Positions 1-64,000 of a DNA stretch of 64,000 nt are shown here, one piece after another. The DNA is from Vermamoeba vermiformis (taxonomy: Eukaryota). Positions within the stretch are counted from its first letter, which is position 1. Each line of letters starts with the position of its first letter. A program made the translations under genes and the position numbers. The notes below the pieces were generated by a model. That model did no database searches, was not told the origin of the DNA, and saw only the letters and a program-made list of their open reading frames with translations. The stretch covers positions 124,001 to 188,000 of the forward strand of contig JBEWZL010000066.1 of assembly GCA_045837725.1 (NCBI GenBank). The letters run 5' to 3'.

Positions 1-218
1 TCTGACATCAGAAATTTCACCAATTTTCTTTTGTGCGTTGTAACACAATGCTCTGCCTCGTTAATTTAGCTGCTATAATACATGCCATAAACGCAGATCG
101 ATCCTGCCCAAATGATTCGTATCCCTTGAAGCCGATTTTTAATTTTATTTTTCGTTTTGGCAACGTTGCCAAAATTAATGACCAAGCCACCATTTTAATC
201 TTCATTTGGCAATCCGAA

Positions 219-2409
219 ATGGAGCACAACAACAGTGAATTAAATAATTTTAATTACTTCGAGGCCATACCGGGCGAAGTCCAAGCCAAAATTTTCAATT
301 ATTTAACGTTGAAAGATCTCGTTGGAAGGTTAGCGAGGTAAGCTACAAAAATATTATTCAGGTATTATTTTTAATTATTCTAATTATTATGGTCGTAGAT
401 CTTCAAAACACGTGGCGAATATTATTCAAAATTCATTATCAATCCACGGCGGCCCACATAACTCACTAAACATCTTGGTTACTGGCCACCATGGCGCAGG
501 TAATAAAAGGCAAAATAATTATAGTAATATAAACATAAATGATTCGTTAATAAGATAAACAACAGATTCGTACGTTACAAAATTTTTTTTTAAATTAACA
601 CTTCATGTTAGGTAGTTCAACGCTATATACTAGACTTCAAGAAGAGCTTGGTATCAATTCGATGGTGAGAAATTTATCGGAATCGAACGAGATCGGATCT
701 ACCTACAAACCCGTTGACGATCGCCGGTGCCAGATCTCCGCAATTAAACTCGAAAATACTCGTGCGAATATATGGCATGGTTCAACTAAGGAAAATAGAG
801 TCAAAAGAATGTACCCTCATTGCGGTGCTGTAAGTAGATTCAGAATCTGGATGTGACCACACGTTTAGACTCTAACAGTTTTCTTATTTTGATCGATAAT
901 ATAGGCTCAATGTATCATTTATGTTGTATCATGCTCTGAAATAGCGACAAGAGGTGATAGTTTGCGTAACGATATTCGGTGCTATCACGCTCTGACCAGC
1001 GATGTTCAATGGATATTTGTCATCAACAAGATGGACCAAGTTCAATATAACGAGCAAGGTATGGCATTAGATGCCGGCTATTGATTATATTATAGTCTTA
1101 TACTTCGATCAGAGTACAACAAGTGTGTCGAAATTATCAAAAAGATAGCGGTGAAAGTGATCGGTGAACAACGCTTGGACAGACTTCATTTCATTCCGAT
1201 GTGCACAAATGATATGAAAATACGCGTAACAAGTGATAATAGCAATCAGAATATGACATGGAATTCGATGAACTTGTGGCGCGTGTTGAATCAAATCGCA
1301 TCCGAGAGTTGTTCTTCGCCTCTCAAAATGTTCAGAAAATTCAAAGCTACTATAATTAGAACGTACGGATGGGTACCAAATGTATCAGGAAAAGACGAGG
1401 GCTTTGTTATCGTTTATGTACTGGGTATGGAATTTCGTAGAAATATTTTTTGGATCCGGCGCTAATTGATTCGATAACGTAGAGGGCTGTATCTCCGTCG
1501 GGGATCATATTCAAATTATTCCAGACCTATTTGGTCCTTATATAGATCAGAGGTACAAATATGCCTCCGTTGAAGTAGTGGGGATCCAGTCGTACAATAC
1601 GAAAAAAACTATCGCCTTGCCCAAGTAAGACCCCTTTCCTCGTAATACATTTTACTAATGATATTATAAGCTCGTATGTCGGTCTTGCGATTAAAAAGCC
1701 GACAGCTCTAGTATACCATACGAAGATCAGGCCAACGCCAAAACCAGTACGCATCCAAACAAAATCGATTTACAGCTTAATTAATACTAATATTTTAATT
1801 TATTAGAAATATTCAATTGTTCATTACCCTGGTATTACACTCTCCAATGAGAAAAAACATGATATTATTTCCACAACCAATGGCGGTGGGATCCGCTTTA
1901 CGAAGCAGTTATCGTGCACGTTGGACATCAAACTGGACGCTATAAATGGCACGGCATGATCCACGAAGTAATATTCATAATCTTACATCAATTAACTTGC
2001 TTATAACCTTCCCTCTTTTTAGGGCTTTGACGCTGCGATCCACAGCATAGGAATTCGAGGAGGCATTAAAATACTTACAATTAGAAAGATCTACGATAAA
2101 AATGGTAATCCTCTAGACTTGGAAGTAGTCAAGAAGGAAAGAAATATGCTCGCGTTGAAAAGAGGCAAGTTTTTTATTTTTCATGAAAATTTAAGCCGAT
2201 CCAAAATTAACAAAATTAAATCAGGCGAAAAGGCGGATGTAACATTATACTCTATGGTTCCTTTGAACGTTACCATACGCGATAGCCCTCATTCTATTAA
2301 TGATGTTAACGGTCGCTTCGTCATCCAAACTCAAAACAACCACGTTGTTGCCGTAGGAGCAATTGTCAAAATACAAAACCCTTTGTTCGCTGATCAATCA
2401 AATAACTAA
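219..2409 (+). CDS. F-box protein fused to a divergent eEF1A/eRF3/HBS1-like translational GTPase fold (probable pseudo-GTPase); multi-exon, possible frameshift near 1850-1905
   Basis: Exon 1 encodes an F-box (FEAIPGEVQAKIFNYLTLKDL). Spliced exons then give NSLNILVTGHHGAGSST (cf. eEF1A INIVVIGHVDSGKST), VINKMD (G4), GFVIVYVLEGCISVGDHIQIIP and ALPNSYVGLAIK (domain II-like), and KSGEKADVTL...NGRFVIQTQNNHVVAVGAIV (domain III, cf. KSGDAAIV...LGRFAVRDMRQTVAVGVI). Confidence 0.8.
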
Positions 2410-2858
2410 AAGGTAAACGCCATAGTTTACTTTAAGGATTTGTTATCAACTCGGTACGTTGTCGGAAAAACAGCGCTGGCGAATTGTGAAATGCCGAGAA
2501 ATTTCGAGAGGTAAAAATATTTTTTTCTTTTGCGTTTTCGCGCTCTCTTTTTATATTTTTTTTTCTGTTTTTTTCGTGGCCCTCCGTTTAACTCTCTTAA
2601 AAAAATTACCCCTACAAGCCAAGCATCATTGCTAATGCCTTTTATTTGCTTTGGCATATAGTTTTGATTTCTTATTCGCTAAAAGTCAGGTAACTCACAA
2701 AAAGACGAATTGGTGAGTCAGCCACGTGATCGCCGGCCAATCATTTGCGGACCTGTCAATCTGACAACGCTGTCACGTGGCGAATAGAGATAAATAGCGG
2801 TTGAGTTTCCGGTTGATTTATTGTAACCCACAAACCAAACAAAAGAGTCACATCCACA

Positions 2859-3642
2859 ATGCGCGCTCTCGTTTTCGTTATTCTTGCTGCTATTGCAGTG
2901 TCCGCCTACGCTGGCAAATGCGCCTACTTGGGCCAACAAGACTCCAAGGCTGTGGAGTAAGTCAAATTCCGTTTTTTCTTTCAACCGCATGCATCCAAGT
3001 CTTTTCTTGTTTTGTAACATTTTTTTCTTTAGCTCTCACACCACCTTGTGCCCACAATACGCCAGTGACAGCTGCTGCCCTGCCCAGTTCGTTGATTCTT
3101 CTTGCACTTCGTACGACGGCTGCAGACATTATCCTGGTAAGTGCTTAATCGACGTTTTTGTTTGACAGCGTTGCACCAATTCGCCTGGCGAATTGAAGCC
3201 AAAAAAAAACAAACCCCAAAATATCTTCGACTTTACACCTTTTACTGAAATACTATTTATAGACACTTGCGATTTCTTGCAAGGATTGGTTACCTGCGGT
3301 CAACGTTGCAAGCCCGATTTCTATACTAATTATGTGGATTCTACTACTGGCAAAACCCGCTTGTGCGAGCCCTTCTATAAGTCTTTGGAAGAAGCTTGCT
3401 TGCAAGTCAAAGTCTGCGACAGATACGGTAACCGCTCGATCGACTGCCGTCAAAGCTCAAACAGCGGCAGCTGCGAGCTCTACTACACTGACGCCGATAA
3501 TTTCTGGCAAAGCTTTGGTGGTGGTGCTTTTGTCTCTTCCACTGAAACCGACAAGTGTTTCTCCGCCGGATTCGCGGTTTTGCCTTCGTTCATTTTGGTC
3601 GCTGTTGCCTTGATCGCTGCTCTCGTCATACTAAGACTATGA
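2859..3642 (+). CDS. Secreted, probably GPI- or C-terminally anchored cysteine-rich protein, folate-receptor/NPC1-N-like fold
   Basis: Signal peptide MRALVFVILAAIAVSAYAG; LCPQYASDSCC, TCGQRCKP, RLCEPFYKSLEEAC Cys pattern; C-terminal hydrophobic tail; two GT-AG introns (~2958-3032, ~3137-3262). Confidence 0.65.
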
Positions 3643-3873
3643 ACTTCTAATAGGATAAATAAACAATTGATTAGTCCTAAATCTATGTTCTGTTTCTCGA
3701 TTTAAGAGTTTGCCGTATCTTTTTTCAATTCGCTTTTTCGCTTTCTGACCACAAAAAAAGTCTTTATGGTTTCAATTCGCCAATAACATATCAATGACTG
3801 TATGTATAAAGCGATAAATAGCGTTGCGTATTTACTTTGCTTTATACAAGACAACTCTTGCCCTTGATCCTTC

Positions 3874-5505
3874 CTAATCTTCATCTTGCACAACGAACGC
3901 AGATCCCGAACATCGAAGTCGCATGAGGATCTGCTCAGCAATATGTTTGAAGCTTGAAATACTCGTGCAGGTGATATGTTTGAATATTCTAAGCCATATC
4001 TCTATCGGAAATACGTTGGTAAAGTCGGATCTTGCGATCTGGATCAATGCTGTAATAGTGTTTATAATAACATCTGCTCGGGACTGCCTGTTTCTGACGA
4101 GTAAATTTTCTAGCTGGAGTCTTGTTTCTTTTGCAACAGACTCGTCCCATGTTACTGGCAAATAAAGTAACGAAGTGTTTTGTTCTAGGGCTTTAATAAA
4201 TGCAGCAGATCCGGCGGCATTAAGACGAGCTTCAATTTCAATACATCTTAAGCATTTGTTTGATGATATTGCGCTGGCTATATATTGAATGCTTTCTTCA
4301 TGTTCACAATTCAAATGTACGTAGTTCAACGTTTTGTTGATTTTGAGGGCTTCGGCGATATATTTGCAGCCTTCTAATCCGATCTTATTCTGATTCAAAT
4401 TTAAGTGTGAGAGCACTTTATTCCTCTTAAGTCCTGCGCTAATAAATTTGCAACCTTCAGCGGTGATGTTGGCTTGTTTCAGATCCAATTCTGTCAACGA
4501 TCGATTGTGCTCTAATAACGCTCCAATAGACGGTGAAATATCCTGTGTTAAATCATTCTCGCTAAATTGTATTCGAGTTACTGATTTATTGCGCTGCAAT
4601 CCGTTCAAAATTATTGAGATCCGCTCAGATCCAAATGCGTTGTAATTAATATTAATGTTGCTGATAGAACTATTAAATGTCAATGCGTCCGCAAATAATG
4701 TGCATTCTTCTATGGAAATTAATGGTTGCAAGGGTCTGTCCCAGTATTTTTTAAGCCGAATAGTCAGACGTGTCACGGATGTCGTTTCTTTCAATGCTTC
4801 AAAAACCGGAATTAAATCGTCGGGTACTACGTTATTAATTCTCTTTGTAATTTCAACATTAGCGATAAGATTTGCTTTGATAAATAGCGCTAATGACTTC
4901 ATTCTTTCCGTAGAAACTCGAAATTTTGGAAAGATGACCTTTGAAATGCACTTCTGCTCTTTAATAGCTTCAATTAATGCCCTCGCTTGTTCTTGAGTAT
5001 ATGATATTTTCGGTACTGATAATTCTTTCAACGAAGTATTATTTCGGAGCCCGTTGGTGAAACTGAAAAAACTATCGTTGTTGCAGATGTCGTCGTGCAA
5101 TTCTTTTAAATTTAGATCCTTCAGGTTACAATTTGGTAATAAATCTCCTATTAATTGAAGAATATTGCTGATTATTTTTGAATCATCGCATTTCATAAAC
5201 TGAAGCGATCGAACAGATGTGTTGATTTTCAATGCTCTAACCGTGTGTTCTAGCAAATCAATATCGCAATGTAAATTCAGCCAATGTAATGTTCTACCAT
5301 TGGCTAAAAGTTGTTCAAACTCTTCTAAATCCGCTTTACACAGCCGGAGTTTCCAGATGTTTCTTCTTCGATCTTGGACTGCCCTCACAGATGGCAAGGA
5401 ATCTTCCTTACAAAGGAAAACCAATACCCTTCCCTTTTGTAGGATGGCGTCCAAAGATTGTTGGGGTGGGGGTATTTTACTTGGAGAAGGATCTTGGGCT
5501 TCCAT
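3874..5505 (-). CDS. Intronless RNI-like (NLRC3-type) leucine-rich repeat protein with C-terminal F-box-like motif
   Basis: 543-aa uninterrupted ORF with ~28-aa repeats such as NRSLTELDLKQANITAEGCKFISAGLKRNKVLSHLNLNQNKIGLEGCKYIAEALKIN; C-terminal VFPIEIWLRIFKHI. Confidence 0.85.
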   Translation of the reverse strand: MEAQDPSPSKIPPPQQSLDAILQKGRVLVFLCKEDSLPSVRAVQDRRRNIWKLRLCKADLEEFEQLLANGRTLHWLNLHCDIDLLEHTVRALKINTSVRSLQFMKCDDSKIISNILQLIGDLLPNCNLKDLNLKELHDDICNNDSFFSFTNGLRNNTSLKELSVPKISYTQEQARALIEAIKEQKCISKVIFPKFRVSTERMKSLALFIKANLIANVEITKRINNVVPDDLIPVFEALKETTSVTRLTIRLKKYWDRPLQPLISIEECTLFADALTFNSSISNININYNAFGSERISIILNGLQRNKSVTRIQFSENDLTQDISPSIGALLEHNRSLTELDLKQANITAEGCKFISAGLKRNKVLSHLNLNQNKIGLEGCKYIAEALKINKTLNYVHLNCEHEESIQYIASAISSNKCLRCIEIEARLNAAGSAAFIKALEQNTSLLYLPVTWDESVAKETRLQLENLLVRNRQSRADVIINTITALIQIARSDFTNVFPIEIWLRIFKHITCTSISSFKHIAEQILMRLRCSGSAFVVQDED

Positions 5506-5725
5506 TTATTTGCTACTAAGGAATAAAATCGCCCTAATTAGTCCTCTATTTTTAATGTCGCGACCTCTAAGAAATTAATTTGACGTACGCAGCTGTGTTC
5601 GATCTGCAGGGCTAGGAAAGAAAATGGAACAAAAATTTGCGAGCGGGAAAAAAAGCCAGATCAACCAAAATTAGCAAGACTTGTCCAAAATATACACATC
5701 GCAACAATAGGCGTTAAAGGGATAG

Positions 5726-6140
5726 ATGGGACGAGGAGGAAAGAGCCAAGCAGCAGCTGGCGTTCGAATTGAATTAGGAGGAGCTTGCCGTAGCATTATA
5801 TTACTCGCGATTGGATTTGTTGTTCTATTAACAGGCATTATACTCATCGGAGTGGCTTATGGGCAGGTGCCTCCTAACGCAGGTAAAGACCATTTTAAAA
5901 AATAAAAAAATTCTTAAATTAAGTTTGCTTTACTTTACGATGTATAAATTTCATCTTAACGATCGTATTTTGACAATTTATTATTTATTAAAATCAAAAA
6001 ATAATGAAATTTTAACCGCCAGAGCTTTAATAGGCTCGCTGGTAATCGCAGGAGCAGTCCTATTATCAGTAGGAAGTGTTATAATTATTATTGGTGGTAT
6101 TTTATTAAGGATGCAATTCCAAGATGGACGACGGAGGTAA
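5726..6140 (+). CDS. Small two-transmembrane protein of unknown function
   Basis: MGRGGKSQ...IILLAIGFVVLLTGIILIGVAYG, GT donor at ~5883, AT-rich intron, second hydrophobic exon GSLVIAGAVLLSVGSVIIIIGGILLRMQFQDGRRR. Confidence 0.6.
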
Positions 6141-6423
6141 CCGATCTGTCCGGGTAGTGTAGTTTAGAACATTAACTCGCTGAACATTTGTAACCAATTT
6201 GTAAATATTGTAAGTAAAGTTTCTTGGAATATCTCTAAACGATAAGGGTACCTTTGTGGAGCGGCAAACAGAGATTTACTAGTAAGATTAAAAACGCATC
6301 AGATCACGGTGAAATTTCAAGAACGACGCATTATGATTTGGTAGAGCGATTTAGTAGAGCTTACGTAAGCTAAAAATAAACATCATTTATAGTCTTGAGA
6401 CTAACAGTACCCATCATTAAGAC

Positions 6424-7774
6424 TTATTTCTTAAGGACGTTGATTGGGATTTTGAAGTATGACACGCCGTTCGTGTCAGGATCTGGAAGACGACCAGCGT
6501 TCACATTAGCCTAATAATATTATATAAGTATACTAACCGGCATCTATAATCATAACTTACTTGAATTGAAGGTAAAATCAAGTTTGGCGCGGATAATTTC
6601 TCATCACGAGTGGTTCTCAGGCTAACAAACGTTTCTTCGCTAGTGCCGAGCTTGACGTGAATATTTTCAGCTTTTTCTTTGCCAACTAATATATTCGCAT
6701 TAGTTATAGTGACTATAAATACATCGACGCGCAACTAAATTGGATTCATGAATTGGATCACGTACCGGTTGTTTCGCATTGAGCTTCGCGGCCAGAAGGA
6801 GGATAATCATGGCCTAATATTCATGTAAATACTATGTGATATGTAACAAAATAAATAAGACGTACCAACGAACAGTCTGGTATCGTCGGGCAAGCTGAAG
6901 ATCTTTTGAGTAATGGATTTGTACAAAGTCACGGCAGATCCACCAGGGAAATCGCAACGAGCGGTACCAAAATCAGGCTACATAATAAGCATATATCAGA
7001 CACGTTGAAAAAGGCTTCATTAATTGAATTTCAAGGGTTCATGAAAAGATCCTTACCATGAAAATCGTATCGCCAGTGAATACGCAATCGCCAATGACGT
7101 AACATAAGCAACTAGGTGTCTTTAATCATATATTAATAACCATTAGAATATTAGAGGCCCCGTAATAATATATTAATATCTATTTATATATTAGAGGCGG
7201 AAAGTACTTACGTGGCCAGGAGTATGCAAGATCCTGCCTTTAATAGTTCCCACTGAAAATTCATCGCCGTCTTTGAACAAATGATCAAATTGCGAGCCAT
7301 CAGTGCGCAAATTAGCCATATTAAAGATGGTCTTGAAGTTTGATTGGACGACAGTAATATCAGATCCAATTGCAATTTTACCACCCATCTTCTCGCGAAT
7401 ATAAGGCGCGGCTATAGTAATATATTATTATATGGTGATTTTTGTATTTTAAAATAGCCAGAGATTAGCAATTTCAGCTTGTTTAATGAAAGGTCACAAT
7501 TGATTTCAAAAATCAATTTTAAAAATTCAAAATAATTACCTGAGATGTGGTCTGCATGCGCGTGCGTCTCCAATATCCATTCTACACTAAGACCTCGTTC
7601 TTGGACGTACTTGATGATCGAATCCGCAAACTCCGTCGAAGTTGTGGCGGAATTGGCTTTGTAAATCATAACTGAGTCGATGATCGCGCACTTCTTGCTG
7701 GCCTCATCTTCGACGACAAAGGACCACGTGTTGGTACTCGTTTCAAAGAAAGACTTGACTACAGGCTTGCTCAT
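6424..7774 (-). CDS. Persulfide (sulfur) dioxygenase, metallo-beta-lactamase fold, ETHE1/Blh/PDO family, bacterial type II-like
   Basis: ILETHAHADHIS, HTPGHTP, VFTGDTIFMPDFGTARCDFPGGSA, GHDYPP, C-terminal GRLPDPDTNGVSYFKIPIN; about seven exons; no obvious N-terminal transit peptide. Confidence 0.92.
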
Positions 7775-8042
7775 CTGTTCTGTTGTATCAGAATTTTTCC
7801 TGTTTAAAAAAAATTGAAGGATTGACGCTTATAAGTACTATTGCTATCGGAGTAGGAGTTAATGGCGTCTAGAAGCGTCCAAAGATAATATTATCAAACT
7901 CCGGCGTTCTATAAAAGGAAAGTCACGTGGAGCAATCGTCAGGAGTTTTGTGATTGCGCGGTAATACACAACTCCGACATAAATAGCCGCAACAAATATG
8001 TTTTGTTATTAATTCAATCACTTACAAACGAACACAACAAAA
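7775..8042. promoter_or_regulatory. Putative bidirectional promoter between the persulfide dioxygenase and YeeE/YedE genes
   Basis: 268 bp between divergent ATGs; TATAAAA 7910-7916, TCACGTG 7923-7929, palindrome GATAATATTATC 7884-7895, GGAGTT/AACTCC four times. Confidence 0.55.
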
Positions 8043-9525
8043 ATGCAATGCGAAATTAAGCCTCACGTGCCGCATCAGCACTCCGTTGCCGAAACTATTA
8101 CCAAGTCGCTTATTTCGGCGGCAATAGGCACTGTATTTGGCTTTGCGCTTAATCGAGGGTTGGTGTATCACCCCGTCGTTATTCGCGAGCAATTTATCGG
8201 CCAGAACTTTACTATGATGAAAATGTTTTTGTCGGCCGTAACCAGCAGTTTAATAGTGAATTCAATTATGTCTATCATCCCTCATTTCAAGAACAATTTT
8301 GAAAAATCAAGAGAAAAATACTACAAAGGTAAGCAATTATTTTGAAAATATAATCGCCAATAAAGCTAATTTAAATTCTATTCAGGTCCTTTACCAGCAA
8401 AACAAATTTTGATAGGCGCAGGGCTGCTTGGCGTTGGCATGGCAGTCTCCGGAGCATGCCCCGGAACGGTAAGTGTCTCGGAGGTTTCCGAATGAAAAGA
8501 TTTCTAGATGCGTTCATGAATAGGATCTTACGTGTATTATACGATAGGTGGCCGCACAGATGGGCGCCGGAGTTCCTGAATCAATATTCACCATGATTGG
8601 CTCGTTGCTCGGAGGAACAATTTTCATGTTGTCTGAAAGTGCTTTGGACAGTCCTAAGAAAGCAGATCCAACGTAAGTAATGCATTTAAGCACGATAACA
8701 AACACGTTTGTATCAATTTGAGCGCAATTCCTTCCAAAGCAAAGTCACGAAGGCAAATCCACCAACATTATTGAGTTTGCTACGTTTACTTACTCTTGTT
8801 TGGTTTTAGTGCTACATTAGAAAAGAGATGGAAACTACCTTATGCCGCCGTAGCATTGCCTCTATCGGCCGCTCTTGGAGCATTTGTTTACGTGCTGGAG
8901 AAGATCCGACCATGGACAACCGAAAATCAAGTTGCTTTGACCGCTGTGGGAATGGCAAGTCATTGATATAGCTCTTAGTATATATGATAGCCACAATACT
9001 AACATAATCGCTCTTTTACAGGCTGCTGGTACTCCTTTCAGTTTTTCAAATCTGATCTGGCCTCCTTATGTCGCTGGTGCTCTTATTGGCTTGCTTCAAT
9101 TGTTCAACGTGCAGCTCTTAACGCATAACATCGGTTGCTCGAGCTCATACATGACTGTCTTGGCTCAAGGCGCTTACAACTTGTTGCCGGAGAGCCTCCA
9201 CAAGCACATCCACCTTGCCTTGCAAAAGAGATCTGGTCTTAGTAACTTGATGCAACCGACATTTGTGGCTGGTGCAATTTTGGGCAGCTACTTCGCTGGC
9301 AGCGCCGTCCACATCACTTCCTCGCTCTTTTCAAGCCCGCTCCGATCTTTCCTTGGCGGATCTCTTTTGCTTTTTGGTGCTCGCGTAGCTAACGGTTGCA
9401 CGTCAGGTCATGGTATTTCTGGCTTTTCAAACTTGAGCTGGAGATCTTTCCTAGCCGTTGGAGGAATGTTTGCTGGAGCTTTTGTTGCTGGCCTTAGTCT
9501 GAAGGCCGCAGGATTATTCCATTAA
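8043..9525 (+). CDS. YeeE/YedE family (Sulf_transp) thiosulfate/sulfur transporter, two halves in one chain
   Basis: FGFALNRG, GVGMAVSGACPGT, WPPYVAGALIG, NIGCSSSY and FGARVANGCTSGHGISG signature motifs; multiple hydrophobic segments; about five exons. Confidence 0.9.
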
Positions 9526-9797
9526 TTTTTTTTGCTAATAATGTAAATAAATATACGTGGTAATTAATAATATTAATGCAGCTGGTTTGTTATTCCCGTT
9601 CAAAAAATCGCCATATGTCAAATCCGACTACAACCATTGAAGTACTTTGACCGACATTCTTTCTGTGGTTGGTTACGGTATTAGGTTCAATAATAATTAT
9701 GATAATTGCGTTGAATATCAAAGATTCTGGTGTGTTGTTATTAATACTTTCGCAGCAGAAATTTTATTTTTAAATTCACTTTTTGAAAGGCGCAACC

Positions 9798-12700
9798 ATG
9801 AAGCGCGTATCTATCATTATGTAAGATATTATATGATCTGCCTATCTTTATCCTTAAATTGGGACTAATTCAAAATTTCAGATTTGCTTGCAATAATAGC
9901 CTTATTGTTTTGCAATAGCATCGAAACCAGGTAAAATATAATACATACAAAAAAATCGTATTTAAAAAGCCTCGTAATGAAAAGACGATAAATAGGAGTA
10001 AATTTGTATTATTAATTCAAAAAAACTTTCAGGACGCCTTTACCACCGTCTTCATGGGACGTTTTAGCTCCATTCCCTGCAGGTAAATTTAATATTAAAT
10101 ACTAGTAATTATAATAGCGTTATTAATATTGCTGGTATTAGGCACTCGCGAGACAGGTGCTGATCCTCTTAATGCTTACGGAGGAATTTTCAAAATTAAA
10201 CGCGCTGATCCAAGCGCTAGTTATCCTTCAGACCTTGTTAACGGCGGAGTGTAAGTACTAAAAAAACAATATTAATATTTGACAGATCGAGCACGAAATT
10301 TCTAAAATTTCTGTAACAGGGTGACTTGGACTAAAGCAACGCCAGATAACAATGGCAATGTAAATATAGGATTTAATTCATCGTACGTCAATTGGAACCT
10401 GATTGAAGGCTGGGCTGGTCTCGCTGGTGCTCAATTCAAAGGCTGGGCCATTGGTGACTTTACAGTCGATACTGCTGGCACGTAAGTTCCTCATTATGAT
10501 GGAATTATGTACTACTACGCAAGTACTACATAAATACATTATACACGATTCAAATGAAGTCGTTGTTAATGTAACTTTTCATCAGCTACATCGTGTTCTG
10601 CAAAGGCGTCGATAATTTCTACGTTGATGACGTGCATTTGCGTGGCGATGTCTATGGATTAGGCTACGGTATTTGGGCTGTCAAATTGACTACTGGCACG
10701 CACAGTTTCTACGTGCCATTTGGTGGTATGGAGGGCACTTCGTTCAACTGCAACTTCACTAGCAGACCTAACCCTGGCTCAAATATTATGGTCAAAGAGA
10801 ATTACTACGAGACTCAATTGTCTCCTAATGTCGGTAAGCCCTAGCCTTCATACCTCTCATGAAATAAGCTCGATGAAGTGGTCATGTTGCACGCACTAAC
10901 GTGTTTATTTACAGTGTTGTACAATGGTCAATCAATCTTGGCCAGTCCATTCTTTGCTATTAATGTGCTCAACATGGACACTCAAAACTCGTTGGCTAAC
11001 ATCGCCGTGTCAACTTCGACTCCTGGTTTCAAAGTGCAGCTCCAAGAGTACCCGACACTCGCACCTGGTCAAGCTTGTAAGTACCACGATAGTAGTACTG
11101 CGATAAACAGTCTCACATTAATCTCTTCTTGCAGCACAAGTCGTGATTCGTGTCGCCATGTCCTCGTCAGTTCAATGCACGAATGTGACCTCAGGCAACA
11201 GCTGGATGTTGCTTACTAACGTCACCTTCACTGTCACTGCCAACGGCTCTTCGCCTGTATCTACGACATACTCGTTGGAATGCCGCACGTGGAATTTGGC
11301 TTACAGATTTACCTTCCTTGACGGGGATCAGGTACGCACGACTATAATTTTTTTTAGCTCTATATTAATGTTAACCGTAATGCTTAGTCCGTGCAATACG
11401 CTGTTGCAAGACCACCAATCTACGGCTGCACTCGTTTCGCTAACAATGCATGCCCGATTTTGTTTTCACTCCATGGTGCTGGTGTAGACGCGGATGGTGG
11501 GCCGTGGCTCGGTTCATACATGCAACAAAACTACTCGTGGACCTTGCTGCCAACTAACCGTGGCATCTACGGCTTTGATTGGCAAGGTGCAGGTCGTATC
11601 AATGCGTTGAAGGCACGTGATTACCTTGCGCAAGCGTTGCCAGGTGTGCCTGCTGATTTGCAAAGCACTTATCGCGTGGATTCTACGAAGATCATTTACG
11701 CTGGTCACTCGATGGGCGGTCACGGCTGTTGGGTGCAATCGACCCATTATCCTGATCGTGCTCTTGCCGTAGTCCCTGCCGCTGGATGGTAAAGCCTAAT
11801 TGAGAGTATTAGCGCAGCTATCTAACGTAACACTAGGATCAAAATGCAAATGTACATCCCTTCGTTCTTGAACCTCGGTGGCGCGTTAGCTTCTCCGTAC
11901 TTAAACTACATCTTGGAAGCTTCGATCTCAGAGTACAACACTGACTTCTATTCGAGACACTTGGTGGGCATTCCTCTCATGGTCAGAATGGGTTCTGATG
12001 GTAAGCCAATCAAACAATCTAATCTCCAAATAGCCATCTAACACGAGCAACAGATGACAATGTGCCTCCTTACCACTTGAGACGAATGGTACGTACAGTT
12101 GTTAGTTAATATGAGCGCGTTCTAATGGAATGTAGGCACGAATTGTTGATGAAATGAGCGGCAATCCCAACACCGTGAAGATCAGTGAAGTTCCGGGCCA
12201 AGGTCACTGGTGGTGGGGCATCACTGACGATGATGTCATGCAAGACTTCTTCGACCGTGCTGCCGTGAGTTCATTGCCTGCCTTGCCCAATGAATTCATT
12301 GCCACGACTCTTAACCCCGTCTCGTCCGAATGTACGTGCCACCTGCCCTTAAATTTGTCTTACATTACTGATTTTATCCTTAGCTCGTGGTGGAATTCAA
12401 ATCCTGCAATTACATCTCCCGTATCGCGCTGGATTTGTCCACGTTACTCGCAACGTTAAGCAAGGCCAAAAGATCTGGAGACTCCGCACAGAGAACATTC
12501 GAAGATTGGGATTCATATATTTTAAGGACTTGGAACAGCCTACAGATGGTACGCTATATGAGCATTTGTATATTCACGATCTAATTTATCCCTTCAGGTT
12601 TCTATTTGGACAACCAATTCTTCTCATGGTCCGGAACAACCCCGCCATATCATTACTACAAGTCTGGTGGCTCGTGGAAGGTCTCTTCAAGCTATGATTG

Positions 12701-13633
12701 GTTGAACACGGAACGATCCGCGAAGAACTACGGTAAAAATATTGATTTTATTTGAATTTTTTCGTACTTACACGAGCGGATCTAGGTCCTTTGGCTCAAG
12801 TTCTGGAAGGTCCTATAACAGTAGTATATGGAACACAAGTATGTTCTTGGCATTGTAATCCCAATGTAATTAAGTATTAATCATAATCCATCAGGGTGGT
12901 TCATCCAGCGCGCAGAAAAATCTCCGCCACAGCGTGTACTTGTCATCCCAAATGTATTACCAAGGTACACTTTAATAATCCAGGATATAATCCATAATTC
13001 ATTTACTGACCATCTGGAAGGTCTATTCAAGTTCAATATCGTCAGCGATGTGAATTTCTCGTACAATTCGACGATGAAAACGAACTTGATTCTGATTGGC
13101 GGACCCGATGTAAATAGAGTTACAGCGCAATTGGCAGCTCTGGGAAAGCTTCCAGGTAAGAATTAGTATTAATTTTATTAACTTATTATGGTAATTGTAA
13201 TTAAATTTTAATTTAAAGTGACCTTCAACGGCAAATCGTTCAGGATCCACGATCGAGTATTCAACGAAGAAGGCGTGGGCATCGCGTTCCTCGCACCGTT
13301 AGACAACGGTATAGCTGCAGTATTTGCTGGAAATGACGATGTAGGCATTGAGCGCGCTACGGTAAGTTACTGCATCAATTTCTTTTGACGAATAATTCCG
13401 TTGCTAATGCAAGATTGTCCGCAGGGCCTGTTCCCCACTAAGTCAGAAATTACGACCCCTGACTACGCTGTAGTTGGCCGAGAGTGGAGTAAGTACTTAA
13501 ATAACACGTAATAGTGAGTTCCATACTAACAGATCCGCTAGCTTACCAAGGAGCTGCTGGATTCCTTGCCGCGGGCTTTTGGGACAACGAATGGAAGTAC
13601 AACAAGGAAATAGGTTACATCAGGTCGTATTAG
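9798..13633 (+). CDS. Large secreted alpha/beta hydrolase (peptidase S9/esterase-like)
   Basis: Signal peptide split over the first exons; LFSLHGAGVD, nucleophile elbow AGHSMGGHG, GSDDDNVP (acid), VPGQGHWW (His); ends GFWDNEWKYNKEIGYIRSY*; roughly 20 exons. Confidence 0.85.
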
Positions 13634-13874
13634 ACTCGATTTGGTGGATTAGAAATGCATTCCTAGAACTTGCCAGCAATGTTTGCAAGTATTTTTCGGG
13701 GGATCGAAAACGAGATAAAAAGTTGTTGCTCGTTTCTGATTGGTCGGTTTATTTTTAACTCGTGCCCTTGTTTGGGCAAAAACATGCAACGAGTTAAATA
13801 CATATTTATTTATACCTACTCACTACCACATTAGCCTATTTATTTTGGCCGACTGAAGTACCTTAATTTCAAAC

Positions 13875-15033
13875 ATGGTTGAGAAACACAAGATCGTACT
13901 GCTCGGCGACGGAGGTGTGGGCAAATCCTGCATTACTATTCAAGTAAGTAGCTCTCGGATATTTATGAAATATGTTGAATAGTATAATCTCTGGCGAGGG
14001 TGCCAAGCTTACGAGTTGTTTTTTTGTACCGAATCTGCTCACCGGAGCGTGGCGCGTATTAGTACTCTTAACCTTGCTCCGCAACAACTAACGCTTTATT
14101 CTTACAGTTTTGCTTGAAACAATTCATGCCTGACTATGACCCAACGTAAGTCCTAGTGATTTCAAATATGAAATTAAGTAAAATTAATTTTTATTCGTTT
14201 CGTAGGATCGGTACGTTTGATGAAATACATCAACTCATGCAGGACAACGTCTTATATAACAATGTTAAACAGAGAACATCTATCGCAAGCCATTGACTAT
14301 TGATGGTAGAATCACCATGCTTGAAATCTTGGATACTGCCGGTACGTTTTTTGAAATCTCGAAAACCTTATGCTGAAACCTTTATTACTTGCATCCTTTG
14401 TGCTCTCATATCGTATATAATATTATTTTGAGCATAACGATACTAACGTACGGATTTACAGGCCAGGAAGAGTTTCGCGCCATGACCGATCAATACCTCG
14501 TTGCTGGCGAAGGCTTCATCTTAGTATTTAGCGTTACCGAGAAGAAAACCTTGCAATGTAAGTCACTTGATATTTTTTATTAGAAGATTTTTCGAACAAA
14601 TGTTTATTCCTTTTCTAGTGCTGACCGAGTTTCGGGATGCGATCTTGCAAGTTAAAGACAAGGAAGCTTTCCCTATCGTCCTGGTTGGAAATAAGATTGA
14701 TTTGAACCGCGAAGTATCGACTGCTGTACGTCCTGAAATTAACATTACCCCGTAAAGACCTGCAACTAAAACCACTGGATTTAGGAAGGACAAGCTATTG
14801 CGAAGAGCTGGAACGTTCCTTACGTCGAGACCTCCGCTAAAGACGGCCTTGGTGTTGAAGACGCCTTCATGACTTTGCTTAAAGGTAAGTTAAGACCACA
14901 TCTGAAATTTTGTACCAGATTTCGTGTTCGAAGAATGTGTTCGCTGATAGATTTGTTTATTACAGAAATTCGAAACTGTCAACCTAAGCAACCCGTTAAA
15001 GCAGCTCGTAGAAGAGGTTGCACCCTGCTTTAA
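13875..15033 (+). CDS. Ras-family small GTPase with CaaX box
   Basis: KIVLLGDGGVGKS, DYDPTIE, LDTAGQEEF, LVGNKID, ETSAK, C-terminal RRRGCTLL*; requires a 5-nt microexon at 14206-14210. Confidence 0.95.
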
Positions 15034-15245
15034 ACTGCTGGGCTCGATCGGTTAATCATTTAACGGATGTTTCCGAACTGTAAAAACTTCAACAAAAATC
15101 TGTACAATAACGTCATGTAATTTAGATATAAAATGCAACTGTATGATTTTCAATCATTTTAATGGTCATTAATTGAAACAAATCGCGTGATGTTCAAAAT
15201 TGGTGCAATCACATTATTGATACTTTATTATTTCTATAATTAACG

Positions 15246-17453
15246 ATGTTTGAATCACTACCAACGGAGACACTAATAGAAATATTGAAGCAGAACTTGC
15301 ATTTTGCGGATTTAGTGTCCGTAGCGAGTTCTAGCTCTAGCTTGCATAGAAAATTAAGAAAATATATGACAAAGAAGATAATAGGATTTTTCAATGGATA
15401 TAACCCCGAGTCATCGCATTCTATCAAATATTTTGCATTTTTTTGCTCAGATGGATCTTTTTTTCATGGCGAAGATGATTGGTCGTGCGAAGAGCGAAGG
15501 TAAAATTTACATAAATATTTTTAAATAATAATAATACACTTTTCATATGAATAATGCTCAATCGAAATTGAAAAATACTTATTGTTTATTTGCGTACGAC
15601 GCCTGTCACGCATAATTAAGTCTAAAATAATTTATTTTCTATTAACAGGAATTCATATACTATGGGATTATTGTCATTATCAGAAACAATCGAGTTATTT
15701 AATGAAGCCGAATCGATAATGCATTTGCCATTTGACAAACTCACCAAATCGTATGAAAAGATGTTTGATAAATCATTAGAAGAGGTAAATATAAAAATCT
15801 TAGTATTAATTCATTTTAATAAATGATTTGGATCCGGATCTAATTTTGGATTTGTAGGGTGTCAACAATAATGCTGCAGAATCGAATGATTTCGATGAAA
15901 ATTTTGATCCCGATGATTATGATATGGACAAAGACTTAAATGAAGACAATAGATCAATTGAATATAACAACGAAGATGAAATTGAAAGTACATCCGGAAC
16001 TTCAGTGTCATTTTATTACAACCATAATCATTCTCCTCGATACCAATATAAGATTTATAATTCTTCTGAGCTATTATTACCAAAAGAGGAAATACTTCGC
16101 ATGAAAATGATCAAGAAGATTACTATGAATAATGACGCCGTGAAACAACTGCGATCCAAAACTGAAACTTATTTTGACAAGAAATCACCAATGGGAGCAT
16201 TCTTTGAATACGTAAGCACTTTCTTAATATAGCATCACTTGCCTTATTTAGTAATCGTTAACTTTTAGTACGGAACAATCATTCAAATGACAGGCACAAG
16301 GCCCGTTTATCGAATTTCAATCTCGCCGCACGGTAATGCGAAAATTAATTATTATTTTTATTATTTTTATTTATTTAATTATTAATAGGACTGTTTTGTG
16401 GTGATTATGAGTGCGGTCATCCAATGGGCATTGATTCAACGAGCTTTGTAGCGCAATTAAACGTCAAATCGGTGATAAAATTCTTCAAAGGTACTATATT
16501 AAAGCATTATAGTATCATAGTATTGCGATGTACTGATTTTTTATGTCAGATCTGAGGCCGGTTCTATTGCCTTACAAAGACGGCAAAATCTCGATTTCAC
16601 ACAAAGAAACTGACCGAGACTTCATCGTATTTCACGCGCTATATCCTAAAATGGAAAGATTTGCATTGACAGCGTAAGTCAGTCATTTCTATTAACACCA
16701 TATTAACCTAATTTTGTCACAGAACGGAACTACATCCGCACTTGAACATTACTTCCATGACGAACATTAAGGCCTTATTGTATAATCTGTACGAAAATAT
16801 CATTTTCTATTATTATTGATACTAATGATTGGATAGAATGAAAAGGAGGCCCGAACAAGAATGGATGTGGAGTTTGCAATCAACACCTGCACCTGAGCAT
16901 ATTAATTTTAAGTTCCATATTATATCAGATATATTAATATCTCAGTACGAATACTCGCCGATATTAAAAATGGATGTAGAAGCCATGTAAGTTCATGAAA
17001 TATTATTGCTGGATCCGCTCACTTTACGCAACTTTTTTATAATAGGCGGTTTGTCGTATCATCTGAATATTCGAAAGAAATGTTACTAATATTGGAGTTG
17101 CAACAATCATTTGATGAATTTTATGGTACGTATTAGTAGTGCTTTTGAAAGTTGTCGCTAACTTGAGCGGATCCAGCTGACTACGACACTTGGAGAACAA
17201 TACCAGAGCCTGCTTTATCCAACACGCACATATATGTTGGTCTATTCGGCACTCAGGTACTATATTAATATCAATTTTGACAATTGAAGCTAATGATGGC
17301 CTAATTTAGACGACGCAAGTTGAGGGCAGAGTGAAAATTCATCCGGACAGTCCTTCGTTCAAAATCTTCCAACAAAAATTACTCGAATTTAAAGAGACGC
17401 ATAAGAACACTGTTAGAGTGATTGATAGTGATGGGGATGATTACTCATTTTGA
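15246..17453 (+). CDS. F-box protein with uncharacterised C-terminal region
   Basis: N-terminal MFESLPTETLIEILKQNLHFADLVSVA; chain of short GT-AG-bounded exons ending DSDGDDYSF*. Confidence 0.65.
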
Positions 17454-17648
17454 ATGGCGGATCAGTAGTAAAGAAAGTTGAACTTCACCACGTAAGGGCC
17501 GGTCACCATTAAACATACGAAAAACATCGAAAAAAGGTTTTTCTACAAAGCATCGTCTTACCTGACGGCCTTTTTAACCAATAAATTTTGTCACTGAACA
17601 ACATTACCAAACTTTTTAACCAGTGGAATTGGCGAGACAAGTCGAGTC

Positions 17649-19918
17649 TCATGTTTTATCATTGTTAATCATACTTTTCAACGCATTCCACGCGCCAACA
17701 CTTTGCCGCCTCAATCCTTCGGCCACACCACCATCTTTGTCTTTCGTACCTCGCTTCTCTTTTTCTTTCTTTTCTTTTTCTTTCTCTTTTTCTCGTTCTT
17801 TTCGTTCTTTTTCTTCGCGCTCTTTCTTTTCTTTCTCAGCGCGTTCTTTTTCTTTTCGTTCCTTCTCTTCCTTATCCGCTTGTTGTTTTTCCAGTTTTTC
17901 TTTTTGTCTCGGCGACAAGTTTTCTTCAACTGGCTTTCGTTTATCTGGCAAATACTTCATTGTTTGTGCTTTGAGCGCTTTAGCTTGCGACTTAATGTCG
18001 ATAAAATCTGTAAAAAAATATCACGTGTGAGTGACACTTTGACGATCGAATCCAAGGAGCTGTAATGCCCTATAATACTACGTACCTAATATCCAAGCAT
18101 CTCTTGCCGCCTTCGATTCAAATAAGAACGACCAAGTCTTCTCCTTTTTGCCCAATGAAATATCAACGTGCAAGAAGAGTGGCTCTGACACGTGTCATTA
18201 GTCTTATGGTACAAGCGGATGAAAAAACTTACCTTCAGCTCGTACTTCGATATTTACAAGCGGACTGAGAGCGTGCACATTAAATCTAAAGAATTAATTG
18301 TTAATTAAAAAGACGAGGCTTGACACGTGTCACTCGATGGTTTTGACAAACGTACTTGTTATTCTTTTTGCCTTCATATGTTGTCAATGCTAGAACATCG
18401 CAAAATAATATCCAATGGAACAAATGCTTCGTTCTGCATTCAAAAAATAAAGTTAATAATTCTTCGTCAGATCCACTTTTTTGACACCTGTCACGTACTT
18501 AGCCTCGCTCATGTCACCTTCTTTTACAATTTTTCTATGAGGAGCCACCAAGTCCTACATAAGTACTATTAGTTCACGATCGTCATATATGATCCCAAGC
18601 CGCTTGATCGAGCACAAGTGACAGATCCGCAACTTACAAATTTTCCGATGAACCTCTCTTGCAAAGCGAATACTAATTGCGTCTCTTCGTAGTGTTTCTT
18701 TTGCTCGTTGATGTAACTTGCGACTTGAATGACCGCGTTCAACGCCGCAGACAAGTGTTTGAAATCAGGGTGTTTTTTGCGAGTACTTTTTAAGAGTTCC
18801 TTAATAAAGCATTGTTAGCAACATATCATTAAATAGAAATATATTTAAAGTACTTGTAATAGTAACTGGTAGCGCGGGATTCTTTGAATTGGTAAAATTA
18901 AAAAATCGCTCAGGGAATAATTTTCCGATTCCGGCAGCTTATGTTTTTCCTACGATAAATTAGTTACTATATATAGATTACGGCTGAAATTATTGCAATT
19001 ACTTTGAGATATTTTTGAACTTTAGTTTTGTGCTGAATTCGTGCCAGGCAAGTTAAGGCCTCGTTATAATTGTTGACATATTCCGTGTAATATTTCAATG
19101 TGTCAGCCTAAAAATAGTATTAGTATCATATTATGATAATATTACTATGACATTACGTTATCCAAGAAAATATCGGCAATTTTTTGCTCGTCAGTCCAAT
19201 TTGCAAGGCGCTGTTCAATTCCTTCGAGAATTTTTTGATGAATAGTAAGGATATCTTGATTGAATACGTTAGTATATATGGTCAATATATTCATTGGGTC
19301 ATATAATACCTGGTGCAATGGAAAAAATCGTTTTAATCTCCTCATACTTGACAATGGATTTGCCGCTGTTAGTTGCCTCGACCAAAGGTTGCCTCCAAGT
19401 CTTGATTTATGATTAGAATAGGCATATTATGACTATATATGTGTAATATTTACCCAGCAAAGCACTTTTAGTAATTTTACGTAAGTTTGTTCTGTTGAAA
19501 GTATCTCTTTTGCGATCGCTTCACGTTTTCGATTCAATTTCGCTAGAAAATATCATGTTAATATTTTTGATAAGCTCAATAGTTATATCATTGATTTTAC
19601 GTTCATAACGATGATTAAATGAGGTCAAATAAATAAATTAAAAAAATCTCGGTTGGAATTTCAATTTCCCAATGTACTCGCATTATTATCTGTGCCAGTA
19701 TATTCCATAATGAATTTGTAGGATTTTTTAAAGCAAGTAGGTTATTTCCATCAAACAGAACGTCACACTGCGTATTCGATCTCAAGTCGTTACGTAATTA
19801 TAGTATGTAACGTCAAATCAAGCTAAGTATGCCACGAAAAAACATATTTTTAATATTTACCTTGCTCTTCTTTCGAAATTGGTGTATCGGGACTCAAATC
19901 TGATGCTGCGGAGCCCAT
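17649..19918 (-). CDS. RhoGEF (DH-PH) with possible N-myristoylation signal and KE-rich C-terminal coiled coil
   Basis: MGSAAS start; REAIAKEILSTEQTYV, LSDFLILPIQRIPRYQLLLQELLK, HPDF (DH); KIVKEGDM...ILFCDVLAL...ARDAWI (PH); EKEK-rich tail. Confidence 0.9.
17750..17905 (-). repeat. Low-complexity Lys/Glu/Arg-coding tract within the RhoGEF last exon
   Basis: Pyrimidine-rich (TTTC/TTC)n-like run on + strand encoding KEKLEKQQADKEEKERKEKERAEKEKKEREEKERKEREKEKEK on - strand. Confidence 0.8.
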
Positions 19919-20151
19919 TGTGGACTTGTGTTGACGTTAATTTGTTTTTACAACGCAACTTGATTGAAAGATGTTATATGTGTTGCTAAAGAAATAAACA
20001 GTGCCGAAAAAGAAGATCATTCGACCAACAAAATGAGATTTCTGACAAGATCTCAATTCAATCCTTTCTTTTGTTTATTTACATAGTTACGCACTTCTAT
20101 ACATTAGTTATTTTGGTATTGTACATCGGTATTATTCAACACTCCATAGTA

Positions 20152-23100
20152 TTATTTGGGCGTTGGTGTTGTGCTGCCTCCAAGTCCCAAATCTATCGAA
20201 AAGGAAGATCGCAGAGCGTTGGGTGTGATAATAGGAGAGAAGAAGCTAGGGCTTGGCGGTGGCAATGAGAAGCTGCCGCGGCTGTTCGTTAGCCCAGTCA
20301 AGAATGGCAATGGCGAGGGCGAAGGAGAGGGTGAAGGGCAGCCCAGCAAATTGCCTCCTGGGGACATCGGATCTCCAAAGAACTTTGGTGTGAATCCACT
20401 GTTGATACCCGGCAGAACAATATTAAAGGGTGATGAGGGTGCCGGGAGGGTGCTTGGCACGGGAGGGAACTTGAATGCGGAGCCTACTTGGTCGTTGCCA
20501 GCGCTATGAACACGAGGGTTAGCACGCGTAATTTGATCGTCAAAAATAATTGCCAGCCAAAATCTATCTTTCTAAATTCTTTGCAATATGTTTGCAGTAC
20601 TTACTTGGCTGATTCTTTCTTGACTTCGACTTCAGGCAAGTTAACGCTAGGAACACTCATCTTGTTCGCGGATAAGAGTGATTGGTGTTCTTGCATTATT
20701 AGCCTGTTGTACAGAATGGCGCCAATAGGGCAACGCTCGTTGTATTCGCCGAGCATAGTAAGACCCTTTTTAGCCAAAGTTGACTCTTGGAAGTGACGGC
20801 CGACTTGGATGGCGTAAGACAATGCGAGAGCGGTCGAAGGATCAGCAACGAAGAGGCGTTTTTGCTTCTCAAAGCACTCAACCGCCATTAGTACGGCATC
20901 GATGGCCTAGTTAATAAATTAGTTCAACGTACTTGGCAAATAAATTTGAAATCCCAAATATGGTTAATTGTTTCGGGGGATCGGACCAATTATCCGAACG
21001 CTTACCTGAGCTTTGAAACCAAGGTGCGATAATACGATGGCTCTGCAAGCGGACACGATGACGCGGAAAGCATTGAAGGCGTCCAGGTCAAATCGGTCGT
21101 TTTCTTTCATCTGTTCGACGCCGTTGTTGATCGCTTCTTCGGTTTCTTTTAGGTACCGCAACATCGATCTACAAGGATTGGTTAAATGCGCCCGTAGATA
21201 CGATAGGTTAGACATGTTTGACGTACTGTAATTCCATTCCTTCTTTAGATGTGACTAAAACAGGCGCAGAAGGCAGGGAAATAAAAAGATTCGACGGAGT
21301 TTCGCGCAATAGCGGACTACGAAATAATTAGATTACGCTCTAAACATGACGCACTAGGACGTACCTGATCCACACAAAGGCTAGCATAACGCGGTTATCC
21401 AAAGTTTGTCCTTCTTTAGGGATCGACTCCGCTTTGGTTAGCCTTTTAAGACTTGGATTAGCTCCATGGTTCACAAGACTAAGGCTCGGATAAACTTACC
21501 AGTGCAGCCGATCGTCTGATGATTGGCTCATGCCTACAGCCATGGCAATAGTTCTGTGGTAGATCACTGGATGTAGGGCACTGTCATTTTGCAATCGCAA
21601 GAAGTTCCAAGCGTGCAAGAAGAATGCGCGAGCGGCATCGACCTCATCGATGGTGAGCTTGAAGATACCAAGCAATAACAACGTGCTCACGAGCATCGTC
21701 AACTATGATACGAAACACGGTTAGATCGTGTAATGCATTGCGAAATCAGAATTGGCGCACGAGATCTCGAACAGAAACTGAAACAATTTCGCGCTTGTCA
21801 GTCAGAACTGATACTTACCAATTGAGGAACGCCCACACCTTGTGTATTGAACAAGAATTGCTTGACGAGTTGCTCGGTCCTCTCCGCGAATGCTAGAGCT
21901 CGTTCATCGCTGCGCATACAACGGTAACCTGCGAGTGCAAAAAACTATAATTAGTGTCTCATTTCGGAACAATAAATTGATATGATCGCGCGGAACAATT
22001 TCTGGGTGACATCCACGCGAAAAACAAGAATGCACAAGTAATTACAAATCATAAAGATACGACACATATTAAATTAATCGGTAATAATCTTGCGCTGCCA
22101 TTCTATTCATGATTTGTAAAATTTATCGAAATCGCATCTTGAAGTTGGATTCATGAACAAATTAGCGCTAGATTGTACTAGTCGGAACAATTTATAGGCA
22201 TAGATGGAAGTCCTCTTGTCTTTAAGCTATAATGCCCAGAACAATTTAAAAAGCGAGAATCTGCACCAGATTTTGGCGACACAGTGTAAATTTGTGAATC
22301 CGTTCGATAACAATTCAAGAAATAAAATTTAGTCTGACTGCGCGCAATTTGAAATAAAATATAACAACGGCATAAGGGATTAAGATTTACGCTTACCGTG
22401 CATGAAAAGAGCGCAATAGTAGCCCATCTCGATAAATTGAGCGGGATTTGTTAGGCTGTTCGTGGGTCCGGTCGCTACCAAGTCCCAATAATACCACGCT
22501 TTGTGTTCATCCAATGGGTAAACGCTGGCAAAGGGAAATATTCTTCCGAGATCTTCCGTGACACTCGAGAGTAGAACCTTTGCGTCGTTACGATTAAAAG
22601 AGTCCTTTGAATTGCTCGTTTAAATCCTGCAGCGTATTTGTGTTGGAAATATAAGAATATACCTTGAAGTGCGCGGGGATTGTTGCTCCGCTCGTCAGAT
22701 TTCGGCCTTTGGATTCGTTTGTTCCTTTTTCGTCAGCAGCCAATTTGCCAGTATATGCCGTAAATAGGTTTGCAGATACTGCTGCAACATGAGGCGCTGT
22801 ATTAGCCTTTCCTAAAAGTGGGCTGTTCGATTGTGGAATGTGCAAAGGCTCACGCGAATCCACCACTTTCGGCTCGGGTTTCTCTTTCTTTACGCGTCTG
22901 GGTTGTGGTGGGCTTGATTCGTCGCTCGATCCACCCTTCTTCTCGCCCTTGGGCTTAGGTCCGCGCTTCGTTGGCTCTTTGTACACGCATTCTATTCCTC
23001 TCTTTTTACAGTTGCTGCAGATCTTCTGTCCATTGCATCGTCGGTGCAATGCGCGGCAATTGAAGCACGCGTTGGATACATATCGCATTTGAGAGCGGGA

Positions 23101-23289
23101 GAGTGGGTTCTTTGGCTTGCCGAGTTCGTCGTTCGAGTCTGGTTCTTGTTTTACTTGTTTCATGGGAGATTTACTTTCGTATTGATCATTCATAATCGTG
23201 TTAATGCCTGACGATGATGAATGTAAGTGTCCAGGGGCTGGATTATCAATAGCATTTGCTAAGTTCATTAGATGTGTCAGGTCGGTCAT
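20152..23289 (-). CDS. Zn(II)2Cys6 (Gal4-type zinc cluster) transcription factor with helical middle region and Pro/Ser-rich C-terminus
   Basis: ACFNCRALHRRCNGQKICSNCKKRGIECVYKEPTKRGPK; downstream exons splice in frame (VLLSSVTEDLGRIFP..., GYRCMRSDERAL...) to a Pro-rich last exon ending STTPTPK*. Confidence 0.85.
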
Positions 23290-24561
23290 GCTGGGCAGTT
23301 AGGTGTTTTTAGTTGCTGCGGGTGGTGTAGTGATGTTATTGATAGTGGCAACCTATTAAGCTGACTAAATATGAGCTGAAACTGAAGCTGGCAAACTAAT
23401 TGCAAATTCCGCCCTCGATCTGGATCCGCACTTGTTGTCTTCTTCAAGACTATCAAAAATAAAGTGTGACGAGTTATGTTATCTGATAAGAACACGGAAA
23501 AATTATGCTGATTACGAAAAGGAAAAATACAAAATGAAAACGGAACCCACGGAAAAAGCCCGAAAAATAGCTATCACGTGCCTCAAAACAGCGGAATTTC
23601 AGGGGATCTCCCACGTGCGTTACTTAACGCTAAAATTGTAACCTTCGAAAGAACAAAAATATCTTTTTATCATTTTGCATTAACTTTTATGATCAGCTGT
23701 CATAAGTCTCGCGACGATTTCGCGTGCAAAGAGGCACATCCAACCTTGGAACAGACTCGACTCAGAGCCAAATATTTCAGTCTTCTTCCAGTACTTTAGC
23801 TTATTCTTTCAATCGTACAGGCTTGTTTTGGCGAACTAAGTTGATTTACGCGAGTTAGGTCAAAATTTGTTTGAATTTTCCTTTTATAGCAAATAAGTGT
23901 TTCTTACGGACAAGCTGATTCTACGCGCTCTCTCGTTTAAGAGTGTTGAGACACCAATATAACCTCGGAATACTGTAAGGATCATCAGTTTTAAAGGACT
24001 TTAATTTTTCCGTGTTTGTAACCTACAAAAAAATATTCTTTATTTAACTGCAGCCTCGAAACGTATACTTTACCAAGGCAAGCCGTTAATTATATTCGTA
24101 CTCGTGCCACTAGTTAAGCCAATAGAAACTGCGTGAGTACTCATCTCCGCGATCTCTTGTGTCATTACCGTCCTGTTCCAAACGCAACTGACAATAGTAT
24201 CAATCTAAGCCCACCTAACCAATATGTGCGTAGTGATTTGGTAATTTGGTTCGATGGTTGAATTTCACCCGATAAATCTTTTCTTTCCCAGCTAATCGTA
24301 ATTGCACTGTCCTTTTTTACGGTCCGTCGTCATCACCTTCTGCGTAGGAGGTACCTCCGCGAAAGTATGGCACTTGAGGTACTCATTATAAAGCGTTTGT
24401 AACAATAGCGAAACAAAAAAATAAGGAAAATTTTTACTTGACGGCTATTTTCTTATTAAAGACAGAGCCATCTATAATACAACAAGTCAGCGAGTACTTG
24501 CCATTGTAAATAGGAACGTTGTATTATAATCGCTTGAAAGTACATACAGGCGGTTGGAAAA

Positions 24562-27176
24562 ATGGCAGATTCAGCATCCAAGACTCAAGACGGTCTCCCG
24601 CCATTGAAAGTTGCTGAAAATAAGCAACTTACGGAGAAAGAAATTAGAGAGATTAAAGAATACACCGATCTATTCAGAAAAATTGACGTAGACGGGGATG
24701 GAGTAATTTCGAAGGAGGATTTCCGAACGGCAATTAAAAAATTTGGATATCAAGCTACTGAGGTAACATAATTATCTTATAATATTTTTACGATTTATTC
24801 TTCATTTTGTTGGCTGCTATAATTACAAGGATAATTTTTGATCAAACAAGCCATCTAGAAAGTCCCGAATTAAATCACATTTAAACAATATACTAGAAAT
24901 ATGACGTTATTATATTAATGGTTTAAATAATCAACAAAATTATTCCAATAAACTCATTTTATGGGTAGAAATTATCTTTATTTTTGTGTTTGCAAATACT
25001 CGTCATAAGACAGACTCATTAATTATACAATATTAATTACAATATTACCGATAAATAATCATATAGAGAATTAAACACGAGGTTATCAAAGAATTCCGAT
25101 AGAAAAATCGAGATCTGAAAATTGACTAATGAATTCTATTCAAAAAAACAGAAAGATATAGAAAGCATTATGAGCCTGTCCGATTCAAATCACAATAATA
25201 CGCTCGATTTGGACGAATTTATTATCTTTATGCGCGCTGCAAGGTTTCTGCTGCAATTTGAAGTTCCGGGCAATCCCAAGTACGTCAAAACCAATAACGA
25301 ATTTCCGACTATAAGACCTTCTATGGACCTATATTAACGATATTTCTAATATAGCTTCGTGCATCTAAACACACCGGTACCTCAAACACAAGACAAGTTG
25401 TGGCGTGCCTATAAAACATTGTTCGCAGGTGGTGTCGCGGGCGCTGTTTCACGAACGGCCGTAGCGCCATTTGAACGAATCAAAATTTTATTCCAAGTAC
25501 GTATATCAACGATATATTATTACTATTACATATATCATATGGGAATTTGGAAGTTTCCTCCGTACATAGCCGTTGAAAAAAATTTAAATTATTTTCTGCG
25601 GATGTGCAAGTTAGCACGTAATTTGCAGATTTTTAACGCAGTTATGTTATTTATAGACACAAGGAGACCCTCCTAAATATAAATCAGTTACACAAGCCAT
25701 GCGATTGATTGGCAAAGAAGAAGGCCTGCGTGGATATTTCAAGGGCAACGGTGTTAATTGTCTGCGAATATTTCCTAATTCGGCATTGCAGTTCTTTTCT
25801 TACGAGACTTATAAATCCGTAAGTAACACTATTATAATTATATCACTTTGAGTCTTAATCTTAAGTACCGTAAACTCACTGTGGTTCGGATCCGAGAAAT
25901 TTCACGAATGAAGCTTTGTTGAATTCACTCGTGCATTCTTTATCATATTGTAGAGAATATATATTATATATATTATTAACAACGTGTACTATTTAGTTTA
26001 TTATCGATAATTATATGAAGCCTCTCGGCAAAAATGATCTGACACCTTGGCTGAGAGTAGTAGCTGGAGGTAATTACACCATACAAAAATCTTATTAATA
26101 TTATGAATAACACTGTCGACTACAATACATTACTATCATATTACAACCTTTGATGCTTATGCAAAGCAAGATCCAGCTCGAAAAAGTATGACGTGTACAC
26201 TGACTTGAAATTTCGTACCTAGGCATGGCTGGCATTACAGCACTCGTAGCAACTTATCCATTAGAGTTTATAAGAGCCCGATTGACAGTACAGACAAGTA
26301 CGGAAGAGTTTTCAGTGAAATTAATCAGATTTATTGTGACTCGGAATACGTTTATTAACGCATTTCAATTGTAGCGCCCATCTATACTGGAATATGGGAC
26401 GGGTTATCAAAAGTGGCAAGAAAAGAAGGTGTATTGGGATTATATAAGGGCTTATGGCCGTCAATTTGCGTACGTAAATTGCGATTGTTCGAACAATCAC
26501 TTCCTAATATAGTAATAACCTTCCAATCAATAGGGCGTCGTGCCATATGTCGGCATTGACTTCGCCGTGTACGAGACATGTAAGCAGTACGTGCCTAAGC
26601 GACCAGACGGCACGGTCAATCCGTTCATCACACTCAGCATTGGAGGGGCTGCAGGTGTTGCAGGTCAAACAGGTACGCATTGAATTAAATGATGATCATA
26701 ACTTGGATAGTGACCGACGGGACAAGTGTAGCTACATTTAGTATATTTTTAGATATTGTGCTGGTGCGGTGAAATTTTTAAATGATTTGATTTGTGTACG
26801 ATTAATTAATTAATCACCGGTGACCGTTCTATTAATATTCTAAATTTATCGTACACAATGATTAACCTGTTGACAAGCGTTAATTAACAATAGCTCATGT
26901 CATTAGACGTCAATTTATTAACGAGAATTTAAATTTGTAGTGTCGTACCCGTTAGATCTGGTCCGACGGAGGTTGCAAGTTCAAGATTTTTCAGGATTTG
27001 TTGGCACTCAAGTCACGCATTACGATGGCATGATGGACTGCTTCAAAAAGATATTCAAAACGGAAGGTGTTAGAGGATTTTACAAAGGATTGTGGCCGAA
27101 TTATATCAAAGTGGTGCCTAGCATCAGTATTACTTTCTTAGTTTACGAAAAGATGAAGCACTGGTTGAAATTTTAA
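24562..27176 (+). CDS. Calcium-binding mitochondrial carrier (SCaMC/SLC25A23-25-like ATP-Mg/Pi carrier)
   Basis: EF hands DVDGDGVISKEDF and DSNHNNTLDLDEF; carrier signatures APFERIKILFQ, YPLEFIRARL, YPLDLVRRRLQ; ends YEKMKHWLKF*. Confidence 0.92.
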
Positions 27177-27253
27177 CACAAAAAAAAAAACTAAGATCTG
27201 TAAAACAATATTCATTAAAAAAAACAATCGCGAATAAGATATTTATTTCGTAT

Positions 27254-29248
27254 TCAAATTTTATATACATCGAGTAGTGTGTCAAATTCTTGTGAAGATC
27301 CGTTCAATATTGACAACGCTCGTTTGATTTCACGTTGAATTATAACCCAGCCTATTCTATTAACTTTTTTGCCTAAATTGTGATCGATTTCAAATGGATC
27401 TTCAATCGCCACTTTGAAATCTTGCCAATTCTTTTCTTCTTTTGTGATTACATTCGGGGTACGTATATTAATAACATTATTCTCAAAGTCAAATGTTGCT
27501 AGGAACTGGAAGAATTGAACTAATAATTCGCCTGTTTTGAAATGCGTTACTTCCATTTACGGAAATATGCGTAAATTAGTTTCTGCATACCTATTGACTG
27601 CTTATTTTCCTTGCTAGCGCCCTTGAAAGGCACAATATAATTATCAAAGTAGCAATCAGCGCCGTGAATGATGAAATTTTTAACGTCTGCTGGTCGTTTC
27701 GATTGTTGCAAGAACGGCAGCACTGGCGGGGAAGTGCGTTGTAAGAAATAAATAACTAATATAACCCACGCATATGAACTGATGCAATCTAATGATACCG
27801 TTAGTAATCAGACCGGAGATCTTGAAAAATTTACGCACCGTCAGTCACGCTGTTGATTTTTCTATTTTTGGCCCAATGTTTGACGAAAATGCCTAACTGT
27901 TTGACACGCGGGTTTATCGTCGCATAGTTTTTGAGCAATTCAGTGTTCTTGATTTGAATGGCGTGGTTAAAACTCAAGTCGCATTCGTAATTGCTGAAGG
28001 ACAAGTTAGACGGTATTTTTATACGAATAGTGATGGACTTACGAGACTTCATCCCTAAATTTAATGATAGGGACTCGGGCTTGGCTAATAACAACCATTT
28101 TTTTGACTTGTGCTTGAGCTATAAAATGACACGTGTCAATCGAAACATCGCTCATCGGATCTACTTAACAGACTTACTTTTAAAGAAGAGCTTTCTCACT
28201 TTCTGTATTAAGTCTTGAATATCAACAGTGAATGAAGGTGGGTAGATCAGCGTAAGATCGAGGTCAGATCCAGCTGTGCCCATCGCGTTAAAACTCGATC
28301 CAAATCCGCTGAGGAAGAAGTCAGTTCCTTCTTCGAAGAATTTTTGTGCTCGTGTTTGTTTTCGAGGTGGTTCAACAATGTTATTATTTGGAGCTGTATT
28401 GGTATTATTGTTATTCTTCGCTACGTATTGGCCAGATGATGATCCGGATCTGCTGGCGTTGTTGTTTGTATTTGGCTTAGCAGTATTATTATTAACAGGA
28501 GGTGCTTTTTTCTTAATAGGCGCAGCCATAGGATACAATCGCTTTAATTCTCTGTTTAGGAAAGTCTGCAGAACCATCGTGAGCAACTTTGATGAATAGA
28601 GAGGCCTATTAAACTTACCTGTAATCGTTTGACGATTTGTTTTTTGGCTAGTTTTTCTTGTTCGGGGACTTTAAGCCTGTTCACGCATTCTACGATCTAG
28701 ATTCGGAGTCAAGGATGAGATCCAGCTCGTTGTAACGATATACTATGAGTTGAATTTACCTTATTTGACATAAAGTTATAATCAGGTGACGAATTTGTGA
28801 TTACTGGTGGATCTGCAAGCTCTTCTTTAACGATCGGGTGATCCATTTTTAATGAGACGAGTTCCAGCGTTTGTTTTTTCTTTGATTCGTCCTCTTCATT
28901 GACTTGATGCTTAAGAATAAATTTAAATATGGCTTTGTGACCCTTGAGGAACTCTTTGACAGGGACTTTAGTTCTTTTGCGCAGATTCTGACCGTTGTAT
29001 TGCGCATATAACTCCGCTAATTCTTGTGGCAATAACGGCCCAAAATACAATAATATTATGAGCTCTTTAAGCAACGAAAGATCCTTTTTGATGCGTGCTT
29101 CTTGCGCTTCGGGAGTCAAATCTTGATCTGCAATCTCCTTGTCGTCACTAATTTCTTCTTGAATATCGTCATTATCATCTTCTAATTTATTATTATTTTT
29201 GGCAATATTTATTTCTAAATTTGTTTCTACTGAGCTTGGCGTTTCCAT
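27254..29248 (-). CDS. Non-canonical poly(A)/terminal uridylyl transferase (Cid1/TUTase-like)
   Basis: FGSSFNAMGTAGSDLDL catalytic motif, YECDLSFN, VKHWAKNRKIN, SSYAWVILVIYFLQ, VAIEDPFEIDHNLGK PAP-associated motif. Confidence 0.9.
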
Positions 29249-29486
29249 TCCGATCTGGATCTTAAAATAATGAATATGTCTTTGGAAGTCTGGACTTCTG
29301 GTTCTCCGAGCAAATTAATATTGAAATCAATACGATCGGCACGTAAATAGATTTGGCGCTGTGTTGCTTCATGATCTGCGAAAATAACATTTGATTGATT
29401 GCTCTATCAACAAGCAAACACTTCTTCGTCGTCATATAATTGTACGTTAATGTGACTTAACGAGGAGGGCAATCAACAATTACGCA

Positions 29487-30000
29487 GGAGTCAAGAGAGG
29501 CCGTGAGGACGAAGATCAAGATGCGCAATCCTTTCCCAAAAAACAGGAGATAAATGACTGCCATATAAATAGCCTACCGGAGGAGTTACTGATTTCTGTA
29601 CTGGTCAAAGTTCCTAAAAGACGCCTTGGTATTTATTTATTAATTATTTATTTATATTTGTTGAAATTGGTCTAAAATCAAAAAGCTTGCTCATCTCCGT
29701 TATTACATCGAAATATAAATATTTTTAATAATAGTTTAATTTAATGTTATCTTTTTAGGCAGTATACGGAGTGTCAAAACGATGGTGGCAGATCTCCCGA
29801 GCTCCTGATTTTTGGCGGCTGTCCTGCCTACTAAAGTGGCCCGAATAATCGCTTCCTCTAAAAAGACATCGAAGAGCATTTTATTCCCACGATAAACGGT
29901 TAGTCAGGTGTAAAAATACTTGATGCCTTATCTAACGAATCGTTTCTTAGCGAACGGCAAAACTGTAATCGATTGGAAATTTTATTACAATTTGCGGTAA
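29487..30000 (+). pseudogene. Truncated, frameshifted relic of the NLS-F-box-HEAT-like family (exons 1-3 only)
   Basis: GVKRGREDEDQ...INSLPEELLISVLVKVPKRRL|GT with no in-frame ATG; exon 2 VSKRWWQISRAPDFWRLSC frameshifted; exon 3 NGKTVIDWKFYYNLR; nothing recognisable afterwards. Confidence 0.8.
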
Positions 30001-30477
30001 GTTCTTAATTTTCAACTCGAATATCTCATTTAAATGTCGTTTAACTCAAGATCGTTCAACTGCTCACTGAAATTAACAACAATGAAGCCCATCATGAGGT
30101 GAAATTGCCGATTAGTACTGAATTACATTACAATTCAGTTGGCAGTTGCATGAATCTGTATGCACTGTTGTTGTTGAGGCACACATCACAGCATCGGGTT
30201 CTTGCGAAGAACAACGTGCTGTTGGATCCTCGATTCAACAATGCTTTGAATCTGAATGTACGTGATCTGAGCGGTACGTCGATTCAATTCGAAGCTTCTC
30301 GAATAAGTAATTTGCTTGTAAGAGTTTTTTTTACTTAATAGTTCAACAGAAAGTTCGTCGTAGGAATCAGATTTCTAGAAGGTTAGGATCCATAAATAGT
30401 GCCGTTAGTTCTGTTCTTTCGAAGTTGTTATATTTGATACCATACAAAGTATAAAACTAATACATTATTGAGCATTA

Positions 30478-31946
30478 ATGGTTCAATTTAGATTTATTTT
30501 GTTTCTTGTTGCGGCCGTTAGTCTGATCTGCGTTGGTTTCGCAGTCGATACCTGCCCTTTCGCTTACTCACCTGATGGTGGCAGTGAATACGATTTGGCT
30601 GATATTGCCTATCAGTAAGTATCAGTACAAATAATTTTCGGTACAGATCTTGTTCCTTAAAACCGGAACTTTCGGAAATTATTAATCCTTAATAAGCGCT
30701 AATATTTAGACCTCATTTCTACGCCACAAATTTCAATGGAGTAACGTACAACTTCAACATCAGCATCTGCGCCGCCGCTGCTGGTTGGGAATGCGGACGC
30801 TGCAATTATTACGCTGGTACGTTCAATAATACAACCGTAGTGATATATGTAATTACTCAAATATTAAATCAGGTGTTTGCCAGTACTGGGGCTCTTCTTC
30901 GGATCCGAAAACAAGATGTTTAGGAGGTACCTGGACCCGTGAAGTCATTGGACTCAGTAAGCGATAATCATAATATAATACAGTATAATTAATATTCTAA
31001 TATTTTCGTTCCTAGATGGCGGTGCTAGCGTTCAGATCAAATACTCTAAAGGTGAGGTTTGCGAAACATGCGTCCCTGATGATACAAGAGAGACTGTTAT
31101 CACATTGTTGTGCGACAATACAGGTAATAAAAGAAAATCTACCGAAATTATTCAATAATTAACTTTAATTCTTTTCAGTTGCCGACAAGACCCAGATCTA
31201 CTGGACAAACGTTGCTATTGCTTATCCCGGTCAAAGTCCAGTCAACTACTTCAACGGCACTATCTACTGCTCTCAGCCATTAGTAGCTGCAGCCGCGAAA
31301 GAAAAACAACAGTCCGTCGTTGGATCCGCTTCATATTCTAAACTCTCATCAAACGTCAAGCAACTTGCAGATTCAGTATTCAGGACATCAAACTGATCAG
31401 GGCCAGAAGTGCAATGCCAGTCTGAATACGATGTACTTGATCAGCACTATCTTCGTTGAAAATTGCAACGCTGGTTGTCAGCTCATCGGCAAAGATTTCA
31501 CCTTGACTGAATGCGATAAGCCCTTAGTGTTCCCTTACAATACTTCATGGATACAAACGACCTTGTATACAGACAGTTCATGCTCTGAGTAAGTACCTCA
31601 GTCCATCGGGCTATTTCGTTTGACTTCCATGCCAGATCTGCTTATCAAAAAGTTTAAATATACATCAAACATTCAATTCCATATGTTCATCGTAGAAAAG
31701 GCTCTAATTATTCCGTTCTATAGTCGGTTCAGTTCGTACTTCTCCAGAGCCACCCAATGCGACACCTTTACAGGCTTTACGTACCAAAGTTGCGACAGTA
31801 CGATGGTGTATACTTACCAGTGCAGTGGTCCTAAGTGCAACAATTGCCGATTGGTCGACAAGACTCCCACAAATACCTGCATTGATGGCAAGGAGTATCA
31901 ATGCGTCAGTAATAATGCCGCACCTCGCGCAATGCGCAAAAAGTAA
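30478..31946 (+). CDS. Secreted cysteine-rich protein, N-terminal mannose-6-phosphate-receptor homology (MRH)-like domain
   Basis: Signal peptide MVQFRFILFLVAAVSLICVGFA; SEYDL, TYNFNISIC, GVCQ, VQIKYSKGEVC, RETVITLLCD pattern typical of MRH domains; Cys-rich C-terminus. Confidence 0.6.
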
Positions 31947-32050
31947 GCAACGTGTTGAAGTCCTAATAAATCGTTTGTTTATTATTAAACTATTAACAGT
32001 TAATGAGCGTTGGTTTTGTTTGTAATTTCTTTTACAAAAGACAACGCTAG

Positions 32051-32170
32051 GAAGATCGCGAAGCTGATCTCGTCACAAAAAAATCTAAATACGATCTTCT
32101 CGAAATGAATACGCCCCCAAGGAGTTAATCATGATGCAGATCCTTGATAGAGTACCAAAAAGAAAATCCT
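32051..32170 (+). pseudogene. Small relic of exon 1 of the F-box array family
   Basis: gaagatcgcgaagctgatctcgtcacaaaaaaatctaaatacgatc... aligns by eye with copy 2 exon 1 (36229-36340); translates EDREADLVTKKSKYDLLEMNT../..MQILDRVPKRK with a frame break. Confidence 0.7.
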
Positions 32171-32314
32171 GACTGGACGCTCTTCCAGGGAAATGGGACC
32201 AAAAGTAGATCCAGGAAAAATTCGAGCTTTTTCGCAATGTGACAGACCGTGAACACACAATTTGATTCAAATGTCAAGCAGTAAATTGATAATTTCTGCC
32301 TGTGGATACAACCA

Positions 32315-35300
32315 ATGGCGGCAAAGGTTGGCCAAAAGCGCAACCGCGAGCTCGACCGGGACTCTCGTATCACAAAAAAAGCAAAATTAATTTCTTTGTC
32401 ATTAAACAGCTTTCCAGATGAACTTTTGATGCAAATACTCGCCAAAATACCGAAAAAATATTTAGGTAAATTAAAAATAGTTCAAACAAAAGTCAATGAA
32501 CGCCTTGGCTCATATTAGTATAGCAATTAAGTATTACAAAATCCTAATAATTTATCGCGATAAAAATTAGGTGCAATTTCAGAGGTCTGCGCCAAATGGC
32601 TTCAGATGACGCGCACACGTTATTTTTGGAAGCTATCTTGTCAACAAAGATGGCCAAATATGCTTGCTTCGGATAGTACCAGTTTTGAAATCGAGAATTA
32701 TATAATACCAACTTCAATAGGTAAGCTCTATATTTTTCGCCATTAACGCTGACAAATCTGACATCCAGTTAGTTCAGGGCGAGACTATGATTGATTGGAA
32801 ATTCTATTGGTATTTAAGGTACATTTATTGTTTATTTTGCACGATTTAACTGGTGTTTGTCGGATCTAGAAAGAAATTTACCCTAGTCAACAAACTGACC
32901 AGTCACTTACCACCAAACATTTCCAACGAGTTGCAACGCTCAGAAATGTACCATTTTTTGCAAGTATTTTCAAAAGTACCGGTTAATAGCCTGTCAGGTG
33001 CGCTAATGGAAGCTGCTTTTGATTTCGCATGCGATTTGGCGCTGGTGCTATTTAACAGAAAGGATACAATAGGCTTCAAATTGGCTCTTAGTGTGATGAA
33101 AAATGTCTCTATACATTCGATCCCAGCCAGTCATCTCGGGTAATAACTGCGAATGGATCCGCATCATTGATGAGATCTAACATTGTATATTGTTTAGATT
33201 CTGCAAACGAGTGCTTAATTTGTGCCAATTAGTTGGAGACTATAATCCAAAATGGACGTTGAAGTTATTCACCATAGCTAATTCATTGCTAAGAGCGGTC
33301 TCAGAGTTTAACGACCGATTCAAAGAGGTCTTAAGCTCAATGACTCAATTTCTTATCAATATGTCGACACTAGACCTTGCTCAGAATGACAATCAAAGTC
33401 ACGATTTGGAATTTCGTTATCCGATATATGGCTGGGGACTATCGAATTCGTTGTCCTTCAGCAAGCAATTGTACAACCACAAAGGCATGTTCACTACTTA
33501 AAATCGATCGTATACTAATAGCATAATAATAATCAGAGCTTACGGAGATTATAATTGACATTGCAAGTAATATGTACTTCACGAGCGATGACTCGCGGAT
33601 CAGATCTGGTGCTCTTTGTGTGGGCTGGTTACCAGGCTATGAACACAAAGAGTACATTCTTAAATATCATCGGTACGTCCATTATTATTGCTTCTATATT
33701 TTCATCTTACTAATTAATGTTACAGCATGACCATGCACGCCATAAGACAGTCAGACCCTGAGATATCTTCTGCGGCCATGCTCGGTCCGATTAAAATCGC
33801 GTACTTAGAGCCAGAATTGCTTAAAGGCATCTTCAGTGATAAGCAATTGAAGAAAATATTCCTAGTCGTGTCGGATGCTCTCGATCGGTCGCACGTCAAA
33901 ATCAAGTAAGACAAAATATGACATTAGGAAAGCTAACTAATATAAATACAAATAGAATGACGATATATTACGTATTACTGAGAGTGCTCACGACTTTTAA
34001 TCGTGATCTTATTACTGATGCGGAGCTCGATGAGTTAATTTTACGAGTGCTTCGAATGTTCACTGAAATAGAGCAATGGAGGAATCACGAGATGAAATCT
34101 ATTTATAGAATCGATAAACTTGGCTCATTGTTTGGCGAACGACTAGCTGGCGTAAGTTCTTAAGGTCTCATTAAAATTGATGACACATAATTACGTTTAT
34201 TGTTCTTAGAAAATGGATGCTATCAAAGCCGTTCTGTTTTTGTTAGCCCAATGCAAAAAAATTGCATCGCCCGAGCAGATGATAGAAGGTTACATCAAAT
34301 TAGGTAACAGTGCCATAAAATTGTTCGATTTACTCGACTTAATGTGATTGTTTAGGAGTGAAAGTTAAAGGCTCAAAGTTCAATGAGGAATTCAAAGAAC
34401 TCACGCAAAAGATTACAAATGTTGACTTGCCATTCCAAGTCTCCATAATCAAATGTTACAAGCAATTTGGTTTTCGATGGGCCAAAAATGCCGATCCAGA
34501 AGAACGACAACAAATCATTGAGACGTTACTAAGAGCTATTCCAGATTGCATGTATCAACTTGGTCAACAACGTGTCGAGTCGTATACTGATCCTACGGGT
34601 GGCCCAAAAGATTATCCAATCACGTGGACCGAGTTGCAACAAGACCGCAATGACCTTCAAAAGATCGATTGCGTTGGTAGAGTTGAATAAGGCACCGTTT
34701 CATATGTCTCGAAAAGATATTAAACCAATCAATGACCAGGATGAAGGTTTCAAACCTCAATTTAGTATGGTACGTACATCAACTGAGTGATTAATGTCAT
34801 TTTAATGGTAATATACAGTTTATGTATGACGTTCAAATATTCACAGCACAACTTCTGAAGATAATTCAGTACCGGAAATTCAAGGGAATGTACATGCATC
34901 ACGCCCAAGATGTCCTACACGCAGCACTGGCATGTTTTCGATCGACTAATAGCAACCACGAGTACTTGACAATAATAGACCTCTTGTCTTGCGCCAAAGA
35001 AGAAATGGAGCCGTCGGAATTGTTCAAATACGTTGATATCATTATTGAGTGTCTGCTGGAAAAACAACAAGGCGTTGGGGGTGAAAAGGCGCAAAATCAG
35101 TTTTTGTCGTTATTTCGCTACGTAAGTATTCCTTGATATACTCTGAGTTGACATTATTTACTACAGTGCTTGGGTATACTGAAAGATATGCCGGAGTATG
35201 CCAACGTCGTCATCATAACGAAAGCAATCAACATTTGTATTGGCACGGAAAAATTTGTGATTCCGCTCTTCGCAGATGTACGTTCATATAATGCTACATT

Positions 35301-36087
35301 AATGATGACTAACGCCATATTGGGCAGTTAAGCGATTTCATTTATTACTTTATAACTTGCTGGCCTCGGTACACGCACCAAGCAATCAAAGTGTCCAAGT
35401 TGGGTCAGTGGCTCACGGTTCGCTTAACGCAAGATTTAAAGTCAAAGGTAATTATCAATATTAAATTTTCACAACATCAATCCAATTGTCATAAATACTG
35501 ACGTCATGCTCGGCCAATAGGAGGACTCGACCGATATTCTGATGTTTTTTGCTATCGTTGCAGGCCTGTATGGCATCGAATACGTATTGGTACGTGATAT
35601 TGAATACATTGATGAGTCATATTGACGTGTTGACCAGGAGGCGCTGTGTGTCGATCCAGATGCGCACAAATACAACTCTCACGAGAGCTATTTAGACTTG
35701 GTTGTACCTCATTGTCAAGTCCTATACAAAGCTGTTCGTCGAGGCAATGTCAAGATTAGTCCGCTGCATCATAATTATTTGCGCAAATTTTTGATCTTGA
35801 TCGCGATCTACCGAGTTGACAGCTACGCAGGAACCATTGCTGCAATACCGAAGCAAGGCAGTGAAAATATAGAAAGACTACAAAGTGCGATTGAGAGTGA
35901 CAAGTTTGATACAGGAGTACCCAAGCTGAATAAGTTGGTCAAAAGTCTCGATCTCGCCGGAATTTGTCGCGAACTGTGTTTACAACGAGCAAAATATGAA
36001 GACCACATAAATTATGGGGACATTGACAGCGATGAAGATATGTTTTTCGTTCGACGACGGATCAACCCTGGTCTGATGGCGGAATAA
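32315..36087 (+). CDS. F-box array copy 1 (NLS, F-box, HEAT-like solenoid, DTGVPxLN C-terminal domain); +1 frameshift near 34679, possibly a pseudogene
   Basis: KRNR...KKAK, SFPDELLMQILAKIPKK, FWKLSCQQRW, IDWKFYWYLR, SDDSRIRSGA, DTGVPKLN; intron positions shared with the other copies. Confidence 0.75.
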
Positions 36088-36188
36088 CGTGGGCCTTGTT
36101 CCGTATCAAGAATGTTTTTTCGTCCTTATTGAATTCGAGATAAACACCCTAAACAACACGCTTCTTAGTATATTTATGTTGGTATACA

Positions 36189-39100
36189 ATGGAAACTCAA
36201 CTTGGAGTCAAACGAAGCCGTGAGGCCGAAGATCAAGAAGCGGATCGTGTCACAAAAAAATTAAAATGCGATCGTCCGGATATTAATATGCTACCAGAAG
36301 AATTACTTATGCAAATACTTGTTAGAGTACCCAAAAAATATCTAGGTAATTTTTTAATCATTCGAAGTAAATTTTTGAATTAATTCCTCGAACGCTATCG
36401 ATTATCCAATGCAATAGGAATATTGAATAATTTCGAAATTATTATTATTAGGGTCTTTATCCCAGGTATCACCACAATGGCAACTGATCACACGATCAAG
36501 AGATTTTTGGCGGCTATCGTGTCAAAATCGATGGACAACGATGGTCGCGCCGATAGTTTAGATTTTGATAGAGATGTCTATTTAATTCCAACAGTTGCGT
36601 GTAAGTCAAATGATTACATGAGCGAACCCAAACCTGGATCGAGTTTAATCTTCTTTATTTAGTCAATGGCAAGACATTAGTTGATTGGCAGTTTTATTAC
36701 AAGCTCAGGTATGAAATATTTGGTATTTAGCAACAAGATCTCACGTACATCCAGAAAAAAATTTGGCAAAACCCTGCAACGAATTACAGAGCACTTTGAC
36801 CGAGGTCTTGGCATCGAAATTGCAGCACCAATGATGGAAATTCTCGCAGGGGGAAGCGAGCTTCTGGCAGGCTCAGTGAACAAAGTATTTGAAACTTTGT
36901 CCATCATCTCGATCCTTGACAGCCGCAAAAAAATATTTCGTTCTTTCGTTGCTGTACCAGCCGTTGATTTTGTTTGCGATATGGCCTTGCTACGCTTTAA
37001 TAGAGGCGAGATGGACTGGTTCAAGTCCGTAATAATGTTATTGGACCATTTAGTTGGATTTAACAAGCCCAAAGCCAAACTTTTTAGGTAAGATAGGACT
37101 AGTCTAACATAGTTTTTATTGATAATCCTAAATATTAATATTATATTTTATTAGTTTTTGCAAGCGCACGTACGATCTTTGTCTGCTGATCCGAGACAAA
37201 GAGCCTAAGAGGATTACTCCGCTTCTTAGAATCATCGCTCAACTTTTCAAAACAATGCCTTCATTCGACGAACGATCAAAACGCTTGTTTGAATTGGTTA
37301 CTGAATACGTCATTAAATTGGGACCGCTGGATCTTGGTCTAGTGGAAGACGAGAATTTCACCGACTTGGAATTTCAGCACCCATTCGCAAGCCTTGTAGA
37401 TCGTATGATACTCAAGCAGTTCGCTAAAATCAAAGGTCAGTGGTAATGTCTAATATTTAACTTGTCTAAAAATGCCGTGTTAGAGTCCCACGATATAACG
37501 GTGGATGTTGCCAGTCGAGTTTATCACAGCAGCGATGATTGGAAGATCAAAGCGAGTGCGATCGCTGTTGGATGGAACCAGTTCAACAAAACAAAAGAGT
37601 ACTGCGACAAATATTACTTGTGAGTAGCGCTAGTGGTCCTATAAAAGAAATTGGAGTATAATGGTATTTTTATATCATTTTAGATTAGCTGTGCATGCAG
37701 TCCAACAAACCGGGCATCAACAATTAGAGTTTGCCGGTCTCGTAGGGTTGTACATTACATGTTGTTAAAAAATCCGAGAATTGTGAGACATTTTTCAACG
37801 GCGAGCATGCGACAACATTGTTTGACATTTTCACGAACGCTTTGACACGATATGATGCGCCGCATATGGGGTAAAAATAATACAAATATAGTAATATGGC
37901 ACTTACTAATAGAATCTCTAGTTTGAAATTCTACCATGTTCTGCTACGCATTTTGCCTGCCGTTCAACCAGACTTGATTTCAGACGAGTTGCTTGATCAA
38001 TTTATTGCAAATGTTCTTAGTGTGTTTGCACGACAAGGAGATTTAGCTCAAAAAGAAGACGACTTCGTGTACGCTTTTAGTCAAGTCGGATCAAAGTTCA
38101 AAGGTCGCTTAGCCAACGTAAGTCCACTTAGCTAATTTGACCGGAGTTTTTTCATTGACACGTGACACAGAAACTCGATCAAGTGAAGGCAGTATTATTC
38201 AATATGGAAGTTGCAAGGTTTAAGCCTGACAGATTATTGGAGTGCTACGTCAATTTTGGTATAAATCGAAAGCTAATCTCGTTTAAAATAATCTCTAACG
38301 TACGTATGATTTTTAGGTGTGGCAGTGCAAGAAAACGAATTCGCTGCAGAATTTAAAATTCTCGCGAAACAGATTGCTGATGGCACATTGCCATTGAAAG
38401 TACCCATTCTCAAATGTTACGGACGATTTGCAGATGTTTGGATACGCTTTGCAGAATCAGAAGATGAACGTGAGGGCGTTATAAAAGCACTCTTAGAAGC
38501 CATACCTAAAGGAGTGAGCGAATTCGGTCAAAGCGGTATTTTTTCTGAGGAAGAAAAGCAACCAGAAGTTGGCCCAGAGCGATTTCCCAATACAAGGGAA
38601 GAGATGCGTGCAGAATACGAGGCCAATGATATGCAAAAGATTACTATTCCAGTGCTCCATCGGACACCAAAACACTACGTCCCGAAAGAACATTTGACAC
38701 GTGTCAATCCCAGCGGAACAATTCGTCCGGACAACGGCGAATTGATCAAAGGAGTATGAACGTACTGTTAGATAATATTATAATATAATACTAACAATTG
38801 GTTTTAGGATATTTCGCGGTCGCATCTGTATGCCTCTCAGTTGCTCATGCTTGTGATTGGTGATGACGGCAGATTTGCAAAGCACGCACAAAGCGTTCTT
38901 AACGCCATGTTAGCGACCTACCGTGTCGGTTTCAACGTTGTCAATCTGCATCACACGATACTGGGCCTGTTAGCCCTCGTCAGGCCTGAGATGGAGTCTT
39001 CAGAGTTTATCAAGTACATCGATATAGTTCTTCACACTATGGCCCACGAGATCAACACAGAACAGCCAATGCACGAAGCAGTGAAAAGTGGATTGTCAGA

Positions 39101-40079
39101 TCTGTTCGCTTTTGTAAGAGCACGAAACTTGGCGTATAGTCAGAATTACAGTAATAATCATTATGATAGTGCTTTAGTTTGTTGGAAGGTCTTGGCGTGA
39201 TGAAAGCGAGCACGATTAAAAATGCCATCGATGTCTATCTTTTGATTTACGACTTCGCTGACCCGAGGTTTTTTGACGTACGTGATTGGTCAACCGATTA
39301 ATTAATAGGCATTTAACTAATAGAATTCATTTCAGATCCACGAGTTGATTTTCTATCTTATCACGACTTGGCCGAGAAACGCTTATGAAGGCATTCGCCA
39401 GTCAAATTTGGCAGACTGGCTCCTTTTCCGTATCAAAAAAGCGAAGTCACAGGTAAGCTTTGTTCATTTAATATAAGGCATTGGATTAATAGTTTTGATA
39501 GGAGCAGATGGCGCCGTGCTTGTACGTCTTTGCGACTTGTGCAGTATTTTATGGCATTGACTTTATCTCCGTAAGTTCGGTGAGTTCTTTCTTAGAAAAA
39601 GTGACTAACGTAACTGATATTAGATGGAACTTTGTGTTGATGACCCTAATGAAGACGAGTTCGAGTCCTCCGATCAATACTTGGCGCGAATCATACCGTA
39701 CTGCAGAGCGTTGTACGTGGATGCATCAAAGAGCGATATGGACAGTCGTTGGATGGAAAAATTGATGTACGTGAAGTTTATGCGGAACTTTTTGATCTTG
39801 TACGCCATCTATCTCGTTCATAATCACTCGGGCGAGATTTCCTTGTTGACGAAGGTCGAAGAGTATGACTCAGATGTCCTCAAGGTCGTGATAGCGAGCG
39901 AAAAGTCATTCGATACAGGCGTGCCTGAGTTGAACGAGTACTTTAGAGGACTGGATCTGGACGGTCTTTGCAAGGCTTTGTCATTAAAACGGGTTGTGTA
40001 CTCAGACGAAGAAGACGAACCCGTGGATAATGTTTCGTTCGAACGAGAGGATGATGATATGGAAATAAATGACGAATGA
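36189..40079 (+). pseudogene. F-box array copy 2; full length but with two apparent frameshifts (~36549, ~37751)
   Basis: GVKRSRE...KKLK, MLPEELLMQILVRVPKK, DFWRLSC, VDWQFYYKLR, SDDWKIKASA, DTGVPELN, acidic tail; in-frame TAG at 36559-36561 and TAA shortly after FAGLVGL. Confidence 0.65.
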
Positions 40080-40253
40080 GATCTGCTTTGGATCCGGAAT
40101 AATTATTACCGTCTAAAAAGTGGATTTGAGAAAAAGGTGCTCTTTTTCGCAATGGAACCGACTGTGATTCGCAATAGACGGTAGTTTTTCGCAGGCACCA
40201 AATATTACTGGGATGTCATTTATCTATGAGGACCTCAGCCTACGGACACAACA

Positions 40254-42280
40254 ATGGCAGCACAAGTTGGAAGGAAGCGCAATCGTGATCTAGATCAGGA
40301 CTGCCGTGTCACAAAAAAAGCAAAATTATTTATACCGACATCTATATGTAGTCTACCTGACGAGATATTGCTGCAGATACTTGCGGTAGTACCGAAAAAA
40401 TATCTAGGTAATTTTCCTCTGCATCTAAAATTCCAGCATTACCTTACATAACGATTACGGTTATTGAAAAATATGCTAATATTATTGCAAAAATATAGCC
40501 GCAATTTCAGAGGTCTCCCAGAAATGGCTGCGGATAACGAACACGCGAGACTTTTGGAAGCTGTTCTGTCGACAAAAATGGCCGACTATGGTTGCATCAG
40601 ATGATTTAAATTTTAAAATCACAGATTATATAATTCCTGCTTCAAACGGTAGAAACAAATCAGTGATCAAGTGTTACGAACGATTTGCCTATCATTGGGC
40701 CAAAATTGCCACACAGGAAGAGCGGCAACAAATCATCGAGGCGCTGCTTAATGCTATTTCTTATGAATACAAGTTTGGGCAAAACGATGTACCTTCCTCC
40801 TTATTAGAAGAAAATGATGGCAGTCCTGAAAATTATCCTCAAACTTGGAACGAGTTACAAAAAGAGCACAATCAGCTTGAGAAGCTCGATTGCATCGGCA
40901 CACTCCCCACAGCTCCGTACTTTATGTCAAGAGTGCATATTAAACCGTTCAATTCGGTGACGCACTACAGCATCAGGCATTTTCAGGTACGTAACGCAGT
41001 AATTACTATTAGTGCTAAGTTATGTTTGATTAGACAGTACAAAACTACATCACGGAACTGCTCAAAATAATCAAGTACCCTCTGTTTAAAGGAATGTACG
41101 TGCGTCATGCCCAAGACGTGCTTCACGCAGTACTTGCCACGTTTCGTTGGCATCTCGACAGCAGCATGAAATGCTTTGCTATAATTGACCTCATGCAGTA
41201 CGTCAAGGAAGAGATGGAACCGAGTGATTTGAGCAGATACATTGGTATCATTCTTTATCGCCTGTTGGAAAAATTGCAATATTCTTCTTTTCTGTTGTAC
41301 GACGAAAAGCTGAAACAAGGAATTGCGCAATTGTTTCACTACGTAAGTGTTTTATATAGGTGCTGCACGAATATTTGATTGACGCTTTGAATCAGTGCTT
41401 GAAAGTCCTGAACGAAATTCCGGAACTCTCCAATGTTTACATTATTACAAAGGCCATCAACATCTGTTTAAAGATAGAAAAGTTCTCAATTCCACAAGTA
41501 GCGCCGGTACGTGAAAAATTAACTTGGTGTTGACAGTACGTTAAGACAATAATTACAGTTGGGCGAACTTGTCTCTACTATTTCATCACGCAGTGGCCTC
41601 GGTACACGCACTCAGCAATAAAAGAGTCCAAATTAGGCCCTTGGCTCATTAAACGTATCACAGAAGAGGCCAAATCTCCGGTAAGAAGTTCAGTTGAATT
41701 TCTGAGGTCATTACGCTGACTGTATCTCCGCTTGCAGGAAGAATTAACTCCTCTTTTGATGGTGTTTACTTTCACTGGTGTTTTATACGGCATTGATTAT
41801 GTTTTGGTACGTTTGAGGAAACTAGTCGGGATCCAGCATTGACACGTTGACATGTCCAAACAGGAAGCTCTTTGTGTAGATCCAGTAATACACAAATATA
41901 ACTCGCGCGAAAGCTACTTAGATATGATTATACCTCATTGCCAAGTGTTATACAAAGCTGTCCGCAGAGGCAAAATCAAGCTCAGTCCGCTGCGTCACAA
42001 TTATTTACGCAAATTTTTGATTTTGAATGCAATCTATTGCGTAGACAGGTACGCGGGAGGCATTGCTGCCATTCCTAAGCAAGGACGCGATAATATTGGA
42101 AGGCTGCAAGATGCGATCGCGGACGATAAGCTTGATACTGGCGTGCCGAAACTGAACAAGCTCGTCAAACGTCTGGATCTCGCTGGAATTTGCAAAGAGC
42201 TGTTCGTACAGCCAGCAGAGCATGAGGAAGAATACGAAATGAGCGATGAGGACTACGACGATATGTTCATCAGAGTTTAA
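40254..42280 (+). CDS. F-box array copy 3; short form with in-frame internal deletion of the central region
   Basis: N- and C-termini closest to copy 1; exon 2 (YIIPASN) runs directly into SVIKCYERF, which lies ~1.7 kb further downstream in copy 1. Confidence 0.75.
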
Positions 42281-43189
42281 GTGCTACAAAGATACGCTTG
42301 GATACGCGGATAAGTCCTATTCAATCGACGGAAAAAGTCGTATCAATGTCACGCTGACAGCAAAATTAAATCGAAAAATAAAACGACAAAATTACGCAGT
42401 GTTGGATAACAAACACTTCTCCCGCCCTGTTTATTAATATTTGTTTTATTTAATGCACCAACGTAACTTAAGGGAAGCGTATTAGGTCCAAATGCGTTCG
42501 CGCCATTCTTCTAGGACTGTGGATGTACGCACGAAGCGCTCGATCACCGCAGCTTGTGTCCCCAAAACAAAAAATTGCGATACTGCGTATTTGTGTCGGA
42601 ACAATTGCCAGATACTTGTCACTAATACGTCAGTGGCAGGTAAGTTAATGGATTTAATTTAAATAATTTCAATTATTTACGGTATTGAAAACAAATGACG
42701 CTAATGTTCTGAATATTTATAGGGGAATATATATGAAGTAAATCCCTTTTATTCCGCGTCTTGTGTGAAAAATCGAGCCATCCCATCCGCTCCGTGTTGC
42801 AGTATGAGTGAGACAAAATTATTGCAACGAACCTAATCTTCGTTTGCCAATACTTAATTCCTAATTTAGCATTATTAGAATTTGTCACAAAGCGAGATTA
42901 GTGTTTCTTTGGCAAATTCAAAAAATCTTGCACGGGTGATACGAATTACCAACAGTTACTCCCCGTGATTTGGTGGGTCAGTTATTAACTATGACATCAC
43001 TTTAACAGAATAGGTTATTCATGATAAGGACGATCGACGTCTCGGTCTACGAAGGATTGGTGTGGTTCGAGCGTTTTTACTAATTATGGCAACAAATATT
43101 TAATCTCAGAGAAGACATCAGAAGCACATTATTTTATCCGTTCAGCCATCAGCACCACAACACAAGAGCCGCAGGGATAAAGAAAGCAA

Positions 43190-45161
43190 ATGATTCTTCG
43201 GTCATACATCCTGGTCGCCGCGCTCGTCTTGATTTCAGTCAACACCGTCCGTGGAGTCGTTCGCATCGATTCTGGACCACTCAATGGAACGGAATTCGAC
43301 TCAGCGCAGATCTATAGAAAAGGTAACACGTCTTACTATGCAATCATGAACTAACTGGAACAAATCTGGTAGGTGATGACTTTTCGGCAAAATGGGCGAC
43401 TATTACAGGCAAACTGGTAAACCATACTTCCGGCGATATTGAAGGCAATATCGTCTATTTGTTTCGTTGGTCTAGAACGACTTTTTGGCAAACGGTTATC
43501 AGTCTTAGAGATCAAGGCGCAATAGCTGTACTGCACTTGGGTGAAAACGGTAACGAATTTAAAAAGATGCATCATAATTACGTCGATAGAGCCATACCTA
43601 TTTCAATATTGATTCAGTCACAATATTATGCAGAGAATTAAAATAATCAGTCTGACGTTTGACGTTTTGGCGTGCCTTTCATCTTAATTAATTACTGATT
43701 CTCCGCGTATTGAAACAGTTGTTCCTGGTCGAGAGTTTTGCGTCTATACTGGCGAAGCGGCAGAAGACATTGGAATACTTGCCTATGAAGTTTACTTTAG
43801 AGACTGGGCGGATGCGCAAGCCATGGTGGACAATGGAACTGAAATAATTATTACGATAGTTTCAGATGGTAGGCGAGATAAGGATAGACGATTCATTATT
43901 TTATGCTATTTTTAGAAAAGAAGCCTTCGCGAATCCACTTTATAAAATTTAACTCCTCATACCCGTTTTTAACTTTTTCTTTGATTGCAGGCAACCCATG
44001 GAGCGACATAATTACTGGTCTTGGTCCTATGCTCGTCTGGCGAGTTGCTCTTGGCGGAGCAACAGTTGGAGTGATGATTTACGCGTTGTACAAACTGATT
44101 ATGTTTGTAAGAGTCCAAGGATCGCATTTCAACGTGCCCCAAGTATGCTTGGCCCTGGAAATCATTGCGAATATTTGTAAGTTGATGTTGTCAAATCTTT
44201 TTACGTTTGACGTTTTGGATCTGCATCCGTGGATCACTTTAGTCCGCTAATTTGATGTGGTACTAATTGATAATTTGCCCTTCGCCATCAAACGATATAC
44301 CTTATTGCGATTCTAATTCATTTCGTCTCAGGGCGTATCTTTTTATTCATTGTTGACCCGATCGGATGTTTTCAAGTAGTTCCGACGGTGTTCTCGCTCT
44401 TTGTCAACGGCATTTCTCTTCCATTCGGAACGGCTACATTCGTGTTGATAACCTTTTACTGGTAAGAATTTTCATGAACGCTTTTCTTCTGGTGAAATTG
44501 AATTTGTTTTGCCTTATTAAGAAATTAGTTAATCTCACCGTTAATATTACCTGTTACTTAGGCACGAGATCATATCGGATTCGTCGATTACGATCCATAG
44601 ATTTTTGCACAAGCTTCAAGTCCCGTTCTACGTCATCTTTTTGACCCTTATCGTCGTATCCACAGTCTTGACAATTTTGAGTTATTACCTTGACTTTGGA
44701 GCCACAAAACCGATCATCATCATTTATTTGTGCATATCTGGGTTATTTTTGGGCTTCTACATCTATACTGCAATCCAAATCGGCAGGAGAATGCGAGCCG
44801 GCCAAAAATTGAAGCGCGCAAGACGACTTAATAGAGTAAGCAATACATATTTACTATATTGGCAATAATAGTAATTAATATTTTCCGGCAGATTAACACG
44901 AAGATGATTTTGAACGCCGTTGGCAGATTGGCCCTGATCGCGACGGCAATTGGCTACTCAGTTGCCGATAAATCGCCCATCGCCTTTGTGGTTGCCACTG
45001 ACTTTTTATTTGCTATGATGGTATTCGATTCGTGGACCAGAGTTTATTTGTTCGAATGGGCTACAGGCAACTCCTCCACATCCGGCGTAAAGATGGACGA
45101 GCGAGAGTCCGAAAAACAGACCGTCGTGGACAACATAAGCACTGCAACTCCAACTCCTTAG
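43190..45161 (+). CDS. Signal peptide + PA-like extracellular domain + seven-transmembrane receptor-like protein
   Basis: MILRSYILVAALVLISVNTVRG; DIEGNIVYL...LRDQGAIAVLHL (PA-domain-like); about seven hydrophobic segments (WRVALGG, PQVCLALEIIANI, TFVLITFYWHE, etc.); Ser/Thr-rich tail. Confidence 0.7.
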
Positions 45162-45308
45162 GGGCAATTGTAAATATACTGTAGTTTGTTGCAATCGACG
45201 TGTAAAGTTTTGTATCAGCCAGCAATTAAATTTGCCATTTTTTCAGTACCTTAACAACACAAAACCACTCCTTAGGTCCTTTGCTGGTTCGAAGACTTTA
45301 TTTTGATA

Positions 45309-48300
45309 ATGTTTTCGAACGCAGGAACTAAGCGCAGTCGCGAGATCGACAATGATGGTGCAGATCATGTTCTGAAAAAAGCAAAATTTGATAATGCAGA
45401 AATTTATGATCTACCAGAAGAGGTATTGATGCATATACTCGTTAGAGTTCCTAAAAAAAATCTAGGTAATGGATGTCATTAATTCCTGTAAATAATATTA
45501 TTGAAAAATATCAAAAAATGCATACATGGAGCTAAAATTATTTAAATTAGGAATTATACGCGAAGTATCCAAACTATGGCACCAGATCGCTCAGAAGAGA
45601 GATTTTTGGAAATTGTCGTGTCAAAGAAAATGGTTTACGATGGTAGCCTCGGATAGCTTAGATTTTGATCAAGAAGAATATTTCATTCCGATATTAAATG
45701 GTAAGTCCAATTATCTGACCGCAGATCAGCTCAATCTAATTTGTTACTCGAAGTAAATGGCAAGAAGTTGGTAGATTGGAAGTTTTATTACACACTTAGG
45801 TAATAATTACTTACCTATAATAGAAGTACTAAGGGTTCTATTTAGAAACAAGTTCTACAAATTAGGCAAACGACTTGCTCCTATTTTAATCAGCGTTGGC
45901 GAGCAAGACACTGCAGAAATATTTACAAACAGCAGCGAACTTCATATTTCAGCGGTCAACAAGTGCTTAGAATTCGTGACTTTCCTGTCAATCGACGTCG
46001 GTTTTGAGGAAGAAATAACACAAGCTTTTGACTTTTTGTGCGATCTGGCATTGTTGCATTACAACCGCGATGACAAGGAATGGTTCTATCCAATTGCCGA
46101 CCTGATGGATCTTTTAAGCGATAGAAAGGCTCTTAAGCCCGGCCAATTCGGGTACGTTAAACGGTTTGCTAGATCTGATCGAAGACTCAACAATTATTTT
46201 GTCCAGCTTATGCAAGCGTGTGTTTGAGCTCAGTAAGCTGGTCCTCGAAGAAGATCATGTGCGTTTTAGAGAGCTGTTCCTCATAGCTACCCGAGTGCTG
46301 CACTCGTTTTCGAGCATTGAGGATCCTCAGTTGCAGAAGTTAATTAAAATGATGGCCGAGTTTATGGTTCACCTTGGATCCGTGGATTTTGGTCAGGCTG
46401 AGATTGGCAGCACCCCGAAATTTCAGTTTCCGCTCCCGAACGGCGATGTTATCTTATTGAACAAGAAACTAGCAAAAAACAAACGTACGTACTTAAACTT
46501 AACGTGATTACGCTAATTAAACACAGCCATTTTGAATATGGTCTTCGACATTCTTACCCAAGCGTACCGTGAAAGCGACGATTGGAGGATCAAAGCAAGT
46601 GCTGTGTGCGTCGGATGGGTGCCTTCAGTATCAAGTAGAAATTACCTGAGGAGTTACTGCGAGTAAGTGTAGTGTCTTTAGTACCGAGCATCAGATCTGA
46701 TTTAACTTTTAAGCTTTGCGATTACGGCCGCAGAAAACGATGACTTGAAAATAGCCTTTGCGGGCATGGTTGGCTTGCACAACTTGATAGCGGAATATGA
46801 AGTCAAAGCGCCTTACGACAATGAAGATCAGCTGAAAAAAATGTTTGAACTATTCGTGTCATCTTTGACTCGGTTTTCAGAGGAGCTGCGGTAAGAAAGC
46901 GTTAAAATTTCAACCGTAGCATCTAATGCCTTATCAGAGTATTCTTCTTCGATGATTTGCTGCTATTGCTGCAGGACATTCGATCTGAATCAGTCATCGA
47001 TGATAGTCTCGATAGATTTATCGCAAATGTTGTCAGCGTATTTCCGCTGATAGAGTTTAGTGTCAATCGCCTGAATCTATTTTCAACAATCGGAAAAGCG
47101 TTTCAAAGCCGTCTATCAAGCGTAAGTAATTAATTAATTCAGCCGTCCATCATTGACACGACAAGACAGAAACTACCGCTATTAAAAGAATTGTTTTTTG
47201 GATTAATACAAACCAAGAACGTACAGCCTGAAGAAGTGCTCAAGGCTTATATTAAATTGGGTAATAATTATTATCAATTTTACGATAACTTAACCTAATA
47301 ATTAGCCTTTTTGGATACTGTTTCTGACCTTATATTAGGCACAGAAGTCAAAGGAGCAGAATTCGCCGACGAGTTCAGAAGTATTGCGAAGCAGATTGTC
47401 GAGGGAACATTGCCGTTTGAAGTGTCGCTGATCCGGTGCTACTCACTTTTCGTCGAGACTTGGATCCAGTTCGCGGAGTCTGAAGAAGAAAAGAATGATA
47501 TCGCTACAAGATTGCTCGTTGCCATTCCAGCAGAAGTATATGAGTTCGGACAAAGTGAACCAATGAAAACACAGCATCTCGCTGGCCCAGCAGACTATCC
47601 CGTAACATTTAACGAGCTCCTGAAGCGACACGGTAGTGACGGTGGTGCAAAACAAGCTCCCGTTAAGTCCAAGCCACCAAGATTTGCAGCAAAAGAGCAT
47701 TTGAAGCCTGTCAATCCGAAGGGCATCATTGACCAGGACAACGGTCATGCACTACGTGACGTATGTGACATTCAAATTGTTTCGAAGCGTTAATTAATGG
47801 AATATAGGAAATTATTGCCACCAATAGTTATGCTATACAGCTGTTCAGGATAGTGGCCGAAGAGAGTAGAATCCTTCAACATTGTGCACAAGATTTATTG
47901 CACGCGCTGTTGGCGGGCTATCGTGTCATGGGCAGCCCCGCACTCTGTAGAGCAGTGTTATCTTTGCTAGCCTACGTCAAGGTAGAGATGGACGCAGCAG
48001 ATGTATACAAGTACGGCGAGATCATGCTCCACACAACGCCTCGAACAGTTTTGCAATTGAATGACATGACCACCTTCTTGGCGTGGCTACCAGTCCTTTC
48101 GGATGCGTTCGTAGCTGTAAGTCACCAGTAACTAATCCGATCCTAATTAACAAATCTGCAGTGTTATGATGCCTTGGAGTCAGCGCCCAGCGTGGTTCAT
48201 TCAAATGCAATCGGTGATCTACTCACCTTTTATCTGCTGCTCTACGATTGGCCTGTTAGAAAACTTGCTGACGTAAGACAGTACTATTAGTGAGTACGTA

Positions 48301-49084
48301 GCTAAATTAGTTCTCAGGTTGCCGGAATGATGCACAACTTCATTACTATGTGGCCAAGAAATGCGTACGAAGGCATCAAGGAGTCTATATTGGCTGTGTG
48401 GCTCCGCAAGAGAATCAAAAAAGCCAGCTGCTTGGTAATGCCATCAACATCCGATTGAAATAACTAACGTTTGTTCTTCAGACGGAGTTAACGCCGTTCC
48501 TATTAGTGTTTAGTACTACTGGAGCACTATACGGAATAGATTATGTAATAGTAAGCATCGACTACAACGGTGTAATTCAAATTCTAACGTGATATGATTA
48601 GGACAACCTATGCAAGGACGACCCTGAAGCTGACACGTACGAGGCACCAGAGGATTATCTGGCTCGAATTATTCCGCACTGTAGGGAACTTTATAATGCC
48701 GTACAGAAGGGTGATGCGAATGTAGAGCTATTAGAAGCCAATTTATTAAGAAATTTCATCATTTTGCACGCAATTCATGCAGTCGATGACTATTTTGGCG
48801 ACATTGGCATGATTCCTACGCTCTACGACTTTGACGTCGAAAGATTGAAAGCCGCACTTGCCAACGACAAGCTCGACACAGGAATCCCTGAGTTAAGCAA
48901 ACTCGTGAAAGCGGCAGACTTTGAAAAGATTTGCAAAGTCCTACTGCTGTCGCGACAATTACACGAGAACGATGAAGAGGAAGAAGAATGCATTAGTGGC
49001 GAAGAATCAGAGGAAGATGTTGAAGTTCTAGAAGATAATAATAAGCATAGTGAAAGGAAACCTAAAGAACCCGCCTCTATTTGA
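45309..49084 (+). CDS. F-box array copy 4
   Basis: MFSNAGTKRSRE...KKAK, DLPEEVLMHILVRVPKK, DFWKLSCQRKW, VDWKFYYTLR, SDDWRIKASA, DTGIPELS, acidic tail; no lesion noticed in the exons I checked. Confidence 0.8.
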
Positions 49085-49184
49085 ACTGGCATAACGTTGT
49101 TTTTTCTTGGACTAAAATAATCGACAACCACAACGGTTTTGTTATTGTTATTACTCACAAGCATTACTTACGTAATATGCAACA

Positions 49185-52100
49185 ATGAATGCTATAGAAA
49201 TATTTATTCTCCCAGAGGAAGTGTTGCAGCTGATAGTTCTTAAAGTTCCCAAAAAAAGTTTAGGTAATTACATCCGAGCTCGGTAGATTAATTTAGTGTC
49301 TACTCAATTAATTGCCAATAAATATTATCTAATTTATTAATAATTTTAGCTGCATTATCTTTGGCCTCAAAATACTGGCTGCAGATCACGCGATCAGAAG
49401 ATTTTTGGAAGCTGTCATGTCACGAGAAATGGACAACAGTACTTGCTTCGGATAGAAAGGATTTTAGTGGCGATGAATATTTGATTCCTACGCTAAATGG
49501 TTCGTTTTCAGTGAAGTCCGATCGGATTCGCATCTGTTTGACACCTTATTTCGCAGTTGCCGGCGAGAAAGTAATTGATTGGAAATTCTATTATCAGCTA
49601 AGGTACGGTTATGACGCTATAATTGGACAAGGTATTAACCTTAAAGCAGGAAAAATTGGAGCAAACTTCGGACCTGGATCGTTTCAATTAGTAGCAAAGA
49701 CGAGAGCGTGCGGGAATTATGCGACCATATGACTAATACAAGCGAGCTCGACTTTAATATCCACAATTTTCTGGAGTTGATTGGCAGAAATATCCGATCT
49801 CTACCCGAAAACATGACAACGTTGTGTATGGACTTTTTATGCGATCTATGCCTACTGTGGTCCCAAAAGACCGATATTACGGTTGTTAATACCCTCATCA
49901 GTGTAAAATATTGCCTTATTCAACATTATCGAATCGAATCCAATCAATTCGGGTAGGCCTTTTTATTTTTCTCCTTTTTTCAACGATTAATTAATAATAA
50001 TTATATTCTAGGCTATGTAAGAAAGCGTTCAAATTGTGCGAGCTATTTCGAGACAAAACGTCTTCGGTGATAGCCTTGTTCACCACCGCCAAGACTCTGT
50101 TTTATTCGATACCTCAAGTACACGAACGAGAAATGGCGTTGTTTCGAGGGCTAGTCGAGTTTTTTATTAATATGGGAACGTTGGACTTGTACCGACAAAA
50201 ATCAATGGGGACGTCTTTGCAGTTTGTATACCCGTATCCAAATGGTAGTTTGATGAGCGATGGGCCTATTAATAATAGAGGTACGAAATATAGTATGGCT
50301 AAATACGTAGCTTATACTTGTGCAGATATGTTAAATAGCATCACGATGGAGATGGCTAGTCAAGCGTATCATTCCAGTGCTGATTGGCGCATTCAAGCGA
50401 GTGCCATTAATGCAGCGTGGATACCAGACTATACAGACCCGGAATATCTCCGTAAATACTTTGAGTACGTCCTTGAAAGTGTCACTTGAATTGAACTGAC
50501 GATCTATCTACAGCTTGGCGATGCACGCTGCGAGAAAAGATAACGCACAAAATTTTTTTTTTTTCGGGGTTATTGTTTTAAATTTTTTTTGCAAAAAAAT
50601 CAAAATCTTTTTTCGAAAAAATGGTTTGAGATCTTCACGTACACCTTGCCTCAGTTCCAATTGTAAGTCATCGCCAACGAACTGTGATTACTGCAAAAGA
50701 ATTCTAATTAATTTTTAATAGCAAGCAGTTTTATGTGCTGTTGTTGCTTCTCTTGCCTGTGATCGATCCGACGGAAATTTCGGATATTTTGCTCAACGAT
50801 TTCATCACAAATTTATTCACAGAAGCTCATCTACTTTATGAAGATAAGTGGGTTATACGAGAATTCGAGAAGATTGGAGCAGTGTTCAAGGAGAAGGTAC
50901 GCATCTGCGCTTAACTTTTTGCATCCGTCTTCAATGACTTATGTTATTTAGAAACTCGAGCAAATTAAATCAGCGCTCTTCGACTTAAACAGAACGCTTA
51001 ATTTGGAGGCAGAGCGGCTGTTGCTTTGTTACATTAACATTGGTAAGACAGTCAGATTTTACCCGATTAAAATTAATTTCCCGCCAATACTACTGATCAG
51101 GGCTCAATGTCAAGGGACATAATTTCGCAACAGAGTTCAGACAGCTCGTGCAACAGATCATCGATCGATCGTTGCCGTTTGAAGTGTCACTAATCAAGTG
51201 CTACAAGCTATTTGGTGCGACTTGGCTTCAATTTGCAGAATTTGAGGAAAACCGAGAGGCAATCATTGAAACTCTCTTGATGGTTATACCACCCAAGGTA
51301 TACGAGTACGGTCAGTGTGAAATTGAGATTGACTTTGAAGCCGCTGAACTGCCAGACTACCCTGAAACAATAGTCGAGTTGTTAAAAGAGCACACGCATG
51401 CAAGTCTACTGAGCCAGTTGTCAACTTCGCTTCAGTCTTACACCAAAAGTGACATACCCAAGTATATCGTGAAGAAAGAACACTTGAAGCCTGTCAATCC
51501 CAACGGAAATATCAGTGACATTTACCGCAATGACACAATGCTGAGTGAGAAGGTAAGACTACGTGCTGTCAAGAATATAATACCTTAATGAATATTGACG
51601 TTTGTAGACCATTGTGGATTCGTACGAGTCTGCAAGACAGCTATTTTTTATCGTGACGCAGAACGAAGGAAAATATGTTCAGTTCACGCAATACGTACTT
51701 CACGCAATGTTGTCATATGGCCACGAGTTGCGCGATGATGACTTGATTGATTGGTGCATGTCTGTGACGGATCTGATCGAAATGATCAAGCCAAACGTGG
51801 ATCCAATTGATTTGACGAAATATATCGATATCATTCTTAACTTGGTAGCTAGAAAAACTATTGACAGTTCGACGTTTCTCGATTTATACGCGTCTCAAGT
51901 GGTAGCTCTTGCGGAAATGTTTGCGAAGGTAAAAACAAAAGTTCATATATTATCATATTATTACTCATTAGCTTGCAACAGTGCTTCCATACTTTGACTG
52001 CATTGCGCAAACCTGTCAAACCCGAACTGATCGCGACAATGATTTTCATCTACTTGCAATTGTACGACGAGAACGTACCGAGAATACTGGAGGTAAGTAC

Positions 52101-52897
52101 CAACATCTTTAGAACTTAACAATATTAACTCCGAATTCAGCTCTCGGAGTTCATTCGGTGCCTCTGCGTAGGATGGCCTCGAGTTGCATATGATGGGATT
52201 AAACGCTCTATGTTGGCTCCTTGGCTTAACAAACAACTCCAGGAGAATGACCTAATGGCGCCGTATTTGAATGTTTATTCAGTTATTGCTGGACTGTACG
52301 GCATGGACTACGCTATAGTACGCCTCTAATCCTGGTGATAGCATGCGCTAATGTTTTTGCTATCTGTAGGCCACACTATGGAAAAATGATATGGAGCTCG
52401 CTGAACGAACGATCAGTGCTTGTAAGAGACTATACTCAAGAGCTAAAAGCGAGGTAGTCAGGCTTAGTGAGGCGGATCTGATATTTCTACGCAATTTTTT
52501 GGTACTTCAAGCAGCGCACGTTCTGAACCCACGCACGGGAACTATTTCGATCATTCCAAAGACTGGCCCTAGCGCAATTAATTTGTTAAAAGAAGCATTG
52601 CGTCACAACGAGTTCGACACTGGCGTACCAGAACTGAACGAGCACGTTAAAAATCTTGATAGAGCTGAAGTTTGTCAGCTTTTGCTTGTAAATCGAAAAA
52701 ATGAGGATGATTGTGAAGGCGAAAGTCCCAAAAGAGGACCGATTCCCCTCGCGAATAAACAATTGCATCGATTTTCGAGTTTATTATTAATGTGGACAAG
52801 GAAAGCACATGACAATCTTGTAATCTTTCATTATATTATTGTTAGTATTCGTTATTATGGCAGCATCCCTGGGTGGGAACAGAAAGCGCGACCTTGA
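49185..52897 (+). CDS. F-box array copy 5; lacks the N-terminal NLS, has a disturbed homopolymer-rich exon (~50545-50625) and an extended C-terminus overlapping copy 6
   Basis: MNAIEIFILPEEVLQLIVLKVPKK, DFWKLSCHEKW, IDWKFYYQLR, SADWRIQASA, DTGVPELN; first in-frame stop at 52895-52897. Confidence 0.65.
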
Positions 52898-55800
52898 AGA
52901 TCCTGAAGACAAGCCAGTCACGAAAAAAGGAAAATTAATTTACCTGGAAATATACGATCTACCTGAAGAGTTGATAACGGTTATATTGGCGAAAGTGTCC
53001 AAAAAAAATCAAGGTAATTTTAACATTTAATTAAATTCTAGAAATTACCGCAATATTTGCATAAACAAACAATTCACTAAAACAAATAATTAAATTAATT
53101 TTATATTTAGAAACATTATCTTTGGTTTCAAAACAATGGCTGCAGATCACGCGATCGCGAGATTTTTGGAAGCTGTCGTGCTATCATAAATGGCCAACAA
53201 CAGTTGATTCAGACGTTAAGAACTCTGACTACCAAAATATCGCTATTCCAACGTTATTCGGTAAGCAAAATTTAATCTGTGCGATCTGCGAAGAATTCTA
53301 ATTTACTGCAGTTAATGGGCAGACCTTGGTCGATTGGAGATTCTATTACTATTTAAGGTAAGATGTCTTTATTACGCGAAGGATCATCGTTTTAGAGACG
53401 TCAGCAACAAACATTGGGGAGGGTGCGGAACAGGAGGAGAAGCGCTCGATAATGGATCTCATGAATGCAGTGACTTTCATATTACCACTGCCTTTAAGTG
53501 GACAGAATACTCGCACTTAATACTGACGAACAACGTTTCGACTGATTTAAGAGCCTCAGTTTGCATCTTAATGGTCGATTTAGCTTTGGTGTGGTTTACT
53601 CAGGACAAAGCTGAGTGGATTTATACCATGTTGTGTGATTTGGAGAGACTTATCGGAATGAACGCATTCGCAGCAAGTAGCTTTCGGTATTATTTAAAAT
53701 TGGCCTATTCTACTCAAACTAACATTATTTTAGGCTCTTTAGGGGTTTATATGAACTTTGCCTGAAAATTCAAGACAAAGCTCCGGCTCTACTGCTGTAC
53801 TTATTACAACTGACAGTCCGAGTTTTTCACACAATCAAATATTACGATGGACGTGCGAAAAGATTACTAGGCTTATTGACCGAGTTTATGATTCATTTGG
53901 GGTCGTTGAATCTCGGTCAGTCTGAGCGTCAAGATCTGATTAAATTTCAGTATCCGCTTGAAAAAGAAATAGTTTTGTTGGATGCTCGCCTGGCTAATAC
54001 TGGTAAAATACTGATCGCAGCACTTCATTTCTAATAATTCATATTGTGCTAGAGTTCTTGGACGTCGTCATCGACATTGCAACTCGTGTGTTTCATTGTA
54101 GCAGTGATTGGAAGACGAAAGCAAGTGCAGTTTGTGTTGCGTGGGTGCCTGATTGCACGGATCCAGAGTACTTCAATCGCTATTGCAAGTAAGCGAAACT
54201 CAATCCAAAAATATTTGCAGAGCACTAACGTTTATTTAACGAGCCAGCTTAGCAATGAATGCGCTTTCAAGCAGTGACCCAAATATTGGCTTTGCAGGCC
54301 TCGTTGGTTTAAACAAAATGGTGATTCAGATCTCAGTTAATTGGGCCGCACAGCCACGCTTTACTGATGATCAAGTGACAATGATGCTTGCAAAGTTCAT
54401 CTCAGCATTTAATCGATTTCCTGACGTCATGTAAGATCTTAATAGGCAGTTGTACTGTTATCTATGCTGACCTAATGTCTAGGATCGACATCTTCACTGC
54501 GTTGCTGGCACTGCTAGAATACGTTAAGCCGGAGCTTTTACCCGATACATTACTCCGCGATTACTCCGTAAATATGCTGCGAGTACTTGCGAACGCTGAC
54601 CAAGTCCAACAAGAATTAAGACCAATACTCTATGGAATCAAAATGGTTGGCGCAACGTTTAAAGATCGCCTTAGCAAGGTATAATTAATTGGTCGAGCAA
54701 TAGAATCAACGAGAATTAATTATCAAGTAGGAAATGGGCTTTGCAAAAGTTGCTTTCTACGAAGCTGCGATGACCGGTGCACTAGAAGTCGAGAGATTAT
54801 TAGCAAGCTACATTCAATTTGGTGAGTAGTGATGATGGCTGCTTTTTCGAGACTTTAGTTAACTCGTTCACTTATTAGGCGTATTTGTTCAAGGCCGAGA
54901 ATTTACTTTCGAGTTCAGACAGCTGGTAAAACAAATCGCTGATGACACCTTGCCATTCAAAGTCTCTGTACTTAAATGCTTCGAGCACTTTGGTGCAATT
55001 TGGATTTCGATCACAGAGTCAGAAAATGAACACGAAGAGATCGTTCAGGCACTACTTAACGCTATTCCTAAAGAAGTATGCGAGTACGGGCAAAGTCCGT
55101 TCTACCCATGGTCCATAGCCGCACTCGAGAGTGGTCAAGAGGAATTTCCCGAAACAAAGGCAGAATTATACGCTAATCATTCGTACGATCTCAGTCAGCT
55201 CAATTTGTCGTTTTCATTCTACAAACGTGATGCTCGCTTTGCGCACTTTGTTCCAAAAGAAGATTTGAAGCAAGTAACTCCGAGCATACGATATCGCTCT
55301 AACTTTGACGCACAATTACCAAAACTGGTAAGCAGAGCAAATATTTAATGTTTAAATTAAATTGATTGTATTATTTTTTGCAGCAAACTAAAGAAGCCTT
55401 TTATCCGGCAATTCAACTCGCTCAGATTGTTGCAAGCAACAAAGGCAAATATCTGAAGCACGCACAAACTGCACTCAATGCGTTGCTTGCAATGGAGTTC
55501 GGTTTGCCTGACGGTGGTTTTGTACCATGGAGGGAATCATTAATGGCGCTTCTTCAATTGGTCCAACCAAATATGGACCCGAAAGATCTGCTACATTACG
55601 TTGGAATCATTCTCGATCTGATTTTACAATGGAAAATCAAAGCTGAACCTAATTTAATCGTGGACCTGTTTTCATCGGTAAGCTGTTTACAACGATCGAG
55701 CCTTCGTTAATATATTGCGCAGTGCGTTGAAGCCTTAATGAAACTACCAAGACTCACCGTCGACGCAATCACTTTAACGAAGTTGATCGATGTGTTTCTC

Positions 55801-56566
55801 GTGCAATCCCCCCACACTCTAAAACCTCCAAAAGTAAGCTAGAACTGCAGATTTATGGAAGAACTGATGCTCACTAATGATAGTTCACCGAATTTATGCA
55901 AGGCATATGTCTCGAATGGCCAAGAGCCGCGCGTCAAGCTTTGGAGTGTTCCAACTTGCCTTTAACACTTAGAGCACATATCCACGACACTGACCCATTG
56001 GTATGAAACGTTTTCTTGCTGCTTTATCCTTATTTGTACTTCACAGGAGAGTATGGTGCCATATTTGACCCTTTGCGCCAGTTTAAGTGCACTTTATGGT
56101 TACGATAACGTGATGGTACGTTGCATCACGTATTATATACAAACTCTCAGTAATTCTGTTATAGGTTGTTCTTTTAAGGTCAATCATGGACCGGGATAAT
56201 TTTGAAGATCGAATTGTGCGTCTCTGTCGGGAATTGTATATAGCAGCGACAAATGGAAAGATTACTTTGAGTGAAACGGATCTGCTGTTTCTACGCAATT
56301 TTTTGGTCCTGGAAGCCGTGAGTTGGCGCACAGGGCGCATTGCAATCATTCCTAAGTCAGGACCTAGATCTGTTGAAAGGCTACGAGAAGCATTAGCGGC
56401 AACGGAAGAGGACAAGCTTGACACGGGCGTCCCAGAACTGAACAAACACATTACTGGTCTGGATCTTGCTGGAGTTTGTAAGCTTCTGTTCTTAAACCAA
56501 AAAGATGAGAATGATAGCAACGATGAATCTGATCTCGAAAGTGGAAACGATGATAGCGAGATCTGA
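52857..56566 (+). CDS. F-box array copy 6
   Basis: MAASLGGNRKRD...KKGK, DLPEELITVILAKV, DFWKLSCYHKW, VDWRFYYYLR, SSDWKTKASA, DTGVPELN, acidic tail. Confidence 0.8.
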
Positions 56567-56662
56567 AGGAGCTAATTTCGCAGAATAAACATTTTTTGCA
56601 AATACCTTGGATTGAAAGCAACATGATAACTCGCTATTTTTCTTTCGAAAGAAACAATTACA

Positions 56663-59600
56663 ATGAATACGGTCCCGCGAGAGAAAAGAAGCCGCGATCC
56701 GGAAGATCAAGAAGAACGGGCCACCAAAAAAGCCAAATTAAATTATGCAGAAATTCACGACCTTCCTGAAGAGTTAGTGATGCAAATACTCGCGAAAGTG
56801 CCTAAAAAAAATCTTGGTAATTAAATAAATAATTTCATACCAATTCCATTTATTTATATCTCAGGAATTCAACGAGTTAGCTGCTATTCAATACGTCACC
56901 GATTCTAATTTTAATTTTTAAAGCCACGTTATCTTTGGTTTCAAAACAATGGCTGCAGATCGCTCGATCGCGAGATTTTTGGAAGCTGTCATGCAATCAG
57001 AAATGGCCAATGGCCGAGTCAGAATCAATTAAGTTTAATGACTTCGGAGTCACCATTCCGACGATAACAGGTACCTCTACAGCAAGATCTTTGCCAGTGG
57101 ATAGAACTCCGAACTAATATTTCTTTATCAGTGAAGGGAAATGCAGTGGTCGATTGGAAATTCTTGTATTATCTAAGGTATGCATATTTATTACCAGTAC
57201 AGATCGATAACAGCCTCTATTGTAGAACGAAACTTCGGAAAATGAACAAGCAATTCTCAGCTCTTGCCAAACAAAATAACGACAGCGGAGTGTTGGAAAG
57301 TCTGGCCGAACAATCAGCTAAATGCATCGATATTTTCTTCGTTTCGTTGCTGCCACATTTCGCGCGGTACTTGTTACATGGCAAAATCTCAGACGAACTG
57401 AGACTTACATGTTGCATCTTGTTATGTGACTTAGGACTAATTTTCTATATCAAAAACCTCCCTGATATGGCATTAATCATGCTTAGCACGTTGAAAAGTT
57501 TCGTTAAAAATTTCCCTCCGAGGACCTTTCAGTCCACAGCGCAACCACAAACCTCCTTCAGACTTTGTCGAAATCTGCTGCAATTCTGCCAAGAGATTCA
57601 AGACAAAGACCCTACACTACTGCTCGACAATGCCCTGCCCACAATAGTACAAATATTTCAGCTGCTGTTTGTCGACGAACGCACGAAAAAGCTTCTTGGT
57701 CTACTGACCAAATTCATGATTCATTTGGGAACACTCAAACTTGGCCAAGTGGAGCGTCAAGACGAACTCAAATTTCAATTTCCACTTGGGAAGAATATCG
57801 CTCTGCTCAACGATCTTCTTGCTAAAAACGAAGGTGAGTTTGTCGAATTGTAGAAGGAAATGATTTAAACAATTTGACACTTTTTGCAAGATCTGTCAAC
57901 AATTATCATCGACACGGCTACTCAGGTGTACAATAACAGCGGTGATAATTGGAAGATGAAAGCGAGCGCCATATGCGTCGCGTGGATACCCGAAATTACA
58001 AAAAAACGATGGATAAATAAGTATTACGAGTAGGCGTTGTTCAATAAGACCGCATTATTCATATTAACTTTTGTGCAATCAGATTGGCAATGAAGGCATT
58101 TGCAGACTGTGACTCCAATGTGTCATTTGCAGGCCTTGTTGGGCTGAATAACCTCGTGCAACAGAAAGACATTCGATTGCGTCTGACTGATAAGCAAAGA
58201 AGCGACATCTTCTACGCCCATACGGATGCCTTCACTCGATCTCCTTCGCTCGTGTAAGACCAATCTAACATTATCGTCTAACGCCTGATACACACCACTA
58301 ACACAACGTTTCAAGAATTGAGTTGTATCGCTCAATGTTGACCCTGCTGAAAGACAATAAGATAATTCTTTTGTCTGGCAAGACCAGACTCAATGAGTTC
58401 ACATCCAAAATGATGGCAGTATTTGCCCTGCTTAAAGACCTTCCAGAGGACGAGAGACACATTGCTTACGACTTCAATTTGTTTGGCTCAGTCTTCAAGA
58501 GCCGTTTTAGTCATGTAAGTTTGTCGCTTTCAAGGCAACTAATTTCAATGTGCAGACATTAGAGCAAGTGAAAGCAGCGTTCTTCGAGTCAGTTCAGGCT
58601 GGATTACTCGTGCCCGAGAAGTCGTTGGCAAGCTACGTGCAGTTTGGTACGAGTGACAACTGACAAGATTGGTCTTACTGAGACTATTGATAGGTGTTAG
58701 TGTCAAAGGACCTGCATTTGCGTCGGAGTTCAGACAGCTTGCCAAACAGATCGTTGATGGCACCTTGCCGTTTAAAGTCTCCTTGCTCGAATGCTACGCA
58801 CAATTCGGAGCTATTTGGGTTCAGTTCTCGGAATCAGAAGACGAGCGAGACCAAATTGTTAACGCACTTTTGACAGCAATTCCTGAAGAAGTATACGAGT
58901 ACGGCCAAAGATTATTCTTTCCCCACCACATTCAGGAACAAACAGAACTGCCTCGATTAAAAGAAGATTTGTTTAACGAACACACATTTGACTTGCATCA
59001 GCTGCAAATTACATATTCAGCGCCACAAAAGAAGAAAAACATTGTCCCTCGGTCTGTCGCTAAAACTGGTTTAGTCAAACAAAAAGGTTACCGCCACAAT
59101 CATGACTTGAATACTCTTCCAGACGTAAGACCTAGCTCGTTCTATATGATATCATTTACTAACAAGACTTGTTATTTAGAATGCAATGATGTCATTCAAC
59201 TTTGCACGGCAGCTCAGTTTGATTGTCACGCAGCAAGACAAAAAATACCTCAAACACGCGCAAAATGTGCTCCACGCACTGTTAGCAATGGAATTTGGTG
59301 TACCAGACCACAAGTTAATCGAGTGGTTACCTTCTGTTGCGAGCCTTATGGAGATAATTTCTGTGAATATGGAGCCAAAGGACTTGCTTAATTATACTGA
59401 CACCGTTCTGCGAGTGTTGGAAAACCTTATTAAACAGAAGGGCAATCAAACTCAAGACGAACTTGCACTTCAGTTATTCTATTCGGTAAGACATTTATAA
59501 CATAGACGAGTAATTTTGCGTGTCTAATCAATGGACAGTGTTTTGACAATTTAATCAACTTGGCACCGTATGTCCAGGCAAATCATCTAGCAACAATTAT

Positions 59601-60308
59601 TGGCACCTATGTGAAACTCCTTGAAAAGGAGGTTCAAATCACATTAAATGTAAGTACATTTTATACCTTTACTATGATTTAAGTAATTTATTCCGTCAGC
59701 TCGCCGAATTCATCCGCTTAGTCAGCCTCACCTGGCCCAGACTCACACCAGGTGCCGTACAATTCACGTCCTTACCGCTAGATGACTACTTTGACTTGGA
59801 CCCTCCACTTTCTGCGCCTTCTTTAAATGTGTACGCAAGTTTGAGTGCACTGTATGGCCTCAATTGCATGATGGTAAGTTCATGCGTTCAATAACAGCGC
59901 TAACATTCATTCTGGTAGCGAGTGCTCGAAATCGACGAGGATTACCAAGCAGATGTTATCCACTATTGCAAACAAATATATGTGGCAGCGACAAGCGGGT
60001 TGACGGCTTTGAGTGAAACAGATCTCACATTCCTCCGCATCCTTCTGGTTCAGAATGCTGCTCACCGTATTAACCCCCGCACGGGAAAAATAGGAATAAT
60101 TCCGAAAACGGGCCCTCGTGGCATTACAGCGCTGAAAAAAGCGATTGAGGATGATACATTCGATACGGGTGTGGAAGAACTGAACGAGCACGTCAAGAGT
60201 TTAGATATAGATGGCATTTGTAAATTTATGTTCGTCAACCGAAAAGAAGAGGACAGCGAGGAAGAGGAGGAAGACGATGAAGAAGGAAGCAATATGACAG
60301 ACGAGTAG
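56663..60308 (+). CDS. F-box array copy 7
   Basis: MNTVPREKRSRD...KKAK, DLPEELVMQILAKVPKK, DFWKLSCNQKW, VDWKFLYYLR, DNWKMKASA, DTGVEELN, poly-Glu tail. Confidence 0.8.
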
Positions 60309-60332
60309 AGTGACAATAAAGACCTCGGATTA

Positions 60333-62534
60333 CTATTTATTCGAAGGCACAACATTTCGTAATGTACAATGAGAGCTCTCAAAACAGTCGCAGAAGAAAT
60401 CTCCGTACTGCAAGACACCGAGCTGATGCCCCTTGTGACAGACATTAGCGCACGTGATGCACACTCCTGTGTTGCCATTCAAAGTGCACGTGAAACATTG
60501 CACCCAAAACTGCGGTGAGTAGTGGCGCTGTGTGCGGTGATATGTACAATTGTGTTTGATAAGCATTTCTTTCACGCCTGCAGTGGTTGGCATTTGATAC
60601 CGTGTCGGATCCTGGAGCACGAACGGATGCGCGCCAAAGTTGGGTCTGAACTACTGCCTTGCCGCTTGATGAGAATAAGAATCCGATGATAGGGAAGAAA
60701 GGCTTCATTGGAATATTGCGGAATTGAAATCCTAGAAGTGCTTGAGAGTTAGGACTACGCATTGAAATGTCAATAATGTCACGTACCTAAGCTCATGCCG
60801 TTCACTGTGAAAAATAATTCTTTGCTGCGCATGTCCCAGCCACATCCGACGGTAGATCCCCGACCGAATGGAGTGGAGCACATTATTCCGCTCTGAAAGT
60901 CTTCGTAGTAGACACGACCATCATCGCTGTGAAAGCCGAACGAGCCGTTCTTCCAGCCAGGCAAGCCTTCCAGGGGCTTTTCTGCTGGAGCCAGGCCGAT
61001 TGAGACTACACCAGAGGCATCGAGCTCAACGATTTGCAGCTCAAAATAATAGACGTGCGGGTATGTGATGGGAATGGCAATGTTGCCCGCTAAGGTCGTG
61101 AACTCTTTGATAGGTTGTTGGCGCATATTGAATCCGAATGTAATCGGCTTTTTGGCAGTGATCGTGTCATTCACCATTGAGATTTCCAGCTTTGAATTTT
61201 GTGGTGTCTTGAAGTAGGTGGGCAGCATGACGGGCTGTTTGTCCATCGGATGATACGGCACTGATGGCTTCAAAATCAAACTGTTCAAAGACACGTGTCA
61301 ACAACGACCTTTTGTCTCGTGTCACAGTCACCGCGATACTTACAATTGTTCCAAGCATTGTTTGGTGAGAATAAGTTCTTTTTCTAGTGCGTGGATCTCA
61401 CTGTCTTTTGAACTCGTCTCGAGTGCACGCTTCGTTGTCAATTCATCGATCAACTTGACGTGCTCGTCTGTGTCTTCAATCAAGTGTTTGTTATATTCAG
61501 CCCGTGAGCCTGTAAATGTACATCCATATTTGCTGTACGGACATGTGAGCTGCATGGCGTGACACTCGTCTTTTAAGTGCTTGGCAAGGTACTCGCGTTC
61601 AACGTCGTTGCCACAATTGTTTGGACAATGAACTGTAGTCTTTTTGCACGAGTCTTTTACATGCGCCTGGTACGTGCATTAGCCACAAATAATGTTAAAC
61701 TGTTGCAATCCTAAGGTACCTCTAATTCATTCAACTTGACCATCTCACCGCACTTTTCACATGCCTGTAATCGCATTGGGCACTCGTCTTTTTGATGCGC
61801 AGTCATGTCTTTACGCAACAGAGACACTCCACATCCAAGTCTATGCGGTATGATATTAATATTCATCAGGCAAGGTTGTGTGTTACGCCAGAATGACGTG
61901 GATGCATTAAAAAATTAACGTACGTGCAGGTAACTTCTACGTAGCCACAAGACTTCTCAAGATGTTCTTTTAATACTCCTCGCGTTAATCTTCGCGCATC
62001 ACAACCTTTGGCTGCATTGGGACATTCTATTGGTAAAATGTCGACTAATCTGCGTGCACAGCAATTAGATTCTGTATTTTATAATTTGAAGGCCAAATAT
62101 CTATTTTAAAATAATTATAATAATTTATAACGAGTGTATGGGTCGTTTCGGGCGTGACGTAAGCGAAATCTGGAAATTTACGGCCTTTTTTTTTTAATTT
62201 GAAACTAAATCGATAATTGAAATTACCTTTGAATGGGCACACTAGCTGATAAGTCATCTACTGATATCTCTTTTCGACACGATGGACAGGTCTTTGTTTT
62301 ATTTATCCATTCTTCTGCACAAGCTATAGAATAGAAAATTGCGTTACTATTACATCGCTATTTTCTATTAGGATATGGCTCGGTCAAAATCAATTTTCGT
62401 CTGAATGAGGGGCAAATCTGATCACATCGGGAATAGCTACCTTTACAAAAGCAGTGGTGACAGCAACTCGTTTCGTGAGCGTTAGTAAACTTCTCAGAAC
62501 ATATAGGACAGTCGAGTAGATCGTCTGTCGACAT
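60333..62534 (-). CDS. E3 ligase-like protein: RING + TRAF-type zinc fingers + coiled coil + SPRY + UBR-box-like zinc finger
   Basis: CPICSEKF...CCHHCFCKACAEEW...CPSCR (RING); CPNAAKGC...HLEKSC, GCG...HQKDEC, CPNNCG...HLKDEC, CPYSKYGC...H (TRAF zf); YYFELQI...SIGL...PGWKNGSFGFHSDDG...TVGCG (SPRY); CTY...QCFTC...VCITCANVCHKGH...FFCDC (UBR box as in FBXO11). Confidence 0.88.
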
Positions 62535-62693
62535 CTGTGTTCTTTTTGTTTGTGATTGTCGAAATTTAACTATCCCTAACCTTCAAGTTCGTTTATGGAC
62601 AGCAAATCTTACTCACAGAAATTAAGGGCCAAATTTTTGCATCTAGGAGGATTTATAATAGCGATACACTCACGCCCTTATAAGCATATTGGC

Positions 62694-64000
62694 TTATTTC
62701 ATCAAAAACTGATCCACTTCGTTTTGAGGCACGCGATTAATGACCACACGTCCATCATATGAAAGCGAGGCAAAAGACCAAGGGTGCTCTGTTTAATAGG
62801 AGGTACTTAGTACTGTACATACTATTAATACGACGCTGCATAGTATTACCTGAATTGCTCCAGCACACGGTGTACACGCTGTCCTCGTGGTCATCGTAGG
62901 TACGAATCATTTCGTCACGCTTGTATCTGCAAAAGAGCTATTAGTACAGTTCAATTATACATCATAATAGACTTACTTCATCTTAGAGTCGCCGTCCAAC
63001 GAAGGGTTCTGGAAGGCAATCGAAGCAGCGCTGTACAAGTTGACGAGACTGTCGGTCGAGGCACTCAACACGAGCGAGTCCTTCAACTTGTTGTAACGCA
63101 CGCACGTGACCCTGATGTTGTGTCAGTCGATCACTATCAATAAATATAACTGATATACGCACCAGTGCGAGTGATTAATGAACTGCAAGACGGGCTGTTT
63201 GGTGTTACGCCAGTCCCAGAACTTGACTTTCGAATCATCGCCACCGCTCACGAGGTAATAAGGATTGTTCGAATTAATGTCCACTGAGCGCACGAACTGA
63301 CCGTGTGCTCCTGCAATAGTGAATGCAGCTCTGCAGAGATAATTGAAGTTAGAAAAGTGGACGCTAAGTATGAGTTGCACGTGATGCGTACTTGTTGGAC
63401 TTGGAGTCCCACGAGATAATATCGAGACCACAGCACGTGACCACTTGTTCGGTGAAATATGTGTTCCACACACCCGCTGTCACTCGTTGTACATCACCGA
63501 CTTTGACGTGTGTTTTTTCCTAACGGAGCATAAGTTAGCTACTTCGAGTGGTATTGAGTTCTATGCACGTACTTGTTTAGGATTCTCAAGGTCCCAAAAT
63601 CGAATGTGTGTTTCATCGAGGGACACTACTGATGTTTTGTCATCACCTGGGTGCCACAAGATACTACAATAGTGGGTCAGATGACGTCTGGTATGGATCC
63701 TATCAAATTCAATTGTACCTTTTAATGCTGCCCTCATGTCTGCCTAATTGAGCTTTTTCTTCTAATTTTACATCTTGTTCATTGACTTTCAATAATGTGG
63801 CCTTATATTCGCTCACTACAATATTATTAGACTCCAATCAAAATATTGTCGTTGTTGCACGTACCTGCATTTGACACGGAGAATAATAGAGATGAATCAT
63901 AAGGACACGATGATAATTCCCACATTTCATTGGGGTGTTCATATATTGCTAGACGTTTAATCTCGCTGTTTTCTTCTTCAATATGGTGGATCTGTATGAT
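62694..64000 (-). CDS. EIPR1: EARP/GARP-interacting WD40 protein EIPR1 (TSSC1), 5' end beyond window
   Basis: YEHPNEMWEL, AHGQFVRSVDINSNNPYYLVSGGDD, HSHWVTCVRYN, YDDHEDSVYTVCWS, PWSFASLSYDGRVVINRVP. Confidence 0.9.

Follow-up and report, generated by a model that had tools for sequence, protein, structure and literature searches.

The window, a stretch of 64,000 nucleotides, contains a genuine eukaryotic gene that is conserved and spliced and in which an F-box is joined to a translation-factor-like body with a disabled GTPase site. We read its product as a lineage-restricted F-box protein that probably has a complete EF1-family body, nearest to Hbs1, aEF1A, and eRF3, and that may act as a putative receptor of an SCF ubiquitin ligase; judged from sequence comparison, this reading has a probability of about 0.55. 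The gene has a syntenic orthologue on a metagenome contig (L001), whose protein is 47% identical to that of the window and agrees with it in architecture, in intron positions and phases, and in all of the dead motifs. An earlier note on this DNA knew of no characterised protein with such an architecture, and a full-text literature search likewise found no description of an F-box combined with a pseudo-translational GTPase.

Gene structure and expression

The exon model gives one open reading frame of about 510 amino acids in 11 exons, which starts with the ATG at 219 and ends with the TAA at 2407-2409; of its ten introns, nine have GT-AG borders and the remaining one has GC-AG. The features are listed below, together with the contigs that were assembled from a run of a close relative (X1).

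219-337, + strand: exon 1, start codon plus N-terminal half of the F-box (IPGEVQAKIFNYLTLKDLVGRLA)
338-398, + strand: intron 1, at an identical codon position in L001
399-499, + strand: exon 2, presumed C-terminal half of the F-box, LNILVTG (G-domain strand 1), and start of the P-loop (GHHGAG)
500-611, + strand: intron 2, GT-AG, splits a P-loop codon; joint 497/610 in X1 contig 1, cut at +2
484-499 and 612-622, + strand: P-loop, GHHGAG-SST
612-829, + strand: exon 3, remainder of the P-loop (SST), EIGST as a remnant of switch I, and HGST at G3
776-787, + strand: HGST (G3 position)
830-904, + strand: intron 3, GT-AG, removed in X1 contig 1
905-1058, + strand: exon 4, G-domain core including NKMD
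1025-1036, + strand: NKMD
1113-1424, + strand: exon 5, G5 region IPMCT, end of the G domain, and start of domain II
1483-1624, + strand: exon 6, domain II (EGCISVGDHIQIIP ... IQSYNTKKTIALP), junctions the same in L001
1671-1746, + strand: exon 7, C-terminal part of domain II (NSYVGLAIKK...)
1807-1831, + strand: inferred 25-nt microexon KYSIVHYP, start of a linker from domain II to domain III that is specific to the family
1832-1908, + strand: frame-break region or inferred 77-nt intron
1909-1967, + strand: exon 9, domain III strand 1 (VIVHVG...YKWHGMIHE), in X1 contig 3
1968-2022, + strand: intron, removed in X1 contig 3
2023-2164, + strand: exon 10, domain III (GFDAAIHSIGIR...)
2165-2224, + strand: final intron (60 nt, GC-AG), in frame without a stop, removed in X1 contig 3
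2225-2409, + strand: exon 11, C-terminal part of domain III (GEKADV...GRFVIQTQNNHVVAVGAI) and stop codon

The in-frame sequence upstream of the ATG at 219 is not conserved in L001, and tblastn revealed no paralogue of the gene model within the window. Three spliced X1 contigs confirm four introns: contig 1 covers 452-497 and 610-829, contig 2 comprises 1112-1424, with its two ends on the confirmed borders of exon 5, and contig 3 covers 1908-1967 and terminates exactly at 1908, directly after an AG. The joint of the last intron in contig 3 (2162/2223) can be shifted by up to 4 nt, and at the codon of this GC-AG intron L001 carries an intron of the GT-AG type. Furthermore, the transcript-like proteins P0006 and P0007 are contiguous over intron positions: both read through the junctions of exon 6 without a gap, the exon 5 junction NEQ-E(Y/F)NKC is unbroken in P0006, and ALPNSYVG across the exon 7 junction is kept in all four sequences. 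Together, P0006, P0007, and the spliced X1 contigs show that the gene is expressed. The splicing proposed from the letters alone is thereby confirmed in RNA at four introns, but not at the F-box exon: no X1 contig or read lies over exon 1, its junction with exon 2, or exons 6-8, and that junction therefore rests on conservation. Raw RNA under the same species label (X2-X4) gave 83, 78, and 34 reads, of which 81, 77, and 34 aligned partly. Most of them lie on runs of T (100-190 and 2466-2647), and a few at 1101-1191 carry 4-5 differences and may stem from a relative; these reads carry no weight on expression.

Homology of the body to EF1-family factors

A profile built from four family sequences aligned to a profile of 30 archaeal aEF1A sequences with a probability of 98.3% (hhalign; E = 1.1e-14) over 373 columns, query positions 57-501 falling on target positions 3-420 of 421. 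The G domain alone gave E = 7.9e-13 and domains II and III together gave E = 3.4e-4, with five of five column-shuffled control profiles at E ≥ 0.15 in each case. Domain II alone reached E = 3.5e-3 to 7e-4 at aEF1A positions 246-291 (shuffled controls, ≥0.1), and P0007 matched Pfam GTP_EFTU_D2 at E = 0.049. Domain III alone aligned at the right place with E = 0.05-0.16, which is not significant against shuffled controls of 0.04-0.7; its matches to Pfam GTP-eEF1A_C (E = 2.1e-4 in P0006, in the part that corresponds to exon 11, and 0.064 in P0007) are both under the 27-bit cut-off. GTP_EFTU_D2 and GTP-eEF1A_C are all that Pfam detects in P0007 at E ≤ 10, and they occur in the correct order. P0006 matches GTP_EFTU with 27.6 bits, over the cut-off of 26.5, and exon 4 of the window on its own matches it at E = 0.0062; with Pfam on nine exon pieces, only weak matches to F-box and GTP_EFTU were obtained. 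The G domain is thus of the EF-Tu type. On this sequence evidence, the G domain is strongly supported and domains II and III are moderately supported; of the original description, an F-box before three translational-GTPase domains, the F-box and the G domain stand, and the other two domains hold in this weaker sense. A start of domain III placed by eye within 1832-1908 was rejected; the profile alignments start at 'AVI(V/L)HVG'.

When the family was compared with single sequences, hhalign scores were 39-78 for aEF1A, 65 for CysN, 23 for EF-Tu, and 25 for SelB, and by these profile scores the family is to be placed in the EF1 branch (aEF1A/eEF1A/Hbs1/eRF3/CysN). Hbs1 of Schizosaccharomyces pombe (3mca_A) was the top solved relative in all three PDB searches that returned EF-family matches, ahead of aEF1A and eRF3, and yeast eEF1A appeared at E = 1.2 or was unlisted; the label 'eEF1A-like' is therefore right as to the EF1 branch but not as to the best solved relative. 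Searches of the PDB with exon 4, the last exon, P0007 (phmmer), or two family profiles returned no EF-family protein. A fold predicted from family sequences only had a mean pLDDT of 46.5, and Foldseek found no match to it at E ≤ 0.001, the weak rows being a mixture of EF1-family chains and Ku. With an alignment seeded with aEF1A, the pLDDT rose to 66.1 (26-68 in domain II) and Foldseek returned EF1-family matches at E = 1e-14. Hence, the EF-Tu-like fold that had been predicted is recovered in the seeded model but not in the family-only model, and the better fold is not independent, since its alignment was seeded with aEF1A.

Among 1.84 billion representative proteins, a search with exon 5 found four relatives at E ≤ 2.9e-16, and the family is present there as ORF fragments only; when the search for exon 5 homologues was restricted to longer lengths, none of 16 candidates scored. 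The representative P0003 and P0006, the latter from a separate search, bear the source label 'EF-1alpha', which is wrong. The family is missed by current annotation, and its discovery depends on a splicing-aware reading of raw DNA.

The nucleotide site

Two sequences, those of the window and of L001, cover both the P-loop and G3. In the profile alignment, GHHGAGSST of the window falls on GHVDHGKST of aEF1A, and the P-loop lysine, the residue that holds the beta and gamma phosphates, is replaced by serine in both sequences (GLPGAGSTT in L001). Likewise in both, H-G-S-T-K is aligned to D-x-P-G-H, with lysine in the place of the catalytic histidine. Switch I is shortened in the family, and G2 is degenerate, with EIGST (window) and EISST (L001) aligned to ERGxT; the claim that G2 is lost is thus to be corrected, as the motif is not absent. 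NKMD is kept in the four of four family sequences that cover G4, and G5 reads S-A in four of six lineages, T-A in P0001, and C-T in the window. The family therefore agrees with G4 NKxD and G5 SAx and departs from G1 GxxxxGK[ST] and G3 DxxG-His. The P-loop with its serine, the HGST at G3, and the retained NKMD were all found where the earlier note had read them. At 47% identity, the proteins of the window and L001 have GxxGAGS[ST]T, HGSTK, and NKMD in common, and X1 differs from the window by synonymous changes in three of the four codons of HGST (positions 781, 784, and 787); the motifs are thus no product of chance. These comparisons show a nucleotide site that has been rebuilt in a conserved manner, and the motif losses predict that GTP is not hydrolysed.

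Retention of G4 and G5 supports a reading in which the protein is no degradation receptor but an adaptor loaded with guanine nucleotide that does not hydrolyse it, like Ski7, or part of a Skp1 complex other than SCF. NKMD in four of four sequences and S-A in four of six lineages suggest that the guanine pocket is still under selection, and the GTPase-like domain of Ski7 is a precedent (PMC4509514). However, the P-loop lysine is a serine in two of two sequences, the Asp and the Gly of DxxG are lost, and the retention of NKMD may be structural; furthermore, the nucleotide site of Ski7 itself is reported to have features similar to those of active trGTPases (PMC4509514). We regard either kind of adaptor as unlikely.

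The F-box and the proposed function

The F-box motif IPGEVQAKIFNYLTLKDL is located in exon 1. The L001 counterpart of this exon matches Pfam F-box-like with 26.4 bits (E = 5.9e-6), over the cut-off of 24.3, and contains the N-terminal LPxE..IF.yL...DL motif of helices 1-2, whereas exon 1 of the window stays under the cut-off (15.4 bits, E = 0.016) and also matches PRANC (E = 0.0057). The F-box profile match (PF12937/PF00646) is confined to positions 1-22 of 47, and Pfam did not detect a second half in the exon 2 pieces of the window or L001.

In our model, the F-box would dock the protein on Skp1-Cul1 to form an SCF ligase, and the hydrolysis-dead GTPase body, fixed in one conformation, would serve as the substrate-recognition module. 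The likeliest ligands would then be the usual partners of EF1-family factors; candidates are a tRNA-shaped protein (eRF1-, Dom34-, or Pelota-like), aminoacyl-tRNA, eEF1B, and the factor-binding site of a stalled ribosome. The exchange factor eEF1B prefers nucleotide-free EF1A. Ubiquitylation of the bound ligand would follow. An SCF adaptor with a dead GTPase body had already been suggested in the earlier note, and the suggestion is reasonable because the architecture recurs in the orthologue and the gene is under purifying selection.

The putative receptor might also work on the ribosome, by docking like Hbs1 or eRF3 at the A site and GTPase centre when the ribosome is stalled or vacant, or by binding a Pelota/eRF1-like partner, and might thus carry SCF there; as there would be no exit by GTP hydrolysis, the ligase could be brought directly to the ribosome. 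We give this possibility a rather low probability. If true, it would amount to a hitherto unknown arm of ribosome-associated quality control that has arisen from a translation-factor fossil.

The frame break between domains II and III

In the linker that follows domain II, at about nt 1843-1866, the gene of the window has a break of frame that the earlier note does not mention. Over 1807-1842, the frame of 1807 agrees with 'KYHIIHYP-ITL' of P0006, and the frame of 1863 takes over from about 1866; 1832-1908 is coding in L001, P0006, and P0007 and out of frame in the window. The segment is either a newly made intron of 77 nt, the result of an indel error of 1 nt, or the site of a mutation that disables the gene. 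The open reading frame is intact only with the inferred exon at 1807-1831 and the inferred intron at 1832-1908. A GT donor at 1832 leaves it open. From exon 6 to 1909 there are 586 open splice paths, and their number is therefore non-discriminating.

The copy in the window could accordingly be a decaying pseudogene that is truncated before domain III, with L001, P0006, and P0007 as the only functional members. These three are uninterrupted where the window shifts frame, and the rescue requires an unusually short exon of 25 nt that has no read support. Against decay speaks that the end of X1 contig 3 falls exactly on 1908, behind an AG, just as the ends of contig 2 fall on the borders of exon 5, that none of the four substitutions listed downstream (2097, 2106, 2112, and 2113) changes an amino acid when read in the proposed frame, and that the remaining exons are open with all splice sites intact. 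Furthermore, the skipped stretch is variable and aligns to no aEF1A residues, and it is therefore a linker insertion rather than a core strand. Taken together, we hold a pseudogene to be rather improbable.

Selection and genomic neighborhood

An untranscribed locus with a dN/dS near 1, named beforehand as evidence against the proposal, was not seen: relative to X1, the ratio is about 0.17 (binomial p = 3e-4), with 11 synonymous and 7 non-synonymous changes among the 18 listed substitutions, of 37 differences. At the level of sequence, this shows a gene that is evidently maintained by purifying selection. The syntenic neighbors, which encode MBL-fold and Sulf_transp proteins, show 77-92% identity when the window is compared with L001. 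For them, dN is 0.05-0.18, compared to 0.47 for the F-box/EF1-like gene; dS between the window and L001 is saturated and yields no omega. The fast evolution could also reflect relaxed constraint.

In the window, an LRR gene and a gene for a secreted, Cys-rich protein lie between the gene and its syntenic neighbors; both are absent from L001. One neighboring gene encodes a fungal Zn2Cys6 domain; further Pfam searches of the window revealed nothing else that would be decisive for the nature of its organism.

The dead body could also be bait that mimics a host EF1A-family factor, so that attacking pathogen or toxin proteins would be caught and ubiquitylated, or sensed. The body is catalytically disabled yet conserved, and its non-synonymous rate is three to nine times that of the syntenic neighbors; fast non-synonymous evolution is frequent in conflict genes, and the intervening LRR and secreted Cys-rich genes, missing from L001, would fit such a setting. 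A good decoy should, however, resemble the real target, and at about 20-25% identity to aEF1A, with yeast eEF1A not reached at E < 1, a surface recognized by effectors is unlikely to have been kept. Moreover, dN/dS against the close relative is 0.17, without a sign of positive selection, and the setting of amoeba and Legionella in which the decoy had been placed is unsupported, since the window looks fungal, as judged from the Zn2Cys6 neighbor. We consider a decoy improbable. That the F-box exon and the GTPase exons are separate genes, or that the EF-like similarity arose by chance, is very improbable despite the lack of RNA over exon 1 and the weak or missing family matches of single exons, as exon 2 holds both the post-F-box sequence and the P-loop, no Met occurs from the F-box to the P-loop, layout and intron phases are repeated in L001, and the profile comparison gave E = 1e-14.

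Comparison with known systems

F-box proteins are defined by the binding of their second module. With a translation-factor body behind the F-box, the putative receptor described here would tie SCF ubiquitylation to the partners of the EF1 family, that is, to tRNA-shaped release and rescue factors, exchange factors, and the factor site of the ribosome. It also offers a clear natural transition from a translational GTPase to a pseudo-enzyme and a useful test case for pseudo-GTPase function.

Hbs1 is an EF1-family translational GTPase and the partner of Dom34/Pelota. Its structure (3mca_A) was matched at E = 4.5e-4 by P0006, 1.1e-3 by the family profile, and 0.31 by P0002. The family appears to have its three domains in the order of Hbs1 and shares with it the blocks NK(M/L)D-x-V/M-x-(W/Y)-x-E-x-(F/Y) and, at G5, hFhP(I/M)SA; in contrast to the family, with its F-box and dead G1 and G3, Hbs1 has a working P-loop, working switches, and an N-terminal domain of its own.

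To aEF1A/eEF1A, the likeness is a collinear profile match through all three domains (E = 1.1e-14). In domains II and III, ALPNSYVG falls on A.PGDNIGF, exon 9 on 'IiVi.HP..I', EGY.AAIH of exon 10 on GYTPVLH, GEKAEV on TGDAAIV, and GRFVI..VVAVG on GRFAIRD..TVAAG. The family differs in being about 25 residues shorter from the P-loop to switch I, in a 6-residue insert after G5, and in an insert of 20-30 residues in the linker that joins domain II to domain III; it is about 20-25% identical and lacks the catalytic motifs.

CysN is similarly close in some comparisons: P0002 matches the NCBIfam models for CysN (E = 2.9e-6) and EF-1alpha (E = 8.7e-6) equally well, and hhalign gave E = 4e-8 for Escherichia coli CysN. 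CysN is, however, an active GTPase that is paired with CysD. A bacterial CysN origin was rejected; the NCBIfam library contains no Hbs1 or eRF3 models, and the match therefore places the family in the EF1 branch and no more precisely.

Ski7 of budding yeast resembles the family in that an Hbs1-derived EF1-family body is reused as an adaptor and not as an enzyme. Its N-terminal region recruits the exosome and the Ski complex (PMC4509514; PMC4342817), and its GTPase-like domain is reported to bind GTP and is proposed to be GTP binding rather than hydrolysing (PMC4509514). In the main text of the trGTPase survey, the term 'F-box' does not occur (PMC4342817). Unlike Ski7, the family has neither the P-loop lysine nor DxxG, its recruiter is an F-box that would lead to a ubiquitin ligase and not to RNA decay, and there is no sign of common descent beyond the EF1 family.

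Finally, the protein is laid out like the SCF receptors of the FBXW, FBXL, and FBXO types, with an N-terminal F-box and, directly behind it, a single protein-interaction module. The difference is in the module, which is a pseudo-translational GTPase where those receptors have WD40, LRR, or Kelch domains.

Gene structure and splicing

Our data show that an F-box motif is fused directly to a dead EF1-family body in a gene that is both conserved and expressed. The gene at window 219-2409 (+) is eukaryotic and was modeled with 11 exons; its ORF comprises 510 codons and a TAA stop. The N-terminus of the protein, FEAIPGEVQAKIFNYLTLKDLVGRLA, is F-box-like, and LNILVTGHHGAGSSTLY is reached about 20 residues after this string. 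Nine of the ten introns are GT-AG; the remaining one (2165-2224) is GC-AG.

Gene model and matching contigs of run X1 (window coordinates)
219-337, 399-499, 612-829, 905-1058; +; exons 1-4
1113-1424, 1483-1624, 1671-1746, 1807-1831; +; exons 5-8
1909-1967, 2023-2164, 2225-2409; +; exons 9-11
452-497, 610-829, 905-947; X1 contig 1, spliced
1112-1424; X1 contig 2, exactly exon 5
1908-1967, 2023-2162, 2223-2290; X1 contig 3, spliced

X1, a single run from a close relative (organism A) whose "RNA" label is a guess, contained three spliced contigs, each aligned piece being 89-100% identical to the window. The splicing assumed in an earlier note on this DNA was confirmed for introns 2, 3, 1968-2022 and the GC-AG intron, and exon 1 and 1465-1828 were without coverage in the runs compared with the window (X1-X4). 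The three raw RNA runs (X2-X4), which carry the same species label, gave partial matches only, mostly poly-T, and were uninformative on expression either way. The few reads of these runs at 1101-1191 (depth ≤2.4) matched exon 5 only in part, at its start and with 4-5 differences, beyond which they were unlike the window; they may stem from a family member in another organism, coded B. The 60-nt GC-AG intron keeps the frame and contains no stop, so that its retention would insert 20 residues in domain III; the orthologue in the metagenome contig locus L001 has GT-AG at this place.

Between domains II and III, L001 and the protein relatives P0006 and P0007 are all continuous, whereas the frame of the window is broken. 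This linker is variable across the family and aligned to no residues of aEF1A. The frame of 1807 agrees with P0006 only as far as 1842, and the frame of 1863 agrees with it from ~1866 to 1967. GT at 1832 and AG at 1907-1908 keep the ORF open, giving a 25-nt exon, and we consider a splice from 1832 to 1908 that bypasses the break the most probable reading (about 60%). Although no reads cross the proposed junction, one end of X1 contig 3 falls precisely on 1908, in the way that the two ends of contig 2 coincide with the confirmed exon 5 borders, and all four X1 changes listed 3' of the break are synonymous. The break would be explained equally well by an assembly error of 1 nt in this A/T-rich stretch, which we regard as possible, if clearly less probable than the splice. 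Truncation of the window copy at the break is unlikely.

Relatives, synteny and selection

A search of 1.84 billion representative proteins with exon 5 retrieved four at E ≤0.001 (2.1e-29 to 2.9e-16), their sources being metagenomes, Logan and ENA; none of the family proteins in the collection searches came from NCBI or UniRef sources. All four had been called in eukaryotic DNA as prokaryote-style ORFs, which run on through the introns, and the source of one names it "translation elongation factor EF-1alpha". P0006 (395 aa, from a 1314-nt contig) and P0007 (241 aa) are contiguous across many intron positions and therefore derive from transcripts or intron-less copies. A scan of metagenome contigs yielded a single locus, L001, with an intact gene model of 10 exons and 511 aa, whose introns are all at the same codons as introns of the window gene and which is 47% identical to it over 489 aligned codons. 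Its N-terminus is an F-box as well (Pfam F-box-like, 26.4 bits; cut-off, 24.3), and the claimed order of an F-box ahead of a translational-GTPase body recurs in L001.

Other genes in the window
2859-3642; +; small, Cys-rich gene of at least two exons, directly 3' of the F-box/EF1-body gene; start MRALVFVILAAIAVSAYA resembles a signal peptide; missing from the same position in L001
3874-5505; -; 543-aa ORF with RNI-type leucine-rich repeats (LRR_6, E=4.4e-6) and a C-terminal F-box-like string, FPIEIWLRIFKHI; missing from the same position in L001
6528-7774; -; MBL-fold gene, matched in L001
8034-8972; +; Sulf_transp gene, matched in L001
22594-23298; -; ORF encoding a Zn2Cys6 binuclear cluster domain of fungal type (E=1.6e-8)
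39624-59391; +; multi-exon gene in a tandem array of about five copies

The MBL-fold and Sulf_transp genes share 77-92% aa identity with their L001 counterparts. The pair (HAHADH, -; YeeE/YedE-like, +) is kept at window 6528-9522 and L001 4885-7151; a sulfur-transport gene of the Sulf_transp family is unusual for a eukaryote. Three exon classes recur among the ORF pieces of the tandem array, with 31-49% identity inside a class, and none of four pieces tested had a Pfam match. Since the first residues of the piece at 40480 (VSQKWLRI..FWKLF) resemble the latter half of an F-box, the array may represent another F-box family, one that has expanded.

Between the window and L001, dS is saturated and dN is 0.47 for the F-box/EF1-body gene versus 0.05-0.18 for the syntenic neighbors. 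Together with the syntenic position, this contrast marks the gene as a positional orthologue whose evolution is several times faster than that of the genes around it. The aligned X1 pieces differ from the window at 37 positions, 18 of which were listed and classified: 11 are synonymous and 7 non-synonymous in the model frame (190 and 698 sites compared, respectively), and three synonymous changes lie within the HGST codons. For the 18 listed differences, dN/dS was ~0.17 (binomial p=3e-4). The gene is fast-evolving yet constrained.

Nucleotide site and EF1-family body

GTPase motifs
G1; 484-499 + 612-622; +; canonical GHVDHGKST, window GHHGAG/SST (divided by intron 2), L001 GLPGAGSTT; Lys replaced by Ser
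P-loop to switch I; ~25 residues shorter than canonical
G2; canonical ERGxT, window EIGST, L001 EISST
G3; 776-787 (HGST); +; canonical D-x-P-G-H, here H-G-S-T-K (L001, HGSTK)
G4; 1025-1036; +; canonical NKxD, NKMD in 4/4 sequences covering the site, including L001
G5; canonical SAx, S-A in 4/6 lineages, T-A in P0001, C-T in the window

The motifs GHHGAG/SST, HGST and NKMD were all found where the earlier note had placed them. What it took for a loss of G2 is a degenerate G2, EIGST/EISST being a possible remnant of the Thr. F-box, P-loop and G3 are covered by two sequences, the window and L001; the motif changes are the same in both, although half of the residues differ between these orthologues, and represent a conserved redesign and not decay. 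Judged from these motifs, canonical GTP hydrolysis by the protein is very unlikely.

In Pfam and PDB searches, single exons gave a weak family signal and longer sequences a clear one. P0006 matched GTP_EFTU with 27.6 bits (cut-off, 26.5) and GTP-eEF1A_C with E=2.1e-4; at E ≤10, P0007 matched just GTP_EFTU_D2 (0.049) and GTP-eEF1A_C (0.064), in the correct order; and P0002, another relative, matched the NCBIfam models CysN (2.9e-6) and EF-1alpha (8.7e-6). Furthermore, a four-sequence family alignment (window model, L001 model, P0006 and P0007) was compared with 30 archaeal aEF1A genes by hhalign.

hhalign of the family against aEF1A
Full length; probability 98.3%, E=1.1e-14; 373 columns, query 57-501 on target 3-420 of 421
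G domain; E=7.9e-13; shuffled-column controls all E ≥0.1
Domain II; E=3.5e-3 and 7e-4, aEF1A 246-291; shuffled-column controls all E ≥0.1
Domain III; E=0.05 and 0.16, aEF1A 329-418; shuffled 0.04-0.7
Domains II+III; E=3.4e-4; 5/5 shuffled-column controls E ≥0.15

Single-sequence hhalign scores were higher for aEF1A (39-78) and CysN (65) than for EF-Tu (23) and SelB (25), which places the family in the EF1 branch. Hbs1 of S. pombe (3mca_A) was the best match in all three PDB searches with EF proteins among their hits (E=0.31, 4.5e-4 and 1.1e-3), followed by aEF1A and eRF3, with yeast eEF1A at 1.2 or absent; this ranking suggests an affinity to Hbs1. The eEF1A-like three-domain fold proposed earlier is retained as an EF1-branch body, but domain III alone is not significant and Hbs1 ranks ahead of eEF1A. 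In structure prediction, the fold of P0006 from family sequences only (pLDDT 46.5) had no Foldseek match at E ≤0.001, whereas an aEF1A-seeded alignment (pLDDT 66.1 overall, 73-96 in domain III) gave a fold resembling eRF3, aEF1A, eEF1A and Hbs1 structures (E=1e-14, TM ~0.5), a likeness not independent of these seed sequences.

Possible function and known systems

The most probable role of the protein is that of an SCF substrate receptor, with the pseudo-GTPase as recognition module. Among the ligands of EF1-family bodies are their exchange factor and the factor site of the ribosome. Binding of aminoacyl-tRNA or of the tRNA mimics eRF1 and Dom34 is described as well (PMC4342817). Candidate targets would be aminoacyl-tRNA, eRF1/Dom34-type tRNA mimics, the exchange factor or the ribosomal factor site, any of which is plausible. 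The earlier note had read the dead EF1A-like body as a candidate decoy for EF1A-binding pathogen proteins, or for host EF1A partners or stalled ribosomes; the decoy reading is weakened by the low similarity to real EF1A. Our analysis of the window found no pointers to an amoeba host, and the sole pointer to the type of organism, the Zn2Cys6 gene, suggests a fungus.

Full-text literature searches returned no paper on a fusion of F-box and translational GTPase. A survey of the trGTPase subfamilies names eEF1A, EFL, Hbs1, Ski7, eRF3, CysN and GTPBPs, and "F-box" is absent from its text, although its supplement may hold unnamed groups (PMC4342817). In sum, the architecture is new, and both joined modules, F-box and EF1-family body, are known. 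The nearest precedent is Ski7, in which an Hbs1-type body is put to adaptor use and for which a GTP-binding, not hydrolyzing, role is proposed (PMC4509514). In contrast to the protein described here, Ski7 has kept its own nucleotide site, and what it recruits is the RNA-decay machinery.

Follow-up and report, generated by a model that had tools for sequence, protein, structure and literature searches.

The 64,000-nucleotide stretch of Vermamoeba vermiformis DNA analysed here, called the window below, encodes 11 ubiquitin-ligase-type genes and two relics, and the question is what this accumulation means. All of them, listed in the preliminary description, were confirmed (Table 1). That description took the window for a dedicated defence neighbourhood employing two types of bait, one resembling a translation factor and the other possibly a karyopherin. 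The evidence rather favours the reading that the window is probably a typical piece of a genome in which SCF substrate adaptors have multiplied throughout, together with an old birth-and-death tandem array, the F-box/eEF1A-like gene being a repurposed adaptor.

Table 1. Ubiquitin-ligase-type genes and relics in the window (positions are those of the window).
Feature	Position	Strand	Remarks
F-box/eEF1A-like gene (domains I-III)	219..2409	+	9 introns; frame break 1832-1905 relative to intact relatives
LRR gene	3874..5505	-	no introns; 543 aa; C-terminal half F-box-like motif; large dispersed family
Orphan F-box gene	15246..17453	+	intact, 514 aa; second domain not recognised
Relic H0	29476..30300	+	decayed 5' portion of H-family gene
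Relic stub	32051..32172	+	first exon of H-family gene, frameshifted
H1	32315..36087	+	991 aa; NLS-like motif, F-box, long helical region; frame break ~34679
H2	36189..40079	+	1021 aa; frame breaks ~36549 and ~37759
H3	40254..42280	+	~450-codon internal deletion; probable frame break near 41573
H4	45309..49084	+	1011 aa, intact
H5	49185..52897	+	lacks N-terminal basic segment; frame break 50550-50620; runs on into H6 start
H6	52857..56566	+	983 aa, intact
H7	56663..60308	+	988 aa, intact
RING-like/zf-TRAF repeats/SPRY/zf-UBR gene	60333..62534	-	frame break ~60651 (SPRY/UBR interval)

Two first-look searches of the genome gave 852 and 746 F-box candidates; in each search all 150 candidates that were scored matched, none of these lying inside the window. 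Random blocks (600 kb) contained 16 F-box matches at 14 bits or more and the reversed control none. The 43 Mb genome is estimated to hold 1,012-1,373 (about 1,000-1,400) F-box genes, or about two per 64 kb, a background that may be inflated because the blocks were drawn from 80 contigs with an earlier family match. Expected in 64 kb are 2.0 F-box-type loci and 0.3 LRR-family loci, that is 2.3, and the window contains four independent loci (P = 0.21). When the array copies are counted singly the F-box density does stand out (P = 2e-4), but apart from the seven-copy tandem array only two F-box genes are found, and tandem F-box clusters are common: 40 of the 150 top matches lie within 8 kb of another, where 8.1 would be expected. 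Furthermore, every ligase family of the window also has members dispersed on other contigs, and the genes between the ligase genes are ordinary housekeeping genes. The claim of a window-scale defence fails because the density without the tandem array equals the genome background, the very outcome that the preliminary description had named as speaking against it. A dedicated neighbourhood is accordingly considered very unlikely.

The F-box/eEF1A-like gene bears out the idea of a degenerate translation-factor fusion. In this gene an F-box is joined to an eEF1A-family GTPase with its three domains all present, and a profile of the family matched aEF1A, HBS1, eRF3, and eEF1A in the PDB (E 3e-10 to 2e-3); a PDB search using only the last exon of the window gene gave nothing relevant. 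Two full-length, intron-free relatives, P0003 and P0005, come from other samples, and in P0005 Pfam recognises GTP_EFTU (E 3e-6) and the eEF1A C-terminal domain (E 4e-4). Alignment of the fusion to host eEF1A by hhalign gave 91.5%. The identity between the two is only 26-27%. With eEF1A, HBS1, and eRF3 the fusion shares the domain order I-II-III, the core motifs of domain III, and the G4 motif NKxD (NKMD in seven of seven proteins). It differs from them by its N-terminal F-box, by the missing P-loop lysine (the G1 pattern GxxxxGK[ST] is found in none of the seven proteins), by the loss of the G3 motif DxxG (HGST or HAST in all six aligned proteins), and by deletion of the Ser53 loop. The fusions form a long branch, and their parentage could not be narrowed to a single subfamily. 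AlphaFold2, run on an alignment of the family without eEF1A, reached a pLDDT of 32. The F-box motifs of the window copies score 10.5-20.1 bits on an F-box HMM built for this work (the reversed control of the window gave no match at 10 bits); they are split by introns and are weaker than that of P0003, which scores 25.5 bits and lies above the Pfam F-box-like cut-off.

Five loci in the genome carry the fusion, four of them intact, and they have a common exon plan. The gene-model parser may disguise a frameshift as a false intron, which happened in the window gene. Orthologues in other samples are 57-68% identical, and two sub-lineages are retained and spliced there. A dN/dS of 0.12-0.19 (seven of ten pairs estimable) indicates purifying selection. 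A metagenome scan returned partial matches only (24-44% identity), which were taken, uninspected, as ordinary translational GTPases; a scan of viral sequences gave no match to the fusion and a phage collection one EF-Tu-like match. Judged from these scans, the fusion appears to be limited to close kin of the source organism.

When it comes to the rest of the genome, F-box partners include actin, Ras-type GTPases, SNF2, SPRY, TPR, kinase, LRR, Kelch, and beta-helix domains. On one contig (C77) an F-box and a degenerate full-length actin fold share a single open frame, F-box/small-GTPase gene models exist, and a further degenerate eEF1A follows directly after two ubiquitin-like domains, to which an in-frame splice is possible. 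Since F-boxes are joined to a degenerate actin, to small GTPases, and to SNF2 helicases, the pattern is one of genome-wide domain shuffling. In plant NLR integrated decoys an output module carries the duplicate of a host domain that pathogens attack, and pathogens classically target eEF1A, actin, and small GTPases. The fusions resemble such decoys in this respect, although their output would be ubiquitination and not NLR signalling, and they look little like the host target. Fusions to often-targeted host folds, together with the apparently dead eEF1A-family fold at five loci, thus keep the idea of a genome-wide decoy system open: F-boxes, and perhaps ubiquitin-like domains, carrying dead eEF1A, actin, or small-GTPase baits would capture those proteins of giant viruses or of intracellular bacteria that have evolved to seize these host machines, and deliver them to the proteasome, the window holding one such gene. 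Both eEF1A and Rab1 are indeed effector targets of amoeba-infecting bacteria (PMC8961657). However, the decapeptide around Ser53 that Lgt1-3 target (pattern taken from the same source) is present in host eEF1A and missing from all seven fusion proteins. Without this loop the fusion would be a poor bait for the known eEF1A-modifying bacterial effectors. The low identity to host eEF1A, the purifying selection, the few copies, and the conserved orthologues in other samples also speak against baits, and SNF2 helicases (with motifs that look intact), kinases, TPR, and Kelch partners are not obvious ones. Decoy defence is therefore regarded as a possible but rather unlikely genome-wide system, and not as a property of this locus.

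In the preferred reading of repurposed adaptors, F-boxes would have been shuffled onto many pre-existing folds in the source lineage. The F-box of the eEF1A-like fusion would, as is usual for this domain family, dock on Skp1-cullin; the genome contains one clear Skp1 match and one weak. The three-domain eEF1A fold, having lost the motifs described above, would have no GTP cycle and could serve as a fixed scaffold that passes a ligand on to ubiquitination and the proteasome. The most likely ligands would be lineage-specific partners on a repurposed surface, probably components or regulators of the translation machinery. Such ligands are favoured over pathogen effectors deceived by close mimicry because the fold is old, is under purifying selection, and is unlike host eEF1A at the effector site. 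If the ligands were host proteins, the fusion would be a pseudo-GTPase put to new use as the receptor of a ubiquitin ligase; proteins of an invader as ligands would make it the protist analogue of the plant integrated decoys, with destruction as its output. In either case these few-copy genes provide a concrete handle on what a protist does with about 1,000 F-box proteins.

F-box families are expanded and unstable in plants, and in nematodes the Skp1 family is expanded as well. The F-box families of Caenorhabditis are likewise expanded and unstable and have been proposed to recognise foreign proteins (PMC8665587); that a large, tandem, and lineage-restricted repertoire is seen as a sensor of this kind is a point against the host-adaptor view. 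Common to these organisms and the genome studied here are hundreds to more than 1,000 F-box genes, tandem duplication, birth and death, and dN/dS below 1. Here, in contrast, F-boxes sit on complete housekeeping folds (eEF1A, actin, small GTPases, SNF2), and the sparse Skp1 matches differ from the nematode situation. Arabidopsis ARP8, an F-box joined to an actin-related domain according to a title cited in PMC8066076, is a precedent for the F-box/actin-like fusion on C77; that title mentions no immune role. In the literature searched, neither an eEF1A-type counterpart of ARP8 nor any other precedent for an F-box on a dead eEF1A-family fold was found.

The tandem array consists of the paralogues H1-H7 (32315-60308, plus strand), with an unrelated membrane-protein gene separating H3 from H4. 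Pairwise identity is 32-61%, dN/dS is 0.17-0.25 (8 of 21 pairs estimable), and pN/pS of H1 between strains is about 0.29. The member nearest to the sole copy beyond the array (contig C210) is H2. The proposed karyopherin likeness was not borne out: Pfam found no IBN_N in the H copies, a single CAS_CSE1 match (E 0.002, sub-threshold) occurred in one of the seven, and profiles of three single exons gave no karyopherin at E<=5. The genome's own karyopherins are represented by nine IBN_N matches. Atlas neighbours of H are HEAT-type proteins (Tra1, DNA-PKcs, HEATR5A, PSME4), recognised at a level under the reliable range, and a self-comparison by hhalign revealed no internal repeat; the binding region is at most a helical solenoid. 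The predicted structure of the C-terminal exon (pLDDT 64) was matched by nothing in Foldseek at E<=0.001, and its best Z was 3.9; for the C-terminus the atlas returned unnamed or unrelated clusters only. The long H7 exon gave no match when used as query in a homologue search, and a profile search with H retrieved eight exons of close kin and two unrelated repeat proteins. Given the basic bipartite NLS-like motif ahead of the F-box, a role as nuclear adaptors is probable for the H proteins, whose helical-solenoid region would bind the ligand.

It had also been claimed that lesions concentrate in the ligase genes. They lean that way, since six clean breaks of the reading frame fall in the ligase genes (25.7 kb of coding sequence) and none was detected in the other genes (15.8 kb), a lean that would suit a defence neighbourhood; the clustering is weak (p = 0.057, rising to 0.19 should a single control lesion have escaped detection), and some of the breaks are probably assembly errors. 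The homopolymer-rich stretch 50550-50620 of H5 is probably low-quality assembly, and the frame break of H1 is not found in P0017, a relative from another sample. The deletion in H3 also occurs in another sample (P0021). Whole-gene dN/dS (0.12-0.25 for the eEF1A-like fusion and the H array) gave no sign of positive selection, but with dS mostly saturated this measure may mask selection at a few sites.

The relics, deletion, and frame breaks of the array could also reflect largely non-adaptive shuffling, in which F-box exons fall on duplicated housekeeping genes and last a while without a dedicated job. Spare duplicates are plentiful (16 eEF1A-C-terminal and 123 actin-family matches), and drift has been proposed for the F-box expansions of amoeba symbionts (PMC4209131). 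This explanation is nevertheless improbable: dN/dS stays far below 1 across saturated synonymous distances, the two sub-lineages of the eEF1A-like fusion have been retained and are spliced, and so are the introns of H1 and H2 in RNA run X4. Spliced contigs of H1 were found as well; runs X21 and X23 are too diverged for the H genes, and their 70 and 90 reads fall mostly on the adjoining membrane-protein gene.

The orphan F-box gene was confirmed as an intact model, its Pfam F-box-like match (E 2.4e-4) lying under the cut-off. For the gene described as LRR-F-box-like, the repeats (Pfam LRR_6, 105 genome matches) and half an F-box-like motif at the C-terminus hold, the motif P.E.W..I being kept in all four aligned proteins (three of three sampled relatives), but it reaches only 6.9 bits on the F-box HMM. 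The gene would in this resemble the PRANC proteins of poxvirus and Orientia, in which repeats are followed by a truncated C-terminal F-box (PMC9414399); it differs from them in having LRR instead of ankyrin repeats, in being host-encoded, and in giving no PRANC match in Pfam. The RING-TRAF-SPRY-UBR assignment also stands, zf-TRAF, SPRY, and zf-UBR being recognised by Pfam and the RING read by eye from the gene model. Dictyostelium TrafE, described as a TRAF-like ligase in cell-autonomous immunity (PMC10181826), is likewise TRAF-type with a RING and zinc fingers, whereas the window gene, whose function is predicted from its domains, ends in SPRY and zf-UBR where the TRAF type has the TRAF domain.

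The first gene of the window encodes an F-box fused to a degenerate translation factor, as the preliminary description proposed. A profile search identified the full-length, intron-free relatives P0003 (540 aa) and P0005 (544 aa, with a single retained intron), which are probably transcripts of related organisms, since contig and reading frame are of similar length. The profile of these relatives matched archaeal EF1A, HBS1, eRF3, and eEF1A in PDB (E 3e-10 to 2e-3), and hhalign gave a probability of 91.5% against the host eEF1A, to which the fusions are 26-27% identical. Four paralogues (contigs C18, C97, C3, and C13) are all intact, with the F-box at the N-terminus and an exon plan identical to that of the window gene. 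Within the family dN/dS is 0.12-0.19 (seven of ten pairs estimable), and the single close pair displays 31.5 synonymous versus 19.5 non-synonymous changes. In the tree the family forms a long branch that does not point to any one parent subfamily. G1 lacks the lysine and G3 lacks DxxG, NKMD being retained, and judged by sequence the GTPase fold is presumably inactive. Homologue, metagenome, viral, and phage-collection searches gave no relatives outside close kin. No paper on an F-box/eEF1A fusion or a protist decoy F-box was found among those listed in the mostly open-access literature, where the supplementary tables of PMC9485057 may list such partners. The F-box/pseudo-eEF1A family is real and conserved, and apparently undescribed. 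The genome also encodes at least seven other, diverged eEF1A paralogues without an F-box (L007-L014, L039, L041), whose partly eroded G motifs form a gradient from canonical to dead. At another locus two ubiquitin-like domains lie immediately 5' of a degenerate eEF1A-like gene, and an in-frame GT-AG splice may join them.

Coordinates of the features discussed (positions in the window, G000:C66:124001-188000, unless a locus is named)
Feature	Position	Strand	Remarks
eEF1A-like fusion	219-2409	+	one clean frame break between 1832 and 1905 (lesion or assembly error)
LRR gene	3874-5505	-	
ETHE1-like metallo-beta-lactamase and YeeE-type sulphur transporter	6424-9525		head-to-head transcription
Orphan F-box gene	15246-17453	+	
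H0	29476-30300		relic
Stub	32051-32172		relic
H1-H7	32315-60308	+	clean frame breaks: H1 one, H2 two, H3 one; H3 deletion; H5 homopolymer stretch
RING/zf-TRAF/SPRY/zf-UBR gene	60333-62534	-	one clean frame break
Probable GC-AG introns	2165; ~8955; 33485		eEF1A-like fusion; sulphur transporter; H1
F-box/actin gene	L134:62-1478 (G000:C77, ~327260-328680)	+	single open frame
Low-complexity stretch	L030:1590-2680 (C210)		
Further H-type first-exon stub	L030:7265 (C210)		3' of the H copy
Ubiquitin-like/eEF1A-like pair	L040:3098-5552 (G000:C191)		

Fusion of F-boxes to host folds, as noticed in the preliminary description, is a true trait of the genome. Around 48 F-box loci elsewhere, 82 of 140 candidate neighbouring frames were run through Pfam, and the partners matched SNF2 (four), TPR and LRR (three each), Ras, SPRY, and kinase (two each), and actin, Kelch, and beta-helix (one each), with no match for the remaining frames. 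The actin partner is a full-length degenerate fold, while most other links are based on parser models. The trait is genome-wide and not specific to the window. The phosphate loop region of the actin fold appears altered; six actin loci tie at the top score, besides many divergent ones, and TRAF-like ligases are present too, a gene content from which we take the organism to be a free-living amoeba-like protist. Arabidopsis ARP8 reportedly joins an F-box to an actin-related domain. A sizeable gene family combines an NLS-like motif, an F-box, and an SNF2 helicase (L065, L111, L112, and L131; by eye also L084 and L117). In parser models of L066, L099, and L132 the F-box partner is a small GTPase, Ras/Rab-like or, judged by eye, Miro-like.

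We consider it rather likely that the fusions are SCF substrate adaptors: domain shuffling would have joined the F-box to other folds, and the dead eEF1A fold would serve as a fixed binding scaffold. A genome-wide decoy system, for which plant integrated decoys are the comparison, is a live rival of low probability. It would account for F-boxes on host folds, but several partners are no obvious bait. The glucosyltransferases Lgt1-3 recognise a decapeptide of eEF1A (PMC8961657); it is present in host eEF1A and in none of seven fusions, where the corresponding loop is deleted. In Caenorhabditis, F-box families have expanded, with tandem duplication, and recognition of foreign proteins has been proposed for them (PMC8665587); birth and death of F-box genes is described for amoeba symbionts (PMC4209131).

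Gene modelling with our own splice-aware parser, then curation by hand, recovered all 11 ubiquitin-ligase-type genes and two relics claimed for the window, seven of the 11 forming one tandem array (H1-H7). While this inventory stands, the window-scale defence neighbourhood built on it is not supported. Two Pfam F-box searches of the intron-rich genome (43.3 Mb, 309 contigs) gave 852 and 746 first-look candidates; in each, 150 of 150 scored were matches, none of them a window F-box. An F-box HMM built from 30 matched loci, none window-derived, was run on 30 of 40 planned random 20 kb blocks (600 kb) from 80 contigs totalling 22 Mb. At ≥14 bits it gave 16 matches, with none in the reversed control, and at 10 bits 22 matches, with three in the reversed control. 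This extrapolates to 1.5-2.0 F-boxes per 64 kb, or 1,012-1,373 genome-wide, which may be biased upward since all 80 contigs had an earlier family match. Two N-terminal F-boxes remain in the window once the array is set aside. The LRR family (at least 105 matches with 80 of 237 candidates scored) has three members in the 600 kb sample, and with it included the window holds four independent loci versus 2.3 expected (P=0.21); its ten genes counted singly give P=2e-4. Tandem placement is common, 40 of the 150 top matches having a neighbour F-box within 8 kb versus 8.1 expected. The claimed neighbourhood comes down to one array.

The LRR gene belongs to a large, mostly single-frame family (about 100 matches elsewhere) with a half F-box-like motif at the C-terminus, which in this intron-rich genome may have arisen by retrocopying or by transfer from bacteria; a truncated C-terminal F-box is known (PMC9414399). 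Skp1 gave one clear and one weak match (L137, L138), versus about a thousand F-box genes. The zf-TRAF domain has 33 matches on 13 contigs. In Dictyostelium one motif search gave 52 confident F-box candidates (PMC9485057), and TrafE is a TRAF-like ligase (PMC10181826).

The H proteins consist of a basic bipartite NLS-like motif (identified by eye, absent from H5), an intron-split F-box, about 800 helical-looking residues, and an acidic tail. Six array copies and the one further copy, found on C210 beside a copy of the same neighbour gene, are 32-61% identical. The suggested karyopherin bait lacks support: CAS_CSE1 matched below threshold in one of seven copies, and no karyopherin was among the PDB matches (E≤5) of three H exon profiles. 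The eEF1A fold was readily found, but with a full-length profile, and H was searched by single exons, so the two fold tests are not comparable and the lack of a karyopherin match is no negative. Atlas neighbours are generic HEAT-type with low recognition, and homologue and profile searches gave no relatives beyond close kin. The dN/dS is 0.17-0.25 (8 of 21 pairs estimable, H5 left out). In 40 of 390 alignment rows against the DNA run X1, H1 differs by 12.5 non-synonymous and 11.5 synonymous changes, a pN/pS of about 0.29. Four introns of H1 and one of H2 are spliced in run X4, which we presume to be RNA.

Lesions lean towards the ligase genes, but p is only 0.057; no frame breaks were detected in twelve other genes, where odd introns in a few models could hide some. 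The H3 deletion is real because its relative P0021 shares it. The H1 frame break is absent from the relative P0017, and an X4 contig crosses the same exon with one gap. X1 contigs pass over the homopolymer stretch of H5, and a conserved secreted-protein gene on C210 contains GC-rich junk of low complexity, about 1 kb in length and probably left unpolished after long-read assembly; the assembly thus has unpolished patches. Whether or not it serves in defence, a tandem array is expected to show decay inside it.

The interspersed genes are ordinary and encode a metallo-beta-lactamase, a sulphur transporter, a hydrolase, Ras, RhoGEF, a Zn2Cys6 factor, an EF-hand mitochondrial carrier, a Cid1-type polymerase, secreted proteins, a multi-pass membrane protein, and EIPR1. 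The first two form a pair that we take to serve bacterial-style sulphur handling.

Follow-up and report, generated by a model that had tools for sequence, protein, structure and literature searches.

A spliced type II persulfide dioxygenase gene divergent from a fused YeeE/YedE gene in Vermamoeba vermiformis: a candidate non-mitochondrial module of sulfane sulfur oxidation

Introduction

Persulfide oxidation in eukaryotes is described as a task of mitochondrial SQOR and ETHE1 (PMC12170894). In the 64,000-nucleotide stretch of the Vermamoeba vermiformis genome analyzed here, hereafter the window, a persulfide dioxygenase (PDO) gene and a gene encoding a YeeE/YedE membrane protein diverge from a short spacer, which raises the question whether the two form a unit of sulfur metabolism outside the mitochondrion and whether such a unit was acquired from bacteria. 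Both parts are of known kinds, and bacteria are known to pair them. A 2024 paper notes the presence of YeeE-like proteins in eukaryotes (PMC11073785); a literature search that covered few subscription papers and no supplements found nothing on the function or substrate of eukaryotic YeeE proteins, on eukaryotic type II PDOs or on the pairing of the two.

Gene Structure and Splicing

The PDO gene occupies positions 6424..7774 on the minus strand and is modelled with seven exons (7774-7540, 7411-7212, 7119-7057, 6977-6866, 6813-6766, 6685-6561, and 6510-6424) and six introns, encoding a protein of 289 aa without a presequence, the C-terminal end of which reads GRLPDPDTNGVSYFKIPINVLKK in the gene model. 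The gene encoding the fused YeeE/YedE (PF04143) membrane protein of 380 aa lies at 8043..9525 on the plus strand, with five exons in the gene model (8043-8328, 8386-8468, 8548-8672, 8810-8954, and 9022-9525) and four introns, the last of the GC-AG type. The 268-bp divergent spacer (7775-8042), delimited by the PDO start codon at 7774 and the YeeE start codon at 8043, contains both 5' UTRs.

Splicing was checked in contigs from four public runs, each belonging to a different study, with strains approximately 95-99% alike; the runs have no RNA label on record, yet their contigs are spliced. All ten predicted introns are joined in contigs, eight of them in all four runs and two in three of the four, which bears out the preliminary description of two spliced genes diverging from a 268-bp spacer. 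The PDO contigs of three runs extend unspliced to 7813-7841 and contain no in-frame ATG upstream of 7774, and therefore no presequence exon has been overlooked in these contigs; the YeeE contigs extend back to 7982. The lack of a presequence in the PDO, noted in the same description, is upheld by this and by the composition of its first 30 residues (four R/K and four D/E). A polyT-CAG at about 7801 resembles the acceptor of an upstream presequence exon, but the contigs of three runs pass through it unspliced, and an alternative PDO acceptor at 6712, giving 299 aa, is excluded by the 6685/6766 joint in four of four runs. Strain differences listed for the coding exons number 38, of which 32 are synonymous (19 of 24 in the PDO gene, 13 of 14 in the YeeE gene), indicating purifying selection on both genes.

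Identity of the Dioxygenase and Its Paralog

Judged by its sequence, the enzyme encoded in the window is a type II PDO, predicted to be a homodimer and to oxidize glutathione persulfide (GSSH) with O2 to sulfite. Type II PDOs are marked by the motif T-H-x-H-A-D-H-x-S/T, a size above that of type I enzymes, and a C-terminal extension (PMC6060420); the window PDO has the motif THAHADHIS at a length of 289 aa. Its iron triad comprises H71, H145, and D162 and its glutathione-binding arginines are R173, R243, and R246, corresponding to the iron ligands H71, H146, and D163 and the arginines R174, R244, and R247 of PaPDO (PMC12856154), and all six ligands named for PaPDO/PpPDO are thus retained. The protein is 55-62% identical to proteobacterial PDO2, and a spliced relative that is 92% identical to it (P0001) matches the structures of the P. 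aeruginosa (9G8T, E 2e-100) and P. putida (4YSK, E 1e-94) enzymes, but human ETHE1 at no better than E 6e-22. NF040641 is matched by five of five PDO exons scanned, at profile positions 140-423 of 423 only; the N-terminal sulfurtransferase domain of Blh (profile positions 1-139) was not detected in the window PDO, and the spliced contigs contain no upstream coding exon. The confinement of the match to positions 140-423 identifies a stand-alone PDO2 and not a Blh, so that the preliminary identification as PDO/Blh beside YeeE/YedE is retained for the PDO, together with its type II assignment, and for YeeE/YedE, and is dropped for Blh.

Two type II PDO genes were detected in the genome search, the window copy and a paralog on contig C101. 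The C101 paralog, modelled with 322 aa, begins with MLRTVVNSVVRVKSKPDQMATLQKRGFST (MLRT...KRGFST) and has seven R/K and one D/E among its first 30 residues, a composition that suggests a mitochondrial presequence; a similar N-terminal extension is found in P0429, a database protein that belongs to the same PDO group but is otherwise unrelated. With 55% identity to the window PDO, four common intron positions of equal phase, and a presequence-type N-terminus in the paralog, the window PDO appears as an old, presequence-less duplicate. A search with one type I query gave no match to an ETHE1-type gene in the genome, which does not imply absence.

A first PDO tree with type I and type III outgroups was spoiled by long branches and the outgroups were removed. 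The unrooted tree of 43 rows (thinned from 69, with bacterial rows taken from the best matches) separated, under LG+G4, the window PDO, P0001, P0170, the C101 paralog, P0198, and a fungal PDO from 37 bacterial-type rows with support of 90/93, P0170 and P0198 being presumed eukaryotic. A mixture-model tree kept the five non-fungal rows together (82), while the long-branched fungal PDO moved away. The tree forcing the six eukaryote-type rows together was 31.8 log units higher than the quick tree (p-AU 0.894), and hence the six-row clade is neither rejected nor proven. A one-residue insertion considered as a marker of the group also occurs in the bacterial-type P0249 and in one of 36 GTDB rows. 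It is concluded that an old duplication within eukaryotes, of an ultimately proteobacterial-type gene, gave rise to a targeted and an untargeted copy.

The Fused YeeE/YedE Protein

Regarding the second gene, Pfam PF04143 matches YeeE exon 5 with 76 bits (cut-off 27), and the genome search detected a single YeeE locus. Its 20 full-length matches are all fused proteins and the named ones are eukaryotic (Branchiostoma, Cavenderia, Gonapodya, Hypoxylon), in agreement with the earlier remark that fused YeeE proteins occur in other eukaryotes. A family profile search returned 781 clusters at E 1e-30 or better, and 20 look-ups covering YeeE clusters and two PDO groups added the names Ploeotia, Asterias, Amoebidium, and Pecten; the fused eukaryotic family is spread over amphioxus, starfish, scallop, an ichthyosporean, a euglenid, a dictyostelid, chytrids, and ascomycetes. 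No PDO-YeeE fusion protein was found among 20 of the longer representatives that were scanned out of 150 listed.

The structure model of a Cavenderia member of the family (P0128, pLDDT 94.8) matches 6LEO, 6LEP, and 8K1R at E of about 1e-10 and TM of about 0.7, and this model, of a relative and not of the window protein, predicts a YeeE fold for the window family; a model of window YeeE exon 5 alone was uninformative (pLDDT 67). The window protein has Cys120 in a GACPG motif, Cys339 in a GCTSGHG motif, and an extra Cys252, of which Cys120 and Cys339 recur in at least 90% of 124 members of the family. Alignment of the family profile to S. thermophila YeeE (StYeeE, 6LEO) pairs C91 with Cys120 and C293 with Cys339, and equivalents of C22 and R215 are absent. 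StYeeE cannot do without C91 and C293 but can dispense with C22, which E. coli YeeE requires (PMC7449682). By their motifs rather than by alignment, Cys120 and Cys339 also appear to be the equivalents of YedE2 C101 and YedE1 C104. The NCBIfam model for TsuA gave weak matches only (for the largest exon, 22 bits where the cut-off is 645), and no YeeD/TsuB partner was found among the ORFs adjoining the pair.

Bacterial Relatives of YeeE

A metagenome scan provided 80 YeeE loci chosen as best matches, 72 of which were classed as probably bacterial and eight as probably eukaryotic. The bacterial loci have split genes of about 170-190 aa each, and in 26 of the 72 a gene of about 470 aa for a type III-like MBL-rhodanese protein (PDO-rhodanese) lies within the fetched flank. 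Among 80 bacterial loci with a type II PDO gene, 38 have a YeeE half within 4 kb of it. Scored against the eukaryote profile, C-terminal halves beside type III PDO-rhodanese genes reach a median of 121 bits and those beside type II PDO genes a median of 47 bits; since the first set was selected as best matches, this contrast goes no further than to indicate that halves of PDO2 operons are not the closest bacterial relatives. In the tree of C-terminal halves, the short halves beside type II PDOs form a branch of their own (99) and the window row falls in a group of 14 eukaryote rows (93). Two changes are needed in this tree to bring all eukaryotes together, and monophyly of the eukaryotic YeeE proteins is thus not shown. 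The trees, with bacterial sampling made up of best matches, do not derive both genes from one bacterial donor clade.

Linkage of the Two Genes

With about 20,000 genes estimated for the 43.3 Mb of the genome (one in roughly every 2 kb), adjacency of the single YeeE gene and either of the two type II PDO genes is expected by chance at about 2 in 10,000. The head-to-head layout itself is ordinary here: the genes of the next such pair in the window are 220 bp apart, and the C101 paralog is separated by 276 bp from a Rieske/FAD oxidoreductase gene; such layouts with less than 300 bp are common in this genome, and it is the identity of the partners that is not ordinary. Of the eight eukaryotic YeeE loci, three were too short (1.2-2.6 kb) and five, all fungal and genomic, were usable with flanks of 3-8 kb. 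One of these five (L037) contains an intron-bearing fused YeeE gene followed, 833 bp downstream on the same strand, by an intronless gene for a presequence-less type II PDO and, beyond it, by a DUF1275 gene and, about 5 kb further, a fungal transcription factor gene; no PDO gene was found in the 3-8 kb flanks of the other four. The fungal pair is tandem and the window pair head-to-head, and this difference in orientation makes repeated assembly of YeeE-PDO pairs somewhat more probable than retention of a single ancestral block.

Chance adjacency of two independent genes, in a compact genome rich in divergent pairs, is considered very unlikely: the divergent pairs at 220 and 276 bp do join unrelated genes, four of the five fungal loci have no PDO gene in the fetched flanks, and the window was picked out of many that were scanned, but the low expectation on the estimated gene number, the independent case in L037, and the fact that the presequence-less paralog and not the mitochondrial one adjoins YeeE all speak against it. 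The fungal pair and the differing mitochondrial-type paralog likewise strengthen the functional link suggested in the preliminary description. One of the two origins considered there, co-transfer of a bacterial operon with later intronization, has found no support. For both genes to have come in together within a stretch of some proteobacterial yeeE-yedE-pdo2 operon, with introns gained later, is most improbable, even with the 55-62% identity of the PDO to its proteobacterial counterparts and the frequency of YeeE halves near bacterial type II PDO genes, as those halves form a separate branch and score low against the eukaryote profile, the best full-length matches of the window YeeE are fused eukaryote-type proteins, the PDO has four intron positions in common with its 55%-identical paralog and groups with eukaryote-type rows, and the window genes are divergent and not tandem. 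Operon co-transfer is thus unsupported, the window YeeE belonging to a eukaryotic fused family and not deriving from halves beside type II PDOs.

The Intergenic Spacer

The stretch of about 140 bp at 7842-7981 is free of contigs and is a probable shared promoter, a weak hint given that contigs cannot fix the start site. It contains four copies of AACTCC on alternating strands (7855-7860 minus, 7897-7902 plus, 7942-7947 minus, 7970-7975 plus), a candidate shared cis-element, with a 16-bp inverted repeat (7838-7853 / 7971-7986) in the outer region of the cluster. Nowhere else in the 64-kb window do four copies of any hexamer with at least three G/C fall within 121 bp. AACTCC was chosen once the sequence had been viewed, and the shuffle test, admitting any hexamer with at least three G/C, gave such a cluster in eight of 5000 spacer shuffles. 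AACTCC clusters were not found at the C101 paralog, at an SQR-like gene or at the five fungal YeeE loci; at the sulfite oxidase gene there are three copies within about 650 bp upstream and nine in 3.5 kb. The motif may resemble a Zn2Cys6 half-site. A pattern ACTCCGA..AATAG had no genome-wide enrichment (23 matches against 27 for the control). An E-box, GTCACGTG, is located mid-spacer at 7922..7929 on the plus strand, but with five copies in the window against 1.2 expected GTCACGTG is not specific to the pair and is likely to be a promoter element of general use in this genome. No BigR/ArsR repressor gene was seen beside the pair.

Other Sulfur Genes in the Genome

Regarding the fate of sulfite, four matches to the sulfite oxidase family were detected in the genome, one of them presequence-bearing and of the mitochondrial type, and the genome search found no candidate for a sulfite reductase; disposal of sulfur therefore fits better than assimilation. 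A canonical SQR was not found with two queries, in a coarse search that does not imply absence, and a divergent SQR-like gene on contig C87 has Ala where the query has its C-terminal catalytic Cys. Should the genome indeed have no working SQR, both PDOs would act mainly on persulfide that is imported or made enzymatically.

Predicted Function and Alternatives

In bacteria, split YedE1E2 (Cupriavidus/Sinorhizobium) imports zero-valent sulfur and speeds GSSH formation, more so together with PDO2; it requires one cysteine per half and speeds import and not export, and fused YedE3/TsuA does not have this import activity (PMC10812762). The yeeE-yedE-pdo2 operon of Acinetobacter is a sulfide-responsive part of the BigR regulon, and the species transported is called unknown (PMC7315123). 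The window YeeE has the one cysteine per half (Cys120 and Cys339) in a single chain of 380 aa, where YedE1E2 is encoded by two separate genes for 13-15 kDa proteins.

With moderate confidence, the window pair is interpreted as a co-regulated, non-mitochondrial module for import of sulfane sulfur, its transfer to glutathione, and oxidation to sulfite. The YeeE protein, which combines the two half-transporter types in one chain, would import zero-valent sulfur, as polysulfide or S8, through the plasma membrane or that of a phagosome, relay it in persulfide form on Cys339 and Cys120, and pass it on to glutathione; the adjoining type II PDO would use O2 to oxidize the GSSH so formed to sulfite, which may be converted to thiosulfate or, through sulfite oxidase, to sulfate. 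The presequence-bearing type II PDO paralog would serve the mitochondrion. Of the two partners, the PDO would stem from the old eukaryotic duplication and YeeE from a widespread eukaryotic family, and selection for shared control would have joined the two or kept them together. A single chain that has the loop motifs and the two-cysteine layout of the split halves, encoded beside an untargeted PDO, favours this sequence of import, relay, GSSH formation, and oxidation. Substrate, transport direction, membrane, and co-induction are presumed in this scheme, as is a cytosolic location of the window PDO, which is deduced from the absence of a presequence alone. Zero-valent sulfur as the substrate is an extrapolation, since the family is much closer to the longer halves adjoining type III enzymes than to the short YedE1E2 for which activity was measured.

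Thiosulfate is the less likely substrate. An importer of the TsuA kind, with the sulfane sulfur of thiosulfate passed to glutathione by a rhodanese or TusA-type protein for oxidation by the PDO, or would serve nutrition, agrees with the fold in common with StYeeE (as modelled on a family member), with the one-chain architecture, and with the dispensability of C22 in StYeeE (PMC7449682), but this reading is unlikely in view of the absence of both C22, which E. coli YeeE requires, and R215, the weak TsuA match, the lack of a rhodanese among genes found on this contig, and the lack of a sulfite reductase candidate. Quite unlikely as well is a role of YeeE in export of the PDO product (sulfite or thiosulfate) or of excess persulfide, by which the pair would clear intracellular sulfur; the species moved in Acinetobacter leaves room for it (PMC7315123), and the genome search gave a single weak match to a TauE-type exporter, below the cut-off, but YedE1E2 accelerated import and not export (PMC10812762) and StYeeE is an importer too (PMC7449682).

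Under the preferred reading, import of sulfane sulfur followed by oxidation to sulfite, the locus suggests that microbial eukaryotes oxidize sulfur at a second site as well, in that two type II PDOs differ in targeting and the untargeted one has its promoter region in common with the sole YeeE gene found. The pairing also gives the eukaryotic YeeE family, present in fungi and marine animals as well, a specific and cheaply testable function. More tentatively, the fused eukaryotic YeeE may be a sulfane sulfur importer that, with a non-mitochondrial PDO, constitutes an old, repeatedly re-formed, SQR-free pathway for external or ingested elemental sulfur beside the mitochondrial route, with type II PDO and not ETHE1 in both compartments in this lineage. 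What this locus adds is the confirmation of splicing, the split into targeted and untargeted paralogs, and the evidence against co-transfer.

Comparison With Known Systems

The human mitochondrial SQOR-ETHE1-SUOX pathway (PMC12170894) likewise converts persulfide to sulfite, and a presequence-bearing sulfite oxidase is present here too, whereas the dioxygenase here is type II and not type I, the window copy has no presequence, and the SQR-like gene is divergent. With the type II PDOs of P. aeruginosa (9G8T) and P. putida (4YSK/4YSL) the window enzyme has in common the iron and glutathione ligands, the length, and the C-terminal extension; such enzymes are described as proteobacterial (PMC12856154), whereas here they occur in a eukaryote, in two copies, one of them with a presequence. 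Blh (NF040641; Xylella/Agrobacterium) has the same dioxygenase domain, preceded by the N-terminal sulfurtransferase domain that the window PDO lacks.

Regarding the transporter, the fold, the fused two-repeat architecture, and the equivalents of C91 and C293 are common to the window family and TsuA/YeeE (S. thermophila 6LEO; E. coli YeeE with YeeD), but the window YeeE is about 20% identical, is without C22 or R215 and an adjoining YeeD, and has GACPG and GCTSGHG loops that resemble those of the split halves. The closest functional parallels are the bacterial yeeE-yedE-pdo2 operon (PMC7315123) and YedE1E2 with PDO2 (PMC10812762), which, like the window locus, pair a type II PDO with a two-cysteine YeeE/YedE protein and with which import, GSSH formation, and oxidation are probably held in common. 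The window pair differs from these operons in being eukaryotic, spliced, and divergent, in encoding YeeE as one fused chain of another subfamily, and in being accompanied by a separate mitochondrial-type PDO paralog.

Gene Structure and Neighborhood of the PDO/YeeE Pair

Regarding the fused YeeE/YedE gene, the joint of the GC-AG intron at window 8955-9021 was present in all four public sequencing runs. On the other side of the pair, a two-exon gene on the plus strand (window 5726-6140), head-to-head with an LRR gene, encodes a small membrane protein for which Pfam gave no match; this gene and the PDO 3′ end were united in one contig, which suggests that their 3′ UTRs overlap. The immediate downstream neighbor of YeeE is a long multi-exon gene (window about 9800-12100, plus strand) encoding a secreted-type alpha/beta hydrolase with no visible sulfur link. 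Farther away are a Zn2Cys6 transcription factor (22594-23298, minus strand), about 13 kb from the pair, and a plus-strand tandem array (about 35600-60400), in which a large multi-exon gene is present in about six diverged copies and 'DTGVPELN' segments recur.

Other Sulfur Metabolism Genes

The genome also encodes a second type II PDO of 322 aa (L014:4270-5688; contig C101 of G000, about 499770-501190), whose presequence-like N-terminus is interrupted by an intron and whose gene lies head-to-head with, and 276 bp from, a Rieske plus FAD oxidoreductase gene. Two queries for SQR-like genes matched only a divergent minus-strand gene (L176:3300-5700; G000:C87, about 103800-106200), in which Ala occupies the C-terminal catalytic Cys position and the CAGAPQ motif was not found by eye; it is possibly a pseudoenzyme. 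A presequence-bearing sulfite oxidase is encoded at L185:745-2481 (G000:C204), where AACTCC, the PDO/YeeE spacer hexamer, occurs nine times in 3.5 kb, with three of these copies in the roughly 650 bp that precede the start.

Relatives of the Fused YeeE

In fungal contig L037 (genes at 7354-10168, plus strand; 10732-11862 and 15416-16258, minus strand), about 9 kb hold, besides a fused YeeE and a type II PDO, genes for a membrane protein with DUF1275 and for a Fungal_trans transcription factor; together they are possibly a fungal sulfur cluster. Loci L015, L019 and L021-L093 carry bacterial YeeE proteins split into halves, each 170-190 aa long, often with an MBL-rhodanese gene of roughly 470 aa upstream. 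The halves of L015 and L019 resemble the eukaryotic fused family unusually closely, scoring up to 181 bits.

Follow-up and report, generated by a model that had tools for sequence, protein, structure and literature searches.

The plus strand of the 64-kb window (the whole stretch of DNA that was analysed) carries, between positions 29487 and 60308, seven paralogous genes (c1 to c7) and two N-terminal relics, which are arranged head-to-tail over ~31 kb and are found on this strand only. We consider it likely that they represent an old tandem array of lineage-restricted F-box proteins that act as nuclear SCF substrate receptors and undergo slow birth-and-death. The intact proteins appear to consist, in order, of a bipartite-NLS-like stretch, a canonical F-box whose coding sequence is broken by a phase-1 intron, a short W-rich linker (DFWKLSC..KW, DWKFYY), a helical body of ~870 residues that is probably a HEAT/ARM-like solenoid and contains four conserved islands, and an acidic tail. 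We suggest that the F-box would bind Skp1 as part of an SCF (Skp1-Cul1-Rbx1) ubiquitin ligase and that substrates would be recruited by the helical body. Since the paralogues differ in their variable stretches, they may recognise different, probably nuclear, substrates.

Organisation of the array

The genes comprise ~1000 codons in 13–16 exons apiece, with common motifs and intron positions. When draft proteins were compared with the window by tblastn, family matches (E 1e-5 to 1e-171) were confined to positions 29771–60245 of the + strand, and the rest of the 64 kb gave no family match at E<1 except weak relic ones at 32051–32163. Among 18 clusters of intron positions, 12 are common to six or seven copies in a single phase, a 13th is present in all seven copies, with a different phase in c3, and a 14th in five. 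The tblastn search and the intron comparison thus both agree with the initial annotation, which had reported seven copies and two relics, all on the + strand, with shared intron positions. The array is not contiguous, however, as other, unrelated genes split it at ~30.0–32.0 kb and 42.6–45.1 kb.

The landmarks that had been listed all recur in the spliced alignment, namely LPEE, DFWKLSC..KW, DWKFYY, L.FQ.P, S.DW+IKASA, FAGLVGL, LPF.VS...CY, HAQ..L.A, FLRNFL.L, DTGVPELN and the acidic tail. The homology-guided gene models contain 89 introns (median 52 nt). A CTRAY branch-site motif lies within the last 35 nt of 44 of these, compared with 11.3 ± 3.0 in shuffles. Besides these branch sites, a Zn2Cys6 gene was noted, and the two features may point to a fungal rather than an amoebal host. 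Two c1 introns of the final models (34673–34716 and 34774–34818) are artefacts, being false introns that bridge a frame shift. No shared motif was found in the 100 nt before each start codon. A giant-virus or transposon origin was rejected: the GC content is uniform, the introns resemble those of neighbouring genes and mobile-element domains are absent.

Intact, degenerate and relic copies

All features described here lie on the + strand. The earlier description of the seven copies as full or near-full holds for the three intact ones, c4, c6 and c7, whereas c1, c2, c3 and c5 are damaged or degenerate. Copy c4 (45309–49084) has 15 exons and 1011 codons, and spliced contigs from run X9 cover its joints 47122/47171 and 48116/48162. 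Copy c6 (52857–56566) also has 15 exons, with 983 codons, and is spliced in X9 at 55677/55723, while c7 (56663–60308) encodes 988 codons in 13 exons, two introns having been lost, and is spliced in the same run at 57070/57132, 57177/57226 and 59124/59180. The remaining open copy with transcript joints, c5 (49185–52897; 14 exons, 998 codons; spliced in X9), is degenerate: it lacks the basic N-terminus, a 23-nt A/T repeat replaces the FAGLVGL helix in the exon at 50514–50666, and the reading frame runs 41 nt into c6 because the stop codon present in the database fragment P0004 is missing.

Copy c3 (40254–42280) is open over 557 codons in 7 exons and shares 59% identity with c1, and has undergone an in-frame deletion of ~450 codons, with roughly residues 108–560 gone, that fuses exon 2, where the F-box region ends, to a point midway through the LPF exon; its depth in run X9 is zero. 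The full-length copy c1 (32315–36087), which uses a GC donor in intron 5 at 33485, changes frame near 34682 and then meets a TAA, at a site where the related fragment P0014 stays open, and is probably a recent pseudogene, or else an assembly error. Copy c2 (36189–40079) is likewise full length with two frame changes, one in exon 2 near 36546–36550 and the second between 37750 and 37758, and is a pseudogene unless the assembly is wrong; the frame shifts of both copies could be assembly errors. Relic A (29487–29997) retains the first three exons only, which encode the basic stretch with LPEE, the second F-box half and the DWKFYY micro-exon; it lacks an ATG, and a stop codon interrupts the frame at 29846–29848. 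Relic B (32051–32169), ~150 nt upstream of c1, is a degenerate frame-shifted exon 1 in which the basic stretch is followed by a decayed LPEE helix. The presence of relics, frame shifts and a deletion bears out the earlier view of a birth-and-death array, and, with four of the seven copies damaged or degenerate, part of it may be functionless.

An F-box split by an intron

An F-box had been proposed from the LPEE motif, and the profile matches uphold it. In a Pfam scan of the 88 exons of the seven copies, taken singly at E<=0.05, exon 1 of c3, c4 and c7 corresponds to positions 1–14/21 of F-box (PF00646) or F-box-like (PF12937), and exon 2 of c2, c4, c6 and c7 to positions 23/26–42/46 of the same families, such that two collinear halves cover the whole profile of ~43–47 positions. 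It is the intron within the domain that breaks the match in two, and each half (14.5–18.9 bits) falls by itself below the Pfam gathering cut-off. In c7, where the F-box spans 56753–56987 (+ strand) and is divided by a phase-1 intron at 56817–56923, exon 1 matches positions 1–21 and exon 2 positions 24–42 of the F-box, and the halves sum to 34.4 bits (15.5 + 18.9) against a gathering cut-off of 20.5; the corresponding halves of c4 score 15.4 + 15.4 bits against the F-box-like cut-off of 24.3.

The PDB profile matches of both exons are F-box proteins at the corresponding places, with GID2 (E 6e-4) followed by FBXW21, FBXW24 and FBXW12 for exon 2, and residues 4–26 of FBXO6 (E 0.4) as the top match for exon 1. 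The F-box is also the most conserved part of the family, with a mean pairwise identity of 0.46–0.58 versus 0.19–0.32 in the variable stretches. Judged by these profile matches, the intron-split F-box is real.

A complex predicted for exons 1 and 2 of c7 with Schizosaccharomyces pombe Skp1 (SKP1_SCHPO) is weakly consistent with Skp1 binding: it scored 0.35, with 0.02 for the best control, a contact agreement between runs of at least 73% and a partner pLDDT of at least 66, within a range (<=0.60) where 5 of 78 solved complexes pass, as do all 4 passing mismatches (of 180). Of the 78 solved complexes, 51 attained the mark, as did 2 of 108 mismatched pairs. F-box–Skp1 is a textbook pair, and the score may therefore reflect likeness to solved structures.

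Preceding the F-box, the alignment reveals a bipartite-NLS-like stretch, KR-x11-13-KKxK, in six of the seven copies. This agrees with the bipartite NLS of the initial annotation, and it is from the motif alone that a nuclear location may be predicted.

The helical body

None of the 88 exons gives a Pfam family match for the ~870-residue body, and searches of billions of proteins returned ~12 short fragments, which come from close relatives only; both observations fit the earlier description of an unrecognised family. A 261-residue ORF used as a query found no match among longer proteins, and three metagenome loci retrieved with the C-terminal profile were rejected as relatives, each being just a 39-residue match of 40% identity. 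The literature search, which was not targeted at the family, found no such family and yielded the plant ARABIDILLO proteins as the sole comparison.

AlphaFold2 models of single exons, which are of low confidence, are helical throughout. Exon 4 of c7 (202 residues) folds into eight helices with a mean pLDDT of 57, and the C-terminal exon is also helical (mean pLDDT 67). Structural alignment of the exon-4 model with VIA-align retrieved mostly HEAT/ARM solenoids at Z 8–12.8, values that for helical repeats may, by the tool's own statement, mean only a common arrangement when below ~13. Among these are a human Mediator chain (7emf_X, Z 12.8), a chain of a nuclear pore complex model (11.1), importin-beta (9.5), Cnd3 (9.4), CAND1 (9.1), Kap95 (8.7) and PA200 (8.4). 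The C-terminal exon stayed at Z<5, with a helical hairpin and no more, and found no usable match in the ESM Atlas. A Foldseek comparison, which had been proposed as a check for a karyopherin-like solenoid, returned no PDB match at E<=0.001 for either single-exon model. ESM look-alikes at 0.93–0.96, with low recognition, comprise BIG2_C, the HEAT regions of Tra1 and PSME4, DNA-PKcs_N and HEATR5A, and sub-threshold Pfam matches occur to CAS_CSE1 (E 0.006), PSME4_C and PDS5.

Sequence profiles gave less. Pfam HEAT, HEAT_2, HEAT_EZ and Arm had no match among the 88 exons at E<=0.05, nor did 10 central exons, including the KASA and FAGLVGL exons, match HEAT/ARM even at E<=10. Alignment of the family with itself by hhalign detected no internal repeat (best off-diagonal E 0.27), and an internal repeat hinted at by MAFFT, which placed exon-4 rows on the exon-5 region, was not confirmed by hhalign. 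Tandem helix-turn-helix repeats of ~40 residues, which define HEAT/ARM membership, were not detected by repeat profiles; HEAT repeats often diverge so far that profile and self-comparison tests miss them. When the HAQ, LPF and C-terminal exons were compared as sequence profiles with the PDB, nothing meaningful was returned, and a match of the LPF profile to designed helical repeats (E 1.7e-5, with no single stretch passing) was read as compositional. The HEAT-like fold claimed earlier thus draws weak support from the all-helical models, the structural alignments and the sub-threshold matches, but none from HEAT/ARM profiles or from repeats. Taken together, the low-confidence models and the ESM look-alikes suggest a generic HEAT/ARM-like helical solenoid with nothing specific to karyopherins.

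This last point bears on the proposal that the array encodes a diversifying nuclear immune repertoire, in which a HEAT solenoid mimics karyopherins and captures NLS-bearing viral or bacterial proteins for degradation. An F-box, an NLS-like motif and a probably solenoidal body would suit such a role, as would the appearance of importin-beta, Kap95, RanBP5, Kap114, Kap123 and importin-4 among the rows at Z 8.4–9.5 and the CAS_CSE1 match. In addition, the HEAT B-helix signature that importin-beta proteins carry may have a counterpart in the DW(K/R)IKASA..VGW stretch. Other entries of the same structural comparison, however, reach equal or higher Z (Mediator, nucleoporin, condensin, CAND1, TOG, Tor and designed repeats), and at threshold the exons yield neither IBN_N nor a karyopherin model. 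The CAS_CSE1 match, which lies in a single exon of c3 and scores 15.6 bits where 25 are required, is the sole karyopherin-type Pfam trace in the 88 exons, and the PDB sequence profiles of three regions match no karyopherin. With no karyopherin-defining domain seen and unrelated solenoids matching equally well or better, karyopherin mimicry finds no support.

The same look-alikes bear on another alternative, whereby the F-box binds Skp1 outside SCF, for which yeast Rcy1 provides a model, or is unused, and the helical body is a scaffold that might serve in trafficking or on chromatin, for instance. In favour of this, the helical body behind the F-box is long, the look-alikes include the trafficking and chromatin scaffolds BIG2_C, Dopey, PDS5 and condensin Cnd3, and conservation outside the F-box is highest in fixed islands, a pattern that would be better suited to one shared partner than to diverse substrates. 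We nevertheless regard a scaffold role as unlikely, given that Pfam returned no Sec10 or other scaffold-family match and that seven paralogues at 30–43% identity better suit a receptor repertoire.

Age, constraint and expression

The paralogues are ancient. All 21 pairs have pS of at least 0.66, so that synonymous sites are saturated and codon tests among paralogues are not feasible. For each of the seven copies, the databases hold fragments of close counterparts with 85–99% identity, whose reading frames stay open. The coding differences listed for c4–c7 relative to the window number 33 (32 from the related sample X9 and one from X17/X18), 15 of them non-synonymous and 18 synonymous, which gives a pN/pS of 0.23 for the differences listed (CI 0.11–0.48; p 3.6e-5 versus neutrality; sites 3.6:1). 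Omega is 0.18 for the c1–c3 pair, within a given range of 0.18–0.29. The nearest non-self relatives of a neighbouring transporter exon are 88, 86 and 83% identical; as these come from other sources, they afford no baseline rate comparison.

These values weigh on the immune reading as well, which could draw on the variable stretches between conserved islands and on the tandem copies with dying members. Saturated paralogues with close counterparts for all seven copies fit slow turnover rather than an arms race, and the low pN/pS and omega point the same way. Neither the ongoing diversification nor the capture of foreign proteins that had been put forward is therefore sustained, and we regard a karyopherin-mimicking immune repertoire as very improbable. 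A more novel form of the proposal, that the array encodes a ubiquitin-based intracellular immune repertoire built on a previously unseen class of nuclear SCF receptor, with a fast-diverging HEAT-like solenoid that senses NLS-bearing viral or bacterial proteins or acts towards them as a decoy transport receptor, we regard as about equally improbable.

Transcription and splicing are seen for c4–c7 in run X9, and all eight splice joints listed, of 20, fit the gene models. Depth over the array is low in this run, at 1–4 compared with 10–19 for a neighbouring gene. The RNA-seq runs X16–X18, which are labelled as the same species as the best DNA match, contributed just 3, 2 and 7 reads, mostly partial, and give no evidence on expression. 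Such a low RNA signal, along with the two relics, the frame shifts of c1 and c2, the deletion in c3 and the degenerate c5, is what one might expect of a graveyard, that is, of a family being lost that has no present function and whose transcripts are noise. The frames of c4, c6 and c7 nevertheless remain open over 983–1011 codons, their splice sites are canonical and in part confirmed by reads, the pN/pS departs from neutrality, and the fragments of close counterparts retain open frames, all of which makes such a graveyard very unlikely.

Relationship to known F-box proteins

Within SCF F-box proteins, the family most resembles the FBXO class, which has a body other than WD40 or LRR: the N-terminal F-box of ~45 residues begins with LP.E...IL and ends in a W...LW-like motif, it is the best-conserved part, and a variable protein-interaction region follows it. 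Unlike members of this class, the array proteins carry a body of ~870 residues without a Pfam family. Their likeness to karyopherins consists of the all-helical, repeat-like model, the rows at Z 8.4–9.5 and the sub-threshold CAS_CSE1 match; they differ in lacking the Ran-binding IBN_N domain and any significant sequence or profile match, and we know of no karyopherin that carries an F-box.

Expanded F-box families of nematodes and plants were reportedly proposed by Thomas in 2006 in Genome Res to target foreign proteins. Like these families, the array is tandem, contains numerous paralogues as well as pseudogenes, and combines an F-box that is conserved with sequence that otherwise varies. It is distinct in that FTH, FBA, FBD, Kelch and DUF295 are absent from the 88 exons by Pfam, and in comprising only seven ancient paralogues with a pN/pS of ~0.23 and no sign of rapid turnover.

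The ARABIDILLO/PHYSCODILLO proteins of land plants combine an F-box with LRR and Armadillo repeats and an NLS, are nuclear, and are encoded by single- or few-copy conserved genes with high identity across land plants (PMC4982054). The array proteins share with ARABIDILLO the F-box, a predicted alpha-solenoid and putative nuclear localisation signals, but differ in having no LRR or Arm Pfam match in any exon of the seven copies; the array is divergent, tandem and of narrow lineage, and no sequence similarity to ARABIDILLO was found.

Implications

Lineage-specific F-box expansions are common, and the array is best seen as an ordinary gene-family expansion and not as a proven immune system. At present it does not touch on any open question of long standing, and nothing in it shows a role in immunity or one related to karyopherins. 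The array makes a useful annotation case, as the intron that splits the F-box causes the domain to escape exon-level or prokaryote-style gene calling, and it presents intact, truncated, frame-shifted and relic copies side by side. If the proteins are indeed nuclear SCF substrate receptors, the F-box superfamily would gain a new substrate-binding module, and the array would offer a compact example of how a repertoire of SCF receptors grows and decays in a little-known microbial eukaryote.

Organization of the array

The window has a GC content of ~40%, and its genes are eukaryotic, with short GT..AG introns. Motif searches, together with tblastn runs using draft proteins, place a single paralogous family at 29487–60308, exclusively on the + strand, and find no family match elsewhere in the 64 kb, which confirms and sharpens the tandem F-box array proposed in the initial annotation. 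Gene models, obtained with a splice-aware dynamic programme, then with a homology-guided spliced aligner run leave-one-out, and finally checked by hand, comprise seven copies (c1–c7) and two N-terminal relics. Copies c4 (45309–49084), c6 (52857–56566) and c7 (56663–60308) are intact, with open readings of 1011, 983 and 988 codons, respectively, and canonical splice sites. Copy c5 (49185–52897) is open and degenerate: it lacks the basic N-terminus and bears a 23-nt A/T repeat inside the exon expected to encode the FAGLVGL helix, and its frame continues beyond the end of a nearly identical database fragment, P0004. In c3 (40254–42280; 557 codons), an internal deletion fuses exon 2 in-frame to the middle of the exon named after its LPF motif. 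As assembled, c1 (32315–36087) changes frame near 34682, where database fragment P0014, 85–95% identical, is open, and c2 (36189–40079) does so near 36546–36550 and between 37750 and 37758; no homopolymer is present at the c1 and c2 sites, and c1 intron 5 has a GC donor. Relic A (29487–29997) retains the first three exons only, lacks an ATG and contains an in-frame stop, and relic B (32051–32169) is a frame-shifted exon 1. Relics, frame shifts and a deletion beside intact copies bear out the birth-and-death anatomy described previously.

Spacers between adjacent copies measure 96–174 nt, and the c5 frame runs 41 nt into the start of c6. Stop-to-ATG gaps of merely 96–101 nt occur at 36088–36188, 49085–49184 and 56567–56662, and no common motif was seen upstream of the copies; this spacing implies either extremely compact 3′ ends and promoters or read-through transcription.

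Unrelated genes lie within and around the array. Between c3 and c4 (about 42400–45250, + strand), a spliced gene outside the family has seven GT..AG joints (introns of 50–169 nt, depth 10–19) in contigs of sequencing run X9; its exons yield no Pfam match and, once spliced, its frame of 442+ residues resembles a signal peptide followed by a luminal domain and several membrane helices. Cysteine-rich ORFs, likewise outside the family, occupy the interval between relics A and B at about 30.3–32.0 kb (30350–32020, + strand), where a preliminary gene model reads a product that is rich in cysteine and N-glycosylation sites and looks secreted; no Pfam match was found in the larger ORFs. A UBR-box zinc finger (E 4.7e-7) and a SPRY domain (E 5.9e-14) are encoded by ORFs at 60333–61297 on the − strand, which converge on c7 and begin ~25 nt past its stop, and therefore a second ubiquitin-ligase-type gene borders the F-box array. 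Further away are a Zn2Cys6 transcription-factor ORF (22594–23298, − strand; E 1.6e-8), an intron-less 543-aa ORF with an LRR_6 repeat (3874–5505, − strand) and a YedE/YeeE sulphur-transport exon (8941–9525, + strand), whose nearest database relatives are 83–88% identical and of environmental source.

Gene structure and transcript support

The models contain 89 introns of 41–121 nt (median 52 nt). Of 18 intron-position clusters, 12 recur in a single phase in six or seven copies; a 13th occurs in all seven, with c3 in a different phase, and a 14th in five. Two introns have been lost in c7 and one in c5. A CTRAY motif is found 4–30 nt from the acceptor in 44 introns, compared with 11.3 ± 3.0 in shuffles. 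Together with the Zn2Cys6 ORF and the intron length of about 50 nt, these branch sites would fit a fungal host. GT..AG introns in c4, c5, c6 and c7 are skipped by X9 contigs, the RNA nature of which is a guess ('RNA?') and the organism code of which differs from that of the best-matching DNA dataset; the contigs were placed at ≥95% likeness, with 25 of 42 pieces at ≥99%. The final models match all eight displayed X9 joints in c4–c7 (12 more were not displayed). In the 20-kb span compared, from which c1 and c2 are absent, X9 depth is 1–4 across the copies, with none over c3, versus 10–19 at the neighbouring gene. Three raw RNA-seq runs labelled as the species of the best DNA match contribute 2–7 reads, which are uninformative on expression. 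Reads of another run, X18, match only ~35 nt of c5 (51170–51204, with C>T at 51190), flanked at either end by unrelated sequence, and probably represent a short conserved island from a paralogue or another organism rather than c5 expression.

The F-box and N-terminus

No Pfam family reaches threshold in the 88 in-frame exons scanned, in agreement with the novelty claimed for the body of the protein. The F-box itself is split into two collinear halves by a phase-1 intron, such that exon 1 of c3, c4 and c7 covers profile positions 1–21 and exon 2 of c2, c4, c6 and c7 covers positions 23/26–42/46. Each half scores 14.5–18.9 bits, and the two in c7 total 34.4 bits (cut-off 20.5). Profile searches of the PDB, an independent check, concur: exon 2 matches the F-box protein GID2 (E 6e-4), then FBXW21, FBXW24 and FBXW12, and exon 1 best matches the beginning of FBXO6 (E 0.4). 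Exons 1 and 2 of c7 together with S. pombe Skp1 score 0.35 in a complex test (best control 0.02), weakly supporting the pairing. Of 78 solved complexes, only 5 passed at ≤0.60, a range that took in all four passing mismatches of 180. F-box and Skp1 form a textbook pair, and the pass may therefore mirror likeness to solved structures. Upstream of the F-box, six of the seven copies in our alignment (A8) carry KR-x11-13-KK.K, which we take to resemble a bipartite NLS, as previously suggested.

The predicted helical body

Downstream of the F-box extend ~870 residues, in which conserved islands (S.DW+IKASA, LPF.VS..KCY...W, HAQ..L.A and FLRNFL...DTGVPELN; mean pairwise identity 0.40–0.51) alternate with stretches of 0.19–0.32 identity. 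Folding was performed on single exons: the c7 exon 4 model (202 aa) comprises eight helices with a mean pLDDT of 57, and the C-terminal exon model (16-row alignment) is helical with a mean pLDDT of 67. Foldseek returned no match at E≤0.001 for either model. VIA-align of exon 4 against 48,161 chains gave Z 8–12.8, values common among helical repeats, mostly to HEAT/ARM solenoids, the rows including importin-beta, Kap95, RanBP5, Cnd3, CAND1, TOG, PA200 and Tor, chains of Mediator and nuclear-pore entries, and also designed repeat proteins. ESM features lean to HEAT-type families with low recognition, and sub-threshold Pfam matches are also to solenoids (CAS_CSE1, PSME4_C and PDS5). Against these solenoid-type matches stand the lack of a HEAT/ARM profile in the exon Pfam scans, of a detectable internal repeat in the body and of a PDB sequence match to it. 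The body is therefore likely to be a generic alpha-solenoid, and the HEAT-like fold of the initial annotation is plausible and unproven. A relationship to karyopherins is unsupported, as is the proposed karyopherin mimicry.

Distribution and evolution of the family

Searches of 1.84 billion representatives with the C-terminal-exon profile identified nine proteins (E<1e-10), of 90–149 aa and single-exon in appearance, and the LPF-exon profile identified four, including the window's own. Since only short fragments, singletons on contigs of 1.7–9.4 kb, and no full-length annotated protein were found in the searched libraries, the family is unrecognised and narrow. Nine fragments are close counterparts of c1 (85%), c2 (89%), c3 (91%), c4 (98%), c5 (99% and 93%), c6 (92% and 92%) and c7 (90%), such that every copy, damaged ones included, has at least one. 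Three divergent fragments are nearest to c2 at 41–57%. For two divergent C-terminal-exon relatives, P0007 and P0009, the longest contig recorded measures 9447 nt in each case, and the two could be tandem neighbours on a single contig from another organism.

Paralogues share 30–43% identity (c1–c3 59%, c6–c7 43%), and synonymous sites are saturated in all 21 pairs (pS ≥ 0.66); the youngest pair, c1–c3, has a dS of ~1.6 and an omega of 0.18. Relative to the window, 33 coding differences are listed in c4–c7 (32 from X9, one from runs X17/X18), 15 non-synonymous and 18 synonymous. The resulting pN/pS of 0.23 (CI 0.11–0.48), which excludes five further differences and reflects low contig depth and partial coverage, departs from neutrality (p 3.6e-5). 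Ten of the listed X9 differences fall within 256 nt of c6 (55536–55791), at a density ~4x that elsewhere. One exon holds eight of them, of which five are conservative replacements and three are synonymous, and the next exon holds the other two, both synonymous. Possible explanations for this patch are a divergent haplotype, a tract of gene conversion or an error in a low-depth contig.

The saturated paralogues and the pN/pS of 0.23 lead us to reject a rapidly diversifying array, and the ongoing diversification and immune function against foreign proteins raised initially are unsupported. Rather, the array is old, under purifying selection and subject to slow attrition. It represents a lineage-specific F-box expansion, a common kind, and is of modest interest.
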